A stretch of DNA of 64,000 nucleotides from a virus. Shown here piece after piece: positions 1-64,000 of this stretch; positions within the stretch are counted from its first letter, which is position 1, and the number at the start of each line of letters is the position of its first letter. The notes under the pieces were generated by a model. That model did not search any database. It saw only the letters and a list, made by a program, of their open reading frames with translations, and was not told the DNA's origin. Position numbers and translations under genes: made by a program. The DNA lies in IMG/VR virus record IMGVR_UViG_3300016471_001099, positions 1 through 64,000 of that record. One strand, 5' to 3'.

Positions 1-1112
1 CCGTTCGCCAGATACCAACCCTCCACGGTGATGCTCGTTCCATTGGCATTCCAATCCGTCACGAATCCGCTGTATTTTGTCGGACTGTGGGCGGTGTCTA
101 TGAGCATTCCCTTGCGCAGAAGTTTGACGTCGTTCGCCGATATTGGCGAAGCCGGCACGACGGTGGTCGCCGTATACGTCGCCCCAGCGAGAGTCAAGGT
201 CGGCGGCGGTGCGTATACGTCGGCGAATACTGAAACTGCGTCTCTATCGGTGTAGATGGATATGTCGGACTCGTTTTGAACTCCGAGAACTTCGGCTGCG
301 TCGTTGAAATCGAAGCCGCTCGGATACAACCTGACGGCGAACCCGGTGGCATTGTCCTCGTTTCCGAACGGAACCTGCATTATTCTCTGGCTTTGCCTCA
401 ATAGTTCGCCGTTCAAATGTTGGGTGTTTATTATCCTTGCCCCCCTATCAAGCACCCACACGACGTCCCTGCCTCCGGTGTCGACTCTGCTTGACAACAG
501 GTAGTTTCCGTCGGGAATCGTTACGAAAACGGAATTCGCCCTGAGTATTCCACTGTCGGTAAAAGTGACGTTGCCGGTTCTCGCCTGCGCGGCGGCCGAG
601 AATGCGCTCGTGTTGTCGGTGGTGCCGTCACCCACCGCCCCGTGATCGGTCACGGAAACGGGAAGGGAGGACTTTTCTACCTTGCTATTGAATTGCGTCT
701 GAATGGGGGATGTGACGCCATTCAGGTATCCGAGTTCGGTCGATGAAACGTTTCCTACCGTAGTAGTCTCCGGCATCGTGACGTCGCCAGTAAAAGTCGG
801 GGAGGCGAGAGTCGCATACGAACCAAGCGAACCCGACGAAGCAGACGTGATTCTGCCCTTTGCATCCACCGTGATGCTCGAATTGATGTACGTGCCAGGC
901 AAAACGTCAGTATCTGTAAGTTTTGCACTGGTAACGGCGCCATTTGCGAGTTTTTCGGTGGTTATTTCTCCGTTGGCTATCGTGTAGCCCTCGATGACTA
1001 TCGTTCCCGATGAGGCGTCAATCTCCCAGAACGAACCGCTCCAAGTCCATGTTCTGGTTCCGAAAGTGTAGGTTTGACCGACGGTAGGAGAGTTTGGGAA
1101 ATCAATCGGCAT
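1..1112 (-). CDS. Tail fibre/tailspike, runs off the window start (C-terminus missing)
   Basis: Not in the ORF track. Manual translation from the ATG at 1112 gives MPIDFPNSPTVGQTYTFGTRTWTWSGSFWE..., later SVTDHGAVGDGTTDNTSAF (pectate-lyase-like beta-helix start motif). Frame stays open to the window edge. Confidence 0.8.
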   Translation of the reverse strand, partial: MPIDFPNSPTVGQTYTFGTRTWTWSGSFWEIDASSGTIVIEGYTIANGEITTEKLANGAVTSAKLTDTDVLPGTYINSSITVDAKGRITSASSGSLGSYATLASPTFTGDVTMPETTTVGNVSSTELGYLNGVTSPIQTQFNSKVEKSSLPVSVTDHGAVGDGTTDNTSAFSAAAQARTGNVTFTDSGILRANSVFVTIPDGNYLLSSRVDTGGRDVVWVLDRGARIINTQHLNGELLRQSQRIMQVPFGNEDNATGFAVRLYPSGFDFNDAAEVLGVQNESDISIYTDRDAVSVFADVYAPPPTLTLAGATYTATTVVPASPISANDVKLLRKGMLIDTAHSPTKYSGFVTDWNANGTSITVEGWYLAN

Positions 1113-1115
1113 ACA

Positions 1116-2666
1116 TCACCACGTAATCGAACCAGAGCCAGTGAAAGTGTAAATCCTGTAGCCGCCGCTGGTTGTAACGGTTGGGGAACCAGTCGTGGCA
1201 GATGCAGTTACTTCGGAAGAATGCCTGATAATTACCACTCCAGAGCCGCCGTTGCCACCAAGACCGCTAAATTGTTGATTAGTCCATGTTGTTCCCCCTC
1301 CACCGGAACCAGTGTTTTGTCCTCCAGCACCACCAGTGCCCGTAGAGGTGTTGGCGTTAGCGCCAGCGTTTAAGGCAGAACCACCACCTAAACCATCATC
1401 TCCACCACCACCGCCACCGCCAAGACCTCCACTACCGCCAGTTCCCTCGCTCAAGGAAAACTTGCCTCCTCCGCCACCAGCAGCCCAATATAAATTAGTT
1501 CCAGTTATTGAATTTTGTATACCGTTTGCTCCCGCTCCTGCCGTTGATGTGTTTGGCGAATTTCCACCATTTCCCCCCGCTCCACCACCACCGCCACCTG
1601 GATAATCAGCCCCAGTAAAGTTTCCAGCACCGCCTGCGTATCCACCATAGACAACAAATCCAGACGCGGCGGTTGGCGCCGTTCCGTTTGCCGTAGCGGA
1701 ATTTTGGTACGCCCCAGCACCTCCGTTGTTTACTCCGCCGCCAGCGGCATAGTTGTTGTACCTTCCAGCATCACCACCGCCGCCGCAAGTTTGTCCGAAC
1801 GCAGAAGACGGAGACCCAGTTAATGCCGTTGTGTTTGGCGCTTTTCCTGCAGAGCCGCCACCAATTGTTATCGTGTAGGTGCTTGCTCTCGTAACCGTAA
1901 TTGCTGAAGCGTAAGCGACTCCTCCACCTCCACCGCCTCCGCCGTACACTCCTCCTGAGCCACCGCCACCAACCACCAATACCTGTGCTTCAAGTGGTGT
2001 CGCAAAAGAAAATGCAGAGGATTCGCTTGACCCAGTCCCCAAAGCGTTTACTGCTTTTAATTTGACTTGATATGACACACCGCTGATTAAACCCGCAATC
2101 GTTATTGGACTTGTTCCGTCTGCTGGTGATAGCGCGGTGTATTCACCGAAAGTAGAACCACCATTGGTAGAGAGAGCGTACTGATAATTCGTTATGGCGG
2201 ACCCGCCGTCGGCACCAGGGTTAAAAGAAATGGTAGCTGTAGTGGTTGTTGCAGAAACCAATGCGAGACTTGTCGGAGCTGCAGTTGGAACGGTGGTGAT
2301 TGCCGAAACCCACGACGACCCGTTCCATCTTTGGAGCGCCTGCGTGTCGGTCATGAACGCGAATTGACCGTTGAACGGACTGGTGATGACCGAATCTCTC
2401 AGTGCGGTAGTCGTAACTGTAATACCAGACAAACCTGATGCGAGTTTGTTCTGCGTGACGGCGCCGTCGTTTATTTTGGCTTCCGTGACGGCATTGGACG
2501 CGATTTTGGCGGCGGTGATAGCGCTAGATGCGATATTTTCGGCAACGATCGAGCTCGGAGGGGAGATGTTTAACAAGGTCCAAGTGGTGCCGTTCCATTG
2601 CCACGTCTTACCCGACGAGTTGTGGAGGTCGTTTACGGATGGAGAGTCGGGGAAGTTGATTGGCAT
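1116..2666 (-). CDS. Tail fibre-like protein (MPIxFP head, FN3-like domain, Gly-rich C-terminal domain)
   Basis: 516 aa. MPINFPDSP head; PTAAPTSL...YQY...YQVKLKAVNALG (FN3-like); GGGGGGG-rich tail ending GYRIYTFTGSGSITW. Confidence 0.75.
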   Translation of the reverse strand: MPINFPDSPSVNDLHNSSGKTWQWNGTTWTLLNISPPSSIVAENIASSAITAAKIASNAVTEAKINDGAVTQNKLASGLSGITVTTTALRDSVITSPFNGQFAFMTDTQALQRWNGSSWVSAITTVPTAAPTSLALVSATTTTATISFNPGADGGSAITNYQYALSTNGGSTFGEYTALSPADGTSPITIAGLISGVSYQVKLKAVNALGTGSSESSAFSFATPLEAQVLVVGGGGSGGVYGGGGGGGGVAYASAITVTRASTYTITIGGGSAGKAPNTTALTGSPSSAFGQTCGGGGDAGRYNNYAAGGGVNNGGAGAYQNSATANGTAPTAASGFVVYGGYAGGAGNFTGADYPGGGGGGAGGNGGNSPNTSTAGAGANGIQNSITGTNLYWAAGGGGGKFSLSEGTGGSGGLGGGGGGGDDGLGGGSALNAGANANTSTGTGGAGGQNTGSGGGGTTWTNQQFSGLGGNGGSGVVIIRHSSEVTASATTGSPTVTTSGGYRIYTFTGSGSITW

Positions 2667-2699
2667 TGTTCACCTTCCTCTACGTGGAATAGGCGCGAA

Positions 2700-3068
2700 C
2701 TACGCCCCTGGTGCCGCGATTTCGTCCCACTCCTGATTCGCCTCGTTCCAAGTCCACATGCCTTCTGCGGGTCGTGCGACTGGCGCTTCCCAGTCGGTGG
2801 TCTCTTCGTTCAGCGTCCAGGATGGGTAGGGCTTGGGCGCGATGAAAGCGTCGAGTTCCTCGTTGAACGTGTAGCCGATGCCCGCGTATCGTCCTCGGAA
2901 GTTGCCGTTGTACGAGGTTTGCTTCCACGTGCCGCCGAGCAAATCGGTGCAGAAAGCGGCGCCAATCGGGTCGCTTTCGGGATAGTCGCCGCCTCCGCAA
3001 CTGTCGTTGGAGACGACGATTACCTGAGTAACGACGTTGCTGTCGTTGATTTGGGCGAAATGAGCCAT
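2700..3068 (-). CDS. Fibre-associated 122-aa protein, copy 1
   Basis: About 88% identical (15 differences) to 7740..8108. Directly precedes a fibre gene in both places. Confidence 0.75.
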   Translation of the reverse strand: MAHFAQINDSNVVTQVIVVSNDSCGGGDYPESDPIGAAFCTDLLGGTWKQTSYNGNFRGRYAGIGYTFNEELDAFIAPKPYPSWTLNEETTDWEAPVARPAEGMWTWNEANQEWDEIAAPGA

Positions 3069-3095
3069 TGTTACACCTTTTGGATTGCCCTGACG

Positions 3096-3118
3096 GTTTG
3101 ACCTACATTATAGAACAT
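3096..3118 (-). promoter_or_regulatory. Promoter-like element with TATAAT -10 box
   Basis: Minus strand reads ATGTTCTATAATGTAGGTCAAAC; 22/23 identical to 8129..8151, upstream of the same gene. Confidence 0.6.
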
Positions 3119-3155
3119 ATACGACGTTGACTGGAGACAATCGTCTGCCAAAACC

Positions 3156-3917
3156 TTAAATTAGCTGTTTCTGGATCAGTTTCAAAACCCTTTTCTTGGA
3201 CTGGGATTGCTCGAATATCCTGTATCTATCGGAGAGCCTGGCGAACCTTCTGAAGGGGGTGGCCCTGAGTATGGATATTAACAACCTGTCCATCTCCTTG
3301 GTCATGATGAATTTTTTGAAAATTATTTTTTTGTCCGTGTCGAAGTGGACGTAACAAAGCGCCTCACCGGCGGCTACCTGTATCTCGCTTACCCCCTCCC
3401 ATAGTTGAAATTCCATGTTCATCGGCCTGAACCATTTTCCTATGTCAAATCTGCCGGGAACCACCACGCCGTATTGACTGCTTATCGTTCGTTCAAAGTA
3501 CGGTGGCGTCATTGTTGCCATTAGGCTATCCTGTTCCGAAAAAAAGATGATCGGCCACGTATATTGAATTAGGTTGCGGTTCCTTAGCGATGGTTCTCTC
3601 ATGAACTCGAGCTTGACCTTGTGGGTCATCGTGTCGAGATGACTATCGACGACGTGATTGACGCGTTTTCTTGCGAAATCAAGTTTTGCGTTCGTCGCCA
3701 CCGGCGCCCTGTGAACGAATGTGTTTTTGGCTAGGTCGGAAAACGCAGGACACCTAAGGAAGTCGCTTAAACTGTCCTTGAGCGGTACTTTGTCTACGGT
3801 TACCTCTTCATAGAGCGATTTTACGCCTAGGTACAAGTGATTTAGGTCGTACGTCTCGCTGTTGGACTGCGCCGCGGCCCAATAAATTATCGTTTCCGAT
3901 TTACGGTCTCCGACCAT
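3156..3917 (-). CDS. Hypothetical protein (possibly dUTPase-like/beta-clip, DUF6065-like)
   Basis: 253 aa, AT-rich. RCPAFxD and VVPGRFDIGKWFRP...GEALCYVHF motifs. Family guess is weak. Confidence 0.55.
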   Translation of the reverse strand: MVGDRKSETIIYWAAAQSNSETYDLNHLYLGVKSLYEEVTVDKVPLKDSLSDFLRCPAFSDLAKNTFVHRAPVATNAKLDFARKRVNHVVDSHLDTMTHKVKLEFMREPSLRNRNLIQYTWPIIFFSEQDSLMATMTPPYFERTISSQYGVVVPGRFDIGKWFRPMNMEFQLWEGVSEIQVAAGEALCYVHFDTDKKIIFKKFIMTKEMDRLLISILRATPFRRFARLSDRYRIFEQSQSKKRVLKLIQKQLI

Positions 3918-3927
3918 TTGTTCCTGT

Positions 3928-4092
3928 TCACCATTTCCCTATCGGGCACGAAGCGGATTTGAGGCGAGTTTTTATGCGCATGAAGCAACCGCACTCCTTG
4001 CACTGCATCGTCGGCTTGAACAGCCTCGGACACTCTCTACAAATATTGAGTCGCTCTTCGTAGTACGAAATTGTTTTGCTTTCGGGGGTCAT
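3928..4092 (-). CDS. Small Cys-rich protein (DUF6171-like)
   Basis: 54 aa from MTPESK. RLNICRECP...CKECGCFMRIK...CPIGKW. Start overlaps the upstream stop (ATGA). Confidence 0.65.
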   Translation of the reverse strand: MTPESKTISYYEERLNICRECPRLFKPTMQCKECGCFMRIKTRLKSASCPIGKW

Positions 4093-4403
4093 TCTTGCTC
4101 CGCGTTCTCGAGGGCCATTAAGTACTGGGCAAACTTGATGTGCCTGAACATCCAAAATTGATGGAATGCGGCCATGTACGCGTACATCTTCCCCGTGGGT
4201 GGGTTGATTTCCGATGCGATCGCATCCATGTATACGTTGAACGCATCACGCAATTCCTCCTGTATGTGATTATGAATCGCGTCGAACTTTGTCGGATCGT
4301 CGTGACATAGTTCGAGTAACGCATCATCGCTGGCTAGCGTTATGAATTGTTCGCCGACGACGATTATCGGACCCATGTCCGTAGCCTTGATTTCAAACGA
4401 CAT
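4089..4403 (-). CDS. Hypothetical protein
   Basis: 104 aa from MSFEIK, with AGGA upstream; coupled to the next gene. Confidence 0.55.
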   Translation of the reverse strand: MSFEIKATDMGPIIVVGEQFITLASDDALLELCHDDPTKFDAIHNHIQEELRDAFNVYMDAIASEINPPTGKMYAYMAAFHQFWMFRHIKFAQYLMALENAEQE

Positions 4404-4464
4404 TGATTTGTCCTTCCTGTCTCCGGAGAGCCTACTACGAAAGTGTTGGACTAAATGCAAGTGC

Positions 4465-4779
4465 CTATTCGGGTTGCGAAAAATTACCGGATTGCTCGTC
4501 GTAGTCCCATCCCATTTCGACGACGTTTTTTTGAGCAGTACTCAACTTGACGATGATTGGATTTGACGACAAAGCATCAATGTAGTTCTGCATTGTCTGT
4601 TTGGTGGCAATAAATATCGCCTCGACTTTGCCATTCACCACGAAAGCAAAGAATTCGTAAGCTTCCGGCGTCAGGGTCGGGCTCGAGAGTGCTATGTTTG
4701 CAAAGAATTGCTGTTTTTCTTCGTCGGTCATGTTGGCAAAATTGCCACCAGCCGAATAGCTCAATGAATCGTCCGACAT
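4465..4779 (-). CDS. Hypothetical protein
   Basis: 104 aa. FAFVVNGKV...GWDYDEQSGNFSQP, typical of small fibre-associated phage proteins. Confidence 0.6.
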   Translation of the reverse strand: MSDDSLSYSAGGNFANMTDEEKQQFFANIALSSPTLTPEAYEFFAFVVNGKVEAIFIATKQTMQNYIDALSSNPIIVKLSTAQKNVVEMGWDYDEQSGNFSQPE

Positions 4780-4791
4780 GTCATTTTACTC

Positions 4792-5259
4792 CTATCCCAT
4801 CAAGGTCGCGTTGTACGTTGCCGGATAAACGCAAGTGGTTCCGCTTAGCGTCGCTATCCCGTTGTTCACCGGACACGAATAGGTGGTGACGTTCACCGTT
4901 ATGTAGTACGGCGCGTAGCAACTTCCGCCAACGGTACCAAGAAACGTCCAGTTCGAGGTGTAACAATAACAAGAAACGCCGAAACATCCGATGCATTCCG
5001 AATAAGGACATCCAGAACAAGAACAGCATCCCGCATTTGGCTCGGAACCCCAAGTGCCGCCACCGCTATAGCAACCCGGGCCTTGCTGTTGCGGAGCGGT
5101 TGTGCCGGTGGCTGCGTAGTTCGCGGGGTAATAACACTTGTTGTCGGCGGGATTCAGGGTCGTGACGGCGGTGTGCGTAACGCACGAATAAAATTGCGAC
5201 CTTCTGCTGAGTCCGAATCTACGCGCCGAACCGCCGCCTATTTTGTTCATGAATGGCAC
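4792..5259 (-). CDS. Cys-rich protein with two YSC...TL...C.YPA.Y.AT repeats
   Basis: 155 aa. Two related YSC repeats flank a CCSCSGC...CIGC cluster. Confidence 0.65.
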   Translation of the reverse strand: MPFMNKIGGGSARRFGLSRRSQFYSCVTHTAVTTLNPADNKCYYPANYAATGTTAPQQQGPGCYSGGGTWGSEPNAGCCSCSGCPYSECIGCFGVSCYCYTSNWTFLGTVGGSCYAPYYITVNVTTYSCPVNNGIATLSGTTCVYPATYNATLMG

Positions 5260-5283
5260 GATTGTTGCTCCCGAGTGATCACT

Positions 5284-6267
5284 TTACGCAAACCGCGTCT
5301 GCGCCGCGAAGACCTCGAAGGTCGCGCTAGCCGTCTTTACGACGGTGAACGTGTACATGTCTATGGAGTTTGCATTGCCGGACGTGGGGGCCCCGGTGGA
5401 GCCCTGCCACCTCGCGGTTACGCCGGAGGTCGTTCCGTTGACTTGGATGGACGTCGGGTAGTAGGCGGTTCCGCCCTGTTTCGCCAGGAACGACGTCGTC
5501 GTCATTTCCCCAGTGGCGAGTTTCGAATCAAGCGTCGTGCCGGAGTTCCATCTGAGATTGACCACCCAGTTCGCGCTGGCATTGGTGGTGTAGTAGGTAG
5601 TTCCGTTGGCGGCGTCTACGATTATCGTTCCGGTCGCCGCCGTAGCGGAAATGGTAAGTGGCTCGATGACGGAGGTCGACTTGATTCCGGCGAACGTAAC
5701 CTCGCTCGTCGTTCCCACGGCCTGGCCTATGGCCACCGTCGGAGTGGCACCGCTACCGGTGTTGTTGGAAAGCGTAACGCCCGTTCCGGCTACGAGGTTT
5801 GCGACGTACGATCCCGAAGTGTCCGAACCCATGACTACGGAGTTGGCGGCCAATGTTGCGACTCCGGTGTCGGAAATGGTTATGTCTCCGGAAATCGTCC
5901 TATACGTCGGAACGCCGCTCGAGTTGACGACCATCATTTGCGCGCTCGTTCCGGAGGCCAATTTCGACAATGCGATTCCCGCCGAGGCGTTGATGTCGGC
6001 GTTCGTTATGGTTCCGTCGGCGAGCATCGCGCTCGTTACCGTTCCGGTGTCCGAAGTGGTCACAACGCCGGTGACCATTCCCGTCTGTCCGTTGACGGAG
6101 GTTACCCCACCCAAGTAGGCGAGACTGTTCCAGGCCGTAGAACCGTCGCCGAGCTTCAGTTTTCCGGTGTTGGTTTCTCCGCCCAGTTCGCCCTGTGCTA
6201 GCACGGGATTGGCGGAGGTCCAGTTGGCGGCGGTGTCGCGCCGTATGAGAATTCTTCTAGTAGCCAC
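5284..6267 (-). CDS. Tail fibre with Mtd_N/hyaluronidase-type N-terminal domain
   Basis: 327 aa. RRDTAANWTSANPVLAQGELGGETNTGKLKLGDGSTAWNSL. Confidence 0.8.
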   Translation of the reverse strand: MATRRILIRRDTAANWTSANPVLAQGELGGETNTGKLKLGDGSTAWNSLAYLGGVTSVNGQTGMVTGVVTTSDTGTVTSAMLADGTITNADINASAGIALSKLASGTSAQMMVVNSSGVPTYRTISGDITISDTGVATLAANSVVMGSDTSGSYVANLVAGTGVTLSNNTGSGATPTVAIGQAVGTTSEVTFAGIKSTSVIEPLTISATAATGTIIVDAANGTTYYTTNASANWVVNLRWNSGTTLDSKLATGEMTTTSFLAKQGGTAYYPTSIQVNGTTSGVTARWQGSTGAPTSGNANSIDMYTFTVVKTASATFEVFAAQTRFA

Positions 6268-6439
6268 TGGCGCTGCCTCCGTCGTCGGTTACACTGAAAG
6301 CGGTATCCGCGCGACCGCCGTCGCTTACAATGTTACTATACCGTTTCCATGCGTTGCTGATAAATCGCCAAGTCTTGCCGCCGACTATGTACTCCTGATC
6401 GGCAATCGGAATATCGGGGAAGTCTGCCGGGGTGGACAT
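6257..6439 (-). CDS. 60-aa protein consisting of one FPxxP...GGKTWxF...W fibre-head module
   Basis: MSTPADFPDIPIADQEYIVGGKTWRFISNAWKR. ATG overlaps the upstream TGA and the stop overlaps the next gene. Confidence 0.55.
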   Translation of the reverse strand: MSTPADFPDIPIADQEYIVGGKTWRFISNAWKRYSNIVSDGGRADTAFSVTDDGGSASGY

Positions 6440-6513
6440 CACGCAATCACCAATGTTCCGCCGACATAAAAAATGTCACCGTTTGTAGGAGAGTTCGGGA
6501 AATCGATAGGCAT
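6439..6513 (-). pseudogene. 24-codon remnant of a tail-fibre gene start
   Basis: MPIDFPNSPTNGDIFYVGGTLVIA*. Matches the starts at 1112, 2666 and 7736 until the TW motif, then diverges and stops. TAATG coupling upstream, TGATG downstream. Confidence 0.6.
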
Positions 6514-7736
6514 TATGAAATCACTAATGTTCCGCTGGCAGTGAATGTCCTGATTGTGTAAATTCCAGAAGTGGTAACTGTGCCACCAGAAATAGAAAAT
6601 GCCGAACCAGACGACGTGAGATAACGAACAATTACTATGCCAGAGCCGCCCGCACCTCCAGCAAAGTCACCACTACCGTAACCGCCACCGCCACCGCCAC
6701 CGCCAGTATTTGCGGTGCCATTTGAACCAACGGCACCATCGCCTCCGTTTCCGCCACCCCCGGAACCACCTTGCCTATCAGCCGATGGATAACCCCCAGG
6801 ACCGCCGCCGCCGCCACCGCCACCGCCAGCATACGTGATTAAATAACCATTAATTGAAGACGATGTTCCTGCGCCACCCCTTCCTGGATAGGTTGGCTCA
6901 GTGGAACTTCCGTTATAGCCGACGGCGGAAGAACCACCACCACCGCCGCCAGTTTGATTACTAGCAGAACTACCACCACTGTATCCTTGGTCGGGAGCAT
7001 TTGCGCCTGCCGACCTGGCATTTACACCACCACCACCAGAACCACCATTCCCAGCGGATGCACTACTCCAAGATGCGCCTCCTCCACCGCCAGTTGATGT
7101 CACATTATTCAATGATGAGTCAAACCCAGACGCAGCAGTTGTACTTCTGTTTGGCGCCCCACTCCCGCCAGCGCCAACGACAACTGGGTATGTATTTTGA
7201 GCAAGTGTAAAACTTCCAGTTCTGAATCCACCCGCACCGCCGCCACCGCCCATCGTGTTTCCGCCACCACCGCCGCCAGCAACAATGAGATATTCAACCG
7301 ACAATGTCGTGCCATGTACCGTTCCAGTAGACCAAGCAGAACCGAGCCACACTTTCATTGTGTTGGTGTTGGTCTCAAAAATGACTTGTCCAGTGAAAGG
7401 TGAGGCGGGTTGCGTGGAAGAAGTGCAAATCGTTACGGCGGAAAGCGTGCTCGCCATTTTTGCCTGTGTGACGGCATTGGATGCAAGTTTGGCAGTCGTA
7501 ATAGAGCCGTCTGCTGGCGTGAGCGAAATGTCGTTTCCGAGTTTGGCGGCGGTGACCGACCCCGCACCTATCTTCGCCGTAGTGACGGCACTATCGGCAA
7601 GTTGAGCCGTGCCTACCGAGCCGTTAGTAATCGCAACGGCATTGAGCTCCCAAATCGAACCGTTCCAAGTCCATGTGCGCGATCCGACGCTGTAATTCTG
7701 TCCGTTCGTCGGGGATGCTGGAAAACTTATCGGCAC
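6513..7736 (-). CDS. Gly-rich tail fibre-like protein
   Basis: 407 aa. MPISFPASP head; Gly-rich domain paralogous to 1116..2666 and 8156..9151. Confidence 0.75.
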   Translation of the reverse strand: MPISFPASPTNGQNYSVGSRTWTWNGSIWELNAVAITNGSVGTAQLADSAVTTAKIGAGSVTAAKLGNDISLTPADGSITTAKLASNAVTQAKMASTLSAVTICTSSTQPASPFTGQVIFETNTNTMKVWLGSAWSTGTVHGTTLSVEYLIVAGGGGGGNTMGGGGGAGGFRTGSFTLAQNTYPVVVGAGGSGAPNRSTTAASGFDSSLNNVTSTGGGGGASWSSASAGNGGSGGGGVNARSAGANAPDQGYSGGSSASNQTGGGGGGSSAVGYNGSSTEPTYPGRGGAGTSSSINGYLITYAGGGGGGGGGPGGYPSADRQGGSGGGGNGGDGAVGSNGTANTGGGGGGGGYGSGDFAGGAGGSGIVIVRYLTSSGSAFSISGGTVTTSGIYTIRTFTASGTLVIS

Positions 7737-7739
7737 GAA

Positions 7740-8108
7740 TTACATCCCCGGTTCTTTGACTTCTTCCCACTCCTGATTCGCCTCGTTCCAAGACCACATG
7801 CCTTCTGCTGGTCGCGCGACGGGCGCTTCCCAGTCGGTGGTCTCTTCGTTCAGCGTCCAAGACGGGTAGGGCTTGGGCGCGATGAAAGCGTCGAGTTCAT
7901 CGTCGAACGTGTAGCCGACTCCCGCGTATCGCCCTCGAAAGTTATTATTGTACGAAGTCTGTTTCCACGTGCCGCCGAGCAGGTCGGCGCAAAAAGCAGC
8001 CCCAATCGGGTCGCTCTCTGGGTAGTCGCCTCCGCCGCAAGAATCGTTGGAAACCACGATTACCCGCGTCACCACATTGTCGGAATTGATTTCAGCAAAA
8101 TGTGCCAT
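7740..8108 (-). CDS. Fibre-associated 122-aa protein, copy 2
   Basis: Paralogue of 2700..3068, offset exactly 5040 nt. Confidence 0.75.
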   Translation of the reverse strand: MAHFAEINSDNVVTRVIVVSNDSCGGGDYPESDPIGAAFCADLLGGTWKQTSYNNNFRGRYAGVGYTFDDELDAFIAPKPYPSWTLNEETTDWEAPVARPAEGMWSWNEANQEWEEVKEPGM

Positions 8109-8128
8109 TTATTTACGCTCCCGTGACA

Positions 8129-8151
8129 GTTTGACTTACATTATAGAACAT
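8129..8151 (-). promoter_or_regulatory. Promoter-like element with TATAAT -10 box (copy 2)
   Basis: Minus strand reads ATGTTCTATAATGTAAGTCAAAC. Confidence 0.6.
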
Positions 8152-8155
8152 GGTG

Positions 8156-9151
8156 TTAAAGAGTGATTGAGCCTGAGCCGTTGAATGTGTACACGTGGTA
8201 TCCGCCAGCACCGTTGTTGTACGAAGGAGAGCCAGTGGTTGATGTGGCTGAGCCATAAGAAGATGTTGACCAGCGAAGAATTACAACACCCGAACCACCG
8301 CCACCAGAATAACCTATACTAATAGCCATACCGCCACCGCCACCGCCAGTATTTATGCCTCCGTCGTTTCCATTGTTTGCGGCTTGATTCATATTGTTTG
8401 AACCATTCCCTCCACCGCCAGCGCCGCCCGTACCAGCGGCTTGATTTTGTGCACCACCGCCACCACCACCCGCGTATGTTACGGAACTGCCAGTTATCGC
8501 AACTGCCACACCAGGACCACCATTTCCCGAAGAACCTGCGCCAGAACTATTACCCCCCACACCACCAGCACCACCACCACCACCAGAGTTGTAACTGGCA
8601 TTGCCGCCACTGCCTCCCGCATATCCCTGGTTGGCAGTTCCAGAACCTCCCACTTGTGAATTGCCATCTCTCCAGCCACCACCACCACCAGAGCCACCAG
8701 AAGCACCAGTTGTTACAGCATTGCTGAAATATGCTCCGCCGCCACCGCCGCCAATTGATGTGACGGTGTGAAACGTTGAATTAGAACCATTAACACCAGC
8801 CCTGCTACCGACACCTGGGCTAGAACCACCTGGTGACGTATAGCCAGGTGCGCCTGCCCCAACGACTACCGCATAATTTGTCTGAGTAGACAGAGTTAAT
8901 GGCATTTCAAGTGCACCCCCACCACCTGTTGCTGTGACCGTGCTGCGCAATCCCCCAGCACCACCACCACCAGCGGTTCCCGCCTGACCACCGCCAGCAA
9001 CGACAAGATAATCAACTACCACTGTGGTGACCGAACCAGCCCAATTATTTTGCCCGCGTTCTTGTTGTGCTGTGCGCAAATCCCAAATACCAGAAGCGGC
9101 ACCTACAGAAACTGACGGTCTTGGACCGATTCTTCCTCCGCGCCTGCGCAT
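8156..9151 (-). CDS. Gly-rich fibre/virion protein
   Basis: 331 aa. SGIWDL head; DYLVVAGGG...GGSGVVILRW...YHVYTFNGSGSITL. Confidence 0.7.
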   Translation of the reverse strand: MRRRGGRIGPRPSVSVGAASGIWDLRTAQQERGQNNWAGSVTTVVVDYLVVAGGGQAGTAGGGGAGGLRSTVTATGGGGALEMPLTLSTQTNYAVVVGAGAPGYTSPGGSSPGVGSRAGVNGSNSTFHTVTSIGGGGGGAYFSNAVTTGASGGSGGGGGWRDGNSQVGGSGTANQGYAGGSGGNASYNSGGGGGAGGVGGNSSGAGSSGNGGPGVAVAITGSSVTYAGGGGGGAQNQAAGTGGAGGGGNGSNNMNQAANNGNDGGINTGGGGGGMAISIGYSGGGGSGVVILRWSTSSYGSATSTTGSPSYNNGAGGYHVYTFNGSGSITL

Positions 9152-9504
9152 TAACTAATCTCCTCGTACGAGCAGACCGCTTCAAGGTCCGAGTTGGCAG
9201 AAGCGGTCAGACGAAGAGCATCGCCCTCTTCAAGATAGATGGATTTGGAAATCACATCCAAAGTTGAATCGGCGGGGACGGCAACCGTGTGGGCGATTTT
9301 GTAGGCAGTCGACGACCTGAAAATATCCACGGTGATGTCGGCGGCATTCGTTCCGTCAACGTTGGCGACGTACAGGGCATTGATTTTGAACACTTTGCCG
9401 CTGGCTGCCGAGTTGGCGACTATCGCCGTAGCCGAGGTGGTGACGGCGAGAACCGCCGTCTTTCCCGTAATTGTCGAGACGTTTACGATGTTTGGTGCTG
9501 CCAT
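9151..9504 (-). CDS. Small virion structural protein
   Basis: 117 aa. MAAPNIVNV...IYLEEGDALRLTAS...SYEEIS; coupled start and stop. Confidence 0.7.
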   Translation of the reverse strand: MAAPNIVNVSTITGKTAVLAVTTSATAIVANSAASGKVFKINALYVANVDGTNAADITVDIFRSSTAYKIAHTVAVPADSTLDVISKSIYLEEGDALRLTASANSDLEAVCSYEEIS

Positions 9505-9507
9505 GAT

Positions 9508-12201
9508 TTATCCTCCGAACACAATCGACATAGCGATTGCCTTGCCCGTTGTTGCTGCTGTTGATGAATTCGCTGGCGTATAGCCGAGAGCCGCAACTAT
9601 TTGTCCGTTCGTGAGCGTCGGCGCCGCGCCAACTTCAACCCATGTTGAGCCGTAGTACACATAGGTGCCGCCCGTGTCAGACTTGAACCAAATTTGTCCT
9701 GCGATAGGACTGCTCGGAGCCGTGTCGGATACTGTCGCCGCCATTCCAGAAGCACCGATTTCCACCCAATATCCGTCGTAGTAGACGTAAGTGCGGGCGT
9801 CGTCGGTGTCAAACCACATTTGTCCGGTGGTAGGAGAGGCCGGGGCGCTCGAGGAAGTCGTTGCTCCTCCGACTATCGTGTCGGCAACCCATGCCGTACC
9901 GTTCCATTTGAGGAATTGACCCGACGAAGCTCCGGTCACGTTGACGTCGGTTATGTCGTCAAGTGCGTTTATGGCCGGTATGGATGCGGCGGCCCAGTTC
10001 GTTCCGTTGTACCTAAGTATTTGACCTGTGGTGGGACTGGAAATGCTCACGTCCGACAAGTCATTCAGATCTTCCACTAACGGTTCTTCGCCGCTGACCT
10101 GCACCCAATCGTCGTCGTAATAGATGTACATGTCCATGTTGACGGAGTCCAACCAGAGGTCGCCTTCCGTGGGGCTAACCGGAGCGGTATTCGAAACCGT
10201 CGTTGCGGTAGCCGCGATCGAGACGATTGGCGTATTTATCCATGCCGTGCCGTTGTAATAGAGGACGTCCCCGGAGGATGCGCTAGTTATTGTCACGTCC
10301 GAAAGATCGTCTATCGGCCCGTTTGGACCGGTCGGTCCAGTTGCACCTGTCGGCCCGGTTGCGCCGGTTGGGCCGGTCGGCCCAGTCGGTCCGGCGGTAT
10401 CGAAATCCACGTAGGCACTACCGTCGTTGGTGAACTGCCATTTGTCCGTGCTCTCGTTCCAGCGAATCGCGACATTGTCTGAAGTGCCGCGCTCTACTTC
10501 AATACCAGCGTTCGTTGCTGGAGAGCCAGTGACTCCGCTGTTCAAGAGAACGATATTGTCTTCAACGGCAAGGGTTTCCGTGTTAAGCGTGGTAGTCGTT
10601 CCGTTGACCGTCAAGTTTCCTGAAACGACGAGGTCGTCATCAACAGTCGTTGTTCCGCCTGCTGAGTCAATGGTTAGATTGCCAGCGACGGTGTCAATTT
10701 CGCCGACATTGGTGATACCGATTTGAATATTGTCCGCAGTCAAACCAGCGAAAGACGGGTTCGCCGTGCTAGAAATGTTTTGACCAGCGGCGTTTTCCCA
10801 AATTCCTGTTGTTGAGTTGTACTTGAGAATGCTGTAATCGGCGACAGGTGTCGTTATTTTTACGTCATGGAGTTCTTCTAGTTCGTAGCCGTTTTGCGTG
10901 GCGACATAGATGATGCCGTTGTTCGTGGCGCGAACCACTATTCCAATGAACACCAAATGGTTCGGTGCACTCGGTTTTGTCGTTGTAAAACCGCCGTTTG
11001 TATTGAGCCACAAGACTTGTCCAGCCGTGTAACCTGCGCTCAGGTCCATTCCCGTCACATAGCCACGAGTGACGACTGGTCCGTTACCACCAGCAGGTAT
11101 CGCAGCCGCAACCAAACCGACAGTCTTGGAAGAAGTAACATCAGAACTGTTGTCTGCGCGTTTTACTGAAGCATGATTACCGACATTGCCGAACAGGTAA
11201 ACTGCTTCGCCGATTTGCAGTGTCGTTGCTTCCGCATTGTTAACCAAAGAAACAGTGGTTGGAAACTCGTTAATCCACGTCGTTCCGTCATAAACAAGCG
11301 TTTGATACCGTTCTGGCGCGGTAATGGTTACATCAGAAAGGTCAGTAAGCGGACCAGTCGGACCCGTAGGACCAGTCGCGCCTGTTGGACCAGTTGCCCC
11401 CGTTGCGCCTGTTGGACCAGTTGGTCCTGTCGCCCCTGTCGCACCATCGGAGCCGACGTAACCAGCCGCACCAGATGGTCCTGTAGGTCCTGTTGCACCA
11501 GTTGGTCCAGGAACAGTGGATGCCGCACCCTCTGGACCCGTAGCACCCGCAGGTCCTGTGGGACCAGTCGGACCAACAGGACCAGTCGGTCCAGTCGGTC
11601 CTGCATCACCGCCAACCTCAACCCAGAACGAGTCGTAGTACACGAACATCTTGCCCGTGTCGGACTCGTACCAAAGGTCACCTTGGCTCGGGCTTGCTGG
11701 CGCAGTATCCGAAACCGTTACGGATGTGCCAGTCGCACCGCCACCCGCGACGACCCAAGAACTTCCTTCACGGATATAGAGCGTGTCGTCATCTGTGTCA
11801 AACCAAAGAGCGCCCTCGTAGGCGTTTACCGGGGGGGCGGACGAAACGACGGCTCCACCGGAGACGAGTTGCCATTCCGAATTCGTCCTGAAATAGAACC
11901 TGTCGTTCGTCGTGTCGACGGCGATCGCGCCGTCGGGAAGCGCCATGGACGGAGATCCGGAAACGGTGATGGTTACGATTCCGCCGCTGGCGGTGAACAC
12001 GTCGTGGGTGACGAGGGAGTTCGCGTCCGCCCTGAAGAGATTCGTGTCCCCGGAAGCGGTGCCGTCCGACCAGGTGATTCTTCCGCCTGCGTCTATTCGT
12101 AGTCGCGATTGTCCGTCGCCGAGGATGCGTACGGAGAGCGCCTCGTCGCCAAGGTTGGCGAACTCAATCCCGCGTAGCGGGGTGCCTACGAATCTTGTCA
12201 T
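9508..12201 (-). CDS. Long tail fibre with collagen-like and P-x-x-G-x-x-W repeats
   Basis: 897 aa. GPT/GAT triplets and five S.AP.SP..G..W.D.D....Y.Y....WV modules. Confidence 0.8.
10315..10392 (-). repeat. Collagen-like Gly-X-Y block 2
   Basis: [26 protein letters not shown]. Confidence 0.85.
11350..11601 (-). repeat. Collagen-like Gly-X-Y block 1
   Basis: About 84 aa of GPT/GAT triplets with one interruption (GAASTVP). Confidence 0.85.
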
Positions 12202-12263
12202 GAATACAGCCTCGACTGTCTTCTAATCGCCGTTGTTCGCGCCCCTCGAGGCGCTACCCAATA

Positions 12264-13739
12264 TTATCCGATTACGACGACCCGGAAGGCGTTGGAGGCC
12301 GGAGCGATAGAGAAAGTCACCGTGACTGTGTCGGCGTCGGTCCTGATCGTGTCGGCGATGACCGTGTCGTTGCTCGATGCATCGTAGACCTGGATTATCA
12401 CGTCCGACGTGTTGAAGGCGTGAACGACGGTGAACGAAGTGTCCACTCCGTTGCCGACCGTCTTGGCGACTTTCCTGGCGAGAACCGGGGTGGATACGCC
12501 GGCTCCCTGAACTCCGCCGGCGGCGAGGTTGGTCCTGGCGCTCGACTCGGTGCTGGCGTTCGTACCGCCGTTGGCGATCGGCAACTGACCGGTGACGGCC
12601 GCGCTCGCCGAGAGGGTAATTTGGCCGAATTCCGGTACGCCCGAGGCGTTTCCGCGAAGCACCTGGTACTGCGTCGGGGCGGCCGTTACGTCTAGGGCGT
12701 TCGTTCCGTTTCCGTAGACGACGCCGTTGTCCGTGAAGGACTCGACTCCCGTACCGCCAGCGGTCACCGCTACGGTCGTAGCGTCCCACGTACCGGTGGT
12801 GATCGTGCCGAGCGTGGTGATGCTGGATTGACCGACGTAGGTGGATGCGATGTCCACCGTGTCGGAGTTGACGGTGATCCTGTTGGCCGTACCGCCGACG
12901 TCGAGTTGGTTTCCGGTCTTCGTCAGACCGGCTCCGGCTATGACTTGGCCGGCTCCGGAGAATTGCGTGAACGTTAGAGCAGTTGAGTCGAGTGTTATCG
13001 GAGCGTCCGTAGTGAGGACGAATCCGTTGTCCCCGTTGGCCGTTCCTTCCTCGACGAATACGAACATCCCCGGGGTGACTTCGGCGCTGGAATCTGCGTC
13101 GGTCGCCCTTATCGCCGCGCCGCTCGCCTGAACGACGTAGATGCCGTTCTCCGATCCGGTGCTCTGGTTCTTGACGAGGACTCTGTCGCCGGCGACAAGG
13201 GTGACGGTCGTGTCTAGTGTGTCGCCAGCCTCGAGGTCGGTCGCGATGGTGAGAGGACCCGTGGTGGCCGCGCGAACCGACTGCTTGACGTCCAGACCGG
13301 AGCGAGCTGCGTCTACGTAGCTCTTGGTCGCGACGTGGGCGCCGTCGGTCGGGTCGACGGCCTTGAAGTTGCCGAGAGAGTCGCGATAGACGAGCGAGTT
13401 TGCCGTCGCCTCGGACGTCTTGGTGTCGAGAAGGGCCTTGTCCGAGGAGGACATGACGCCGTGGTCGCTCGACGTGGCGAGATTCGGGGTGAGGTTTACC
13501 GTTCCGTTGGCGTTCAGGGTGACGGTGATCGCCGCCGAGGCGCTACCCGCGGAAGTTACGTCCTGAACGAGGACTTCCCACGCGCTTCCGTTGTAGTACT
13601 TGATGCAATCGAGGTCGGTCCTGTAGATGAGACGACCTTCGAAAAGGTTGGAGCCCGGGTCGGCGCCGAGCGCCTCGAACCTACCGTTAAGGATCTGGTT
13701 GTTATTTAGATCGAGGTTCGTGACGAACTTTGTTGCCAT
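12264..13739 (-). CDS. Tail fibre/structural protein
   Basis: 491 aa. ATKSYVDAARSGLDVKQSVRAATT...RVLVKNQ...NGIYVV...FVFVEEGTANG...FTQFSG, a common phage fibre module. Confidence 0.75.
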   Translation of the reverse strand: MATKFVTNLDLNNNQILNGRFEALGADPGSNLFEGRLIYRTDLDCIKYYNGSAWEVLVQDVTSAGSASAAITVTLNANGTVNLTPNLATSSDHGVMSSSDKALLDTKTSEATANSLVYRDSLGNFKAVDPTDGAHVATKSYVDAARSGLDVKQSVRAATTGPLTIATDLEAGDTLDTTVTLVAGDRVLVKNQSTGSENGIYVVQASGAAIRATDADSSAEVTPGMFVFVEEGTANGDNGFVLTTDAPITLDSTALTFTQFSGAGQVIAGAGLTKTGNQLDVGGTANRITVNSDTVDIASTYVGQSSITTLGTITTGTWDATTVAVTAGGTGVESFTDNGVVYGNGTNALDVTAAPTQYQVLRGNASGVPEFGQITLSASAAVTGQLPIANGGTNASTESSARTNLAAGGVQGAGVSTPVLARKVAKTVGNGVDTSFTVVHAFNTSDVIIQVYDASSNDTVIADTIRTDADTVTVTFSIAPASNAFRVVVIG

Positions 13740-13749
13740 TTATCCCGCC

Positions 13750-14058
13750 TTATGTCAGATAGGCGTATCCCGAGAACGCCGAAGAAAAGTTTACTACAAC
13801 CTGAGAAGTGCTGACGTACGATATCTCGCCTATTACGACCGTTTTTGCGCTGTCCACGACCATGACGGACGGATATCCGCCGAGCGTATGGTTTATGGTC
13901 CATTCGTCGGATACGGAACCCTGAGTGTGGACGTGCCTCCTGGTGTTCCCCCCGTTGGAAGCGAGTCTTACGACGACCTGGTTCGGGGCGTCTTGGTTGA
14001 CGATGACCTGATTTTGGGTGTCCTCGTTGATGATCACGTTGTTAGGAACGTTGCTCAT
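13750..14058 (-). CDS. Small structural protein
   Basis: 102 aa. HTQ...WTINHTLG.YPSV.VVDS...F..AFSG.AYL. Confidence 0.65.
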   Translation of the reverse strand: MSNVPNNVIINEDTQNQVIVNQDAPNQVVVRLASNGGNTRRHVHTQGSVSDEWTINHTLGGYPSVMVVDSAKTVVIGEISYVSTSQVVVNFSSAFSGYAYLT

Positions 14059-14435
14059 CTGGTTACCTCTGGAGACAGGGTGAACACGCCTTGCAGTATC
14101 CTCGAGACGACTCCCTCGGGGCTTTCTATTTCCAGATCGTAAACTCCGCTCACGGATATCGAGGCGGTAACTTCGTCGGCCATGGATATCACGATCTGAT
14201 TGTCGGCATCGGTCGGGTTTATGATCAGTCCGCCGTTCTCGGTCGTCAGATACACGAGGTAAGACGTCGATTCGATGGTCCTGCGGACCTGCATCCTGGC
14301 CGAATAGCCGTTGATGTCTATTGGAACGAACGTGTTGCCGGTTGGATCGGCGACGAGGTCGGGTTCCTCTAGCTCTATGAGCCGAGTAAAAGTCGAGCCT
14401 TGCTCACAGGTAAAATTGTAAGTCCCGGCCCTCAT
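14055..14435 (-). CDS. BppU/LtfC-like fibre-attachment protein
   Basis: 126 aa. CEQGSTF...INGYSARMQVR...GVYDLEI...RILQGVFTLSPEVTR. Confidence 0.6.
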   Translation of the reverse strand: MRAGTYNFTCEQGSTFTRLIELEEPDLVADPTGNTFVPIDINGYSARMQVRRTIESTSYLVYLTTENGGLIINPTDADNQIVISMADEVTASISVSGVYDLEIESPEGVVSRILQGVFTLSPEVTR

Positions 14436-14480
14436 CTAATGGTTTCCTCCGAAATCCTCAGAAGAAATTGTAGATTAAGA

Positions 14481-14494
14481 CGGCTTCCCAGCCG
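14481..14494 (-). terminator. Possible weak terminator after the holin
   Basis: Minus strand CGGCT-GGGA-AGCCG followed by TCTTAAT. Confidence 0.3.
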
Positions 14495-14501
14495 GCAATA
14501 A

Positions 14502-14714
14502 TCACACGACGCTGGGGGAGTCCTTGTCCGGGCCGACGCTCTTGAGGCCGAAGCTCATCGCGAGCGACGCGACGACGGCCACGGCCGCCACCTTCAGGTT
14601 GTCCTGATTGGTGATCGCGTCGAAGTCCGAGCCGGCCACGACCCATGCTCCGAGCCAAGCCTGAACGAAGGTCTTGACCGCTCTTTCTGCTGTTTGCTTG
14701 AGGTGATTTGTCAT
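14502..14714 (-). CDS. Holin (r1t-like, two TM segments)
   Basis: 70 aa. AERAVKTFVQAWLG signature and two hydrophobic segments. Confidence 0.75.
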   Translation of the reverse strand: MTNHLKQTAERAVKTFVQAWLGAWVVAGSDFDAITNQDNLKVAAVAVVASLAMSFGLKSVGPDKDSPSVV

Positions 14715-14719
14715 AGGGT

Positions 14720-14971
14720 TTATACCTCCCCTTGTTCTCCATTATCGCGTATTTCCCACTTGCCGCGAGAAACCATGTCCGCCGCCGCTCTCAGCATTCC
14801 GTCAGCCAGCCAGGGAGTCATTCCGTCGGAAAAGGACATCGCTATGTCTGACGATTCTCCGTCCACGAGTTCGGCGACGACCACGAAGTTCGTGACTATA
14901 GAACCCTTGCCTATGTTTTGAGAAATTTCCTCGAACGCCACGCGAACGAATTCCTCGAATTTTTCGTCCAT
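14720..14971 (-). CDS. Hypothetical acidic protein
   Basis: 83 aa in the operon, between baseplate and holin. Confidence 0.6.
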   Translation of the reverse strand: MDEKFEEFVRVAFEEISQNIGKGSIVTNFVVVAELVDGESSDIAMSFSDGMTPWLADGMLRAAADMVSRGKWEIRDNGEQGEV

Positions 14972-14979
14972 TCCCCCTC

Positions 14980-16212
14980 CTACGTCAGCTCGTGAATAAC
15001 TTTTACGCCGATCGGTTTTGCCCTAAAAATCGCCTCTTTCACGACGCTCGAGGACGAACCTACGTCCTCCGACGAAGCTCCGTAAGTTTGTTCCCACGGA
15101 GTTTGTATCAGGACGGTGAACGGACCTTCGTGCTGGAGCGATATCGTCACCTCTTTCGGTTCCACCATCACCCTTTTTACGGCCTCCCTCAACGCCGCCA
15201 CGCTACCCGCGTTCATTCCGTAATACCCGAATCGTGCCTGCCACCTCAGGAAGTCCCTGGTTACCTCCGTCGTAGCCAACGGAGGATCAGTGACGCCTGT
15301 TGTGGAAAATCTCAACGTGTCCGAACCTCCGAGAGTGCTCGAATCCAAAACGAAAGGATCCGACGGATCTATTGTCGAACTGAGTTTCGCCACCGGCTCC
15401 GTGCCGGAGAATTGCGCCAACCATTTGGCTTCGTCCAAGCCGGCGTCGCTCGGCCAAACGAGGTCGCTGAGCGTCACCGGGTCGTTCTCGTCGCGGCCTT
15501 CGGCGATGGTGAAGAACCTGTAGTCCCTGTACGCCTTTACCCCGAAATCCAATCCAGAAAAAGCGACGTCTATGAATCTGGTTACCGCCGAGGAAGGGTT
15601 TTCTTCGCCGTTGGTTTGGATGAAATGATCCGGTATTACCGCGACCATGTTTCTGGCGGCTTCGGAATAATAAGCGTGATCCAGGAGACCCGAAATAACT
15701 GGGTTGGCGAATTCCACGGTGTCCGAAGGGTCGGATGGCGTGAAGACTATGTTCACGTCCACCCTGGGTTTTGACAGGGTTTGTTTATCCACGAAAACCG
15801 GATTCGTTCTATAAATAACCCACGACCTATCGTTTAGCGCATCGGAATTTGGGGATTCCAGTTGCGGATCAACCAAAAACGTCTTGGAGACCGAAGAAAC
15901 TGTTACGGATGAGGTATCGGATAGAGTCACCGATATTTCGCCACCGGATTGCATTTTTGCCGCGAACGAGAACTCGATCGGGTCCAGATCGTCCTCTGGA
16001 AGAAGTTCTACTCCGGAAATCGTCATTTCCACCGATCCGGACACTCCGGAAAACTTGACTTGTTTGTACGACTCGTCGTCGGGCCAAAATTCGGAATGGC
16101 TTATCAGGGATTCGGAGTATCCGACGGCGAACCACGACCCGGAAACGTTTAGATCCGAAATTTTGTAGGCGTCTTCGTCGAGCCTGTTTCTTACGGCCCT
16201 CTCTATGGTCAC
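14980..16212 (-). CDS. Baseplate wedge protein (P2 gpI-like C-terminus)
   Basis: 410 aa. AKWLAQFSG...GSVAALREAVKRV...KPIGVKVIH; follows baseplate J. Confidence 0.7.
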   Translation of the reverse strand: MTIERAVRNRLDEDAYKISDLNVSGSWFAVGYSESLISHSEFWPDDESYKQVKFSGVSGSVEMTISGVELLPEDDLDPIEFSFAAKMQSGGEISVTLSDTSSVTVSSVSKTFLVDPQLESPNSDALNDRSWVIYRTNPVFVDKQTLSKPRVDVNIVFTPSDPSDTVEFANPVISGLLDHAYYSEAARNMVAVIPDHFIQTNGEENPSSAVTRFIDVAFSGLDFGVKAYRDYRFFTIAEGRDENDPVTLSDLVWPSDAGLDEAKWLAQFSGTEPVAKLSSTIDPSDPFVLDSSTLGGSDTLRFSTTGVTDPPLATTEVTRDFLRWQARFGYYGMNAGSVAALREAVKRVMVEPKEVTISLQHEGPFTVLIQTPWEQTYGASSEDVGSSSSVVKEAIFRAKPIGVKVIHELT

Positions 16213-17708
16213 AGCGTTATCACTTCCACGGAAGCCCTGGGCAGGAGTCCGGCGTAAAGCGCGCCAAATGCCGTCAGTTGCGTCCCTGCCGTTATTTGCT
16301 CAACCAGTTTTTCGTTGCCGTACAAAGAATCTGGAAACACCGGTATTTCCGCCTCTATGGATGAAACGTACGAAACTCCGACTACGTTCGACGCCGCAGC
16401 AACTATCTCGTAAACCCTAACTTTGCTTTCGAAGTTCGGCCAATTGTTCGGAGAAACGAGATCTTCGATTGTTTCCCTTACCGCTTGCCCTATGTTCGTG
16501 GCGTTATACCCAGGGGAAACTCCTACGGTTAAGGTGAAGGAAAGGTCGTAGGTCCAAGCGTCAAGGACCTTAAATTCCAGACCGGCGGGAACTCTCTCGG
16601 CTATGTCCTCCTCTATCGCCTGCCTCACCGCCCTACCGACCGGCTCTCCGTCCTGACCGCAAACGAAAACAACGAATTGGCCTGGCTCCTCGCTACTCTC
16701 CGTGTACGAGAGCAATAACGGGTCCAGCAAGACAACGTCGACGGCGGGCCCGGCGGAGGCGGTGTCGGAAACCGCGTCGTCGTACAGAATCGTTCCGGAG
16801 GAATTTATTGTCAAGGAGTCGTCCGTGGTGGTGAAGGTTCCGGAAGCGAATTCTTCGGCGTAAACCGCATCTCCATAAAATTGCGGAGTAATCATTCTGT
16901 AAATCGTTCCCGGGTAAGCGGAAGCCGACGCGTAAAACGCCGACGAAGTATTCACGCTCGCGGAAAAACCGGTGTGCGAGCTATTTGACGAAGAGGTCCT
17001 ATGTTCCGTCGCTTTAACCAGGTCGTACGCCTTCACTCGCACCACTTCGGCGTAGTTCCCCAGTATGTAGTTCTCCACTTGAGTCGCCGTATTCAGGGTT
17101 GCGCTCAGCGACTGAAGATAGGTGACGGCCCTATTGAGGAATTCCGCCTCCGTCTCTGCGCTCTGGCCCTGCGTAACCTCTCCGATCGTTTCGCACGAAA
17201 AAACGACACTGCTCGGCGAGTTTGGGACCAACTGCGTTCCGACGGAAAAACTGGGTATTTGCCCCAGTATCAAGGAGTCCAAAGTAGCGGTCACCGTCGT
17301 TTCGCCGACCCCAGCCGTCACGGGTGACTTGAGGACGAACGGATATTGAATCGTCTCCACGCCGTTGAAGTAGTCGAACGCGTAGACGGTGTCCTCGGGG
17401 ACCGTTTCTCCGGCGACGTACAGGTTGAACTGCACCTCGACGCTCGATTCGGTCGCCTCGGTTCTCTCTATTCCCATAACCCTGAGAATTCCCTCCATCA
17501 ATTCGTCCGGAAGCCTGTTGACCGCTCCGATCGTGCTGGCTCCGACCAGTGCTCCGGCCTGAACGATTGCGTCTTCGAGCGTGCCCGGGCGCGGATTGAA
17601 TTCCGGCAGAGCGGTCCTGGCGTAAATGACAGCCTGCTCGTAAAGCTGCGGCGGCTGAACGTCAAAAGTCGTCAAGTCCACGTATTGGCTAAAATCCGGC
17701 GAAGGCAT
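16209..17708 (-). CDS. Baseplate J-like protein
   Basis: 499 aa. FNPRPGTLE...AETEAEFLNRA...VVRVKAY; position after the gp25-like gene. Confidence 0.8.
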   Translation of the reverse strand: MPSPDFSQYVDLTTFDVQPPQLYEQAVIYARTALPEFNPRPGTLEDAIVQAGALVGASTIGAVNRLPDELMEGILRVMGIERTEATESSVEVQFNLYVAGETVPEDTVYAFDYFNGVETIQYPFVLKSPVTAGVGETTVTATLDSLILGQIPSFSVGTQLVPNSPSSVVFSCETIGEVTQGQSAETEAEFLNRAVTYLQSLSATLNTATQVENYILGNYAEVVRVKAYDLVKATEHRTSSSNSSHTGFSASVNTSSAFYASASAYPGTIYRMITPQFYGDAVYAEEFASGTFTTTDDSLTINSSGTILYDDAVSDTASAGPAVDVVLLDPLLLSYTESSEEPGQFVVFVCGQDGEPVGRAVRQAIEEDIAERVPAGLEFKVLDAWTYDLSFTLTVGVSPGYNATNIGQAVRETIEDLVSPNNWPNFESKVRVYEIVAAASNVVGVSYVSSIEAEIPVFPDSLYGNEKLVEQITAGTQLTAFGALYAGLLPRASVEVITL

Positions 17709-18010
17709 TATGCGACCTCGTAATCGACGTTGATTGTTTTGTCCCCGGTTTGTTTGGCATCACCAAACGAAACTGTTTTTACCTGTATTTCCGGCCAATA
17801 GGCCGTGATCGTCGCCCTGAACCCGACCGGCTCCCCGTCGGAAAACGCGGGATCCGCGGTTCCGAATCCGGGGTCGAGACGAAGGGATCCTGGTTCTATT
17901 TTGGCTATCGAGCCGATTATCTGGTCGTAATACTCCCTCGATCCATCGGTCAATTTGTTCGCCGACCCGCCCTTGCGCGAGAACGAAAGCGGGAGTCTGA
18001 ACGTGTCCAT
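17708..18010 (-). CDS. gp25/gpW-like baseplate protein
   Basis: 100 aa. IEPGSLRLDPGFG...YWPEIQV. Confidence 0.7.
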   Translation of the reverse strand: MDTFRLPLSFSRKGGSANKLTDGSREYYDQIIGSIAKIEPGSLRLDPGFGTADPAFSDGEPVGFRATITAYWPEIQVKTVSFGDAKQTGDKTINVDYEVA

Positions 18011-18028
18011 GTTTCAATTATCCCATCA

Positions 18029-18475
18029 TTAATGCGTATGCGAAGAAGACGCGTATCCGGAGTGCGCATGGGTCGGAGCGGCGTACGAAAGAACGTAGCC
18101 CGTGTCCTTGGCTATTAGTTTTGCCAACAGTTCGGCAACTTTGTCGTCGACGTACTTTTTCGTCGCCGCGTCCTGCGGGTTTACCGGATCGTCCAAATTT
18201 ACCAATCTAAAATTTTTGTTCTCCCCTCCCAGGACGACCATTTTTTGACGTTGTCCGTCCGTGAATCCGACTATGACCGAATCCCCGACCCTGGGTTTTT
18301 GGGTGAACACTTGACACGGTCCGAAGGTTTGGTTGGGGGCGAGGTTGGGGACGTTGACGAAAACCCCCGAATCGGAAACGCCGGTGACTCTCGCCACGAA
18401 AACCGAGTTTGCGTCTACGGGAACCTGCGAGCTTTTCGATTGATTCGTTACGGCGAAATTCGGTCTCGTTCTCAT
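18029..18475 (-). CDS. Baseplate spike (gpV-like OB fold)
   Basis: 148 aa. FVARVT...VFVNVP...PRVGDSVIVGF...VVLG; His-rich C-terminus HAH...HTH typical of spike tips. Confidence 0.7.
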   Translation of the reverse strand: MRTRPNFAVTNQSKSSQVPVDANSVFVARVTGVSDSGVFVNVPNLAPNQTFGPCQVFTQKPRVGDSVIVGFTDGQRQKMVVLGGENKNFRLVNLDDPVNPQDAATKKYVDDKVAELLAKLIAKDTGYVLSYAAPTHAHSGYASSSHTH

Positions 18476-18479
18476 ACTC

Positions 18480-20045
18480 TCACTCCTTCGTATCCGGCTT
18501 AGTTTGGTCCTTTGGTTTTTGAACCATCACCAATCCGATATCGACCGGGTCGTTGCTGAATTCGGAATAATTGACGTCCTGGACGAGGTATCCGGCCCTG
18601 AACCTGGTCGGAATAGTGGTCAAGTAAACCGTATGTCCCGGTCTGATTATTCTACCGTTGGGGGAAAGCACGGAACAGGAACCGGTTCCCTCCAGGCCGT
18701 CGTTCTCGCTCATCCTCACGGTTGGCCAAGTGGTCAATTCGAAAACTCCGTTTTCGTCCACGAAAGTAACCGATCCGTCGTATATCACGTCGCCGTTTTC
18801 GTCGATTCCTATCGGTCTTCCCCCGAGAATTTTTTGACTCGGTGCTCCGTTGTTCGGCAGGGTCGGGTCGTAACGAAGGTCGAGAAATCGTTGCTTTTTC
18901 TTTTTTTTGTTCTCCTTTTCCGACAACCCGAATCTCCACATCAACCAGGCACCCGAAGCGTAAACCAGCGTGTTGTCGACCTCAAACACGAAAAATTGTC
19001 CGTCTTGGCCGCTACTGGTGAGAACGGTCCACGCCGATTCGTCCGCGTTTTGGCCTCTGCCTTTGAACACGGTTTGCTGTTTGTTGCTCTTTTCTCCCAC
19101 GAAATTCATTCCGCACCTTGCGGCGACGCGTCTCGCATACTCGTATCCGTTGACGCCGGTTATCGATTCCGGTTTCTTGTCCCTTTTCAATTCCTGAACG
19201 CACTTCGGGGCGAGTTCCACCGTTGCCTGCGGATACCCGGCCGATCCCGCGCTGGTTTCGCACGAGACCACCTCGAAAAGCAGCCCCCTGTATTTGTATT
19301 CCCTCCTGGGATCGAAGTAACCGTTTTCGGTCAATTCGTAGCCCCTGTCGTCGAAGGTGGCCGAAAGCTGGGTGGTCATACTCATGGAGTAGCTGACGTT
19401 GAGGCTAAGCAATCTCCCGGAAAGCGAGTCCTGAAATTCTCTTTCCATTCCGGCTATCGTGAATACCTCGGTTATGAATCCCGAATCTTTCGGTTGAATT
19501 ACGGATGGATCAACCGAATAATTCGAGGCGTTCCACGGCTTCAGGGTTGGGTCTTCGGCGAGGAATTTCTCCAACCTTTGCTCCTCGAGCTGATGAAGCG
19601 CCTCGGCGTAGGCGTCGGCGAGGTATCTTCGAGAGTTTTTTCCCGTCGTCGGATTCCTCAAAACGACGCTCTCGGAGGAGAATATTCCGAGATGCAATCC
19701 GTCCTGCTCGAATTTTTGGGTTGCCTGCGCCTCGGTGAGAATCAGCGATCGTTCTATGTCGACCGTCGGAAGGACGACCATGACTTTTTGGCCCGGAAAT
19801 TTCGCCAGGTCCCGAGGACCTATCGTTATCGAGAAGACCGTCCCCCAGTTGAAGTCTTCGCCCTCTTTTTTGGCCAATGGAACTATCTTTTCCGGTTTGG
19901 AAACGCTTATTTTTACCGGTCGCCTTCCGCCAAGATTTATGTTTCCGTACTCGAGCGGTTCGGGGATGTTTATCGTTGCCTTGGTTTCCTCGTCTTGTAT
20001 CGAGTACGGTGGCGTCGGATACCCGGAAAATATCGGAGTCGGCAT
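18480..20045 (-). CDS. Baseplate hub (gpD/gp27-like)
   Basis: 521 aa. ESAWTVL...FFVFEVDNTLVY...IRPGHTVYL...YLVQDVNY; synteny. Confidence 0.65.
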   Translation of the reverse strand: MPTPIFSGYPTPPYSIQDEETKATINIPEPLEYGNINLGGRRPVKISVSKPEKIVPLAKKEGEDFNWGTVFSITIGPRDLAKFPGQKVMVVLPTVDIERSLILTEAQATQKFEQDGLHLGIFSSESVVLRNPTTGKNSRRYLADAYAEALHQLEEQRLEKFLAEDPTLKPWNASNYSVDPSVIQPKDSGFITEVFTIAGMEREFQDSLSGRLLSLNVSYSMSMTTQLSATFDDRGYELTENGYFDPRREYKYRGLLFEVVSCETSAGSAGYPQATVELAPKCVQELKRDKKPESITGVNGYEYARRVAARCGMNFVGEKSNKQQTVFKGRGQNADESAWTVLTSSGQDGQFFVFEVDNTLVYASGAWLMWRFGLSEKENKKKKKQRFLDLRYDPTLPNNGAPSQKILGGRPIGIDENGDVIYDGSVTFVDENGVFELTTWPTVRMSENDGLEGTGSCSVLSPNGRIIRPGHTVYLTTIPTRFRAGYLVQDVNYSEFSNDPVDIGLVMVQKPKDQTKPDTKE

Positions 20046-20048
20046 GTT

Positions 20049-20891
20049 TTAGTTATTGTTTTTTTTGGCGTTTAGGGCCAGGTTGTTTCCGAGTGCGTTA
20101 AAAAGATAATTGGCTCCGTAACTACTTCCGTTGTAAGCCCTCAGGGCATCCAGAACCTTTTGTTCTCCTCCGTAAGTCGAGGCCAATGCGTTTAGTCCTG
20201 CAATTATTCTGTTTCTCTCGGCAACTTCCAGTTGCATGTCGTCGTTCGTCTTGGAGAAAAAAGTCCATATGACGCTAGCGGCATCGGCGTTTTGGGACGG
20301 CGTTCCGGATTTTCCGGTTTTACTTCCCTTATTTACCTTGTACGTGAATTTGGGCAAAGTCAAAAATCTCTCGAACTGATCCGAGCTTTCGGTGCACGAC
20401 ATGTTTCCCCTGGCCAGGACCGCTTTGCCCAGTTCGTTCGTTCGTTCTATTTGTATGGAAAGTGAAGATATTTTCCACGACGGAACGGAGGAAGAAAGCA
20501 TTTCGTGCGAGTTGACGAATATAACCGAATTGTCTTCGGCGGCGAAAGCCTGAAGAAGTTTTATGTCGCCATCTATTGGCTTCGATATTCCGTCTTTTTG
20601 CACGGATATCAAAAAACTGAAAGACACTTTTTGCAAAGTCGCCGCTGTTGGCTGAAGCAGCGGCAAGGAAAGCGGCCTGGTCAATTCGTCAAACTGCACT
20701 GCTCCGACGTCGTGCGAAACGTCCTGAATTCCGTATGGAAACACGTAGCTCAGGTTCCCTCCGATTTGATCCATTCTCGTCAACAACGAATTTCCGTTGT
20801 TTATCGCAGTCGGATTCGTCGGTGCGGTTCTAGCTCTTATTCCTATGGATGCGACGCCCGTCAACCTTGCTTTTCTTCCTATGATGGCCAT
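20049..20891 (-). CDS. Tail tube initiator/gpU-like protein
   Basis: 280 aa directly after the tape measure; synteny and beta-rich N-terminal half. Confidence 0.5.
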   Translation of the reverse strand: MAIIGRKARLTGVASIGIRARTAPTNPTAINNGNSLLTRMDQIGGNLSYVFPYGIQDVSHDVGAVQFDELTRPLSLPLLQPTAATLQKVSFSFLISVQKDGISKPIDGDIKLLQAFAAEDNSVIFVNSHEMLSSSVPSWKISSLSIQIERTNELGKAVLARGNMSCTESSDQFERFLTLPKFTYKVNKGSKTGKSGTPSQNADAASVIWTFFSKTNDDMQLEVAERNRIIAGLNALASTYGGEQKVLDALRAYNGSSYGANYLFNALGNNLALNAKKNNN

Positions 20892-23800
20892 TTAGATTCT
20901 CTCCGTATAAGCTCTTCGTTGTTGTTCGAGGACGGCGGCCACCTGTTTCGCTATGGCGGCTTCGGACTGCCCGGGGGCTCCGTAAACGTTGACGGTTACG
21001 TTTTGGTTCATGACTCCTCCGCCGGATTCGTTGGCGACCCTTGACGTCTTCGTTCCGCCTATCGGTGGAACGACGTGCAGGTGCCTGCTTGATCCCCTTC
21101 CGTGGAACTCGGCGAATCCCCCGGCCTTTGATATGAGTCGCTGGTACTGTCCCAGATTGTCGCCCGTAAGGTCGTACGCCCTGCCGGCGGCGTGATCCGA
21201 ACTCATTGAACCGAGATTGTCGAAGCGAAGGGCGCTCGTTATCGTTCGCTTACCGGTCAACAGCGAATTGAATCTTGAATGAGCCGCCATCGTGGCGCCG
21301 AGGGCCCTCGAGGTTGAGGTGTCCCCAACTCTTCCCCTTCTCTGGCTTCTCGTATCCCCTTCCACGAGCTGAAGGGTATTGTTGGATACCGTCCACTTGT
21401 ATTTCTTCATGTCGCTCCACCATTGTGGAGTTTGGCCCTCCCACGCTTCCGGATTGTCGAATGCCGTAGTGATCGCTGTCGCTATGTCGTTGGCGAATTT
21501 TTTCGAAGCTTCTTCGGTGAATCCAACATCTCCGGCTATTTCGTACACCTTTGAAGTTTCCGTAGCGAATATTCCCTGATTTTGGGGTTGCGATATCGCG
21601 GTCGATAGCGCTTGCCCGGCGGCCCCCAGCGACCCCATTCTGGAAAGATCCAATCTCCCCTCTTTGTCCAGCAATTGCCCGGTTCGCAAGTAATTCAAAA
21701 GATTCGTTTTGTCCTGATCCCCTATCGCGGCGTTGCCGAACACACCCTGAATTGCGCCTTTCAATCTGTCGGCCGCTCCGACATTCTTGAACACGAATCC
21801 CTGTTCCGCCATTCCTCCCAGTACTTGCGTCATCGCTAGGCCCGACATTTGCGAAAGTTGCGTATTGTACGCGGTTTGAGCCTGAGCCTGACCCTCTCTG
21901 GAGAACGCTCCGGCCAATCCGAAATCCTTCATGCTTCCGAACGCACCGAGATTTCCGGCCGCGAAATCCCTCATTCCCGACAGAACGGCGAATGGATTGT
22001 CCGGATTTTCCGCTATGAGGAGTTCTGTCATTTTTCTGGCGAAATCCTTGAAGTCGTCTATGGTCGCCGTTTCGCCGAGACCCTTGAGATTATTGAACGA
22101 CGCCGTAAAGGCTTTGCTGGTCGCTCTTTTTGCGATTTCTTCGTCGAACGCGTTGAGCGACGCAAGCTGTATGTCGGTTATCGCGGCCCGCATTTCGGCG
22201 GCCGTCTTGCGGGTCGCTATTCCGAGTTTGCCCATTTGTTCCGTCAGGGACTTCGTTGGATCCCCAAGATCGACGTCCATTTTCGAGGCGAGTTGCATGA
22301 TTTCCGCCTCGGTTTTGCCAGTCATCTTCGCCAAATGCTGGGTTACGAACTGCCCGCGTTTGAGCACTATGTCGGCTACTTCCAGCCTCCCGAGACCTTC
22401 TTGGGGAAGATAGAGTTCGCCCCTAACCGGCGCGCCGGCTTTGCCCCTCCTGAGCATGAAATCTTCCGCCCTGCGAATTTGCGTGTTTAGGACCTTGTTG
22501 CCGCCTGCGTCAAGTCTGTAACCAAGATTTGTTTCTTGGAATCCGGCGACCATGGAATCGAAACTCTTCATTGCTCCGGAGTTACCTTCGGATGCTTGCT
22601 TCAGATACTCCTGCGCCAATTTATAATCGCTCTTGAGCATCAAGCCGGAGTTCTTCATCTGCTCCAGAATGTTTTCCCTTGCGGGATTCATCGCTAGGTT
22701 TAGTTGCGCATATCCGTATGGGTTGGATACGGCGGCGTTTCTCGTTGCGGTGGCGGTTCCGAACGAACCCAGATTCATGGAGGCGATCATTTGTTGTTGT
22801 TTGGTGATCTGGCTTATTCCTCTTTGATACGACTGACCACCGGATTGCTCGAGTCTCCCCGTTTTTGGGTTTACGCGCGTTCCGACCATCGCCGCTACGA
22901 CCTGGCCCATCATTCTGTCGCCGATGCCTGCTCCTATTTTCTTCATTTGTCGTTCGCGGTTGCCCTGAGCCTTGAAGAATCCGACGGCGCCACCGATCAA
23001 AGCGGCTCCACCGGTGATAAGGGCCTTTGCGACTTGACCGGCGGGAGGCGGACCCAACAGCGGGCCCATTGCGTCGCCTATTATTTTGCCGACCGCAGCT
23101 CCGGCCATGACGCCTCCGAGCGCAGCTTTTCCGGAACTGGTCGACTTCATAAGGGTGGCGCCAGCGGCTATGCCCATTCCGCGCGCTCCGAACATGGCGC
23201 CGACCCCGAGGGCGTTGTTCGCCGCCGAGCGCATGTCCTTGTCGCCTATTTTGTTGGTGATTCCGGTGGACAGCAGCATTCCGCCCATCATTCCCAGCAT
23301 CGGGTTGAACGAACCCATCACCGCTGCTTTCGTTGACGCCCCGACGCCGGTGAACATCGTTCCGACCTGACCCGCGAATTGCCGTCGTCCGAACGCCCTC
23401 AGCGCCGCCCTTTCCGCACGGGTCGTCGTTATTCCATCTTTCGTTCTTTCGCCGCCCCTGTGAAAATTTCCCTGTTTGTCTACGAAACGTCTTCTTCCGG
23501 ATTCGGCGTCTTTCTTGAGCATCTCTTGGAAGGATTTTTCTCTGGCTACTTGGAGAGCATTTGGCGTATATATCGGCGCAAGACCCTGAGATGCGGCCAG
23601 ATTATTCACCTGTTGCTGTAGTCGCAATTCCCGAAAACCTGCTCCATGCGCCCTGCCGCTCAGAGTCTTGAAAAGCCCCTCTCTATGCGCCCCGACCACC
23701 CTTCCGTCCGCAGTAGTGGTTTCTACGTATCCACCCCTCAACATTCTGAAAATATTCGATTGACCGTACATTAAATCTCTACCGGCGTTGCCGTACTGCA

Positions 23801-26042
23801 TATGAGCGCCGACCGCGTTATTTCTCGCTTCTCGCAACTTTTTTTCTTTTTGCTTGTCGCTCAAGCCGGCGTATCCCGGGGCGAGCATGACGGCTCGTTC
23901 GGCTTGCGCTATCTGGCTATTGAGCATTTGAGAGCTCACGCTGCTTCCAAGAACTCCCTGTCCTTGGTAGTCGCGGTAAGAACCCAAATTTGCGAATCCG
24001 ACTCGCTCGAATCCATTTCCCGCCCATGGTACTTTGTCCATGCCCAAACCCATCAACTGGGCCCCGGCGACGGCGTTACCGGCGTAATCGTATTTTGCGA
24101 AATCGAAATACGATCGCCCCGCTGTCTTCTGAAGGTTCTGATGGGCGTTGTACGCCGCTATTTCCGACGGGGTCAACGGAACGCCACCCGGATTCGATCT
24201 CATGTTTCTATATCTATTAATGTTCAACATCGCGGGAAGTCCGCCCAAAAATCCCCTCCGTGCGTTTTGCGCCGCGTATATCGAGGCCATGGACGCCTCG
24301 TCTTTCAGGCTTCCGCCACGACCCATTCTGTAGGCGGTCCTGCTTCCCTTGAAACCGCCGAACAACAATCCGAGCGTTACCAACGATCCGATCCCGGGTC
24401 CCAGGCCGCCTCCGACTGTTCCGCTCGGTCCGCCACCGGTTCCGCCCATGCCGAGGAAACCTTCTCCGCCTCCCAGCCTGAACGTGCCTATACCTCTGAC
24501 GAGGCTCGCCATTCCGCTTATGAGTTTTGAGAGAACGTTCACTATCGCCGTGAGGACCGGCAGGGCTTCGGTGAACGCTACTTTGAGCGCTGCGAACCAG
24601 TCGCCTATTGAAAGAACCAATCTTTCGAGTGCGTCTCCCCACGCGGTGAATTGCTCCTCGTTGTCCTGGGCCAGATAGCCCAGGGATTCGGCGTTCCTTC
24701 CGAAGATCCTGAAAATGGCGAATATCGGGCCCTTGAACGTTTCCGTTATTATCCTCGATCCCTCCCTGAATTTCTCCAGGGAGTGCTTGAACTGATTGAA
24801 CGACTTGAGAAACGAAGCCGTTGTCCTCTTGAACCATTCCGAGGCTCCGAACAACATCGGCAGGTACTTCCTGACCAGCGTGACGGAGAATTTTTCTAGT
24901 GCGTTTCCTATCGTCGTTATCGCCGGGAACAGTTTGTTCTTTCCGAAGAAGGTGAACTCCGGGGCGAGCCTTGCGAATACGTTTCTGACGTTTTTGTATA
25001 GACCGTCCAGAACTTGTCTGACGTCGTTGAGGAACTGGTCTCCGAAGTCCGCCATGTCGTTGGCCAGAGCGACCGTTATTTGCTTGAACTGGGAGACGAG
25101 GGTTCCTTTTATCGATCCGAATTCTCCGCTGACGCCGGCTTGTTGCGCCAGTCCTCCGCTGGCCATCGCGGCCATGATGCTCGCCGCGTCCTTCTTCTTG
25201 GATTTCTTTATCGCATCGGCGAACTCCTTGCTTACTCCGGCCGCCGCCGTAGTCGCCTTGCCGGTTACCTTTCCTTCCTTTTGAAGTATCGCCACGAAAT
25301 TCGCCATGGACTGGAACGACTTACCCTGGTCCTGCGCCCTCGCCGTGAAGTCCATCGCCCCGGACAGTGCCTTCGTCTGCCTGCCGGTGACCCTGCCTTG
25401 CTGGGACATCGTTTTGTACGCCTGAGTAAGTTGCGTTACGCCCATCGTCGCAAGATTCGTGTCGGTGTAAAGACCTCTCATTGACGCCGCCGCCGCCCCG
25501 GTGGCGGATCCGTATACGTTCGCGCCCTTGTACTGCCAGGCCGCCGCAGCCGCGTTGAACTCCTTGAATGCAGCCACGGCTGCCGAAGCGGCTACGGCAA
25601 CGGTCGCCAATGCCGCGCCAGCAGCGCCGAGGGCGAGGTTGTATCCCTTCACCGCCCACTGACCGAGCTTGAACATGAGATTAACGGAGGCGAGAGTCGC
25701 CGCGGTAATGACGAATTCGGCCACCAACGCTATCAACTGGAAGAACAACAGCCTCGCCGATTTTCTGAACAAGTTGGTCAGTTTGTTGCCTGCCGTCATT
25801 TGTTTTCCGAAACGTTTTCCCGACTGCTCCAAGTCGTGAAAGCGTTTCGTCATGGCCGCCATCGGCTCGTCGGTTTGGCGAACCGTTCTGTTCATTCGGT
25901 TCGTGCTCTGACTGAACCTATTGCTGGCGTCGCTAGCTCCGTCGGCGGCTTGCTGAAAACCCTCCAACTCTCCGAGCACCTGCGCCATGTCGCGCCTGTT
26001 GGCCTCGAAATCTATGCGTATTGTGACTATTTCGTCGGGCAA
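20892..26042 (-). CDS. Tape measure protein with C-terminal M15-like peptidase
   Basis: 1716 aa, Ala/Gly-rich helical with hydrophobic segments; follows the tail chaperone. C-terminal SDHAAGRAYD...HLHV. Confidence 0.9.
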   Translation of the reverse strand: MPDEIVTIRIDFEANRRDMAQVLGELEGFQQAADGASDASNRFSQSTNRMNRTVRQTDEPMAAMTKRFHDLEQSGKRFGKQMTAGNKLTNLFRKSARLLFFQLIALVAEFVITAATLASVNLMFKLGQWAVKGYNLALGAAGAALATVAVAASAAVAAFKEFNAAAAAWQYKGANVYGSATGAAAASMRGLYTDTNLATMGVTQLTQAYKTMSQQGRVTGRQTKALSGAMDFTARAQDQGKSFQSMANFVAILQKEGKVTGKATTAAAGVSKEFADAIKKSKKKDAASIMAAMASGGLAQQAGVSGEFGSIKGTLVSQFKQITVALANDMADFGDQFLNDVRQVLDGLYKNVRNVFARLAPEFTFFGKNKLFPAITTIGNALEKFSVTLVRKYLPMLFGASEWFKRTTASFLKSFNQFKHSLEKFREGSRIITETFKGPIFAIFRIFGRNAESLGYLAQDNEEQFTAWGDALERLVLSIGDWFAALKVAFTEALPVLTAIVNVLSKLISGMASLVRGIGTFRLGGGEGFLGMGGTGGGPSGTVGGGLGPGIGSLVTLGLLFGGFKGSRTAYRMGRGGSLKDEASMASIYAAQNARRGFLGGLPAMLNINRYRNMRSNPGGVPLTPSEIAAYNAHQNLQKTAGRSYFDFAKYDYAGNAVAGAQLMGLGMDKVPWAGNGFERVGFANLGSYRDYQGQGVLGSSVSSQMLNSQIAQAERAVMLAPGYAGLSDKQKEKKLREARNNAVGAHMQYGNAGRDLMYGQSNIFRMLRGGYVETTTADGRVVGAHREGLFKTLSGRAHGAGFRELRLQQQVNNLAASQGLAPIYTPNALQVAREKSFQEMLKKDAESGRRRFVDKQGNFHRGGERTKDGITTTRAERAALRAFGRRQFAGQVGTMFTGVGASTKAAVMGSFNPMLGMMGGMLLSTGITNKIGDKDMRSAANNALGVGAMFGARGMGIAAGATLMKSTSSGKAALGGVMAGAAVGKIIGDAMGPLLGPPPAGQVAKALITGGAALIGGAVGFFKAQGNRERQMKKIGAGIGDRMMGQVVAAMVGTRVNPKTGRLEQSGGQSYQRGISQITKQQQMIASMNLGSFGTATATRNAAVSNPYGYAQLNLAMNPARENILEQMKNSGLMLKSDYKLAQEYLKQASEGNSGAMKSFDSMVAGFQETNLGYRLDAGGNKVLNTQIRRAEDFMLRRGKAGAPVRGELYLPQEGLGRLEVADIVLKRGQFVTQHLAKMTGKTEAEIMQLASKMDVDLGDPTKSLTEQMGKLGIATRKTAAEMRAAITDIQLASLNAFDEEIAKRATSKAFTASFNNLKGLGETATIDDFKDFARKMTELLIAENPDNPFAVLSGMRDFAAGNLGAFGSMKDFGLAGAFSREGQAQAQTAYNTQLSQMSGLAMTQVLGGMAEQGFVFKNVGAADRLKGAIQGVFGNAAIGDQDKTNLLNYLRTGQLLDKEGRLDLSRMGSLGAAGQALSTAISQPQNQGIFATETSKVYEIAGDVGFTEEASKKFANDIATAITTAFDNPEAWEGQTPQWWSDMKKYKWTVSNNTLQLVEGDTRSQRRGRVGDTSTSRALGATMAAHSRFNSLLTGKRTITSALRFDNLGSMSSDHAAGRAYDLTGDNLGQYQRLISKAGGFAEFHGRGSSRHLHVVPPIGGTKTSRVANESGGGVMNQNVTVNVYGAPGQSEAAIAKQVAAVLEQQRRAYTERI

Positions 26043-26072
26043 GGCGTGCTCCCAGGAGTCGGAACGTGCGAA

Positions 26073-26737
26073 CTAGCGAGAGTTCTCCGCTTCTTGTCTC
26101 TCCCTCTCGCGGTCCGCCGATATAACTTTAGCACAGGCGTATCTAATGACCCACTCTTCCATCGGGGAATCGAGCAATTTGACCGGATCCGTTCCCCATA
26201 GCTCGCCTAATCGAGCGGCGGCCATTACGCGATTGTCTTGCGACAAATCCTCGATTAGTTCTTCGTAGGGTTTTCCGTCGACTCCGCCTGGATGGTGTCA
26301 CCGAATCCGCAGGCGTCGATGATCGCCAGCGCGGCCGCCTCGACGTGAGCGTCGATACCGAAGAACTTCTGCACCGCGTCTGGAATCGCCTTGTCGCAGT
26401 TGGTCATCTCGAGAATCGGCTTGGAGGCGAAGTTGACGGGCCACTGTCCGTCCTGCAGTACTTCCTGACCCTGGAAGTAGACGCCCTTCGTCGAGTGTCC
26501 GACGACGGTGCACGCGAACTTGGTGGAGTCGAGACCCTTTTGCGTCTCGCTTCCGCACTGCTTTTGCCAGTTGCGAATTTGCGATTGCGTGAGGTTGGGG
26601 CTGATCAACAACTTGACGCCCGGCCTCTCCGGTACCTCGATGAAGACGTTCGGTCTTTCGACCTTCTTGGCTATGACCGCCTTCAGCTGGTCCAACAGGG
26701 TTGGTTCTTGGGAGTTTTTGTTCGTGTTTTCGTCCAT
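26073..26737 (-). CDS. Tail assembly chaperone, long (-1 frameshift, GT-type) product
   Basis: The -1 frame is open for 65 codons from the slippery site (PYEELIEDL...ENSR*) and is closed upstream by TGA at 26298. Confidence 0.7.
26255..26737 (-). CDS. Tail assembly chaperone, short (G-type) product
   Basis: 160 aa between tail tube and tape measure. Confidence 0.8.
   Translation of the reverse strand: MDENTNKNSQEPTLLDQLKAVIAKKVERPNVFIEVPERPGVKLLISPNLTQSQIRNWQKQCGSETQKGLDSTKFACTVVGHSTKGVYFQGQEVLQDGQWPVNFASKPILEMTNCDKAIPDAVQKFFGIDAHVEAAALAIIDACGFGDTIQAESTENPTKN
26267..26273 (-). other. -1 slippery heptamer A AAC CCT
   Basis: In-frame X XXY YYZ three codons before the TAA. Confidence 0.7.
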
Positions 26738-26775
26738 GGGCGTAACCTAGCGCGTCACGGGCCTCTGTGGTGTAA

Positions 26776-26792
26776 CCGACCCTTCGGGTCGG
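26776..26792 (-). terminator. Hairpin after the tail tube gene (stabiliser or weak terminator)
   Basis: CCGACCC-GAA-GGGTCGG; no U-tract follows. Confidence 0.35.
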
Positions 26793-26798
26793 CACTCG

Positions 26799-27242
26799 TC
26801 AGGAGTAGGTCAGCTGCGCTGGCTGGCCGTTAACTGAGAACGTCAGGGCGAAGGTGGCCGGTGCACCCGACGAGGCGTCTCCGTCCGGCTCGGTCAATCC
26901 GACCAGCAGGCAGTTGGAGTACGCCCTGTCCGGCTTGGCATCCGCCACGTCGCAGTTCGTGTAGTAGATCGTGATGTTGTAGAAGGCCCTTCCGACGTGC
27001 TGTCTGGCGACGTTGAGCAACGGCCTGTCGTTGTCGTCGTAGTGCCTGGTGATCGTGATGTCGCCGACCTCGGATGGTGCGCACAGCAACTCCGGGAACT
27101 TCTGGCCGCCGACGTAGATCTTCTCCACGGCGGCTGTGATTTCTCCGCCCGAAACCTGTGCGAAGAAGTTGCCGAAGTTGGGGGCGACCGTACCGATCGC
27201 TTCCACCTTCGCCAGAATCTGTCTCTGCGTGTACTTTGCCAT
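26799..27242 (-). CDS. Tail tube protein
   Basis: 147 aa after the sheath. FAQVSGGEI...VGDITITR...ATFALTF (gp19-like). Confidence 0.85.
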   Translation of the reverse strand: MAKYTQRQILAKVEAIGTVAPNFGNFFAQVSGGEITAAVEKIYVGGQKFPELLCAPSEVGDITITRHYDDNDRPLLNVARQHVGRAFYNITIYYTNCDVADAKPDRAYSNCLLVGLTEPDGDASSGAPATFALTFSVNGQPAQLTYS

Positions 27243-27257
27243 GTTCTATTCCTCCGA

Positions 27258-28715
27258 TTAGGCCAGAGATGCGGTGAGGTTTGACTTGCTGATCTCGACC
27301 TCGATGGTGTCACCGATGGACGAGACCCTCAATCCGACCCTCGCCTTGACCGTTCCGGTCGCGAGTTGGGTAACTGGGTTGAGTTGTTCGTTCACCGTCA
27401 CCTTGTATCCGGGATCGATGAGTCTGCCGTTGTCTGCGTACATCGGGTAGAGAGCCCCGGCCTGGGCCAGCGGGTCGAGGATGTTGACGAGAGTCGCCTT
27501 GACTTCGCCGAACAGGGTTCCTCTTCCGTCGATGATGCTGAACACGAGTCTCTCTAGTCTCGTCTCCGCCTGGGAGACGACGTAGTTGACGATCTCCTTG
27601 GCGTTGATGAACCTGTAGTTCTCGACGTCGCTGGATGCGGAGCGTGCTCCGTACACCCTGACGTCCCCGTTGATGACTCTGATCGGGTTTACGTAGCCGT
27701 CGTTGAGGTCGTTTGCCTCGTCGGAGGTGATCGACCTGAACGTTCCCTTCACGAACTCTCCGTTCGTGTTGGTTCCAGCGTACGCGGCCCAAGGTCCGAC
27801 CTCGTTGTGCAACTTGGCTCTCTTGCCCGCGACGTATCCCTCGCACGGAATCGAGACGGTGAGGCCGTTTCTCTCGACCTTGACCCACGGGTAATACCAG
27901 GCCGCGAACTCGGCGCCAGCGGTATCGGCGAGCGTAGCGGCGTCGGATATCACGTCGGATGGCTCGTCGTCCCTGTCGAATCCGAGAAGTGCGGTTCTTG
28001 AGTTGGCTTGGGCGTGCGCAATGAGCGCCGACCAAATGGTGTTTCCGGTTTTCCCGGGCATGCAAACCGCCCCGGTGCCGAGTGTCTTGATGAAGGCGTC
28101 CAGGGCGGTCGTGAAATCGGAGTCGACCAAAGTTGATCCGTTATTTCCGCCCGAGAAGGTGTACGTCGCGGCTTCCGGTATTCCGGAACCCGCACCGGCG
28201 GTTGCCGTAACGTAGAGCGAAGCAACCGCGCTGTTGTTGATTTCCTCCACCGCATCGGCGACGGTGGAAAGCACCGGCGTCGAGTAGACGAGATCGTCGT
28301 CGAGAAGTATTCTCACCCTGAACGTCTCGTCCGGGGTTGGCTGGGTGACTTCGGCCTCGAGAACTCCCGAATGCGGCCAAGTTCCCTCACCCGAAGCGAC
28401 GAGTGTCATCACGGTGGCCGGAGTGTCGTTCAGCAATGCCGCCGAAGCCGACACTGCGCCGCTCTGATCGATGACGCGCGAAACGTAGGCGCGCGAACCG
28501 CCTTCTTCGAAGAAGGTCTGCAGAGACTGATGAACGTATCCGCTAGCCGTGTAACCGCCGTAGATTTCCTCGAAGTCGGCGAGGCTCTGAACGAGAAACG
28601 CCGTGCCCTCGGGGCCACGGGTGGTCACGCCAGCGATGAACAGCGTTGATGTTGGCGAGACCGTGACCGTCGTTGGGCCGGTCACCACCGACGTCGTTAA
28701 GACTATTCCAGGCAT
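27258..28715 (-). CDS. Tail sheath protein
   Basis: 485 aa. FIAGVTTRGP...AAWYYPW...NPIRVING...VYGARS...RFINAKEI. Confidence 0.93.
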   Translation of the reverse strand: MPGIVLTTSVVTGPTTVTVSPTSTLFIAGVTTRGPEGTAFLVQSLADFEEIYGGYTASGYVHQSLQTFFEEGGSRAYVSRVIDQSGAVSASAALLNDTPATVMTLVASGEGTWPHSGVLEAEVTQPTPDETFRVRILLDDDLVYSTPVLSTVADAVEEINNSAVASLYVTATAGAGSGIPEAATYTFSGGNNGSTLVDSDFTTALDAFIKTLGTGAVCMPGKTGNTIWSALIAHAQANSRTALLGFDRDDEPSDVISDAATLADTAGAEFAAWYYPWVKVERNGLTVSIPCEGYVAGKRAKLHNEVGPWAAYAGTNTNGEFVKGTFRSITSDEANDLNDGYVNPIRVINGDVRVYGARSASSDVENYRFINAKEIVNYVVSQAETRLERLVFSIIDGRGTLFGEVKATLVNILDPLAQAGALYPMYADNGRLIDPGYKVTVNEQLNPVTQLATGTVKARVGLRVSSIGDTIEVEISKSNLTASLA

Positions 28716-28752
28716 TTACTGTCCTCCGATGTGAGGTTTTTGGTCAATAGGA

Positions 28753-28758
28753 ATAATA
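28753..28758 (-). promoter_or_regulatory. -10-like TATTAT upstream of the sheath
   Basis: AT-rich gap; GGAGG RBS 7 nt before the ATG. Confidence 0.4.
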
Positions 28759-28794
28759 GCATTTGAATCTCTTTTGAAACGACACGTTTTAAAA

Positions 28795-29169
28795 TTAGTC
28801 ATTTTTCTTTTTGGGTTCGTTTATCGTGGGCGACTTAGGGACCGAAGTATGGGTAGTCGCTGGTTCAGAACCTTGCCGGACAGCACCGTCCGCGGAAACT
28901 TTTCGCGCTTTTGGGGATGGTACCTTTTTCTTTCCGTGGTTGGCGTTGGCATTCTGGGAGTCAAGACGCACGACCAAACCCTTGTTCAACGCCTTTTCTA
29001 GGTCTTTTTGGTCCGCGGCCACGTATGCCCTCTGTCCCGCGGACAACTCATGACCGTCGGAGGTTACCCTGACGTGGGCCGACGAAATGCTCATGACTTT
29101 TACGTACGAGGCGTCGTTTTCCTGAGGATAATTGACCGAGTCTTCAGTTATTAGAACGAAAATCTCCAT
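28795..29169 (-). CDS. Hypothetical protein
   Basis: 124 aa in the operon. Confidence 0.6.
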   Translation of the reverse strand: MEIFVLITEDSVNYPQENDASYVKVMSISSAHVRVTSDGHELSAGQRAYVAADQKDLEKALNKGLVVRLDSQNANANHGKKKVPSPKARKVSADGAVRQGSEPATTHTSVPKSPTINEPKKKND

Positions 29170-29171
29170 AG

Positions 29172-29792
29172 TTAATCAGAAAGCTCCTGACCGGGGCCGG
29201 CTTCCACGGTCTCTAGGTCTATGTTCTCGAAGTCGGCGAGCTTCTCCCTCACTATCGGCTCCTCTATTCTGAGTTCGTATCCGACGTACGCTCCAGCCAG
29301 ATACCTGTCGCCCTTGAGCAAGGTTATTTCGGAGTATTCCTCGGTTATGGATGACTCTTCTATCATTGCTTCCCTTTGGGGATTTCTTCTTTTTAGACAT
29401 GGGTGATCCATGAGGGCGGAACGAATAACGACTATCAATCTGTCGCGCATTACGGTCACCGATCTCTCCCCCTCCGTCCTGGCCCATGCGTACGTGCGCA
29501 TGTTGTAGGAGACCTGGTATTCGGGGTCCCCGTATCGCATATGGCCGACCCTGGTGAATCCGCGACCGGAAAGAGCGACGGTTATGATCGTCGGCCATGA
29601 ATCCATCGTCGCCGGCTCGTAGTCCAAAAATTCCGCCGGATCCGGAAGTTCGTCGTTCGAAACATCCCAGTAATTTCTGTATTTGATCAACCTTTTCGGT
29701 ATCTCCACCTTGAGGTATTCGTTCACGAAATTTTTTGCGAACTGAGGTCCGTACATCGCCTCGAATTCGTGCGCTCCGACCTGGCTCATCAT
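29172..29792 (-). CDS. Tail terminator/completion-like protein
   Basis: 206 aa from MMSQVG (ATGA overlap with the upstream stop); synteny before the sheath. Confidence 0.6.
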   Translation of the reverse strand: MMSQVGAHEFEAMYGPQFAKNFVNEYLKVEIPKRLIKYRNYWDVSNDELPDPAEFLDYEPATMDSWPTIITVALSGRGFTRVGHMRYGDPEYQVSYNMRTYAWARTEGERSVTVMRDRLIVVIRSALMDHPCLKRRNPQREAMIEESSITEEYSEITLLKGDRYLAGAYVGYELRIEEPIVREKLADFENIDLETVEAGPGQELSD

Positions 29793-30520
29793 CTGCTCCC
29801 GGGTGCGATTCCGCGAACGCCGTGAACGTATTCTCCGACGAGTCCGGCAACCGATTTGGCGAACGGATCGTGCTCGAAAACGAGTCTCCTCATCGGCATT
29901 CTCGTTGTTCCGTATTGGTGGAACGTGGCGTATCTCACCTTGTTGCCGAACTCCACCGAGTTGTTGGTTATTTTGTCCTCGCGCAATCCGACGGTCAGGC
30001 TTTCGAACAATTTTCCGGTGGCGACCATCGTCGGGGCGCCGGGGTGTTTTAGCGCCTTCCATGCTCCGTACGACGGACTCAACGGGGCCCAGCCTCCGGA
30101 CGGTAACCCGTTGGTGGCGAAATTCTCCACGAACATCGCCTGAACCATGGGCTTTATCATCACCACCAGTGGCGGAACGCACGTCTCGGCTCTGCCGAAC
30201 ATTTTGCGCATCATCGTTTTCACGCCGTGAAAATGTTTGAGCCGACCCTCTTTTTTGTATCTTCCGCCTCGTTGGTCCATCCTGTGAATTTTCAACTCGA
30301 GCATTTCTATCGAGGCCATCGTTTTGGCCCAGCTCTTGTAATTCACTTTTACGTCTATGCCGAGGCTTACCCCTTTGCCCCTCGGACCGGAAGTTCTTAC
30401 GCTCGGCCCGGCACCCGCCAATGCCCGCGGCTGGGATGCCCTAACTTTGTCGCCCGTGCTCTTGCGAGTTCGCTTGAGTTGCGATTTTTTGGGTTTGTAC
30501 ACCCCGGGATCTTCGGCCAC
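29789..30520 (-). CDS. Virion morphogenesis/tail completion protein (Mu gpG/P2 gpS-like)
   Basis: 243 aa, GTG start. WAPLSPSY...VATGKLFESL...YATFHQYGT...MPMR. Confidence 0.8.
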   Translation of the reverse strand: MAEDPGVYKPKKSQLKRTRKSTGDKVRASQPRALAGAGPSVRTSGPRGKGVSLGIDVKVNYKSWAKTMASIEMLELKIHRMDQRGGRYKKEGRLKHFHGVKTMMRKMFGRAETCVPPLVVMIKPMVQAMFVENFATNGLPSGGWAPLSPSYGAWKALKHPGAPTMVATGKLFESLTVGLREDKITNNSVEFGNKVRYATFHQYGTTRMPMRRLVFEHDPFAKSVAGLVGEYVHGVRGIAPGSR

Positions 30521-31380
30521 TATCTGGCGATCCTTCTTCGCTTGTAGGACTTGAGCGCCATGAGCTCCTTCTCCATGAATCCCGTCTCCATTACCGCCAC
30601 GCCGCGGGTAGTCAGGTCCTTGACGCCGACGGTGTCGTCGTGCATGTTTTGCATCTCCCTGGTGGCGGCCCTGAGGATCATCAACTTGAAAATTTTATGT
30701 TGATCGCCGTCCATGCCTCCGGAATACTCGACGGTTATCACGTCGTTCGGAAAAGCCGCGTACAACTCGAGTCCCCAAGTCATTACCTTGTAGTCGCTCC
30801 CGGTTGCCTCGGCCTTGCCTCCGCTTGAATACGTCCCTCCGTCGACGTCGTGTTTGACGGTGAAGGATTCGTCGGTTACCGAAATTATCTGTTTGTTTTG
30901 GAAATCAAACTCGGACGGCGACGCTCCGAAAACTTTTGCGTATTGTCCGACAACGAAATCGTTTTCCGCGTCGTATACGACGTTTTCCCCGGAGACGGTT
31001 GCTCCGGTAACCGTGGCCTCCCTTTTCATTGCCTCGGCCAAGGACTTTGACGCAAGGGCGTTGTTTCTGACCGAAACCGAAGTGACCGAAACGACCGGGG
31101 TATTCCTCAGGGGGACCATGATCGGCGCCTGAACGTAATGCCTGAGTGGATCGGACGTTGAGTCCAAACTTCTGTCGTACATGTATCCGGTTTGCGGAGT
31201 TCCGAATTCGTAGGAAGGTATCACGTGGTCCTCCACGAATTCGTCCACTTCCACCGGTCTTCCGAGGAACGCCTCTAACTCGCTTTGCAGGCCTTCGAGT
31301 ATCATTTCGGCGGCGTCCACCTGCCTGTTGCTCAGGCTGATGTCCATGTAAGTTCTGAGATCCGCGACGGTCACCAACAT
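30520..31380 (-). CDS. Head-tail adaptor
   Basis: 286 aa. LVTVADLRTY...AAEMILEG...VEYSGG...LKSYKRRR. Confidence 0.7.
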   Translation of the reverse strand: MLVTVADLRTYMDISLSNRQVDAAEMILEGLQSELEAFLGRPVEVDEFVEDHVIPSYEFGTPQTGYMYDRSLDSTSDPLRHYVQAPIMVPLRNTPVVSVTSVSVRNNALASKSLAEAMKREATVTGATVSGENVVYDAENDFVVGQYAKVFGASPSEFDFQNKQIISVTDESFTVKHDVDGGTYSSGGKAEATGSDYKVMTWGLELYAAFPNDVITVEYSGGMDGDQHKIFKLMILRAATREMQNMHDDTVGVKDLTTRGVAVMETGFMEKELMALKSYKRRRIAR

Positions 31381-31389
31381 GTTCGCGCC

Positions 31390-31767
31390 TTACTCTCTTC
31401 CGCGCAGGCGCCTCAGAGCCTCCCTGGCAGCGTTGCGTGCCGTTCCTCCGCGATTTCTTCTTCCGGCGGCGGACAATGCGTCAGCCAACCTGTTGGTTAT
31501 CGACCTTATGGCCCTTCTTATGAGACCCGGTCTGGCAGTTTGCTCGGCCGGAGTGGTTGGTTGCGGAATGATCGCCTCGGCCGCCCTGGCAGCCAAAGTG
31601 GAGGGGGTGTCGTCGGCCCTGACCGCAGGCATCGGCATTGCTCCTGGCAACGTTGACGGAAGTATGGTCCCGGCTTGACGCATCTCGGCGAGAACCCTTC
31701 GCAGTTCCTGGGCAAGCTTTCTCTGCGCTGTGGGGCTACCGGCAAAAAGAACTATTTTTGGCGCCAT
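31390..31767 (-). CDS. Arg/Ala-rich basic hypothetical protein
   Basis: 125 aa from MAPKIV, with GGAGA upstream. Confidence 0.55.
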   Translation of the reverse strand: MAPKIVLFAGSPTAQRKLAQELRRVLAEMRQAGTILPSTLPGAMPMPAVRADDTPSTLAARAAEAIIPQPTTPAEQTARPGLIRRAIRSITNRLADALSAAGRRNRGGTARNAAREALRRLRGRE

Positions 31768-31829
31768 GGAGTTCTCCGATTGTGGGACTACGAGAATTTT
31801 ACAACGTAGTCGGTCCCGAGTGGGGAGAA

Positions 31830-32381
31830 TCACCCGTCGGCGTTCGGGGGTCTCTCTATTTTCGGGCGCTCGTCCTGTTTTGCTTCTATCGGAACCCACG
31901 CCCTTGAATATGTATGCTCCGACACCTTTCTCATTTTCATGAGAGATCCGTCTATCAGGACTTGGAATTCTTCGGACGTCATTCCGAGAGTCTGCATGAG
32001 GGAATTGGCGTCGTACGACCCGGAATTGACTATGGTTCTTATGAGTTTTGAGAGCCTGGCGTTGAGTATCTCCCCCTTGGCCCTGTTCAGCGTCACGTGC
32101 ATTATCATCGCTTCGACGTCGGAAAGATTGGATAGCAGGACGACGGGAACGAAAATACCGTCCACGAGCAATTCCCTATTGGCCGAAGATATGGCGACCC
32201 TTTCGTGGCCGTCCACTATCTTTACCTGTTCCTTTCCGTAGGCAACTATCGGCGACAGCCACCCGTACCTCTTTAGCGACGCGGCCAAAAGGCGGAGGTC
32301 CTGTTTTACTATATAGGTTGACCTCCAAGGCGACGGGGTCAGCGAATCGATCTCGATCAATTTAGTTTCGTTGCTACTCAT
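31830..32381 (-). CDS. IbrB/YbdM-like ParB-N protein
   Basis: 183 aa. GWLSPIV...IVDGHER...NRAKGE...LGMTSEE...YSRAWVP. Confidence 0.8.
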   Translation of the reverse strand: MSSNETKLIEIDSLTPSPWRSTYIVKQDLRLLAASLKRYGWLSPIVAYGKEQVKIVDGHERVAISSANRELLVDGIFVPVVLLSNLSDVEAMIMHVTLNRAKGEILNARLSKLIRTIVNSGSYDANSLMQTLGMTSEEFQVLIDGSLMKMRKVSEHTYSRAWVPIEAKQDERPKIERPPNADG

Positions 32382-33504
32382 TTTCTTTATCCGCGTTTTC
32401 TCTAATGGATATTCCGTAAGCCTTCGTCCCCGGCCCCATCGGAGTGGGCGACACGGCGGAGAACTCGTTCAAGAGGAGCGTCCTTATCAACCAATGTATC
32501 GGGTAGCTCTTCGGGTCGTTCCTCATCTTCATCCTAAACTTCGCCGCGAAAGACATAGCGTATTGTCTATGCGATTCGTCGATCATGTTGTCGTCTATGC
32601 AGGCTTTGACCCCGTCCCAACCGTACCTGGAATAATCCATTATTAGTTTCTCCACGTCGTAATCGACCCACAATCTCCTTTGCGCGTCTATCATCGGCCA
32701 CACTCGTTGAAGCTGATCGAAAAAAAATGGTTCCGTTGCCAGTAGGTCTTTCATCCTTCTCGCCGCGGTCGAATACAAAGGCGACCCCACTCTGGTGTTG
32801 GAGCCCGTCATGGCGGCGGCATCGTAATACTCGCAGTATTCGCCTCCGTGTTCCTCAACGACGAATTTCAGCACGTCGTCTGTCGTCCAGTCGTAAATTA
32901 CCTTGGCGAGCCTGAGCGGAAGGTTTCTCGGAGCCCTGTACGGAACGACTATGTAGTTCTCGTGCAGTTTCTGCACGAGCGACCTGTACCTGACCATCGA
33001 TTCGTTGGCCCTGACGCCCGTTATGAAGGCAGTCCTCCCCTTTTTGCCCTGCATCGTCCAGTGATCCATGTCGCCCATGTGCTCTTCCCTGCTGAGCCCG
33101 AACGATTCGGCGCTTATGGCGAACGGTGGCATGGGGCGAACGAGCCGCCCTTCGTCCTCCCTTTTTTTGGACCACGCAATTTCCGTCGTTCTTTTTCCCA
33201 TTGACCAGACTTCCATCCCCACCGAAAGGCAGTACCACTCCATGTCGACCCAGTCGTAGTTGCGAACCTTTTCCACGAAATCGATGACCATCGGGCTGAC
33301 GACTTCGTCGTCCCTAAATATCGTCTTCACCGGGCCGAGTCCGCGCTCGTCGTGAACTTCTTTGGCCAAGTAGAGAACCGCAGTCGAATCTTTGCCACCA
33401 GAAAATTGAACGCAAACGGTGTCGAACGTGTCGTACACGTGCCTGATTCTTTTTCTGGCCGCGTCAACGCAGCTCATGTCGAGATAGAGGCGTTTTCTCG
33501 GCAT
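32374..33504 (-). CDS. IbrA/YbdN-like PAPS-reductase-fold PP-loop protein
   Basis: 376 aa. FSGGKDS, WYCL, GVRANES..R, IYDWT..DV. Confidence 0.85.
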   Translation of the reverse strand: MPRKRLYLDMSCVDAARKRIRHVYDTFDTVCVQFSGGKDSTAVLYLAKEVHDERGLGPVKTIFRDDEVVSPMVIDFVEKVRNYDWVDMEWYCLSVGMEVWSMGKRTTEIAWSKKREDEGRLVRPMPPFAISAESFGLSREEHMGDMDHWTMQGKKGRTAFITGVRANESMVRYRSLVQKLHENYIVVPYRAPRNLPLRLAKVIYDWTTDDVLKFVVEEHGGEYCEYYDAAAMTGSNTRVGSPLYSTAARRMKDLLATEPFFFDQLQRVWPMIDAQRRLWVDYDVEKLIMDYSRYGWDGVKACIDDNMIDESHRQYAMSFAAKFRMKMRNDPKSYPIHWLIRTLLLNEFSAVSPTPMGPGTKAYGISIRENADKENE

Positions 33505-34289
33505 TAAAAGTCGGCGTTCGAATCTATGAAATCGATCAATTTTGACGCAGTAGTCTCACCGACGTAGGCCGGATCGTTTCGCAAATACCTAACGAAATCG
33601 TACCAACGTTTTTGCTGGTCGGCGTCGTCGAAAACCAGCGTGTACTGGACGACGGCTCGCTCCCCGCCCCTCACTCCGACGGCGACGCTTCCCCTGGTTA
33701 TCGCGTCTTCTCTGTCTACTTTTTCGGTGGCGACGTAATTGACCTCGTCTTTTTCGTTTACCTCCTCGAGCACGTTTTCCTCGATTGCGTTCTCGAAGGG
33801 GTTGACGATTACGGCGGGGGTGTAGCCGCCCCTGTTGTCGTTCCTCTCGTTCACAAATATGTCCGTGGAGAGCGAAGCAACCTCGAACTCGTCCCAACCG
33901 AGGCCGAGGAGAAGATCCTGATAGTCGGACGATATTTGCGACATCAACTCGAGAACCACCTCCTGGTCCGTGTTGCCCAACTCGGTCGTCCTGTTGTCGG
34001 CGAGAGCGAATGCGTGACCCCTGTTTTCGTCGACCTCGTATACGATCGCGGCTATTTTTTTCCAGCCGAGTTTCTTGGCGGCGATGAGCTGATGGTTTCC
34101 GGCTATGACGGAATAAGTTCCGTCTCCCTTCGGCATTACGACGATCGGCTTTACCTGTCCGAACTCCCTGTAGGAGGCCACTATTGCCTCCACGTTGCCA
34201 ATTCTCGGATTCTTCTCGAGGTGTTTTAGGAGATCTACGTCGATCGCAAGATTGGCTATCGACGGATGAATGTTCCCGGATTCGGTCAT
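33504..34289 (-). CDS. ParB-N domain protein
   Basis: 261 aa from MTESG (ATGA overlap). KNPRIGNV...SYREFGQVKPIV...IAGNHQL.AAKKLGW...ALADNRTTE. Confidence 0.8.
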   Translation of the reverse strand: MTESGNIHPSIANLAIDVDLLKHLEKNPRIGNVEAIVASYREFGQVKPIVVMPKGDGTYSVIAGNHQLIAAKKLGWKKIAAIVYEVDENRGHAFALADNRTTELGNTDQEVVLELMSQISSDYQDLLLGLGWDEFEVASLSTDIFVNERNDNRGGYTPAVIVNPFENAIEENVLEEVNEKDEVNYVATEKVDREDAITRGSVAVGVRGGERAVVQYTLVFDDADQQKRWYDFVRYLRNDPAYVGETTASKLIDFIDSNADF

Positions 34290-34624
34290 ACCTGCGCCCT
34301 CACGTTGGCGTTCAGCGTCCTCAATGCGTCTATGGAGGTTCTCAGCGACAGAAGTTTTTCTCTTTTGGCTTTTACGAGGGCCTCGGAAATTTTGTAGTCG
34401 TAGTTTTCTTCGTTCATTTGGTAGTCGGCCCATGCCTCGCGTTCCTTGATGGATCCCTTTGCGGAGAGATACGACTTGGCCCAGTCCGCTTTGTACTTGG
34501 CCTCCTTCTTGGCGGCGTCGGTGGAGAGCGTTTCGAAAGCCTCCGTTTCGCTCTCCAACAAATCCATGAGTCGCAGGAGCTCTTCTTCTACCTCGACCTG
34601 ACTAATCGGCGTACTGCGAGTCAC
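34286..34624 (-). CDS. Helical hypothetical protein (weakly UvsY-like)
   Basis: 112 aa coiled-coil; lies within the recombination genes. Confidence 0.6.
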   Translation of the reverse strand: MTRSTPISQVEVEEELLRLMDLLESETEAFETLSTDAAKKEAKYKADWAKSYLSAKGSIKEREAWADYQMNEENYDYKISEALVKAKREKLLSLRTSIDALRTLNANVRAQV

Positions 34625-35162
34625 TGCATTTTCCTTTGTAATTTTCTATCGGGGACCAATCAACTCCGTCGGCGACGGCGCGACTTGCTTCCGGCCAATC
34701 GTATCTCGGACTACCCCATTTAATCAATGCCATTTCCTCGAGTATCCAAGCGTCGCACACGTCGTCGGCCCCCGGGCCGGACCATATGATCCCGGTTCTC
34801 GCCGAGACGGCCGACACGACCTCGCTTTTGGAGGAATTTCCTTTGCCGGTGGCGAATTTGGCTCTCGCCGTTGGCGCTATCTCGGCGAAAGGAATGTTAT
34901 TCGAGCACAGAACGTACCTCACGACGCCACCGAGTTCGCCTATGGAAAAGGCCTGTCCCGACCTGGCGGCGAAAGCGTACCCCTCTATCACTACTGCGTT
35001 CACCTTGTGAAAGCGCACCAACTCCATTATCTGCGCCGAAATATCCACAAGTCTTTGGGTTCCCTTGCTTTTGGGAATTATCGCCCCGCGCGATTCTTGC
35101 ACCGACCAGCCCGTGGACGATAGGGACAGGTCCAACCCCATGAAAGTTTTCTTTTTTTCCAC
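34602..35162 (-). CDS. ruvC: RuvC-like Holliday junction resolvase
   Basis: GLDLSLSSTG, VVIEGYAF, GELGGVV, DDVCDA (D/E/D/D catalytic pattern). Confidence 0.85.
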   Translation of the reverse strand: MEKKKTFMGLDLSLSSTGWSVQESRGAIIPKSKGTQRLVDISAQIMELVRFHKVNAVVIEGYAFAARSGQAFSIGELGGVVRYVLCSNNIPFAEIAPTARAKFATGKGNSSKSEVVSAVSARTGIIWSGPGADDVCDAWILEEMALIKWGSPRYDWPEASRAVADGVDWSPIENYKGKCSDSQYAD

Positions 35163-35174
35163 GAACGAAAGCTA

Positions 35175-35250
35175 CCGCGTTTGACGGGCAGCCCCCGGGG
35201 CCTGCACTCCCCGGGGGCCAGGCGCCCGAATGGGGCTGCACCCGTCGCGG
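35175..35250 (-). ncRNA. Candidate structured RNA or leader upstream of ruvC
   Basis: Nested complementary arms: ccgcg/cgcgg, gacggg/cccgtc, gcagcccc/ggggctgc. TACAAT lies at 35302-35307 on the minus strand. Confidence 0.35.
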
Positions 35251-35340
35251 AATTAACCGCCAGATCGGATCACCCCCTCCCTTGTCGAGTTACCTGCCAC
35301 GATTGTATCTTCGTAGCTAATACTAAAAAGGGTAATAGTT

Positions 35341-35751
35341 TTACGATTTGTTTCTTTTCCATCCCTCGGCCGCGAGGCCGAGCTCGAAAGCTTTTTTCGG
35401 GTACTTTCCTATCCTCTCGTGGCACGGACGACACACTGCCATGAGATTTTTTTCGTCGAGTATTGAGCCGCCCTGGGATCTGCGTATCAATTCGTGAACG
35501 TCCTGCGAAGGTTTTCTTATGTAGGAGACCTTACCGTCGTCGGCGGCGAAGACGGGGCATGCCTCGCACCATTTTCTTTCCGCAAGAATTTTTTCGACTA
35601 GCTTTCTTCTCTCTGCGTACTTAGCTTCCGTTTTTTTCGAACGAGGTTTCAGTTTCGTCCGCTTCTTCGGGCCTGCCGAGCCTTTCGAAAGCCCAGACCC
35701 CCTCGAGGGCTTTGTAGAGCGCTTCATCGGCCGGCGTCGTCTCAATGTCAT
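35341..35751 (-). CDS. HNH endonuclease
   Basis: CEAC...DVHELIRRSQGG...NLMAVCRPCH; basic N-terminus. Confidence 0.8.
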   Translation of the reverse strand: MTLRRRRPMKRSTKPSRGSGLSKGSAGPKKRTKLKPRSKKTEAKYAERRKLVEKILAERKWCEACPVFAADDGKVSYIRKPSQDVHELIRRSQGGSILDEKNLMAVCRPCHERIGKYPKKAFELGLAAEGWKRNKS

Positions 35752-36175
35752 ATCTCAAAAGATACATCCTGTGGGCTTCTATGGCGTCTCTGCACAAGGA
35801 GAAAAGTTTTTCCTCGTCTGCGCCGACGGCTTTTTGGAGGGAGATCATCCCGGCCACGTCGGAAACTCTCTTGACGACGTGAAACTTGAATCTCTCCGCC
35901 TTGTTTATCTTGTTCTCGTAGTACATTTTTGCCTCGGCGCCGAGTTTTATGCCGTCTTCGCCGAGGCCGGAATAGCGAGCCTCGTCGGCGATCATGTCCT
36001 GCGTGGAGTTTTCTATTTGTCCGTTGAGGTTGTCGAGCAACGCGTTTAGCGCACGCATCCACCTATCGAGGTTTTCGGGCTGGCAAAGAAACTGCCTGTG
36101 CTCTTCGGAGGCCTTGTTTTTCACCTCCTGGGCGACCATATGCGCGAATGCGTCGTCGCTTATGTAGTGGCTCAT
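35621..36175 (-). CDS. Hypothetical protein
   Basis: 184 aa from MSHYIS (ATGA overlap); overlaps the HNH gene by 131 nt. Confidence 0.6.
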   Translation of the reverse strand: MSHYISDDAFAHMVAQEVKNKASEEHRQFLCQPENLDRWMRALNALLDNLNGQIENSTQDMIADEARYSGLGEDGIKLGAEAKMYYENKINKAERFKFHVVKRVSDVAGMISLQKAVGADEEKLFSLCRDAIEAHRMYLLRYDIETTPADEALYKALEGVWAFERLGRPEEADETETSFEKNGS

Positions 36176-36957
36176 CGTTTTTCCTTTCTCCAATATTCGC
36201 ATATGGTTTCCTTGAAATAGCACCAATTGCACAACTTCGTAGGTATGGCGGGCCATTCGTCGGCGCCGAAAGACTTGACGATGGAGTCGTACGTTTCGGT
36301 TACCAGCTTGTACACGGAGTCAAGTTGCGATTCGTCCACCGTCCTGATGAATCTTTTTCCGTCCTTCAGGTACAACAATTCGACCGAGGATATTTTTTGA
36401 TCGGTTATTTGCGGGAGCAGGGTCGCGTAAATCATGAGCTGGACGAACTTGTCGTCCACGTACGGTTCCCTCGGCGTCTTGCCCGTCTTGTAGTCGGATA
36501 TTTTCACCGAACCGTTCTCGGCGAACCATCTGTCAATGTAACCTTTCACCCTCACGTCTCGTATTTTTCCGTCAAGTTCCGTCTCGACGCCGCCAACCTC
36601 TATCGTCGTCGGATCCTCTACGCTGAACACGTTCTCTAGGCACCACCACGCCGACCACCGAAATTTTTGAGCCTCCTTGTCGGGAACGAAACCCTTGATT
36701 CTTTCGGCCCAATTTCCGTCGGTCCAAACCGAAGTGCTCAACGAGCGCAGGGAAGACACGGTTCTTTCCCGTGGCGCCAGAAGACCGTAGAAGGACTCCA
36801 GGACGTCGTGCACGAAATTGCCGAGCAGTGTCGCCTGCGTCGGCGGTTCGGAAATTTTGTTGACCCTCGAGTACTTGTACTTAAGGGGACACTGGGAATA
36901 CGTGGCCAGGGAACTCGGGGAAACGTATTCCGGTAATTCGTAGGGAAGCTGATCCAC
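36172..36957 (-). CDS. Cas4/RecB-like PD-(D/E)XK exonuclease
   Basis: SPSSL...CP..Y, GNFVH, GYID, DYKTGK, QLMIYA, CNWC...C. Confidence 0.88.
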   Translation of the reverse strand: MDQLPYELPEYVSPSSLATYSQCPLKYKYSRVNKISEPPTQATLLGNFVHDVLESFYGLLAPRERTVSSLRSLSTSVWTDGNWAERIKGFVPDKEAQKFRWSAWWCLENVFSVEDPTTIEVGGVETELDGKIRDVRVKGYIDRWFAENGSVKISDYKTGKTPREPYVDDKFVQLMIYATLLPQITDQKISSVELLYLKDGKRFIRTVDESQLDSVYKLVTETYDSIVKSFGADEWPAIPTKLCNWCYFKETICEYWRKEKR

Positions 36958-36966
36958 TGGCGATCG

Positions 36967-37608
36967 CTATTCCGACTTGATTCTATTCACCTCTGCGACG
37001 ATGAACTCGAGGTCCTCGACGGTGACGGTGTCGATCGACTTGGGGACCGGTTCGCCGTTGGTGCGCTCGTTCCACCGCTCCCTCATCTTGTTCTTTTGTT
37101 CGGCGTCCAAGTTCTTTGCGAGAGCTACGAAATTGTTCCAAAGCGAAACTTTCCCGTCCTGAACCGACTCGGCCTCGAGATACTGCTCGGCCTCGATGGC
37201 ATCCTCGCTTCTGGCGAGATAGAGCCCGACGCCGAGCGTCTGCGCCGCCTTCTTCAGGGCATCGGAAATCGCCCCCTTGAATTCGTCGCCAAGATCGAGG
37301 ATTTGACCCTGCTTGGTTCGTTTGATTTTTTGGCCGCCGAAACCGTCGCGCGTGATTGTCTGGAATTCGGTCATGAAGTACTCGATCCGCACGTGGGCCA
37401 CGACGAAATCGGGGTCCGCGGCGTCCCTTTCGCAACGGACGATCGTGAACGACCATTTGTCGACGCCGAGAACCTTGTTGAGTCTGTTGATCACCTCGCT
37501 GACGGGTATGTAGGTGAGGGCCGTTCCGCCCTTGTTCACCGTGCGCTCCATCTCCTGCGGAAAATTCTCCGCGAGGGATGCGTAGAGATTCGTGTTGATG
37601 CCGCTCAT
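36967..37608 (-). CDS. Rad52/Sak-family single-strand annealing protein
   Basis: YIPVSEVINRLNKVLG..KW...KGAISDALKKAA..LGVGLYL. Confidence 0.88.
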   Translation of the reverse strand: MSGINTNLYASLAENFPQEMERTVNKGGTALTYIPVSEVINRLNKVLGVDKWSFTIVRCERDAADPDFVVAHVRIEYFMTEFQTITRDGFGGQKIKRTKQGQILDLGDEFKGAISDALKKAAQTLGVGLYLARSEDAIEAEQYLEAESVQDGKVSLWNNFVALAKNLDAEQKNKMRERWNERTNGEPVPKSIDTVTVEDLEFIVAEVNRIKSE

Positions 37609-38120
37609 TCTTTCGGTCTCCTTACGATGACGCTTGTTTTTGTTTCCTCCGACACCTCGCAGTATTCGTCGGCCGTTACGCCGATCCCGGAGAGCGCCTT
37701 GACCCTCCAGTACGAGGGTTGGAGATACTTGAGCATTTCTTTGCCGACTGTTTCCGGAGTGGCCGTGACTTCGCCGGTGTCAAGGTCGGTGGAGAGTTGC
37801 ACGATTCGTCGTGCGACGACGTCGGCGAGTTCGTCGTGCTTCCAAGATTTTCTGTCGTACGAAGTTTTCTTTTCCAACTTCGTTCCGTCGGAAAGCGTCA
37901 CCTCGGGAAGATCTGCCATTTTCTCGGCGACGACGGAAATCGCCGAGTCGTAAAGAACCGATACCTCCATCTTGAGGCGATTCAATTCGGAGAGATCGGC
38001 GCACGCCTCCTCGACCGTCACCGAATCCGAGGAGAGATTTTTTATCTCGGCGTCTATGGCCATCAATTTTCCGACGACGTCGCTGACGATCGTGGCTATC
38101 TTGCTTGCTTCTTCGGGCAT
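37605..38120 (-). CDS. Hypothetical protein
   Basis: 171 aa, coupled to the annealase gene. Confidence 0.65.
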   Translation of the reverse strand: MPEEASKIATIVSDVVGKLMAIDAEIKNLSSDSVTVEEACADLSELNRLKMEVSVLYDSAISVVAEKMADLPEVTLSDGTKLEKKTSYDRKSWKHDELADVVARRIVQLSTDLDTGEVTATPETVGKEMLKYLQPSYWRVKALSGIGVTADEYCEVSEETKTSVIVRRPKE

Positions 38121-38146
38121 TTGATAGGTACTCCTCGCTAGTTAGT

Positions 38147-39457
38147 TCACACGAGGATAGTGGAAGGTCTCCTGTGAGGCAAGCCCAAACCGGCCAAAAA
38201 CATGTACGCACCGACGGCCGAGTCCACCTGGTCGTCGTGGACCGTGGCCTCGGGGAAAGAGGACAATTCGTCCAACCAATCGGTCATCCACGGGGCCCTG
38301 ACTATGCGGACGTTGCCGTTGGCCGCCGCCGCCGAAAATGGCCTAGCCCTGGTGACTTTGTCGCCGGTCGACCTTATTCCCATGAAGTCGTACCCAGGCA
38401 CGACGTATCTTGAATATTGATCGACCAAGGCCTTGCCGGATGACCCGGGCTCCTGCTCCATCCGCACCGATACCGCGGGCCCGTCTTCCGACGCCGTCTG
38501 GGCCACCAGTTGCTCAACTTTGTCGCCCTTCACCCGAGCCCTCTTCACGTCCAGGACGTAGGCGACTCCGTTCTCGAAAAGCATCAGGGTCCCCACGGTC
38601 CAGTCGGGATCGGGATTGGAACCACTGGGCTCGGTGGCGGCGAGGTCCCAAAATCTGCATGCTCTGGCCGTCGGCCCCATTCTCGGAACTTCGCTCGGGT
38701 CTATGACCACGAACGAGGTTCTGTCGAACATGGTTCCGAGAGTCGTTGCCCACCAGTCTCCCTCCTCGAGTCTCCGTCTTTCCAGGGGGTCCAACGAGGC
38801 GAGGGCTATTCGGTAAGACTCGGCATCGATGCCCGGGTTGTCCGTGAGTTTCGAAGGTACGAAAACCCTCCCCGTGCCCAAGCCCTCCACGATGAACCGT
38901 TGCCTAACCCAATTGGGCGCCGGGTTCGATGCCGCCCTCATTCTCAGGGGAACCTCGGATAGCGGGCCCGACGACGGTCTTCGCAGACGAGAAAACAGGT
39001 ATCGGTAATCGTTTTCCCTTATTTCCGTAACCTCGTCCATGCCCACGAATTGAAATTCGGAACCCTTGTATCTCAGGTAGTCGTTCTGATTGTTGAGATA
39101 TCCGAAAGAGATTCGCGCCCCGGAAGGAAAAGTGGCGACGTAGGTGTTGCTATTCCAGTGAATCTCCTCGTAATTCGATATCCAGCTCCTGAACCTGTCC
39201 ATCAGCGCCCCGGGTAGCGACAGGTCGGCGAACGTGCGCCTGAAAAGAATTGCCGAGTAGCCGGGAACGTCCAGGTACTGCATCGCCGACATCAATAGGG
39301 CGGAGGATTTTCCTCCTCCGGCGGCTCCGCCGAACAGACCCTCGAGGCAATTCGTCCTTAAAAACACTTTTTGCGTTAGGGATGGCTCTTCCGGGCAAAA
39401 CAAGGGTTTTTTGGGCTGGAGCCAGTCCAGCACCTTTTCCCAGTTTGTTTCTTCCAT
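38147..39457 (-). CDS. terL: Terminase large subunit
   Basis: GGAAGGGKS Walker A, VGMDE Walker B, ASNP motif III, WDLA and HDDQVD nuclease motifs. Confidence 0.95.
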   Translation of the reverse strand: MEETNWEKVLDWLQPKKPLFCPEEPSLTQKVFLRTNCLEGLFGGAAGGGKSSALLMSAMQYLDVPGYSAILFRRTFADLSLPGALMDRFRSWISNYEEIHWNSNTYVATFPSGARISFGYLNNQNDYLRYKGSEFQFVGMDEVTEIRENDYRYLFSRLRRPSSGPLSEVPLRMRAASNPAPNWVRQRFIVEGLGTGRVFVPSKLTDNPGIDAESYRIALASLDPLERRRLEEGDWWATTLGTMFDRTSFVVIDPSEVPRMGPTARACRFWDLAATEPSGSNPDPDWTVGTLMLFENGVAYVLDVKRARVKGDKVEQLVAQTASEDGPAVSVRMEQEPGSSGKALVDQYSRYVVPGYDFMGIRSTGDKVTRARPFSAAAANGNVRIVRAPWMTDWLDELSSFPEATVHDDQVDSAVGAYMFLAGLGLPHRRPSTILV

Positions 39458-39485
39458 TTTCTCTCCGAGCCGTGTTTCGTACTAG

Positions 39486-39491
39486 ATTATA
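39486..39491 (-). promoter_or_regulatory. TATAAT -10 box for the terminase operon
   Basis: Perfect hexamer about 29 nt upstream of the terL ATG, in the divergent intergenic gap. Confidence 0.55.
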
Positions 39492-39523
39492 CGCATCGTA
39501 AAAATAAACGGGGACGGATCAGC

Positions 39524-39703
39524 GTGGATAAATTAAAATTAGTCTTCAGTAAATTGACCACCAGACAAGCAGTCGCCAACATGTTGATGTCTTCATTTAT
39601 ACTGTTTACGGCGATAGGAACTTTTTTGATCAACCCGGCACTCGGCTTCATAGTATTCGGAGTCGCGGCCGGGGCGGTCGGTTATTTGCTCGGACTGGAG
39701 TAA
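39524..39703 (+). CDS. 59-aa two-TM membrane protein upstream of portal (DUF1056-like position)
   Basis: Not in the track. GTG start; MDKLKLVF...FILFTAIGTFLINPALGFIVFGVAAGAVGYLLGLE*. Confidence 0.7.
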   Translation: MDKLKLVFSKLTTRQAVANMLMSSFILFTAIGTFLINPALGFIVFGVAAGAVGYLLGLE

Positions 39704-39712
39704 CTCAACTAA

Positions 39713-41935
39713 ATGGCTTGGAACTCTCGCTCCAACAAGGGCATAAATAGCGACAGGGCGAAGACGCTCAACCCCGGCGCCCCGGTCGCTTACAACCCGT
39801 CTCAGGTCGGCAAGCCCTACAGGGACTCGTGGGACATAGAGCGGGCGTATCGGGAGGGATTCCAAAAAGTAACTTGGGTGAATCGCTGCATCGATGCGAT
39901 TGCCGGCAATCAATCGCGCCTACCGATAGTTCTGCGCGAGGACAACAGTCCTTCGGGTCGGATAGTAAAGAAGTCCGATAGAAAAATTTTGGATATTTTC
40001 AACACCAAGACGAACATGGGCGAAAACTCGTTCGTCTTCAGGTACAGGCTCTCCTCGCAATTGTTGATGTCTTCGCGCGGCGCCTTCGTAGAAAAAATCA
40101 GGGGACGAGACGGCGAGTTGATCGCCCTGCAGCTTTTGCCGCCCCAGCACACCGCTCCGATACCGGATCCGAAAAAGTTCGTTTCTGGTTTCGAAGTCGA
40201 TATGCGAAACGGAACCAAAGTGGTTCTCAAGCCCGAAGACGTCGTGTGGATCAGAAAACCGCATCCGCTGGACCCGTATCTTTCGCTGACCCCGATGGAG
40301 TCGGCCGGCATCGCCATAGAAATAGAAAACCTGTCCAAGCTGTACAACAGAAATTTCCTCCTAAACGACGGTCGCCCCGGCGGTCTTTTGGTCGTAAGGG
40401 GAGAAATAGACGACGACGACAAGGACGAATTGCGTAGTAGGTTTCGCGGAAACGTCAATAGAGCCGGTGCGGTGACTGTTCTCTCTTCCGACGAAGGAGT
40501 CGATTTCGTCGACACCGGCCAAAGCCCGAGAGACGCCAATTACGTGCAGATGCGTCAAATCCAGAAGGAAGAAATACTCGCGGCTTTCGGAGTTCCGGAG
40601 TCGGTGATCGGAAACGCCGCCGGAAGAACTTTCGCCAATGCCGCCGAAGAACACAAGGTTTTCTGGAACGAGACGATGCTTCCGCACCTGGAGACGATCG
40701 CAAGGGCGCTCGACGAACTCGACGAGGAGTACTACATAGACTTCGACGTCACCGACGTCCCGGTTCTCGTTTTGTACAAGCAGGAGCGAGACAGGTACCT
40801 TATGAGCGAGTATCAAACCGGCCTAATAAGCGGCAACGAGTACAGGGAGGGAGCGGGTCGCAAGGTAATCGATTCGGAGTTGATGAACGCGATGCTCGCC
40901 AATCCGAACCTCACGCCGATCGGATACACGAACAAGAAATTCGTCCAGCAACAAATGGGCGCTCCGGGAATGCCCGGCGCGGTGCCACCCGCCGGAGCAC
41001 CCGGCGGTCCGATGATTCCCGGAATGGGAGCCGTTCCTGCCGTCCCCGGGGCACCCGCCGTCGAGGGCGTGGCGCCGACGGCGCCGCAGGAAGGCATGAC
41101 GGCGGCCATCCAAGCCGAGGAAGTGGCGGCCGCGCAAGCCGGCCAAATGTCGCAGGCCTCGGCTTTCGGAAATCAAATAACGACCAAATCGCTCAGGGAC
41201 GACTGGGACGAAAAAGCCGAAGGATCGCTCGATAGATGGGTGGAGATACTCGACTCGGCGCTGGAGCGATTCGTGGAGCGTCAGCAGAGAGTGATCCTCG
41301 AGAAGGCGGCCGGATCCAAGTCGCGCAAGGCTCTCGAGGCTGGGAACTTGGACTACGAAAACATATTCGATCAAAGAGTTTGGGACAAGCAATTGGCGGA
41401 AGACATGAGGCCCATACTCAGCGGAATCATGAACGACGCGGCGACGATAGTTTCGCAGGAAGTCGGCATGCAGGCGGAAATAGACGAGAAAGAATCGGCG
41501 GAGCACCTCAAGGAGCAAATCGAGAGGTTCCAGCAAGTCAACGCGACTACGGCCAAGGAAATACAGGGTGCGGTTTTGATATCCATGTCCCTCGGCGACG
41601 GAGAGGACAAGATGGGAATGTTGAAGGCGGCCCTTCTCGCCATATTCGTGAATCTTCTGGCGAAGCGAAAGAGGGTCATCGCCGAGCACGAGTCGCATGC
41701 GGCGTTCAATGCCGGGTCTTTCTACGCCGGCAGATCGGTCGGAGCCGCCACCAAAACGTGGGTTTCGGAGAAGGACGCAAAGGTGAGGCCGGAGCACGCT
41801 TCGCTCCACGGCGATACCGTTTCCATGTACGAGCCGTTCGTCGTCGGCGGACAGACCATCATGTACCCGGGCGATCCGACGGCCCCGATAAACCTGACGA
41901 TGAACTGCCGTTGCAAGGTGAGATTCGGTTTTTAA
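39713..41935 (+). CDS. HK97-family portal fused to a C-terminal MuF-like domain
   Basis: WVNRCIDAIA, NFLLNDGRPGG, ILAAFGVP; P/G/A/M-rich linker; then KTWVSEKDAKVRPEH.SLHG...NCRC. Confidence 0.9.
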   Translation: MAWNSRSNKGINSDRAKTLNPGAPVAYNPSQVGKPYRDSWDIERAYREGFQKVTWVNRCIDAIAGNQSRLPIVLREDNSPSGRIVKKSDRKILDIFNTKTNMGENSFVFRYRLSSQLLMSSRGAFVEKIRGRDGELIALQLLPPQHTAPIPDPKKFVSGFEVDMRNGTKVVLKPEDVVWIRKPHPLDPYLSLTPMESAGIAIEIENLSKLYNRNFLLNDGRPGGLLVVRGEIDDDDKDELRSRFRGNVNRAGAVTVLSSDEGVDFVDTGQSPRDANYVQMRQIQKEEILAAFGVPESVIGNAAGRTFANAAEEHKVFWNETMLPHLETIARALDELDEEYYIDFDVTDVPVLVLYKQERDRYLMSEYQTGLISGNEYREGAGRKVIDSELMNAMLANPNLTPIGYTNKKFVQQQMGAPGMPGAVPPAGAPGGPMIPGMGAVPAVPGAPAVEGVAPTAPQEGMTAAIQAEEVAAAQAGQMSQASAFGNQITTKSLRDDWDEKAEGSLDRWVEILDSALERFVERQQRVILEKAAGSKSRKALEAGNLDYENIFDQRVWDKQLAEDMRPILSGIMNDAATIVSQEVGMQAEIDEKESAEHLKEQIERFQQVNATTAKEIQGAVLISMSLGDGEDKMGMLKAALLAIFVNLLAKRKRVIAEHESHAAFNAGSFYAGRSVGAATKTWVSEKDAKVRPEHASLHGDTVSMYEPFVVGGQTIMYPGDPTAPINLTMNCRCKVRFGF

Positions 41936-42016
41936 AGATCGATAGATCGGTTTATTAAAACGAATATTAAAACCTTACGCTCATAATCGCCGTAGTCGTT
42001 TATTATGTAGCCAGAC

Positions 42017-45000
42017 ATGACGAACGAACAAGTTTCTCAGGAAGCCGACTACCTCTACAAGTCTTTGAACGCTCAGTTCAACATAGACGAAGCGCAGGGG
42101 ATAGTAGAGGCGTTCGTCGCAGGCATAGGAAACAAGGACTCCGTCGGAGACATATGTCTACCTGGTTGTTTCACGTCGTCGTTGAAGCGCAGAAAACCGA
42201 GAGTGGTTTGGGGTCACGACTGGAACTCCCCGATCGGAAAAGTTCTGGAAATTTACGAGGTGGGCCCCAACGATCCGCGTCTTCCGGCGAAGATGCGCAA
42301 GGCGGGGATAGGCGGGCTCTACGCGCGGGTTCAGTTCAACCTGAAGGCGGAAAAAGGCAAGGAAGCGTTCGCAAACGTGTCGTTCTTCGGAATGGAACAA
42401 GAGTGGTCCATAGGTTACAAAACTCTGGACGCCGTGTTCGATCCGGTTCAGACCGCAAACCTGCTGAAAGAAGTCGAGCTGTACGAAGTGTCGCCCGTTC
42501 TTCACGGCGCCAACCAATTGACGGGGACGATTTCCATAAAGGCCGATTCGGTTGAGGCCGAGACCAAGGAGAAGGCAGCCAGCAAGCCGGTTCTTCGCGA
42601 TCCGAAGGGCGGGTTGACGGCGGCTGGAAGAGCGCACTTCAAGCGAACCGAAGGCGCGAATCTCAAGCCAGGCGTGAAGGGTCCGGCCGACACTCCAGAA
42701 AAAATGCGAAGGAAGGGTTCGTTCCTGACTCGTTTCTTCACCAACCCCAGCGGTCCGATGAAGAAACCGAACGGGGAGCCGACGAGACTCGCCCTTTCCG
42801 CCGCGGCTTGGGGGGAGCCCGTTCCCAAGGACGCGTCCGACGCGGCGAAGTTGGCCGCCAAGGGAAGAAGATTGTTGGAGCGGTACGAAAATACCAAGAA
42901 AAAGAAAAAGGACGATTCCGACTCGGTTGAGAGCAAGAACCACGTCGCGGCGATATACGCGGCGATGACTTCTCCGCAAAACGAAGTTTTCGGTAGGGCT
43001 TCGCAGCTGACCAGGGCGCTGGCAACGAGATTCGGAGGGCCGGTCAGACTCGTCACGGCCGACAACGACATAGCCGTTTTCGAGATGGGCGCCGGCGACT
43101 CGACGGAGACGATGCGCGTCGCGTATCACTACGACGGAGACGAATTCATGTTCGGGACGGCACAAAAAGTCAAACCCGAAACCGTGTACATACCGGTCAA
43201 CGACTCCAACGCCGGGCAAATTCAAAACGGCGTGGCGATGGGCATATCGGCGGTCGAGGACAAGCCGGGATCGCATTGTTGTCCGGGTTGCGCGCACGGA
43301 GGCAACTGCGACGCCACCGTCGCGTTGGGGAACAATGAAAATCCGAAGATCGCGTTCCTGAAGCTCAAGTCGCTCGGCGATCAATTGGACTTCAAGGTCG
43401 TTCCGGTCGACGGAGGATTTGTCCTTCAGGGTTTTGGATTCCTCACCGAGGAAGCACAAAATTACGTCATCGGCAAAATAGAGAACGAACCGGAACAGAA
43501 GTTGCTGAATCCCGTCGGTAGTCTCGCCAGGAGGACGATAGGCGTTCCCAACGCCAGGGCATCGTTCAACATCGATACCAACCCATTCACGGCCAGAGAC
43601 GCGGACTTGGACAAATTGGTCCTCGAGGGAAACCCGCTCGTCAACCTGGGAAGAGGAATTCCCGACCCGACGCCTTTCGGGGCGCCCGACATCCCCGCCG
43701 TTGGGAAACCTGGCGTTCCCGAGCGTTACGTTCCTAACGTGGGCGGAAGAAGACCGATCGCTCCGAGAATGCCGGCGGTTCCCGAGCCTGACGAAATTCC
43801 GGAGCCGGCGAGGGAACCCAATAAGCAACCGAAGCCGGAAAGAACTCCGGTTACTCCGAGAAGGCCGAACAGAGAACCGGTCCCGGCTCCGGCTCCTCCG
43901 GAGAGAGAACCGGTTACCGAACCATCCGTGCCGCAACCCGAAAGAGAACCGGTCCCGGTTCCGAGAAGACCCGAAAGGGAGCCAACGAGGCCTACCGTAC
44001 CCGTTCCGCCGAGAAGACCCGTTCCGGTTGGAAGGGCGAGCAACGAGGACTTCGCAATAGCGGCGATGGGCGGAGGAAGGAGAACTCCGAAAGAACTGGC
44101 CGACGAGTTGGCCCAATTGGATTCGTCCGATCGTCCCAGCAGGCAAACGAGACAGCGCCGCGTCAGGGACGCCGGAATAGATCAAATGCGAAGGTTGGCG
44201 CTCCTTGACGACGCCGAAGCCGGAATGAGCGGACCCTACGGCGAAGGCAGAAAGTACGAAGAAATCGACAGTCTGATAGAGAGCCCCGCGCTCGACGGAG
44301 ATCGAACTCTGCACCTAGACCCAAGCACAGGAAAAATTTACGTCGCCGATCCGATCGAGAGAGAATACCTCTCGTCTAGGTTCGGAAACGATTATTTCCT
44401 GGAAAACGCCTACATGGACGAATGGGACTGGGATGAAATAGACAACGTCGGCTACGACGACATGGGCAACCTCGTAAGAAGGAGTCCGACCGGAGACGAA
44501 ATCATATTCAGCAGGGAACAATTTGGTTCGACCGGAACCGACGCCGGAATGGCGTCTCGCAAGACCTCCAGGAGCGAATCGGCCGATCTCGGAAGAAAGA
44601 TATGGCTGGAAAGAACGCACGACAGAATTTCGCTCGAGGAAGCCGGTAGGCGGAACGGGATAACGAGACAAGAGGCCAGGCAATTGGAGCTTCGTCACCA
44701 AAAATACTTGAGGGATCTCGGCGTCGATCATCCCAACAGAGTTCTTCGTTCGAAGGTGGACGACCCTTCGGTCGGGTTGACCGATGCGGAAAAGGATTTA
44801 TTGCGCAGGAGGCTCGACGGAGAATTGCTCCAGGAGGCCGCCGACCGTCTTCGTACGGACAGATACGCCGTCAGGCGAATGGAGCAACTTGCTCTCGCAA
44901 AAATGAGGAACGGAATGGCTGGGGACGAAACTTCGGCAGGTATGGCCGCTCGTTCCGGGGGCAGGGCGGTAGAAGCCGACCGCCCAAAAGCCCGACGGGC

Positions 45001-48000
45001 CAAAGGGCCCGTAAGCCGAAGAAAAAGAAACGCGGTTGATCCGACCTTTCTCCAAATACTCGATTCGCTGAAGGACAGCGGACCGACGAACATCACGAGC
45101 AGACAAAGAATACGGTTGGCGTCGATGATGCGCCTTCGCACGGCGATCCAAAACAAAATAAATTACATGTTGGCCACCGACGCAAGAAAGAGAAGATTGT
45201 CGAATCTCGGTCCGGAAATAGAGGACCTGAATAAAGGAATACGCGGACCATTCGAATCCCTGGCGGAGGCGGCCAGGCTCGCAACCGGTCGACCGTCGGA
45301 CCTCGTTTCTTCGGTCATGAAGACGGCCAACGGGGATCACGATCCGCTCGATCTGGACGGATCGATAAACGTTCAGGTGTTCGAAGCAATGCTGTCCACG
45401 GGTGGTGACGTGGCCGCCGTGGCGCGCACCATGGGAATGGACGAGGAAGTCGTAAAGATCAGGACAAATGCCCATGCCATGAGAGTTCTAGCTTCGTCGC
45501 GACCGGCGAAGATGAGAATTCACAGGCGAATCGAGGAGATGGGCGACAAACTTACTTCCAAAGAAAAAATCATGTTGCGAATGTGGATAAACGGAGCATC
45601 GAATCTAGACATCGCCGAAAAATTAGGTTCTGGAATGGACGAAAAATCCGTCATATCGTCCAGGTCGGCGGCCTTGAAAAAGATAGGAATAGACGTCGAT
45701 TCACCCGAACTGACCAGCAAGATAGTCAGCGGAAGAATTTTCTACGACGAGCACGGTTTGTTCTTCGGCCTCACCGACGAAGCCGGAAGAACTACGTACA
45801 ACAGAATCGGCGACGGTCCGTCGGCGGGAATGGCGAAAAGATCGACGAGCGTCGTCGAGGCGGATTTCGGCGACGGAAGAAGGGAATACGCGGTATCCAG
45901 GGTCGTAGCCAGGGACAGGTCCTCGGGAAACGAAGAGTCGGTCATGCTGATGCCATTGAGGGGCGACGACGAAACGACCGTTTCCGCCTTGGTTGGCAAG
46001 GCGTTGCTCGGCGACGACTCGCGAGGATTCAATCTCGAATTCCCCGCGACTTTGACGAAGTCCGGCGGCCGAATAGTCGCCGTTTCCGACGGAAGAGGCA
46101 AGGCGGTTCCGTATTACGGGGAAAGAGCGTTCGATCCGGGCGAGCCGGTGGTGATGGACGGTCCGTTGCGTTCCGCCAGGGCGAGGGCCAGAAAAATATC
46201 GGCGCTAAGGGAGAACGATACCGCTTCTCGAATAAAAACAGGTCAAGACGTGATCGGATCGGAGGCGAGATATTCAAATCTCGTCAAAGCCATGGACCGC
46301 TTGGTTTCCACCGGTGACTGGATAGGCGGGGATCTTGGCGTAACAGGAAGGGTTCCCGACGCCGACACGATGCTCAGGTACGGAATAGACGCCGACGTTG
46401 ACGGAAGTCCGATCGTTCCGTCCAACTCCAGCAGGGAGCAATTCGTGCTTCGCCAGGCCGAGTGGTTCCTGGAGAGGAATCCGAACGCCACCGCCGAAGA
46501 ACTCGATTCTTTCGTCGAGCAAGCGAACGAGGCAAGAATCAATCAAATAAGCAGGAAGATCGATTTGGCCGGAAAGGAACTTGCGAGAGTCACCCACGCG
46601 AGGGACTCGATGGAGGCGAGAAGGGCGCAAAACGTCGTGGATCTCGAAACCTTGGATCCCGAGATTGCGAGAGCACTTTCCGCGGAAACGGCCTTCATTT
46701 CCGGCTTGTCGGGAACGGAAATGGATTCCTCCGGGATTTCGCAAGGGGCGGACGGCTTCGTTTACGCGGTCCACAAAGGACCGGACAGACTCGCAGGAGG
46801 AGTACTCGATCCTTCTCGTTCCGTCGGTAGGGCCAGGAATGCGATCGACGTCGCCGGTCAGGGGGATACGAGGGGAGCCAACAGGATATACGTCGACCGT
46901 TTCGTCCAGTCCGCCAACGCCGAGTCGGAGATGGCGAAATTAGCCGACGATCTTTTGGCGTCGGTTTCAAGAGGGGACCGATCGATATCGGTCGCTCCGG
47001 CGATTCGAGCATCTCTAGCTTCGTATTCGCCGCTGATGGCGAGAGTGATGAACGGAGAAGGATACTTCAATTTGGAGAATTTCGACGAGGCAAGAAGATC
47101 CGCGATCGCCCTCGAAATAGGGAAATTCGCGTCGTTGCGGAAAGAACGATCCGAACGCTACGGAAAAATAATGGAGTCGTTGCGCAAGCACGGCGGGAAG
47201 AACATGGACCAGATTCTTTCGGCCGAGGCGGATCCCATATCCGCCCTGCTCTCCACGAATTTTTACGGTAGGTACGCCGACGACGACCTTCCCGAGGACG
47301 TCGTCGCGTTCAAACCGGGTTTCGTGGACAATTTGACTCGTCGTTGGGACCCGCTCGACGAGGAGATGTTGCGACGCTGGGACTCGACCGGATCCCTCAG
47401 GGGTGGCGCATTTTTGACCGTCGGCAGGGAGGATTCCGAAATAGTGAGGGGCGGTCTTCTCGGGCCGACTTCCGAGGCCCAGATAGTCGCCCCGCTCAAG
47501 CCGCTGATAGGTGTTTCCACACCGGTTTCCGTCCTGAGCGACGACAGCGAATCTCGCGCGCTCGTGTCGGCTCTCGGGCCGGCGATAGTTGCGAGAGCCA
47601 TAAAAATGCACAAGCGCGACGGTTTTGTGGACGTTGAAACCGTGCTGACCGACCCCGACTTGGCTCCGTCAGGATTCTCGTACGCCGAAACAGAAGCGGA
47701 GGCCGGAATGGCCGCGTTCGAGCCGCGAAGACCCATACTCGACGAGCGCGGAAGACTCGACCCGGTGCTCACTCGCGACGAGGCGATAGCCGACGACAGG
47801 GACGAAAGGGCAAGCGAAGGAGGCCAGATAGGTCGTCTTCTCGTTCCCCAATCTTCTTCCGTTTTCGTCGAGGCTCCGCCGAACGACCTGACGCCGGAAA
47901 CGAGAAGGGCTCAGTGGGCGGTCGGGTACACGGATTCGGTAGCAGACGTCATGCCGGAGCTCGGATATCCGCAAAGAATGGTTCACGTGGTTTCGCCGTC

Positions 48001-51000
48001 GGCATTGCCGCCCGACAACACCAAATTCCCGGTAGGCGACGAAGGGCAATTGCTTATGCTCGATCAGGAGCCGATAGATTTTCTCGCTCAGGCGTTGAAC
48101 GACGTAAACGGTTTGACGCGTGCCGAAAAAGAGGCGCAAAGAGAGGCGCTGGGCGACAGGGGATTCGATACGGAAGCCGACCCCGACTCGGACTTCACCC
48201 CGATCGAAAGATCACCCATTTATCTAGTAGTGGAAACCGTGAACGAACCCGACCTGCAGGGTCCGGGATACGACGGACGAAGAAGAACGAGAATCGTTCG
48301 CGTTCGCGAGATACCGAGAATGAGATTGTCCATGAGGGCCGACGACGATCAGCCCGGCGGAGGCCCGTATTGGAGAAGCCTGGATGCAGAGGCAGTGGCA
48401 CGGGGAGAGCCCGGGCGAACGACGACGGAAGGTCTCGGATTCTTGGATCTTTTGATAGACGTGGATCCAAATTGGGACGGAGATTTGGTTGACGACACGA
48501 GGGTCGTGCGCGTGAAGCCGGAAAACATCGTCGGCAGAATAGTTTCGGAATCGGAGCTCTGGAATACTTCCAGAATAACCAGGGAAATTTATTTAGGTGA
48601 AGGGGCGCGCACGGCTACGTACCGAAGACCGATCAGTCGTTTCGGGGACGAAACCGAGGCCGGCATGACGACCACGAAGAGAGGAATGGATCTCGTCGCA
48701 AGGACAAATAAATACCGCCCGAGCGAGGACGGAGAATACGTCATACCGGAATCCGTCATGCCCCGCAGGGATCAGGACAGGATGTTCGAGATCGCGCGGA
48801 CGATATCGTCCGGCGAATTCGATCCCCTTGACTGGAGGACCGAGGGAGAACTTGCGGCCCTACTGGAAAAAGCCGAAAACGTATTCCCGATCAAACCGAC
48901 TAGGCGCCATCCGCATCACGACGACGAGAGACTCGGTCGCCTGTACGACGTCACGAGAGCCAGGAACGGCTTCGTGTACCCGCTATACCGAAATAGGGAA
49001 GCGACGATGAACTTCAATTTCGGACAGCTTCTGAGTTTCGATCCGAATACTTCTGTCTACTCCTATTTGGATGGCGTGAATCCGGAGGTTTATTACTTCC
49101 CGGTGCGCATAGGCAGAACGACGTACGGCGCCGACGACTTTTCGTATCACCCTGCCTCGAGAATCGGATACGTCAGATTGATGCAAGACAAAAAAGGTCA
49201 TTACTACGAGATGAGGAAATGGAACCATCCGAACAATTCGGATCCGAATTCGTACGGATCGGCAATAAATTGGACCGACGACGGCGATTCTTTCAAACTA
49301 ATCGAGGAGGAAGGAAAATTCCATCTTTCTCGCAATAAAACCCTGGACGATCGTCTCGGTTTTCTGGGGGATTCGCCGCAAAAAATTCTTGCAGAAATAG
49401 CCAGGAGGGCCCCCACTTACCCCTCTGGGGAAACCTCATTCTGGGATTTGGCGATGAGGGAAACTCCATCCTTCGACGGAGACGGATATCCGACGAGACG
49501 CAGAACCGGTTACGCGGAACTTCCGGGGACTCCGACGGTGACCGAATCCACCGACATGAACGGCTTGCGACTGTTGATCGACGCCGCCAACAGGGACGGG
49601 GTCGGATTGAAACTTTCCGTCGTAGCGGGATTCAGGCCGGGAGAAAAATCGTATTCGAGGGTGACGGACAGCGAAGTGTTCATGCCCAGATTGGCCAGAG
49701 GAGAAATCGATCCGACGACGAGGGAATTCGTATCCGATCCGGACGGGATGGATCATTTGATCGGTTTTGATTCGTCCGGAACTGCGATTGCGCACGAACT
49801 GTCCGAAGTTTTGATGAATAACGAAACGAATCCCTCGTCGCCGAGGAGGTCCGTTGATCACTTCCCTGATTACGAAGACGGCGTAACGGAAGCCGGAATG
49901 TCGGCACCGATAGACAGATACGTCAGGACGACCGAGCCGACCAGGGACGACGAAGGAACTTCCGAGGGACGTCGCGAGGTTCAGATAGTCGATCTTCCGT
50001 CTACCCAATCGGCTAGGAACGGAGGAAATTACGACGACAGCCCCGCCTCGGTGATCGCGGCCGCCGTCGACAAAGTCAGGGCCATGGATTCGGACGCGGG
50101 AGCGGATTTCAACGACGAAAAACACGGACTTACTTTCTCGTACCCGAGCAGCATTAAGGGCACTACCGGGAAAAAGGAACTACGCAATAGAACCCTGATA
50201 AATCCGATAGTCGTTTACGGAGAGTACGACCCGGAGACGAACGAAACCTACATCCTCGCCACGGACGAGACCGGGGTTACGAGGCTCGTTCCGATGTCCA
50301 AAGTCGATTTGAAGGCGATGGTGGCCGGAGATCCGAACGCTGGCGACCATTCCGGAAATCCGGACGTTCAGGACGGAACCTATGCCACGTACGTCGTGGG
50401 CGAAGAAATCGTCGGCGGAAAAACGCAAACCAGAATATTCAATACCGAAAGAATGAAGCCCGTCCTAGGTTCTCCGAGGACGACCAGCGTCGTCGACGAC
50501 CAAGGTGCTCCGACGGGTCGGAGCGAAAGGATCGTTACGCAACCTCGCCCCACAACCACGGACGCGGAATCCGCACCGAGCATAGAAGCCAGCGATTCGG
50601 ACGATCCGTTCTTTTTGCAACACATGGAGCCACCGAGACCCCAGGCTTTCAACGCACAAACGACCATGCCAGTTGGGGATGGGGATGTGCAACTATTCCC
50701 AGGAACCGATAAGCCGACGGCATGGGAGGTGGCGAAAGGATTGGCGGCCGGTGATCCAAAGGCCATACTCGCTCGCAAGGCGGACGAAATGATGCTGTGG
50801 GACAAGATACGAAAAGGGATGCAAAAGTGGTTGAAACCGTGGGGTAAGCACGAATCAAAAATAATAAAGGACGAATCCGGTGCGCCAGTGATAAACCCGG
50901 CGAACGGATTGCCGTTTTATAGGAGCCCCTATAGAAAACCGTGGACTCCGTGGGGAAATCCGCTAGACGAAAACGGAAAAGAACTTTCCGATGGAATTCG

Positions 51001-54000
51001 TGGAGAATTGGACAAAATAAGTGGTTGGCGGGAATTCGGCGAGTGGCTGAAAACCAAGAAACTGGCTTTTTTCGACGTCGAGACGACCGGAATACCGAAC
51101 GGTTCGCTAGAAGCTGGACAAGCCCTGCAGGTCGCAGTGATAATGGTGGAAGACGGGAAGTTCGACAAGCCGAAACGACTCGAGATTTGGATCAATCCCG
51201 GTTCCACCCCGTTGGAACCGTGGGTTGTAAAACACATCAAGTACGACGGAAAAACCATACCCGACGCATTAAGAATGTTTCCGGAAAAATTCGAATCGCC
51301 CGAACAAGCAAAACAGAAAATAGCGGAATTCATAGGCCAAGACGCAGTCGTTTTGTCTCACAATTTTAGAAATTTTGACTCGCGAGTCTGGAGACAGCTG
51401 ATGGGGGATCATCCCACGCTGGGCTGGATTGACACCCTCGCCATAGCCAACTGGATGTTCGCCATAGATAACGAACGAGCAAAAAGCATAAACGCATTGG
51501 AACGCTCGAGCGGAAGATATTCAATGATGAATTGGTTTACGGGCTTGGTAACGATAGATCTTCCCGGGGGAAAGCGATGGGGCTCCAGGGGTAGGAAACC
51601 GGGAGTTCTGGATAGGATCGCCCGCAGAGCCACTGGGCCACTTACTTTCACCCCGGCCCTATCCAAAAAGAAAGCCGTTCCCCAGTGGTATCCAAAGACA
51701 TCTGGTTCGCAATCCAACGAAGCGTTGGCGAAATATTTCGGGATTCCGCAGGTCAAGGCACACGACGCAATGGAAGATGCATCGGTGAGTTTCCGTGCGT
51801 TGTTAGAAATTATCTCCCTCGGGGAAAAATGGGACTCGGCCAGTTTGATGTTTCGTCCGGAATGGGTCAAGTGGGTTCAGTACCAAACGGACGAACAGTA
51901 TGCGGCCGACGTTTCGACGTGGAGAAGGGCAAACGGAATAACCGACGGGCAACGGGAAACGTTGTTCGATTCTGGACCGAGCCAACAAGGGCCGACACCT
52001 CCGCCGGGACCGGGGTCTTCCGGCGGTGGCTCCAATCGGGGACCGTCCTCTGGCGGCGGAGCCGGCGACGACCAAGGTCCTCCGAACGATGGTTCGTGGT
52101 CCACCGGCGGAGATGATCCGGATCGTAGATTTTTGTATCAGACTCCGAGCGGGGTCAAGGTGTTCGAAAGTTACGGCGGTATATATTTCGAACTCACCTC
52201 GGTGTCCCCGTCGGACGGCGCCGAGCAATCCGTATTGGTCGCAAAAACGATATCCGATGCAAGATTGCAAGGATACGGATTCCAATTCCACTACGGAACG
52301 AAATCAAACGGAGAGCCGGCTCGCTACAGGCTCCTCTCGTTGGAGGTTGTTCCGAGGAGCGACGTTACCGAATCTCAGGCGAGACAAATGGGAGTATCCG
52401 GTTGGGAACTTCACGGAATAGACGCAGCCGACGGAAAACTAAAACGTTTTGAATTTTCGCTTTTGAATACGGGTGAGGCCGAAGGCCCAAAGACCAGCAA
52501 TATGACCGAATTGCCGCTTTTCGTTTACGGGGATCCGATTTCTCGCACTTACGGCGTGGTGGGAGACGGTGCGCCAAGAACTCCGCTTCAGTATGCAGAT
52601 TATGCGAGAAGGGTCGCCTACAACAGGGGCAGATCCGACGACGGCCCGTCGGCCGGAATGTCGGGTCTGACCAACAGGGACGGGGTAACCAATTCGACCG
52701 ATTATTGGACGGCCAACGAAAACGACTACGAAATGGTCAGAATGACCGATGCACAACTCGTTTCCAGACTGTCTTCGGACAGGACGAGGTTCGAAAACCT
52801 ATTCCACGCCGGGCCGGGCGAAAACGTTTCGGCATCGAAAGTTCTCGACTCGGTGGCGGCGGCCAACAGGATAATGAGACTAAGGTCGAATGATTCGGTA
52901 GACAACAACGGTTTTACTGTCGCCCTGTCTCGTTCGGGATACAAACTTTCTGGTTCTTTCTCTCCTCCGCCGGGGGTCATGGACGGAAGTTACGTTCTTC
53001 CGTCTTCGTACGTTGCGACGAGGTCGGAGATGGCGAAAAACGCAAAACTTTCCATGATGCTCGATTTTTCTATCGCAAACGGAGGACTAAGAAACGCTGT
53101 AGAAAGGGCGAGCAGATTGTCGAGAATTCCGGCAAGAGAATTGATCGGAAGGATCGCCGCGCACGATTACCCAACCTACGCCGATGAGACCTACTACAGA
53201 AAATTCCGCAACGCATCCGAATTAATATCCGGAGGGACGGAAACCCCGTCTTCGCTCGGACTACTGATAGATCCATCGTCGGATCCGAGAACGGCGGCGA
53301 TACTGACGGATAGAGCGGCGATGATTCTCGGCGTAAATACCCTCGGATATACGGGTGTTTTTGCGAGGGGCGGAAGAAATTATTCGCAAATGGAAACGTC
53401 GGACCTGATGAACGAATTCAACGAATCCGTTTCCGATCTTTTCTCGTTCGATCATTCGGGTAGGTACGAAACGCCGGAATTCAGAATAAAGGCGGATGCC
53501 ACCAGGGATTCGCTGAGAAAAATTTCCGACGAAATGAGAAACAGATATTTCTCCTCGCTTCCCGAGGCGGCGCCGTCGTCTTCGGTTTCGGACGAGGCAG
53601 AAGCGGGCATGAGTTCCGGAAACTCTCCTTTCGGGGAAGCGGACGGACTGCCGATACTCAGCGGTTCAAAGTGGTTGGACGCCCGCCTCCACGCCATATA
53701 CGGGGACGTCGAATACGAGAAACAAGCGGCCAAATTCGGCGACAGATTCAGGACGTTGCCTCAAAGAAACTGGGACTCCCCGACCGACGACGACCTAGTT
53801 GATGTCTACCACTACGCCACGATGCTCCATCACGATGCCCTAATAGAGGAGTTGACCAGAAGAAACGAGAGGTCGGATATGGTCGACTTTGTGTCCAGCG
53901 ACCCGGTGGACAACGGATCTATTGCCGTCATGGACAAAGTGTCGGATTTTTCCGGAGCGCCGAAACAACGCATCGGCGAATTGATTTTGCGCGGCAGGGA

Positions 54001-55753
54001 CGTCGCCGTAACCAGACGCTTGGCGGCCATGGACCCGTTCGCCAGGGCGGAGGAAATGGACGCAATCAGGCGCAGGAAAGCGTTCGCAAGATTGATAGAG
54101 GACAAAAAGCGGGAACTCGGGGACGATTTTGCCGCGTGGCTAGCCGCCCAATCCATAAAAGGCGAATCCGAGACTAGAACCGGAAGGCGACGCTCGGAAT
54201 TCGAGGATTTGATCGGTTCGTCCGGTGGAGGATTCTTCGACGAAACTCCAGGCGAAGCCATGGACGGTCTTTCCGACCATATGGGAATGGAAAGGGACGA
54301 ATCGGACGGCGACGACACGGAGGCGGGAATGGCGGGCAGGCGCCCCTTCATACGTCAGCGCTACGACGTGAAACCCGTGGACGGGGGATTCGTGATAATA
54401 GACCTAGACAATAGGAACGCCGTTTCTAGCAGGGTTTTCAAAGATAAGCGCGAGGCGCTACGCGGTGCGGCCAAGATGGACAGAGGGGACAGAAGTTTTG
54501 ATCCGTTCGCAAGTCCGCAACCGACGCCGCCACCAAGAACGATATCCGAAGCGATCGCATCGGACCCGGCCGCGCCAAAACCAAAAGATTCGAGCGAAGC
54601 CCAACCGAGTTTGTTCGACGACAACGGGGACCCAAACGTCGGAATGTCCTCCGGCTCCTTGCCGAACAGGCTCAGATTTTCTCCGAGGAAGAGAACCGAG
54701 GAGCGAATAAGCAGGGACAACGTAAGGACCGCAATGACGGAGTACGAGACTGGAAGGGCATCCATCCCGTATCCGTCACCGGAAGACGTGCCGGTATCGA
54801 GACTAATGGGCGGATACGCCGCCGCGGATTCTTCGCTTCACACAGTCATCGGACGATTGGAGCAAATAGCATCGGCGCCCGACGACGACGCTCCGGGCGC
54901 AGAAACGAGGGACGAAATAACTCGTCTCATCTCGAACATGGAAAAATTGCAAAAACGCAGAAACTATTTCTACAACCAGCTGAGAGACCGACTGGATAGC
55001 TCGGATCCCGCATACCAGACGCTGGAGGGGTGGCACGCGGAAAGAGCCGGATTGGACAGGGAATCCACGACTCGTTTCGGCTCCGGAAATTTGCCCGGTT
55101 ACGTTTTGCCTTCGGGGTTGGGGAGATACGGTCTATCCGATTCGCAGATATCACCGAAATACTCGAACCAGTCCGGCGACGCCGCGTTCCTCGAGAACAT
55201 GATCAGCGATGCGATAGGCGAGTATTCGTCCGATTTCTCCGTTCCCAAGGAGGAAGAGTATTACATCCGCTCGGAAATGAATCGAGTGTTGCGTTCCATC
55301 CAGAACGACGTGAGCGAAATGTCCAGGAAAAACAGGGATTCCGTAATGAAATTCGGACAGAGATCGGCGAGAATCGGAGCTCAGACGATAGTTGCGGCGT
55401 CTCGAATTTCCACCGGAGAAGACGTGAGGAAAGCGATACTTTCGGCCGGATTGAAGAAAATGATGCAGGACGGAGGAGCAAGATTAGGCCTCGCCTACTT
55501 GATAAACGCAGTGGACGTGGGACTAATAACTCAGTCCGACGCCAAAACGATGCTGAGGAATGCCAAGTCTTCGTCGGACGTCGTCGCCGAAAGGATCAGC
55601 AAAGCTCAGAGCATGACGGCAAGGAGTCAGATGTCCAGAATGATTTCCGACATGTCGGGGACATCCAGTGGCAGAAAGTCTTCCGAAAGGGGAATTTCCG
55701 ATAAGCGTCTGTCAATGATTACCGAAACGCTTTCTTCGGAGCTAGTCAAGTAA
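42017..55753 (+). CDS. 4578-aa multi-module protein with N-terminal HK97-type prohead protease
   Basis: Uninterrupted ORF. DSVGD...WGHDWNSPIG...WSIGY...LYEVSPV..GAN at the N-terminus, followed by many unrelated modules. Confidence 0.88.
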   Translation: MTNEQVSQEADYLYKSLNAQFNIDEAQGIVEAFVAGIGNKDSVGDICLPGCFTSSLKRRKPRVVWGHDWNSPIGKVLEIYEVGPNDPRLPAKMRKAGIGGLYARVQFNLKAEKGKEAFANVSFFGMEQEWSIGYKTLDAVFDPVQTANLLKEVELYEVSPVLHGANQLTGTISIKADSVEAETKEKAASKPVLRDPKGGLTAAGRAHFKRTEGANLKPGVKGPADTPEKMRRKGSFLTRFFTNPSGPMKKPNGEPTRLALSAAAWGEPVPKDASDAAKLAAKGRRLLERYENTKKKKKDDSDSVESKNHVAAIYAAMTSPQNEVFGRASQLTRALATRFGGPVRLVTADNDIAVFEMGAGDSTETMRVAYHYDGDEFMFGTAQKVKPETVYIPVNDSNAGQIQNGVAMGISAVEDKPGSHCCPGCAHGGNCDATVALGNNENPKIAFLKLKSLGDQLDFKVVPVDGGFVLQGFGFLTEEAQNYVIGKIENEPEQKLLNPVGSLARRTIGVPNARASFNIDTNPFTARDADLDKLVLEGNPLVNLGRGIPDPTPFGAPDIPAVGKPGVPERYVPNVGGRRPIAPRMPAVPEPDEIPEPAREPNKQPKPERTPVTPRRPNREPVPAPAPPEREPVTEPSVPQPEREPVPVPRRPEREPTRPTVPVPPRRPVPVGRASNEDFAIAAMGGGRRTPKELADELAQLDSSDRPSRQTRQRRVRDAGIDQMRRLALLDDAEAGMSGPYGEGRKYEEIDSLIESPALDGDRTLHLDPSTGKIYVADPIEREYLSSRFGNDYFLENAYMDEWDWDEIDNVGYDDMGNLVRRSPTGDEIIFSREQFGSTGTDAGMASRKTSRSESADLGRKIWLERTHDRISLEEAGRRNGITRQEARQLELRHQKYLRDLGVDHPNRVLRSKVDDPSVGLTDAEKDLLRRRLDGELLQEAADRLRTDRYAVRRMEQLALAKMRNGMAGDETSAGMAARSGGRAVEADRPKARRAKGPVSRRKRNAVDPTFLQILDSLKDSGPTNITSRQRIRLASMMRLRTAIQNKINYMLATDARKRRLSNLGPEIEDLNKGIRGPFESLAEAARLATGRPSDLVSSVMKTANGDHDPLDLDGSINVQVFEAMLSTGGDVAAVARTMGMDEEVVKIRTNAHAMRVLASSRPAKMRIHRRIEEMGDKLTSKEKIMLRMWINGASNLDIAEKLGSGMDEKSVISSRSAALKKIGIDVDSPELTSKIVSGRIFYDEHGLFFGLTDEAGRTTYNRIGDGPSAGMAKRSTSVVEADFGDGRREYAVSRVVARDRSSGNEESVMLMPLRGDDETTVSALVGKALLGDDSRGFNLEFPATLTKSGGRIVAVSDGRGKAVPYYGERAFDPGEPVVMDGPLRSARARARKISALRENDTASRIKTGQDVIGSEARYSNLVKAMDRLVSTGDWIGGDLGVTGRVPDADTMLRYGIDADVDGSPIVPSNSSREQFVLRQAEWFLERNPNATAEELDSFVEQANEARINQISRKIDLAGKELARVTHARDSMEARRAQNVVDLETLDPEIARALSAETAFISGLSGTEMDSSGISQGADGFVYAVHKGPDRLAGGVLDPSRSVGRARNAIDVAGQGDTRGANRIYVDRFVQSANAESEMAKLADDLLASVSRGDRSISVAPAIRASLASYSPLMARVMNGEGYFNLENFDEARRSAIALEIGKFASLRKERSERYGKIMESLRKHGGKNMDQILSAEADPISALLSTNFYGRYADDDLPEDVVAFKPGFVDNLTRRWDPLDEEMLRRWDSTGSLRGGAFLTVGREDSEIVRGGLLGPTSEAQIVAPLKPLIGVSTPVSVLSDDSESRALVSALGPAIVARAIKMHKRDGFVDVETVLTDPDLAPSGFSYAETEAEAGMAAFEPRRPILDERGRLDPVLTRDEAIADDRDERASEGGQIGRLLVPQSSSVFVEAPPNDLTPETRRAQWAVGYTDSVADVMPELGYPQRMVHVVSPSALPPDNTKFPVGDEGQLLMLDQEPIDFLAQALNDVNGLTRAEKEAQREALGDRGFDTEADPDSDFTPIERSPIYLVVETVNEPDLQGPGYDGRRRTRIVRVREIPRMRLSMRADDDQPGGGPYWRSLDAEAVARGEPGRTTTEGLGFLDLLIDVDPNWDGDLVDDTRVVRVKPENIVGRIVSESELWNTSRITREIYLGEGARTATYRRPISRFGDETEAGMTTTKRGMDLVARTNKYRPSEDGEYVIPESVMPRRDQDRMFEIARTISSGEFDPLDWRTEGELAALLEKAENVFPIKPTRRHPHHDDERLGRLYDVTRARNGFVYPLYRNREATMNFNFGQLLSFDPNTSVYSYLDGVNPEVYYFPVRIGRTTYGADDFSYHPASRIGYVRLMQDKKGHYYEMRKWNHPNNSDPNSYGSAINWTDDGDSFKLIEEEGKFHLSRNKTLDDRLGFLGDSPQKILAEIARRAPTYPSGETSFWDLAMRETPSFDGDGYPTRRRTGYAELPGTPTVTESTDMNGLRLLIDAANRDGVGLKLSVVAGFRPGEKSYSRVTDSEVFMPRLARGEIDPTTREFVSDPDGMDHLIGFDSSGTAIAHELSEVLMNNETNPSSPRRSVDHFPDYEDGVTEAGMSAPIDRYVRTTEPTRDDEGTSEGRREVQIVDLPSTQSARNGGNYDDSPASVIAAAVDKVRAMDSDAGADFNDEKHGLTFSYPSSIKGTTGKKELRNRTLINPIVVYGEYDPETNETYILATDETGVTRLVPMSKVDLKAMVAGDPNAGDHSGNPDVQDGTYATYVVGEEIVGGKTQTRIFNTERMKPVLGSPRTTSVVDDQGAPTGRSERIVTQPRPTTTDAESAPSIEASDSDDPFFLQHMEPPRPQAFNAQTTMPVGDGDVQLFPGTDKPTAWEVAKGLAAGDPKAILARKADEMMLWDKIRKGMQKWLKPWGKHESKIIKDESGAPVINPANGLPFYRSPYRKPWTPWGNPLDENGKELSDGIRGELDKISGWREFGEWLKTKKLAFFDVETTGIPNGSLEAGQALQVAVIMVEDGKFDKPKRLEIWINPGSTPLEPWVVKHIKYDGKTIPDALRMFPEKFESPEQAKQKIAEFIGQDAVVLSHNFRNFDSRVWRQLMGDHPTLGWIDTLAIANWMFAIDNERAKSINALERSSGRYSMMNWFTGLVTIDLPGGKRWGSRGRKPGVLDRIARRATGPLTFTPALSKKKAVPQWYPKTSGSQSNEALAKYFGIPQVKAHDAMEDASVSFRALLEIISLGEKWDSASLMFRPEWVKWVQYQTDEQYAADVSTWRRANGITDGQRETLFDSGPSQQGPTPPPGPGSSGGGSNRGPSSGGGAGDDQGPPNDGSWSTGGDDPDRRFLYQTPSGVKVFESYGGIYFELTSVSPSDGAEQSVLVAKTISDARLQGYGFQFHYGTKSNGEPARYRLLSLEVVPRSDVTESQARQMGVSGWELHGIDAADGKLKRFEFSLLNTGEAEGPKTSNMTELPLFVYGDPISRTYGVVGDGAPRTPLQYADYARRVAYNRGRSDDGPSAGMSGLTNRDGVTNSTDYWTANENDYEMVRMTDAQLVSRLSSDRTRFENLFHAGPGENVSASKVLDSVAAANRIMRLRSNDSVDNNGFTVALSRSGYKLSGSFSPPPGVMDGSYVLPSSYVATRSEMAKNAKLSMMLDFSIANGGLRNAVERASRLSRIPARELIGRIAAHDYPTYADETYYRKFRNASELISGGTETPSSLGLLIDPSSDPRTAAILTDRAAMILGVNTLGYTGVFARGGRNYSQMETSDLMNEFNESVSDLFSFDHSGRYETPEFRIKADATRDSLRKISDEMRNRYFSSLPEAAPSSSVSDEAEAGMSSGNSPFGEADGLPILSGSKWLDARLHAIYGDVEYEKQAAKFGDRFRTLPQRNWDSPTDDDLVDVYHYATMLHHDALIEELTRRNERSDMVDFVSSDPVDNGSIAVMDKVSDFSGAPKQRIGELILRGRDVAVTRRLAAMDPFARAEEMDAIRRRKAFARLIEDKKRELGDDFAAWLAAQSIKGESETRTGRRRSEFEDLIGSSGGGFFDETPGEAMDGLSDHMGMERDESDGDDTEAGMAGRRPFIRQRYDVKPVDGGFVIIDLDNRNAVSSRVFKDKREALRGAAKMDRGDRSFDPFASPQPTPPPRTISEAIASDPAAPKPKDSSEAQPSLFDDNGDPNVGMSSGSLPNRLRFSPRKRTEERISRDNVRTAMTEYETGRASIPYPSPEDVPVSRLMGGYAAADSSLHTVIGRLEQIASAPDDDAPGAETRDEITRLISNMEKLQKRRNYFYNQLRDRLDSSDPAYQTLEGWHAERAGLDRESTTRFGSGNLPGYVLPSGLGRYGLSDSQISPKYSNQSGDAAFLENMISDAIGEYSSDFSVPKEEEYYIRSEMNRVLRSIQNDVSEMSRKNRDSVMKFGQRSARIGAQTIVAASRISTGEDVRKAILSAGLKKMMQDGGARLGLAYLINAVDVGLITQSDAKTMLRNAKSSSDVVAERISKAQSMTARSQMSRMISDMSGTSSGRKSSERGISDKRLSMITETLSSELVK

Positions 55754-55804
55754 TTATTGTTGTTGCATTTGAATACGAACAATTCTTCTACAATTGGAGA
55801 GATT

Positions 55805-57400
55805 ATGAAATTTCTGCGCCAACACCAAGTCAAGTCGCTTGCCTCCGAATATCAAATCGTCATGGGCGAACTGGACCAATTGGAAGAGGACGAACCCAAC
55901 GACGACTACGTCCTCTCCATTCCCACTCCGGATCTTTTTTACGCAAAGTCGGCGATAGACGAAGTGCTGTCCGCCTACGACATGAGCTCGAGCGCCATCG
56001 ACGGCGGAATAGTTTTACACGATGCAAAAACGATCGGTCCATCGCTGGTGGGGGAACTCAAAACCGCGATTTTTGATCTATCGCAAAAGGCCTTGGGGGC
56101 GACGATCGGCGGTGCCGGAGGGGGAGGTGGAGGAGGAGCCAGCTCCTCAGACATGATAGACAGGGACGGCGACGGATACATATTCGACGGAACTCCTCAG
56201 GAGCAAAGAGTCCCCTACAAGCGTCGCGACGGAAAACCAGTGGGTGGCGGAGCGCCGACGGGGATGGAGGCGCGACGCAGACAATTCGTGCGCGGGGAAG
56301 CCGCCAGACAGGGCGTACAACTCAACAGGGGTCCGCAACGTTCGGAACAAGAAAGACGTTTCAGGACCGAGGCAAGAGCAAGATTCGACAGAATCGCCCT
56401 GGAGGGTCAGGGCTTCATCCCGGCGGACAGAATCGAAGCCGGTGATAAGCGCAATTTCGAGAATCGCATGGGCGACGTCAACGCCGGAAGAGTGGACGAC
56501 CAAGGCAGAAGCGGTTTTGGTTACGGGGGCGAAAGGGACACCTCGTTCGAGGACAACGAAAATCGCCGACAGCAAGGGTTGCGCGACACGTCTTTCGAGG
56601 ACAACGAAGAGCGCAGGCAAGAAGGAATGCGCCCAGCGGACACTTCTTCGCAGCGTGCCGAAGATGCACGAAATAGGGGTAAGCGACCGCAGCGTCCAGT
56701 TGATCGACTTAGCGGCGCGGGCGGACCAGGTTATGACGAATCGTTCAATAGAAATGAAACTCGCCGACAGCAAGGAATGCGTCCGGCGGATACGTCAAAC
56801 CAAAGAGCGGAAGAAGCCCGTCAGGGAGCTGCCAGACCGCAGCGTCCAGTTGATCGCCTCGGCGGTGCAGGTGGACCGGGTTACGACGAATCGTTCAATA
56901 GAAATGAAACTCGCCGACAACAGGGAATGCGTCCGGCCGATACGTCAAACCAGAGAGCTGAAGACGCAAGAAACAGGGATAGGAGGCCGCAACGACCGGT
57001 GGATAGATTGCCGGGAGCGGGAGGCCCCGGATACGACGAATCATTCGGTAGAAACGAATCTCGCCGACAACAGGGAATGCGTCCTGCGGACACGTCAAAC
57101 CAGAGGGCCGAAACCGCTCGCCAAAGGGGCGCCAGACCGCAAAGACCGGTTGATCGACTTAGTGGTTCCGGTTCGCGTAGGGTCGACAATTCAAACGAAA
57201 CTGCGGAATCAAATCGCATGAATCGGTCGCGTCCCGCCGATAGGTCTTTTGAAAGAAACGAATCTTCCAGGCAGAGTCGCAGTGCCAGAAATACAAGAGA
57301 GCTTCAGAAAAGACCCGTTGATCGGATCAACACGGCTGGAACGAGACCGAGGAAATTCCCGCGTGGCCGAAGCGATTATTACTACGGTGGCAATCCGTAA
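55805..57400 (+). CDS. Head-locus protein with DRDGDG motif and 50-aa Arg-rich repeats
   Basis: 531 aa from MKFLRQ, with GGAGA and TACAAT upstream. Confidence 0.75.
   Translation: MKFLRQHQVKSLASEYQIVMGELDQLEEDEPNDDYVLSIPTPDLFYAKSAIDEVLSAYDMSSSAIDGGIVLHDAKTIGPSLVGELKTAIFDLSQKALGATIGGAGGGGGGGASSSDMIDRDGDGYIFDGTPQEQRVPYKRRDGKPVGGGAPTGMEARRRQFVRGEAARQGVQLNRGPQRSEQERRFRTEARARFDRIALEGQGFIPADRIEAGDKRNFENRMGDVNAGRVDDQGRSGFGYGGERDTSFEDNENRRQQGLRDTSFEDNEERRQEGMRPADTSSQRAEDARNRGKRPQRPVDRLSGAGGPGYDESFNRNETRRQQGMRPADTSNQRAEEARQGAARPQRPVDRLGGAGGPGYDESFNRNETRRQQGMRPADTSNQRAEDARNRDRRPQRPVDRLPGAGGPGYDESFGRNESRRQQGMRPADTSNQRAETARQRGARPQRPVDRLSGSGSRRVDNSNETAESNRMNRSRPADRSFERNESSRQSRSARNTRELQKRPVDRINTAGTRPRKFPRGRSDYYYGGNP
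56621..57165 (+). repeat. In-frame 150-nt tandem repeat (about 3.6 copies)
   Basis: Units start at 56621, 56771, 56921 and 57071; synonymous variation between units. Confidence 0.9.
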
Positions 57401-57414
57401 AGGTCAATCGATAA

Positions 57415-57618
57415 ATGAAACCTAGTTCTGGAGGTGGGTACACCCGTGGCAACCGTGTTATGGGTTATGATAAACCTGCACAAAATAACGGAGCTAAATT
57501 CAAATATCACTGCATAGCAACTGGCGAAAAACGCCAGTTTCCGTGCGGAAGTTGCGGCAACCACAAGGCTTGCCTCACCTCGACAATGCAATACAAGGAG
57601 CGAAAACATGGAACCTGA
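57415..57618 (+). CDS. Small Cys-containing protein
   Basis: 67 aa. C-x9-C-x2-C-x5-C; overlaps the next start. Confidence 0.55.
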   Translation: MKPSSGGGYTRGNRVMGYDKPAQNNGAKFKYHCIATGEKRQFPCGSCGNHKACLTSTMQYKERKHGT

Positions 57619-59398
57619 GACCGGAGCACCAACCGTAAAAATCGGCGACGACGGCCAGGTGCTTCAATGCGCCAAGGGAGTCGAGCTATCGGCATGTGGT
57701 TACAAATCGGGTGACTCCGTGTGCGCCGCGTGCGGCGCAACGGCGGTAGAGGTGAAAATGTGGAACGAGGGCGATGGCATGGATCAGAACTGGCCCCCCA
57801 AAAAGAAACGCAAGAAGAAGCCAATGATGCAGGAGGGCATGGAGGAAGATTCCGATGAATACATGTCGGAAAAAGCAGCCCTCTACGGAGCTCCCCCAAC
57901 GAGAGCATACGGAGATTTCGTTGACGACGAAGAGCTAGGAATCGAACAAGAGGACGAGGAGATGGCGGACGAGGAGATGGCGGACGAGGAGATGGAAACC
58001 TTCGAGCCCCAAATGGAAGACCCGGACGAGGAGATGATGGACGAAGAGTTGCCGACCGCGATGGCAAGAGGTCGGGCTCCGATGATGAAAAGCGGGTACA
58101 TAGAAGACCCGGATGCCATGGATCTGACCCTCGACGAGGAGGACGAAGAAGACGGTCTAGAGGAAATGATGGACGAGCCCAACGAGGAGGAGATGGAAGA
58201 AGACTCCGAACAAATGGGTTACGGGATGTACGAAAAGTCCGACTACGAGGACCTACGACTCCAGACCCTCGGATTCAAACAGGGAGAAATGGGCGACAAT
58301 CCATTCGTCTGCGCCATAGAGCGAAAAGTGTATCCGGCCAATTCCCCGGTGTGCGAAAACTGCCCAGGCGGATGCGTCAAGGAAGGCGATATGCCGGCGC
58401 TACTACAGATAGAAGGCGTGGCGGAGGACATGTTCCGTGGAAAAGTTCTGGATTCCGGATACTCGGATAAGGCGGATATTTTCGTCGTTGACGTCGAGCG
58501 CAAGGACGGAAAACCGGTCGAAGCGTTCTTTGACGGAACCACCGGTGAGTGCATGGGATGGCACCTCCTGAACGACGAAGTTCTGAACGTTAAGTCGGGA
58601 TTCCAGCCGACTCAAATGATCGGTTTCTCCGAAGCGGCGCAGATAGCCACAAAGAGCATCAACGGCGACGTTGTTTCGGTCGAGGCCGACGTCTTCGAGG
58701 GGTTCGACAGTTACGCGGTTGAAATAGAGGGCGTCGACGGCAAGTCGTACGACGTTTTCGTCTCCCTGGACGGCGAAGTTCTCGGCTACGACACCTATAC
58801 GCAACAGGAGGCCTTCGCAATAGAGTCCGAGGCTGCCGAGATAGCGCTCAAGCGCGCGTACGGCGACGACGTCAGGAAGCAAATGGCTGAGCGCGGCGAC
58901 GCCATGGAGGACGGAGAGATGCCGATAGTCAACGATTCCGACCTGCGCAACGCGATCATGGCTTGGCCGCGTTCCAAGAAGCGAACTGAGGCAAAAAACC
59001 ACATCATGGCGAGAGCCAAAGCCCTCGGTCTAGAGAAGTCCCTGCCGGACGAATGGTTGCATGAAAAGAAACAAAACGAAGAAGCCAAGGGCGACGCGAA
59101 TTTCCTGTCGAGTTTGGCGGAGTTCGAGATTCTTTCCACCGAAGTTTCTTCGACCGAGCCGGACTACGACAACGACATCTACTTCAAGAAAATGTTCAGC
59201 GAGGAGCGTCGTAGCGAGTTGGCCAAGGGCGGAATGGCGCTTCCCGACGGCTCGTATCCGATAGAGAACGAATCCGATCTCAAAAACGCGATTCAGGCGT
59301 TCGGAAGAGCCAAGGACAAGGAAGCCGCCAAGGCGCACATAACGAAGCGCGCGAAGGCGCTAGGAAAAGAAGATCTGATTCCGGAAAACTGGAAGTAA
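57608..59398 (+). CDS. Head-locus protein: Cys motifs, acidic tract, two PepSY-like domains, duplicated C-terminal domain
   Basis: 596 aa. EAAQIA...GDVVSVE...YAVEI...YDVFVS.DGEVLG, and two copies of DG..PI.N.SDL.NAI.A...K...AK.HI..RAKALG....P..W. Confidence 0.8.
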   Translation: MEPETGAPTVKIGDDGQVLQCAKGVELSACGYKSGDSVCAACGATAVEVKMWNEGDGMDQNWPPKKKRKKKPMMQEGMEEDSDEYMSEKAALYGAPPTRAYGDFVDDEELGIEQEDEEMADEEMADEEMETFEPQMEDPDEEMMDEELPTAMARGRAPMMKSGYIEDPDAMDLTLDEEDEEDGLEEMMDEPNEEEMEEDSEQMGYGMYEKSDYEDLRLQTLGFKQGEMGDNPFVCAIERKVYPANSPVCENCPGGCVKEGDMPALLQIEGVAEDMFRGKVLDSGYSDKADIFVVDVERKDGKPVEAFFDGTTGECMGWHLLNDEVLNVKSGFQPTQMIGFSEAAQIATKSINGDVVSVEADVFEGFDSYAVEIEGVDGKSYDVFVSLDGEVLGYDTYTQQEAFAIESEAAEIALKRAYGDDVRKQMAERGDAMEDGEMPIVNDSDLRNAIMAWPRSKKRTEAKNHIMARAKALGLEKSLPDEWLHEKKQNEEAKGDANFLSSLAEFEILSTEVSSTEPDYDNDIYFKKMFSEERRSELAKGGMALPDGSYPIENESDLKNAIQAFGRAKDKEAAKAHITKRAKALGKEDLIPENWK

Positions 59399-59410
59399 GG
59401 AAGAATCGAG

Positions 59411-62400
59411 GTGACGCGCCTCGAACGACACCTCAGAAAAAGTCCGGGCCAAAAATCCCTAGGACCCAGGATCGGCGACGATGGTCGCGACATGAATCCG
59501 TTCACGGCGCGCGACGCCGACGCGGATCTCGTGGTGCTCGAGGACATACCGACGGTCAACCTCGGAAGAGGCGTGCCGGATCCGACTCCGGGCGGGGTGT
59601 CCGAGCCTTTTTTCTCGGCAACCGACAGAAATTTTGCCGTCGCCGCGATGTCCGGAGGCAAAAAAAATACCCAGCGGCTTGACCCCATCGACGCTGGCAA
59701 TCCAAACGGTTACTTCCCGATGCAATACGGGCCCATGTGGAAGAACACGAACTTTACGGCCCTGAACGTGGCGCCTCGGTCGAGGCGGAACGTGGCCCCG
59801 GCGTCAATAAACGGATATCTTCACGCCGAATGGACGGAGGGATACTGGGACGCCGTAAAGGACGAAACGGGCGTGTGGAACGTCCCGCCACCGCCGGAAA
59901 TGGAAGTGGAGAGGGCGATTTACGACGCACTAAAACGAGAGACCGTCGAGGTCGGAGGATACGGAGTTCCGTTCCCCAAATATCCCAAACCGGAAAATTA
60001 CGGCGAGTACGTCGGCGCGACGGGGAATAGGCGAAGATATCTCCGTCCGTCGCTTTCGTTTCCGATGAAAAAAACGACGGGGGAAAAAGTTTCGTGGAGG
60101 GACGGAGATCCGCTGTATCACGGAACTCCGACGGGTCTCCTACCCAAAATACTCAAAGAGGGTTTGGTGGGCGATTCGGATCGCTGGGTTTGGTTGGCCA
60201 CCACCCCTTCCGCATGGAACGACGAGTTCCCGATTTACGGGGATTTTCGCAAGGTAAACGCCAAGGGAATGTCGATGCTCAGGATTTCTCCGACCGACGA
60301 AATGAACGAGGCAATGGGAAAGATAGCAGGGTTGATGAACGACGGAGTCGAGCCAGGCCCCGGACTCGGCATGGTCGTGGTCGACGAAAACGGAGAATCT
60401 GTGTCGGCGAGGGATTTCGGAGCCGGCAAGGGGTACGCTTCGGCCAGCAATTCGGGCACGGCCATATTCAAATCCGTCGTCGTACCTCCCGAAAACATAG
60501 AGGTCCTAAATCAACGCGGTCAATGGATACCGATAGCCAAGGCGGATTTTTCCGACATAATTTTTGATTCTCCGAAAAACGAAGAAGTAGAAGCCGGCAT
60601 GTCGTTCGACAAGCGAAGCATCATGAGAATGGTGAACGACATAACCTCGAGAAAAAAAGACAAAGAAGAGCGCGAGGAACCGCGTAGGGAAACCCCTACA
60701 CAAGAACCGACCCAGATCGTCCTCGGCTTGCCGCGGCAACCGCCACAAATAGGTTATTCGGACTCGTACGGCGGCGACGACGTGATCAAACGCGAGCAGA
60801 GAATGCAGAGGATAGAGCACGAGGGGATGGCCGGGTCGGGAATGTGGAGGGAAATTCACTCCGATCACTACGACTGGTGGGCGTATCCGATAGACCGCGG
60901 TAGCGCCGCCTACGGAGAAACTTTCAACGTCGCTGGAGAACCTCTGGAAAGATTGCGCAACGATCCCGAATTTCTCAGCAGCTTGGCCAGGGAAATAGAG
61001 ATACAGGCCCTCGCTCTCGGGTGGTCTTTGCGAGAAGGAAAATTCCTGGACGAACTTGACTGGGAAAAAGGACAGGATTGGAGAAAGGCGTATCCGACCC
61101 GTTTTTGGAAAATGACCAGATCGGCCCAAATATTCGGACTAGAGGACGAATTCGAGTCCTTGTTGGTTCTTCAGCAATCCCTGGAGGACGCCGGAATAAA
61201 TTTCAATCACTCCACTTATTGGGCGAATCCCGGAACGGTTGACGACGTTCCACCGATAGACAGCGCTTATCAAAAGAGGACGGATACGGCGCGCTTCCCG
61301 GCAAGCGATTCGGCGTCGTGGACGGATCCGTTCTGGCAGCCTTCGCCGAGAAATGAAAGCGTCTCGCCTTCGGCGTCCCCAACCGAAACCGACGAAGAAA
61401 AGTTGATTTACGACGCGTACGACAACTTCCAGGAAAATTTTGTTTTCCCGACACTTTCCGACGCCGAAGAATTGGCCGATCTGTTGTCCGAGCCGGACGA
61501 CGTAATCGAGTTCGGTTACCCATACGAAAAAATACCCAAGGAAGACAGGCAGACGATCGCCGACGACATATATTTCGCAATATCGCTTCTCATGGACGGA
61601 GTGTTCCCCGACGAGGAAGAGACAGACAGAATCGAGTCGGCCGCGCAAATGCGAAAATACGCCGACGAAGCCGAGGGCCTGTATCCAGACGACGGCGACA
61701 TTTTGTACTCCCTCGCCGACGTGCTCGAGGACCCGGAATTACTGAACGACGAGGCAATCGTGTCCGAGGATACCGAAGCGGGAATGGCAAGGCGGATGAG
61801 GGCGCTCGACGAGGGAATAAGTTCGGACGACTTGTCCCTTGACGATCCGGAAATACAAAATCTCATAGAGTCGGAATCCGACGCGGCAACCGAGGATTTC
61901 CTGCTTGGCAGATCGCTTTCCAGGATCATATATCCTTCTTTGGATTTTCCGAACAAAATACCAAAAGGAACACCACGACCGGTTCGTCAATTTTCCTTGA
62001 ATCAGGAGATACCGGAAGAAATTTTGGCGGAATTCGCCCTTTTGTGGGGCGACGACGTGTCGTTCGTAGATATAACCGAGAGGATGAACCTTTCTCCCGA
62101 AGACGCAGTTTCGATTCAAACCGAACTTTTTAGATCAGGACGAATAGCCAGCAGAACGAGATCTCGGGAGTCGCGCGCCCCCGTTCGTTTGTCGCCGGAA
62201 AACGAAGACGCTTTCATTCAGTGGCACAGGGAGGGGGCGAGCAGGGAGTTGCTGGAATCAATTTTCGAATTAACCCCCCGTCAATATGCGAGCATTGTCG
62301 GGGACCTGAGAAACCGGAGGTTGATAGCGAGCCCAATTGCCAAACAGTACTTTTCCGATGACGACGTAAGACGATTCAACTCCATACGAGAAAGGGCGCT

Positions 62401-64000
62401 AAAGGAGGGCGGCCAACTGACCGGTCCGACGGCCACGATAAAACAAACGATAATGCGAGAAATGAATCTTGACGAAACTCAATATATTTTGCTGAAGAGA
62501 AAAGCGCAATATGCCAAACAAAATCCCGAAAGGGTCGCCGAGTCGATTGACAACTCGCTGTCGGAATCAGCCGATTCGCCCGAAACAACGTCGCCGTCGG
62601 CGAACAATTTCTTCAACGAAAGAGACATTAGGCGATTCGCCGAAATGTACAACGACGAAGAATTTTCGGGAACGATAAGACGATCCATGAATATGTCCGA
62701 GGGCGATTACCGCCGACTTTACATAGCCGCCAAGCGTCGCGGTCTAATAACCCCGAGACCGCTGAAAGGTACGTTGCGCGGGCCGACAAAAGCAACAATC
62801 GAAGATTTTGAACGTTTCGTTCAGCTTTATAACGACGGGAACAAGAGATCCGAAATAATGAATGAAATGGGAATTTCGGCGAGCAAATACGGAACTCTAT
62901 ACGCCTCGGCCAGAAAATCAGGCCGCGTAGAAAGTCCGCTGGTTACGAGAACCAACATAACGCAGGAGCAATTGGATGCGTTCGTTTCGGAATGGAACGC
63001 CGGCTCCTCGTTGCAGTACATTGTCAAGCAACAAAAATTGACCTTGGAAAAAGCTAAAAGTATTTTCAGGAAAGCCCGTTCAATGGGTTTGGTACGACCG
63101 AGGAAAAGGGGTCGCAAGAGGCAACCAAGATTCGGCACGGAAGAATTATTTACGCAAGCCGTGGATATGTTTTCTCGCTTGTACGCGGAGGGGCAATCGA
63201 GACTCGAAATAAGGAAACGAATGCGACTTTCCAAATCCCAGTACGCGGACGTCTACAAAGAGGCCAAGCGAAGGAATTTGATAACCCCCAGGCTCCCGGG
63301 GCGCCCCCGACGCAACAACATTGGTTCCGTCGCGCAACCGCAAGAAACGTCCGACGACACCGAAGCCGGCATGTCCTCGGCGTTGGTGAAACGAGCCACC
63401 GACGAAGACGCTCAAATCGATTTGCTGTATTCCGTTCCCGCCGTATCGGGGAGATTGAGAATGTTGGGAGTCGACGGATCTCCGATCGCCATCGGAAGAA
63501 ACAGCCTCATGAAACCTTATTTTTTGGCTCCGCACGTAGACGTAAACAAAATGGATCCATCCGATCCGGTCATGCAACTTTTGTCCCCGGCTTTGAAACG
63601 AGCCGGACTCGGTTCGTATCCCGTGGACGGGCACGTCGTTCCGAAAATACAGGGACCGGTAGTGAGGGATTTCGCGGACAGATTCGTCGGGCCGATGGCC
63701 GTGGCAAACGCCGTGTCCGGAACTTTCCCGTCCGCCGACGAAATGCTCACGATTTACGCCATCAACGCGCTGATCAGGGCGAGGGCGGAGTTCCTGTCCG
63801 ATTCGACGATGACTGCCGATCAGGTGAATACGGCGATATTGAACGGCGTACAAGTCGGTCGCAGGCTCGACGGCGGCGACGACATGGGTGGTTCGTTGTG
63901 GAAACCCGGTCGCGATTCGGCGAGAAGTTCCGATCTGACGACAAATACGAGACCCGACGGCGGCGACTACGAACCGCGATTCTCGGGGACCATAGATCCG
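59411..64000 (+). CDS. Second giant multi-module protein (>1500 aa, runs off the window end)
   Basis: Not in the track because it has no stop. Manual translation from the GTG at 59411 is open to the edge. Shares the leader motif and EAGM boundaries with 42017..55753. Confidence 0.85.
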   Translation, partial: MTRLERHLRKSPGQKSLGPRIGDDGRDMNPFTARDADADLVVLEDIPTVNLGRGVPDPTPGGVSEPFFSATDRNFAVAAMSGGKKNTQRLDPIDAGNPNGYFPMQYGPMWKNTNFTALNVAPRSRRNVAPASINGYLHAEWTEGYWDAVKDETGVWNVPPPPEMEVERAIYDALKRETVEVGGYGVPFPKYPKPENYGEYVGATGNRRRYLRPSLSFPMKKTTGEKVSWRDGDPLYHGTPTGLLPKILKEGLVGDSDRWVWLATTPSAWNDEFPIYGDFRKVNAKGMSMLRISPTDEMNEAMGKIAGLMNDGVEPGPGLGMVVVDENGESVSARDFGAGKGYASASNSGTAIFKSVVVPPENIEVLNQRGQWIPIAKADFSDIIFDSPKNEEVEAGMSFDKRSIMRMVNDITSRKKDKEEREEPRRETPTQEPTQIVLGLPRQPPQIGYSDSYGGDDVIKREQRMQRIEHEGMAGSGMWREIHSDHYDWWAYPIDRGSAAYGETFNVAGEPLERLRNDPEFLSSLAREIEIQALALGWSLREGKFLDELDWEKGQDWRKAYPTRFWKMTRSAQIFGLEDEFESLLVLQQSLEDAGINFNHSTYWANPGTVDDVPPIDSAYQKRTDTARFPASDSASWTDPFWQPSPRNESVSPSASPTETDEEKLIYDAYDNFQENFVFPTLSDAEELADLLSEPDDVIEFGYPYEKIPKEDRQTIADDIYFAISLLMDGVFPDEEETDRIESAAQMRKYADEAEGLYPDDGDILYSLADVLEDPELLNDEAIVSEDTEAGMARRMRALDEGISSDDLSLDDPEIQNLIESESDAATEDFLLGRSLSRIIYPSLDFPNKIPKGTPRPVRQFSLNQEIPEEILAEFALLWGDDVSFVDITERMNLSPEDAVSIQTELFRSGRIASRTRSRESRAPVRLSPENEDAFIQWHREGASRELLESIFELTPRQYASIVGDLRNRRLIASPIAKQYFSDDDVRRFNSIRERALKEGGQLTGPTATIKQTIMREMNLDETQYILLKRKAQYAKQNPERVAESIDNSLSESADSPETTSPSANNFFNERDIRRFAEMYNDEEFSGTIRRSMNMSEGDYRRLYIAAKRRGLITPRPLKGTLRGPTKATIEDFERFVQLYNDGNKRSEIMNEMGISASKYGTLYASARKSGRVESPLVTRTNITQEQLDAFVSEWNAGSSLQYIVKQQKLTLEKAKSIFRKARSMGLVRPRKRGRKRQPRFGTEELFTQAVDMFSRLYAEGQSRLEIRKRMRLSKSQYADVYKEAKRRNLITPRLPGRPRRNNIGSVAQPQETSDDTEAGMSSALVKRATDEDAQIDLLYSVPAVSGRLRMLGVDGSPIAIGRNSLMKPYFLAPHVDVNKMDPSDPVMQLLSPALKRAGLGSYPVDGHVVPKIQGPVVRDFADRFVGPMAVANAVSGTFPSADEMLTIYAINALIRARAEFLSDSTMTADQVNTAILNGVQVGRRLDGGDDMGGSLWKPGRDSARSSDLTTNTRPDGGDYEPRFSGTIDP

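Follow-up and report, generated by a model that had tools for sequence, protein, structure and literature searches.

What does a short motif that recurs along the giant proteins of a phage head module do? The phage is uncultured, with a genome of ~150 to 175 kb, and the window analyzed here is the first 64 kb (positions 1 to 64,000) of the 117-kb IMG/VR record IMGVR_UViG_3300016471_001099. Two motif-bearing head-module ORFs, A and B, begin in the window (Table 1), and four more, C, D, F, and G, lie beyond it (65238-73685, 73682-76429, 79462-85008, and 86443-102177). Together the six encode ~17,000 aa in open frames of up to 5244 codons, and all of the giants are located between the portal-MuF gene and the major capsid gene (102453-103844). 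ORF A encodes, in order, an S78 protease domain, DUF6321, a leader box, a Pro-rich spacer, and ~12 linker-bounded modules. Recognizable domains in the giants are few and are spread over ORFs A, B, and G: a DnaQ-like (RNase_T-like) exonuclease, sigma/LuxR-type HTH modules (GerE and wHTH), a NUDIX hydrolase, and a kinase of zeta-toxin type (Zeta_toxin). Matches to the exonuclease, GerE, and wHTH are near or slightly under the curated Pfam cutoffs, and most modules have no Pfam match.

An earlier note, made from the sequence alone, described 13 AGM sites and three variants in ORFs A and B, all of which were recovered at the positions given in Table 1. The residue after Met is small at all 13 (six Ser, six Ala, and one Thr), and Glu precedes Ala at nine, both as that note had reported. 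Its rough chance level was about one AGM per 4578 aa; composition predicts 1.19 in ORFs A and B of the window versus the 13 seen, residue shuffles (n = 2,000) gave at most 7, and AGM is the most overrepresented tripeptide in these two ORFs. None of the three other AGMs in the window's long frames has the acidic/small context, in line with the claim that background hits lack it. The Ala and Gly codons at the sites do vary, as claimed, but GCC (17 of 27 versus 41% usage) and GGA (16 of 24 versus 40%) are somewhat overused, so a DNA-level constraint or homogenization is possible.

The six giant ORFs together hold 31 sites with the context. A scan with a position-specific scoring matrix (PSSM) that covered every six-frame ORF in the 117-kb record (120,447 aa) returned one extra match, in the tape-measure protein. 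The motif is nonrandom and is confined to the six giants plus the tape measure. The pattern [ESD]AGM[SAT], which the note had proposed as the signal, is present, but the true signal is broader, with a flavor that shifts by lineage: an acidic residue or Gly, then Pro, Thr, or Ser, x, a small residue, x, Met, and usually another small residue. The picture of a signal restricted to head proteins did not hold, as a tail protein carries it too. The extent of the motif had been undercalled, with copies in the downstream ORFs as well as in the tape-measure ORF.

Table 1. Coordinates of the head-module features and motif sites in the window
Feature	Coordinates	Strand	Evidence or remark
Motif copy DEPMAAM-T, residue 64 of tape-measure-like ORF 20892-26042	25848..25871	-	PSSM
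Portal protein fused to MuF-like domain, head module opener	39713..41935	+	Phage_portal 3.6e-50, Phage_Mu_F 6.7e-10 (Pfam); PHROG portal
Giant ORF A	42017..55753	+	4578 aa
Peptidase_S78 domain (HK97-type prohead serine protease), N terminus of ORF A	42086..42559	+	PF04586 5.4e-10
DUF6321 domain in ORF A	42596..42811	+	Pfam 6.6e-28
Leader box of ORF A (ARDADLD..VLEG.P..N.GRG.PDPTP), candidate targeting tag	43574..43699	+	
First site after box in A, FAIAAM-G, Met 684, ATG 44066	44054..44071	+	
Linker site A Met 737, DAEAGM-S, ATG 44225	44213..44230	+	AF2 pLDDT below 50
Linker site A Met 845, GTDAGM-A, ATG 44549	44537..44554	+	AF2-modeled stretch
Linker site A Met 976, ETSAGM-A, ATG 44942	44930..44947	+	AF2-modeled stretch
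Linker site A Met 1272, GPSAGM-A, ATG 45830	45818..45835	+	AF2-modeled stretch
Linker site A Met 1898, EAEAGM-A, ATG 47708	47696..47713	+	
Linker site A Met 2217, ETEAGM-T, ATG 48665	48653..48670	+	
Linker site A Met 2628, VTEAGM-S, ATG 49898	49886..49903	+	
Linker site A Met 3548, GPSAGM-SGLTNRD, ATG 52658	52646..52663	+	
Linker site A Met 3865, EAEAGM-S, ATG 53609	53597..53614	+	
Linker site A Met 4105, DTEAGM-A, ATG 54329	54317..54334	+	Highest PSSM score
Variant site A Met 4210, DPNVGM-S, ATG 54644	54632..54649	+	
Giant ORF B	59411..64000 (to 65011 past window end)	+	1866 aa
Leader box of ORF B	59489..59614	+	
First site after box in B, FAVAAM-S, Met 80, ATG 59648	59636..59653	+	
Linker site B Met 397, EVEAGM-S, ATG 60599	60587..60604	+	
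Linker site B Met 792, DTEAGM-A, ATG 61784	61772..61789	+	
Linker site B Met 1321, DTEAGM-S, ATG 63371	63359..63376	+	

The motif lies in linkers at module boundaries and not inside folded domains, as the earlier note had held, and four kinds of evidence agree on this. The hydrophobic fraction is ~0 to 0.2 at positions -8 to +6 around the sites versus a background of 0.28. No Pfam domain in the giant ORFs spans a context site, and the sole AGM in the giants that lacks the context (G 4795) sits inside the NUDIX domain. In an AF2 model of ORF A residues 690 to 1300, four long segments with pLDDT of <50, predicted to be disordered, hold exactly the four sites of that stretch. Finally, in BLAST comparisons with relatives, 43% of the internal breakpoints are no more than 30 aa from a site, compared to 13.7% by chance and a maximum of 27% in 1,000 trials. 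At A Met 976, a site that is orthologous in all aligned relatives, there is a break in the homology to G001, a complete relative, and homology of the next module to a G001 ORF begins ~20 aa downstream of B Met 397.

Site positions are also kept in related phages, so the refuting condition that the note had set for orthologs does not apply. The position of A Met 3548 reads GSM, GAM, or AGM in orthologs, and the variant at A Met 4210 reads DPTAGM-S in the L006 ortholog. Seven lineage flavors were recognized (TEAGM, GDAEAGM, DGPTASM, GPVG[AS]M, GDSGAM, DTGRM, and P[ST]GSM), across which Met is nearly invariant, while the Glu before AG is replaced by Ser, Asp, Thr, Val, or Pro at other sites or in other lineages. 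The tape-measure N terminus has the lineage-matched flavor in five lineages and lacks the site in five motif-less relatives. The motif thus keeps its positions, while its sequence changes in a concerted way inside each lineage. Such lineage-specific, genome-wide covariation strongly supports a trans-acting recognizer, which is most plausibly a protease.

We propose that the motif marks flexible linkers for proteolytic processing and that the six large head-module ORFs encode polyproteins, whose chains would be cut beside the near-invariant Met into ~40 domain-sized products that may then be delivered to the host. It is likely that the sites are cleavage signals. The favored enzyme would be the HK97-type S78 prohead serine protease at the N terminus of ORF A, which would cut after Met (P1 = Met, with a small P1' residue). 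The full statement, in which the motif is the processing signal of six polyproteins and S78 is the enzyme, is advanced tentatively, with confidence a little short of even. The earlier idea of processed polyprotein boundaries is partly supported: it withstands the two computational checks that the note had named, on linker position and on conservation in orthologs, but it had drawn the signal too narrowly and had left out the tail protein.

The S78 assignment is based on a PF04586 match of 40.1 bits (cutoff of 21) at ORF A residues 24 to 181, which was also found on the genome, and on a PHROG head maturation protease match (1.7e-26). H67 (GHD) and S131 (WSIGY), which we take to be the putative catalytic His and Ser of the S78 family, are invariant in 24 relatives. 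The domain is encoded in cis with the giants and adjoins the portal-MuF gene. A leader box of ~35 aa is common to ORFs A, B, D, F, and G, but not C, and may recruit the giants to the assembling head. The capsid protein has a GG[RK]NGANM segment at residue ~120 that is invariant in all relatives; its NGANM, where the delta domain would end, is a possible canonical site. The residue after this Met is Pro or Ile, not a small one, which counts against the S78 protease as the enzyme, and a second small-small-Met in the capsid protein has Leu in relatives. The S78 core is ~90 to 95% identical across lineages with differing flavors, so protease changes do not track motif changes, and it is still ~70 to 80% identical in relatives without giants, box, or motif. 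The tape measure, as a tail protein, is unlikely to meet a prohead-confined protease, which also counts against S78, and the motif-less relatives lack the tape-measure site although they keep the same S78 protease.

Some of these observations would be accommodated if the same cleavage code were read by a different enzyme, the conserved HExxH cargo module of ORF D or C, an alternative that we consider unlikely. Such an enzyme would cut before Met (small-small / Met, with P1' = Met); thermolysin-like zincins choose mainly a hydrophobic P1' residue. The cut could come after ejection into the next host, and every ejected protein would then be a substrate, the tape measure included. HExxH is present in ORF C (DHELNH, conserved in G001) and ORF D (HE[MF]GH), in both this genome and G001, and the ORF D copy recurs in G002 and in each of the six aligned D orthologs (26 to 43% identity). 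H334, E335, H338, and E368 are invariant in these six, so that the D module has the zincin motif of HExxH plus a downstream third ligand, the Glu lying ~30 residues away, conserved in orthologs. The D module occurs in three motif lineages and is missing in four relatives without the motif, of which two have a completeness of at least 92%; the argument from this co-occurrence is in part circular, given that D belongs to the box-bearing cargo. D evolves fast whereas the S78 core is nearly frozen, and the former suits changing flavors better. The tape-measure site, too, is confined to the clade with HExxH modules, and zincin peptidases have been proposed as processors of polyvalent proteins (Iyer et al., PMC5512222). 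Against this, support for a zincin fold comes down to the short motif, which would be expected ~0.5 times by chance in 17,000 aa (a rough figure based on usual His and Glu abundances rather than a computed value). The record contains no match to Pfam MPTase-PolyVal (PF18818), the zincin hub and main peptidase of polyvalent proteins, in which it is common but not obligatory. For the HExxH modules, Pfam zincin matches were at noise level and in single members only, a PDB sequence search gave no match, and Foldseek against the PDB gave none at E values of ≤0.001 with a mediocre AF2 model (pLDDT of 60.6).

The motif could also be a nonproteolytic linker element, either one that docks a packaging or chaperone factor or a leftover or focus of exchange between modules that recombination keeps uniform in each genome. 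Homology breakpoints do match the sites, and copy-and-paste of linkers is suited by genome-uniform flavors and by the overuse of GCC-GGA, but synonymous positions vary widely between sites, with no extended nucleotide identity. A recombination relic also leaves unexplained the near-invariant Met, the small flanks in seven flavors, and the tape-measure site, and docking motifs seldom recur at least 10 times per chain at every domain boundary, which makes this whole class of explanations improbable. We disfavor, as very improbable indeed, the idea that the motif Met codons are internal translation starts from which modules are also made singly. Met is invariant and followed by a small residue, as at normal N termini, and anti-Shine-Dalgarno pairing is slightly stronger upstream of motif Met codons than of other internal Met codons (-4.25 versus -3.03 kcal/mol, P = 0.018). 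However, real gene starts mostly score -4 to -10 (the ORF A start itself scores +0.9), and the Glu at -3 is encoded by GAA twice as often as by GAG, which indicates that GAGG is not selected. Selection on the upstream residues acts at the amino acid level, in seven flavors. Orthologous replacements of Met are CTG/CTT or GTA/GTT, unusual starts, with the upstream context retained, and frames open for up to 5244 codons argue for read-through translation.

Proteolytic processing of the giants would have precedent. In T4-like and phiKZ-like phages, prohead proteases process proteins of the head and ejection proteins at short motifs, preferring Ser at P1' (PMC10052503). As proposed here, T4 gp21 (L/I-x-E cut) and phiKZ gp175/gp245 (A-x-E cut) pair a head protease with a short motif and many head-internal substrates, and N-terminal propeptides act as targeting sequences, a likeness to the putative role of the leader box. 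Those enzymes are S77-type with an invariant Glu, whereas here Met is fixed and the Glu at -3 can be dispensed with. Most of their substrates are single proteins from which a propeptide is removed, in contrast to chains of 2,000 to 5,000 aa marked at every domain boundary. The T4/phiKZ code, with its invariant Glu at P1, is excluded, since only nine of the 13 window sites have Glu before AG. The N terminus of ORF A resembles HK97 gp4 in passing the family cutoff with invariant His and Ser positions, but the usual S78 protease has ~200 to 560 aa and trims the capsid delta domain, while this one is fused to ~4,400 aa of cargo. The parallel that the earlier note drew with poxvirus I7L (AG/X) and African swine fever virus (ASFV) pS273R (GG/X) is an analogy only, which extends to RNA-virus polyproteins: one protease, a small-residue motif, and many products. 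The poxvirus and ASFV motifs fix Ala-Gly or Gly-Gly, whereas here Met is fixed, and the viruses and host lineages are unrelated; no clan-CE cysteine protease (I7L or pS273R type) was found in the giant ORFs by Pfam at E values up to 0.01.

A further likeness is to polyvalent proteins, huge multidomain proteins with unrelated enzymatic and DNA-binding domains and linkage to MuF, portal, and head genes, for which codelivery with DNA and release by embedded peptidases have been predicted (Iyer, Burroughs, Anand, de Souza, and Aravind, 2017, PMC5512222). The giants likewise carry several unrelated effector and DNA-binding domains per chain and are linked to virion genes. That study names no cleavage motif, and the shared leader box and lineage-specific boundary code are absent from it; its assemblin-like peptidases are C-terminal, while S78 here is N-terminal. 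If the motif is a cutting code, the system would extend the known themes of prohead proteases and polyvalent proteins and, for a DNA phage, would process its polyproteins in an unusually explicit way.

The coordinates given for the AGM motif in the earlier note were all correct, and the excess claimed for the two giant ORFs of the window was confirmed, with 13 occurrences observed against 1.19 expected and no more than 7 in any of 2000 shuffles. The motif extends beyond the window into the other giant head-module proteins, with four sites in ORF C, one (AAM) in ORF D, two in ORF F, and ten AGM plus one AAM in ORF G. A position matrix was built from 31 sites, all of which scored ≥10.9, and used to scan every six-frame ORF in the record (120,447 amino acids [aa]). 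A single further match scoring ≥8 was found, in the tape-measure ORF: DEPMAAM-T at residue 64 (25848-25871). In this genome, the consensus has D at −6; T, P, or A at −4; E, S, or D at −3; A at −2; G at −1; Met; and then S, A, G, or T, often followed by basic residues. We consider the feature well supported at the sequence level, with cleavage as a candidate for its biochemical meaning.

The sites had been proposed to lie between modules, and four independent checks agree that they do. Between −8 and +6, the sites are almost devoid of hydrophobic residues, Met excepted. No context-bearing site is spanned by a Pfam domain envelope (protease, DUF6321, GerE, RNase_T, wHTH, NUDIX, and Zeta_toxin); an AGM lacking the context, at residue 4795 of ORF G, is the one case that falls inside a domain (NUDIX). 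The AlphaFold2 model of ORF A residues 690 to 1300, made from a 9-sequence alignment, has a mean pLDDT of 66 and four long segments with pLDDT of <50 (model residues 1 to 60, 148 to 160, 281 to 317, and 577 to 611), which hold exactly the four sites (model positions 48, 156, 287, and 583), with folded modules between them. Finally, 43% of the internal BLAST alignment ends between the giants and their relatives lie within 30 aa of a site, compared with 13.7% for random placement (highest value in 1000 trials, 27%). ORF A and the giant of G001, a complete relative, cease to be homologous at residues 980 and 925, respectively, beside sites 976 and 922, and the whole of ORF A module 1273-1898 is paralogous to the whole of ORF C module 2250-2815.

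The record is 117,419 bp long with an estimated completeness of 79%, and a close relative that has terminal repeats measures 173,962 bp. The major capsid gene is first met beyond 102 kb, which indicates that the head module has been inflated by ∼60 kb.

Gene layout of the viral record around the giant head-module ORFs
Feature	Coordinates	Strand	Remarks
Tape-measure-like ORF, 1716 aa	20892-26042	-	Among tail genes
Baseplate_J protein		-	Tail gene, in window
ParB-like (ParB_N-domain) gene and adjoining PAPS-reductase-like (PAPS_reduct-domain) gene	32374-34433	-	Between terminase and tail genes
Large terminase	38147-39457	-	
Portal-MuF fusion	from 39713	+	
ORF A, 4578 aa		+	Directly after portal-MuF; Peptidase_S78 at residues 24-181 and DUF6321 at residues 194-265, at its start
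Arg-rich repeat protein	55757-57400	+	After ORF A
Acidic Cys-containing protein	57608-59398	+	
ORF B, 1866 aa	59411-65011	+	Passes window end
ORF C, 2815 aa	65238-73685		Outside window
ORF D, 915 aa	73682-76429		Outside window
ORF E, 697 aa			Outside window
ORF F, 1848 aa			Outside window
ORF G, 5244 aa			Outside window
HK97-type major capsid gene	102453-103844		Outside window

Two smaller proteins separate ORFs A and B, and neither has a family match. One is an Arg/Gln-rich protein of 547 aa with tandem repeats at 56537-56632 and 56685-57102, comprising a 48-nt repeat and ∼2.8 copies of a 150-nt (50-aa) repeat, each with RRQQGM-RPADTS. A counterpart of similar size was not seen at the same place in G001. 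The x-G-M-R element of these repeats may represent a relaxed version of the cutting signal and would then yield small basic peptides. The other protein (596 aa) is very acidic, with a Cys-rich N terminus and a scaffold-like composition; it carries two copies of a C-terminal element, P-I-x-x-x-SDL[RK]NAI...AK.HI..RAKALG, and one GGM-A near residue 543.

ORFs A, B, D, F, and G share a leader box of ∼35 aa with 11 invariant positions (ARDADLD..VLEG.P..N.GRG.PDPTP), and the first small-small-Met site follows it by 15 to 130 aa. By analogy with capsid-targeting propeptides, the box is a putative targeting tag. In IMG/VR, 50 box loci were found on ∼25 contigs, with at most six per contig. At least 587 relatives of the protease domain occur in IMG/VR; giant ORFs are confined to a close clade. 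In distant relatives, whose protease ORF is only 530 to 890 aa, the box, the motif, and the giants are all absent, and therefore the box, linker code, and giant cargo form one clade-specific system. Given its absence from these short ORFs, the idea that the box is the ancestral C terminus of the protease ORF was rejected.

Within the giant-bearing clade, sites are conserved at orthologous positions, and their flavor differs by lineage. It is TEAGM in this genome and contig P0003, DGP[ES]AGM in P0004, GDAEAGM in P0005 and P0006, DGPTASM in P0009, [DS][GS]P[VI]G[AS]M in G001 and locus L014, GDSGAM in G002 and P0010, and P[ST]GSM in one further contig; P0011 has eight DTGRM mixed with five GAM and one GSM. 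Across lineages, Met is nearly invariant, −2 is A or G, and −1 is even Arg in places. In G001, the Pro-context motif is found only in three head-module ORFs, with a looser form in the tape measure. A shared trans-acting recognizer would be expected to produce such genome-wide covariation over dozens of unlinked sites.

The motif Met codons could instead be internal translation starts. Anti-Shine-Dalgarno pairing is slightly better before them than before other internal Met codons, but it is weaker than that of most real starts. Glu at −3 is encoded by GAA over GAG two to one, and orthologous sites that have lost the Met carry CTG/CTT or GTA/GTT codons with the upstream context intact. Selection on amino acid flavors makes internal initiation unlikely. 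A purely DNA-level explanation of the linkers is contradicted by variation at synonymous positions. The sites (44225-63371) nevertheless show a mild codon bias that goes beyond what selection on the protein accounts for: Ala at −2 is GCC in 17 of 27 cases (usage, 41%) and Gly at −1 is GGA in 16 of 24 (usage, 40%). The GCC-GGA excess suggests that some linker copying may add to the uniform flavor. Ribosome skipping of the 2A type is a eukaryotic mechanism and was set aside, as was Ser/Thr-driven autoproteolysis, which does not fit the A or G found after Met at about half of the sites.

The favored reading is that the S78 protease domain cuts after the Met, with an HExxH enzyme as a serious rival. 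S78 is the obvious candidate, as a head protease fused in cis. In other phages, many head and ejection proteins are processed by prohead proteases at a short motif that favors Ser at P1′ (PMC10052503). The capsid protein contains EFK[SA]L.GG[RK]NGANM[PI]SPF at about residues 113 to 125, invariant in eight related phages with or without giants; this segment is likely the delta-domain end and a candidate canonical protease site, and its NGANM matches small-x-Met only loosely. Another capsid motif, SAM (residue 162 of the ORF translated from 102453), was rejected as a maturation site, as it is SAL or TAL in relatives. Three points count against S78. Its core is ∼90 to 95% identical across lineages of differing flavor and ∼70 to 80% identical to that of motif-less phages, so variation in the code is not tracked by S78; the site-bearing tape measure is a tail protein; and the tape-measure site was gained only in the cargo-bearing clade. 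A modeled complex between the S78 domain and a linker peptide of 41 aa scored 0.02, which weighs neither for nor against this enzyme.

Under the rival reading, a zincin-like HExxH cargo module in ORF C or D would cut between the small-small pair and Met. Zincins naturally select a hydrophobic P1′ residue, and this choice would give such a cut. ORF C contains DHELNH (aa 692), which is kept in G001, and ORF D contains HE[MF]GH (aa 463) with a Glu ∼30 residues on, invariant in six orthologs of 26 to 43% identity; the ORF D module is absent from four motif-less relatives. Both are candidate metallopeptidases as judged from these residues, but the zincin assignment has neither profile nor fold support. 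PDB sequence searches with ORFs A, B, C, and D returned no match, the ESM Atlas look-up for ORF D gave no usable match, and Foldseek on the ORF D model found nothing meaningful. No MPTase-PolyVal or ClpP family match was found in the record, and PHROGs scans of the giants added almost nothing. In G001, the homologs of ORFs C and D are fused in one 1759-aa ORF; the HExxH loci are L083, L092, and L152. Zincins have been proposed as processors of polyvalent proteins by Iyer et al. (PMC5512222).

The tape-measure N terminus matches the lineage flavor, with DEP[ML]AAM in three AGM/ASM lineages, SGGAM in the G[AS]M lineage, and NSGAM twice in the GDSGAM lineage; the tape measures of five motif-less relatives have no such N-terminal site. 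A head-cargo code in a tail protein raises the new question of why it is common to both. Because cutting before packaging would strip modules of the leader, it fits less well than cutting inside the head or after ejection. The tape-measure site would favor a time when one enzyme can reach both the head cargo and the tail contents, e.g., after ejection. By eye, a C-terminal stretch of the tape-measure-like protein may resemble a cell wall hydrolase motif.

Some cargo modules resemble known families. ORF A residues 846 to 1272 (44552-45832) form helical modules with a GerE/LuxR helix-turn-helix match just below the Pfam cutoff, and homologs carry Sigma70_r4. Foldseek on the model of residues 690 to 1300 returned weak sigma factor-like rows only (E > 0.1). 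These modules may be virion-borne transcription factors. ORF G residues 4108 to 5244 (98764-102177) include a NUDIX hydrolase (∼4707 to 4837) and a zeta-toxin-like kinase (∼5010 to 5181), each in its own motif-bounded segment.

The nearest systems in concept are the prohead protease codes of T4 and phiKZ/SPN3US and the polyvalent proteins of Iyer et al. In the phage codes, the protease family differs, and the fixed residue is Glu, whereas it is Met here. The present system also differs in placing the code at every domain boundary of 2,000- to 5,000-aa chains, in its shared box, in its N-terminal assemblin-like protease, and in extending to the tape measure. In the literature covered, which took in few subscription journals, no previous account of a boundary code of this kind was found. 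Polyvalent proteins are predicted to be processed, yet we know of no cleavage grammar for them.

In a tentative model that is rather unlikely to hold in full, address and release would be handled by a two-part system, tunable by lineage, made up of the box and the Met-linker motif. Through the leader box, arbitrary cargo modules would enter the virion as beads-on-a-string polyproteins, and the linker code would mark all ejected proteins, tape measure included, for a codelivered phage protease, which might cut only once they are in the next host. A single particle would thereby deliver ∼40 separate proteins, and simple recombination at the linkers could add new effectors.

If the code is real, it would provide a rule, open to direct testing, by which a DNA phage packages and then frees a very large virion-borne protein arsenal. 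The predicted cut sites are explicit, amount to ∼30 per genome, and show orderly variation among ∼25 related metagenomic contigs; a capsid protease or a new metallopeptidase could thus be studied on a naturally occurring specificity series. The ∼40 uncharacterized proteins could be delimited for expression and screening, e.g., for antidefense functions, and a tag combined with a linker might serve as a portable design by which cargo is loaded into phage heads.
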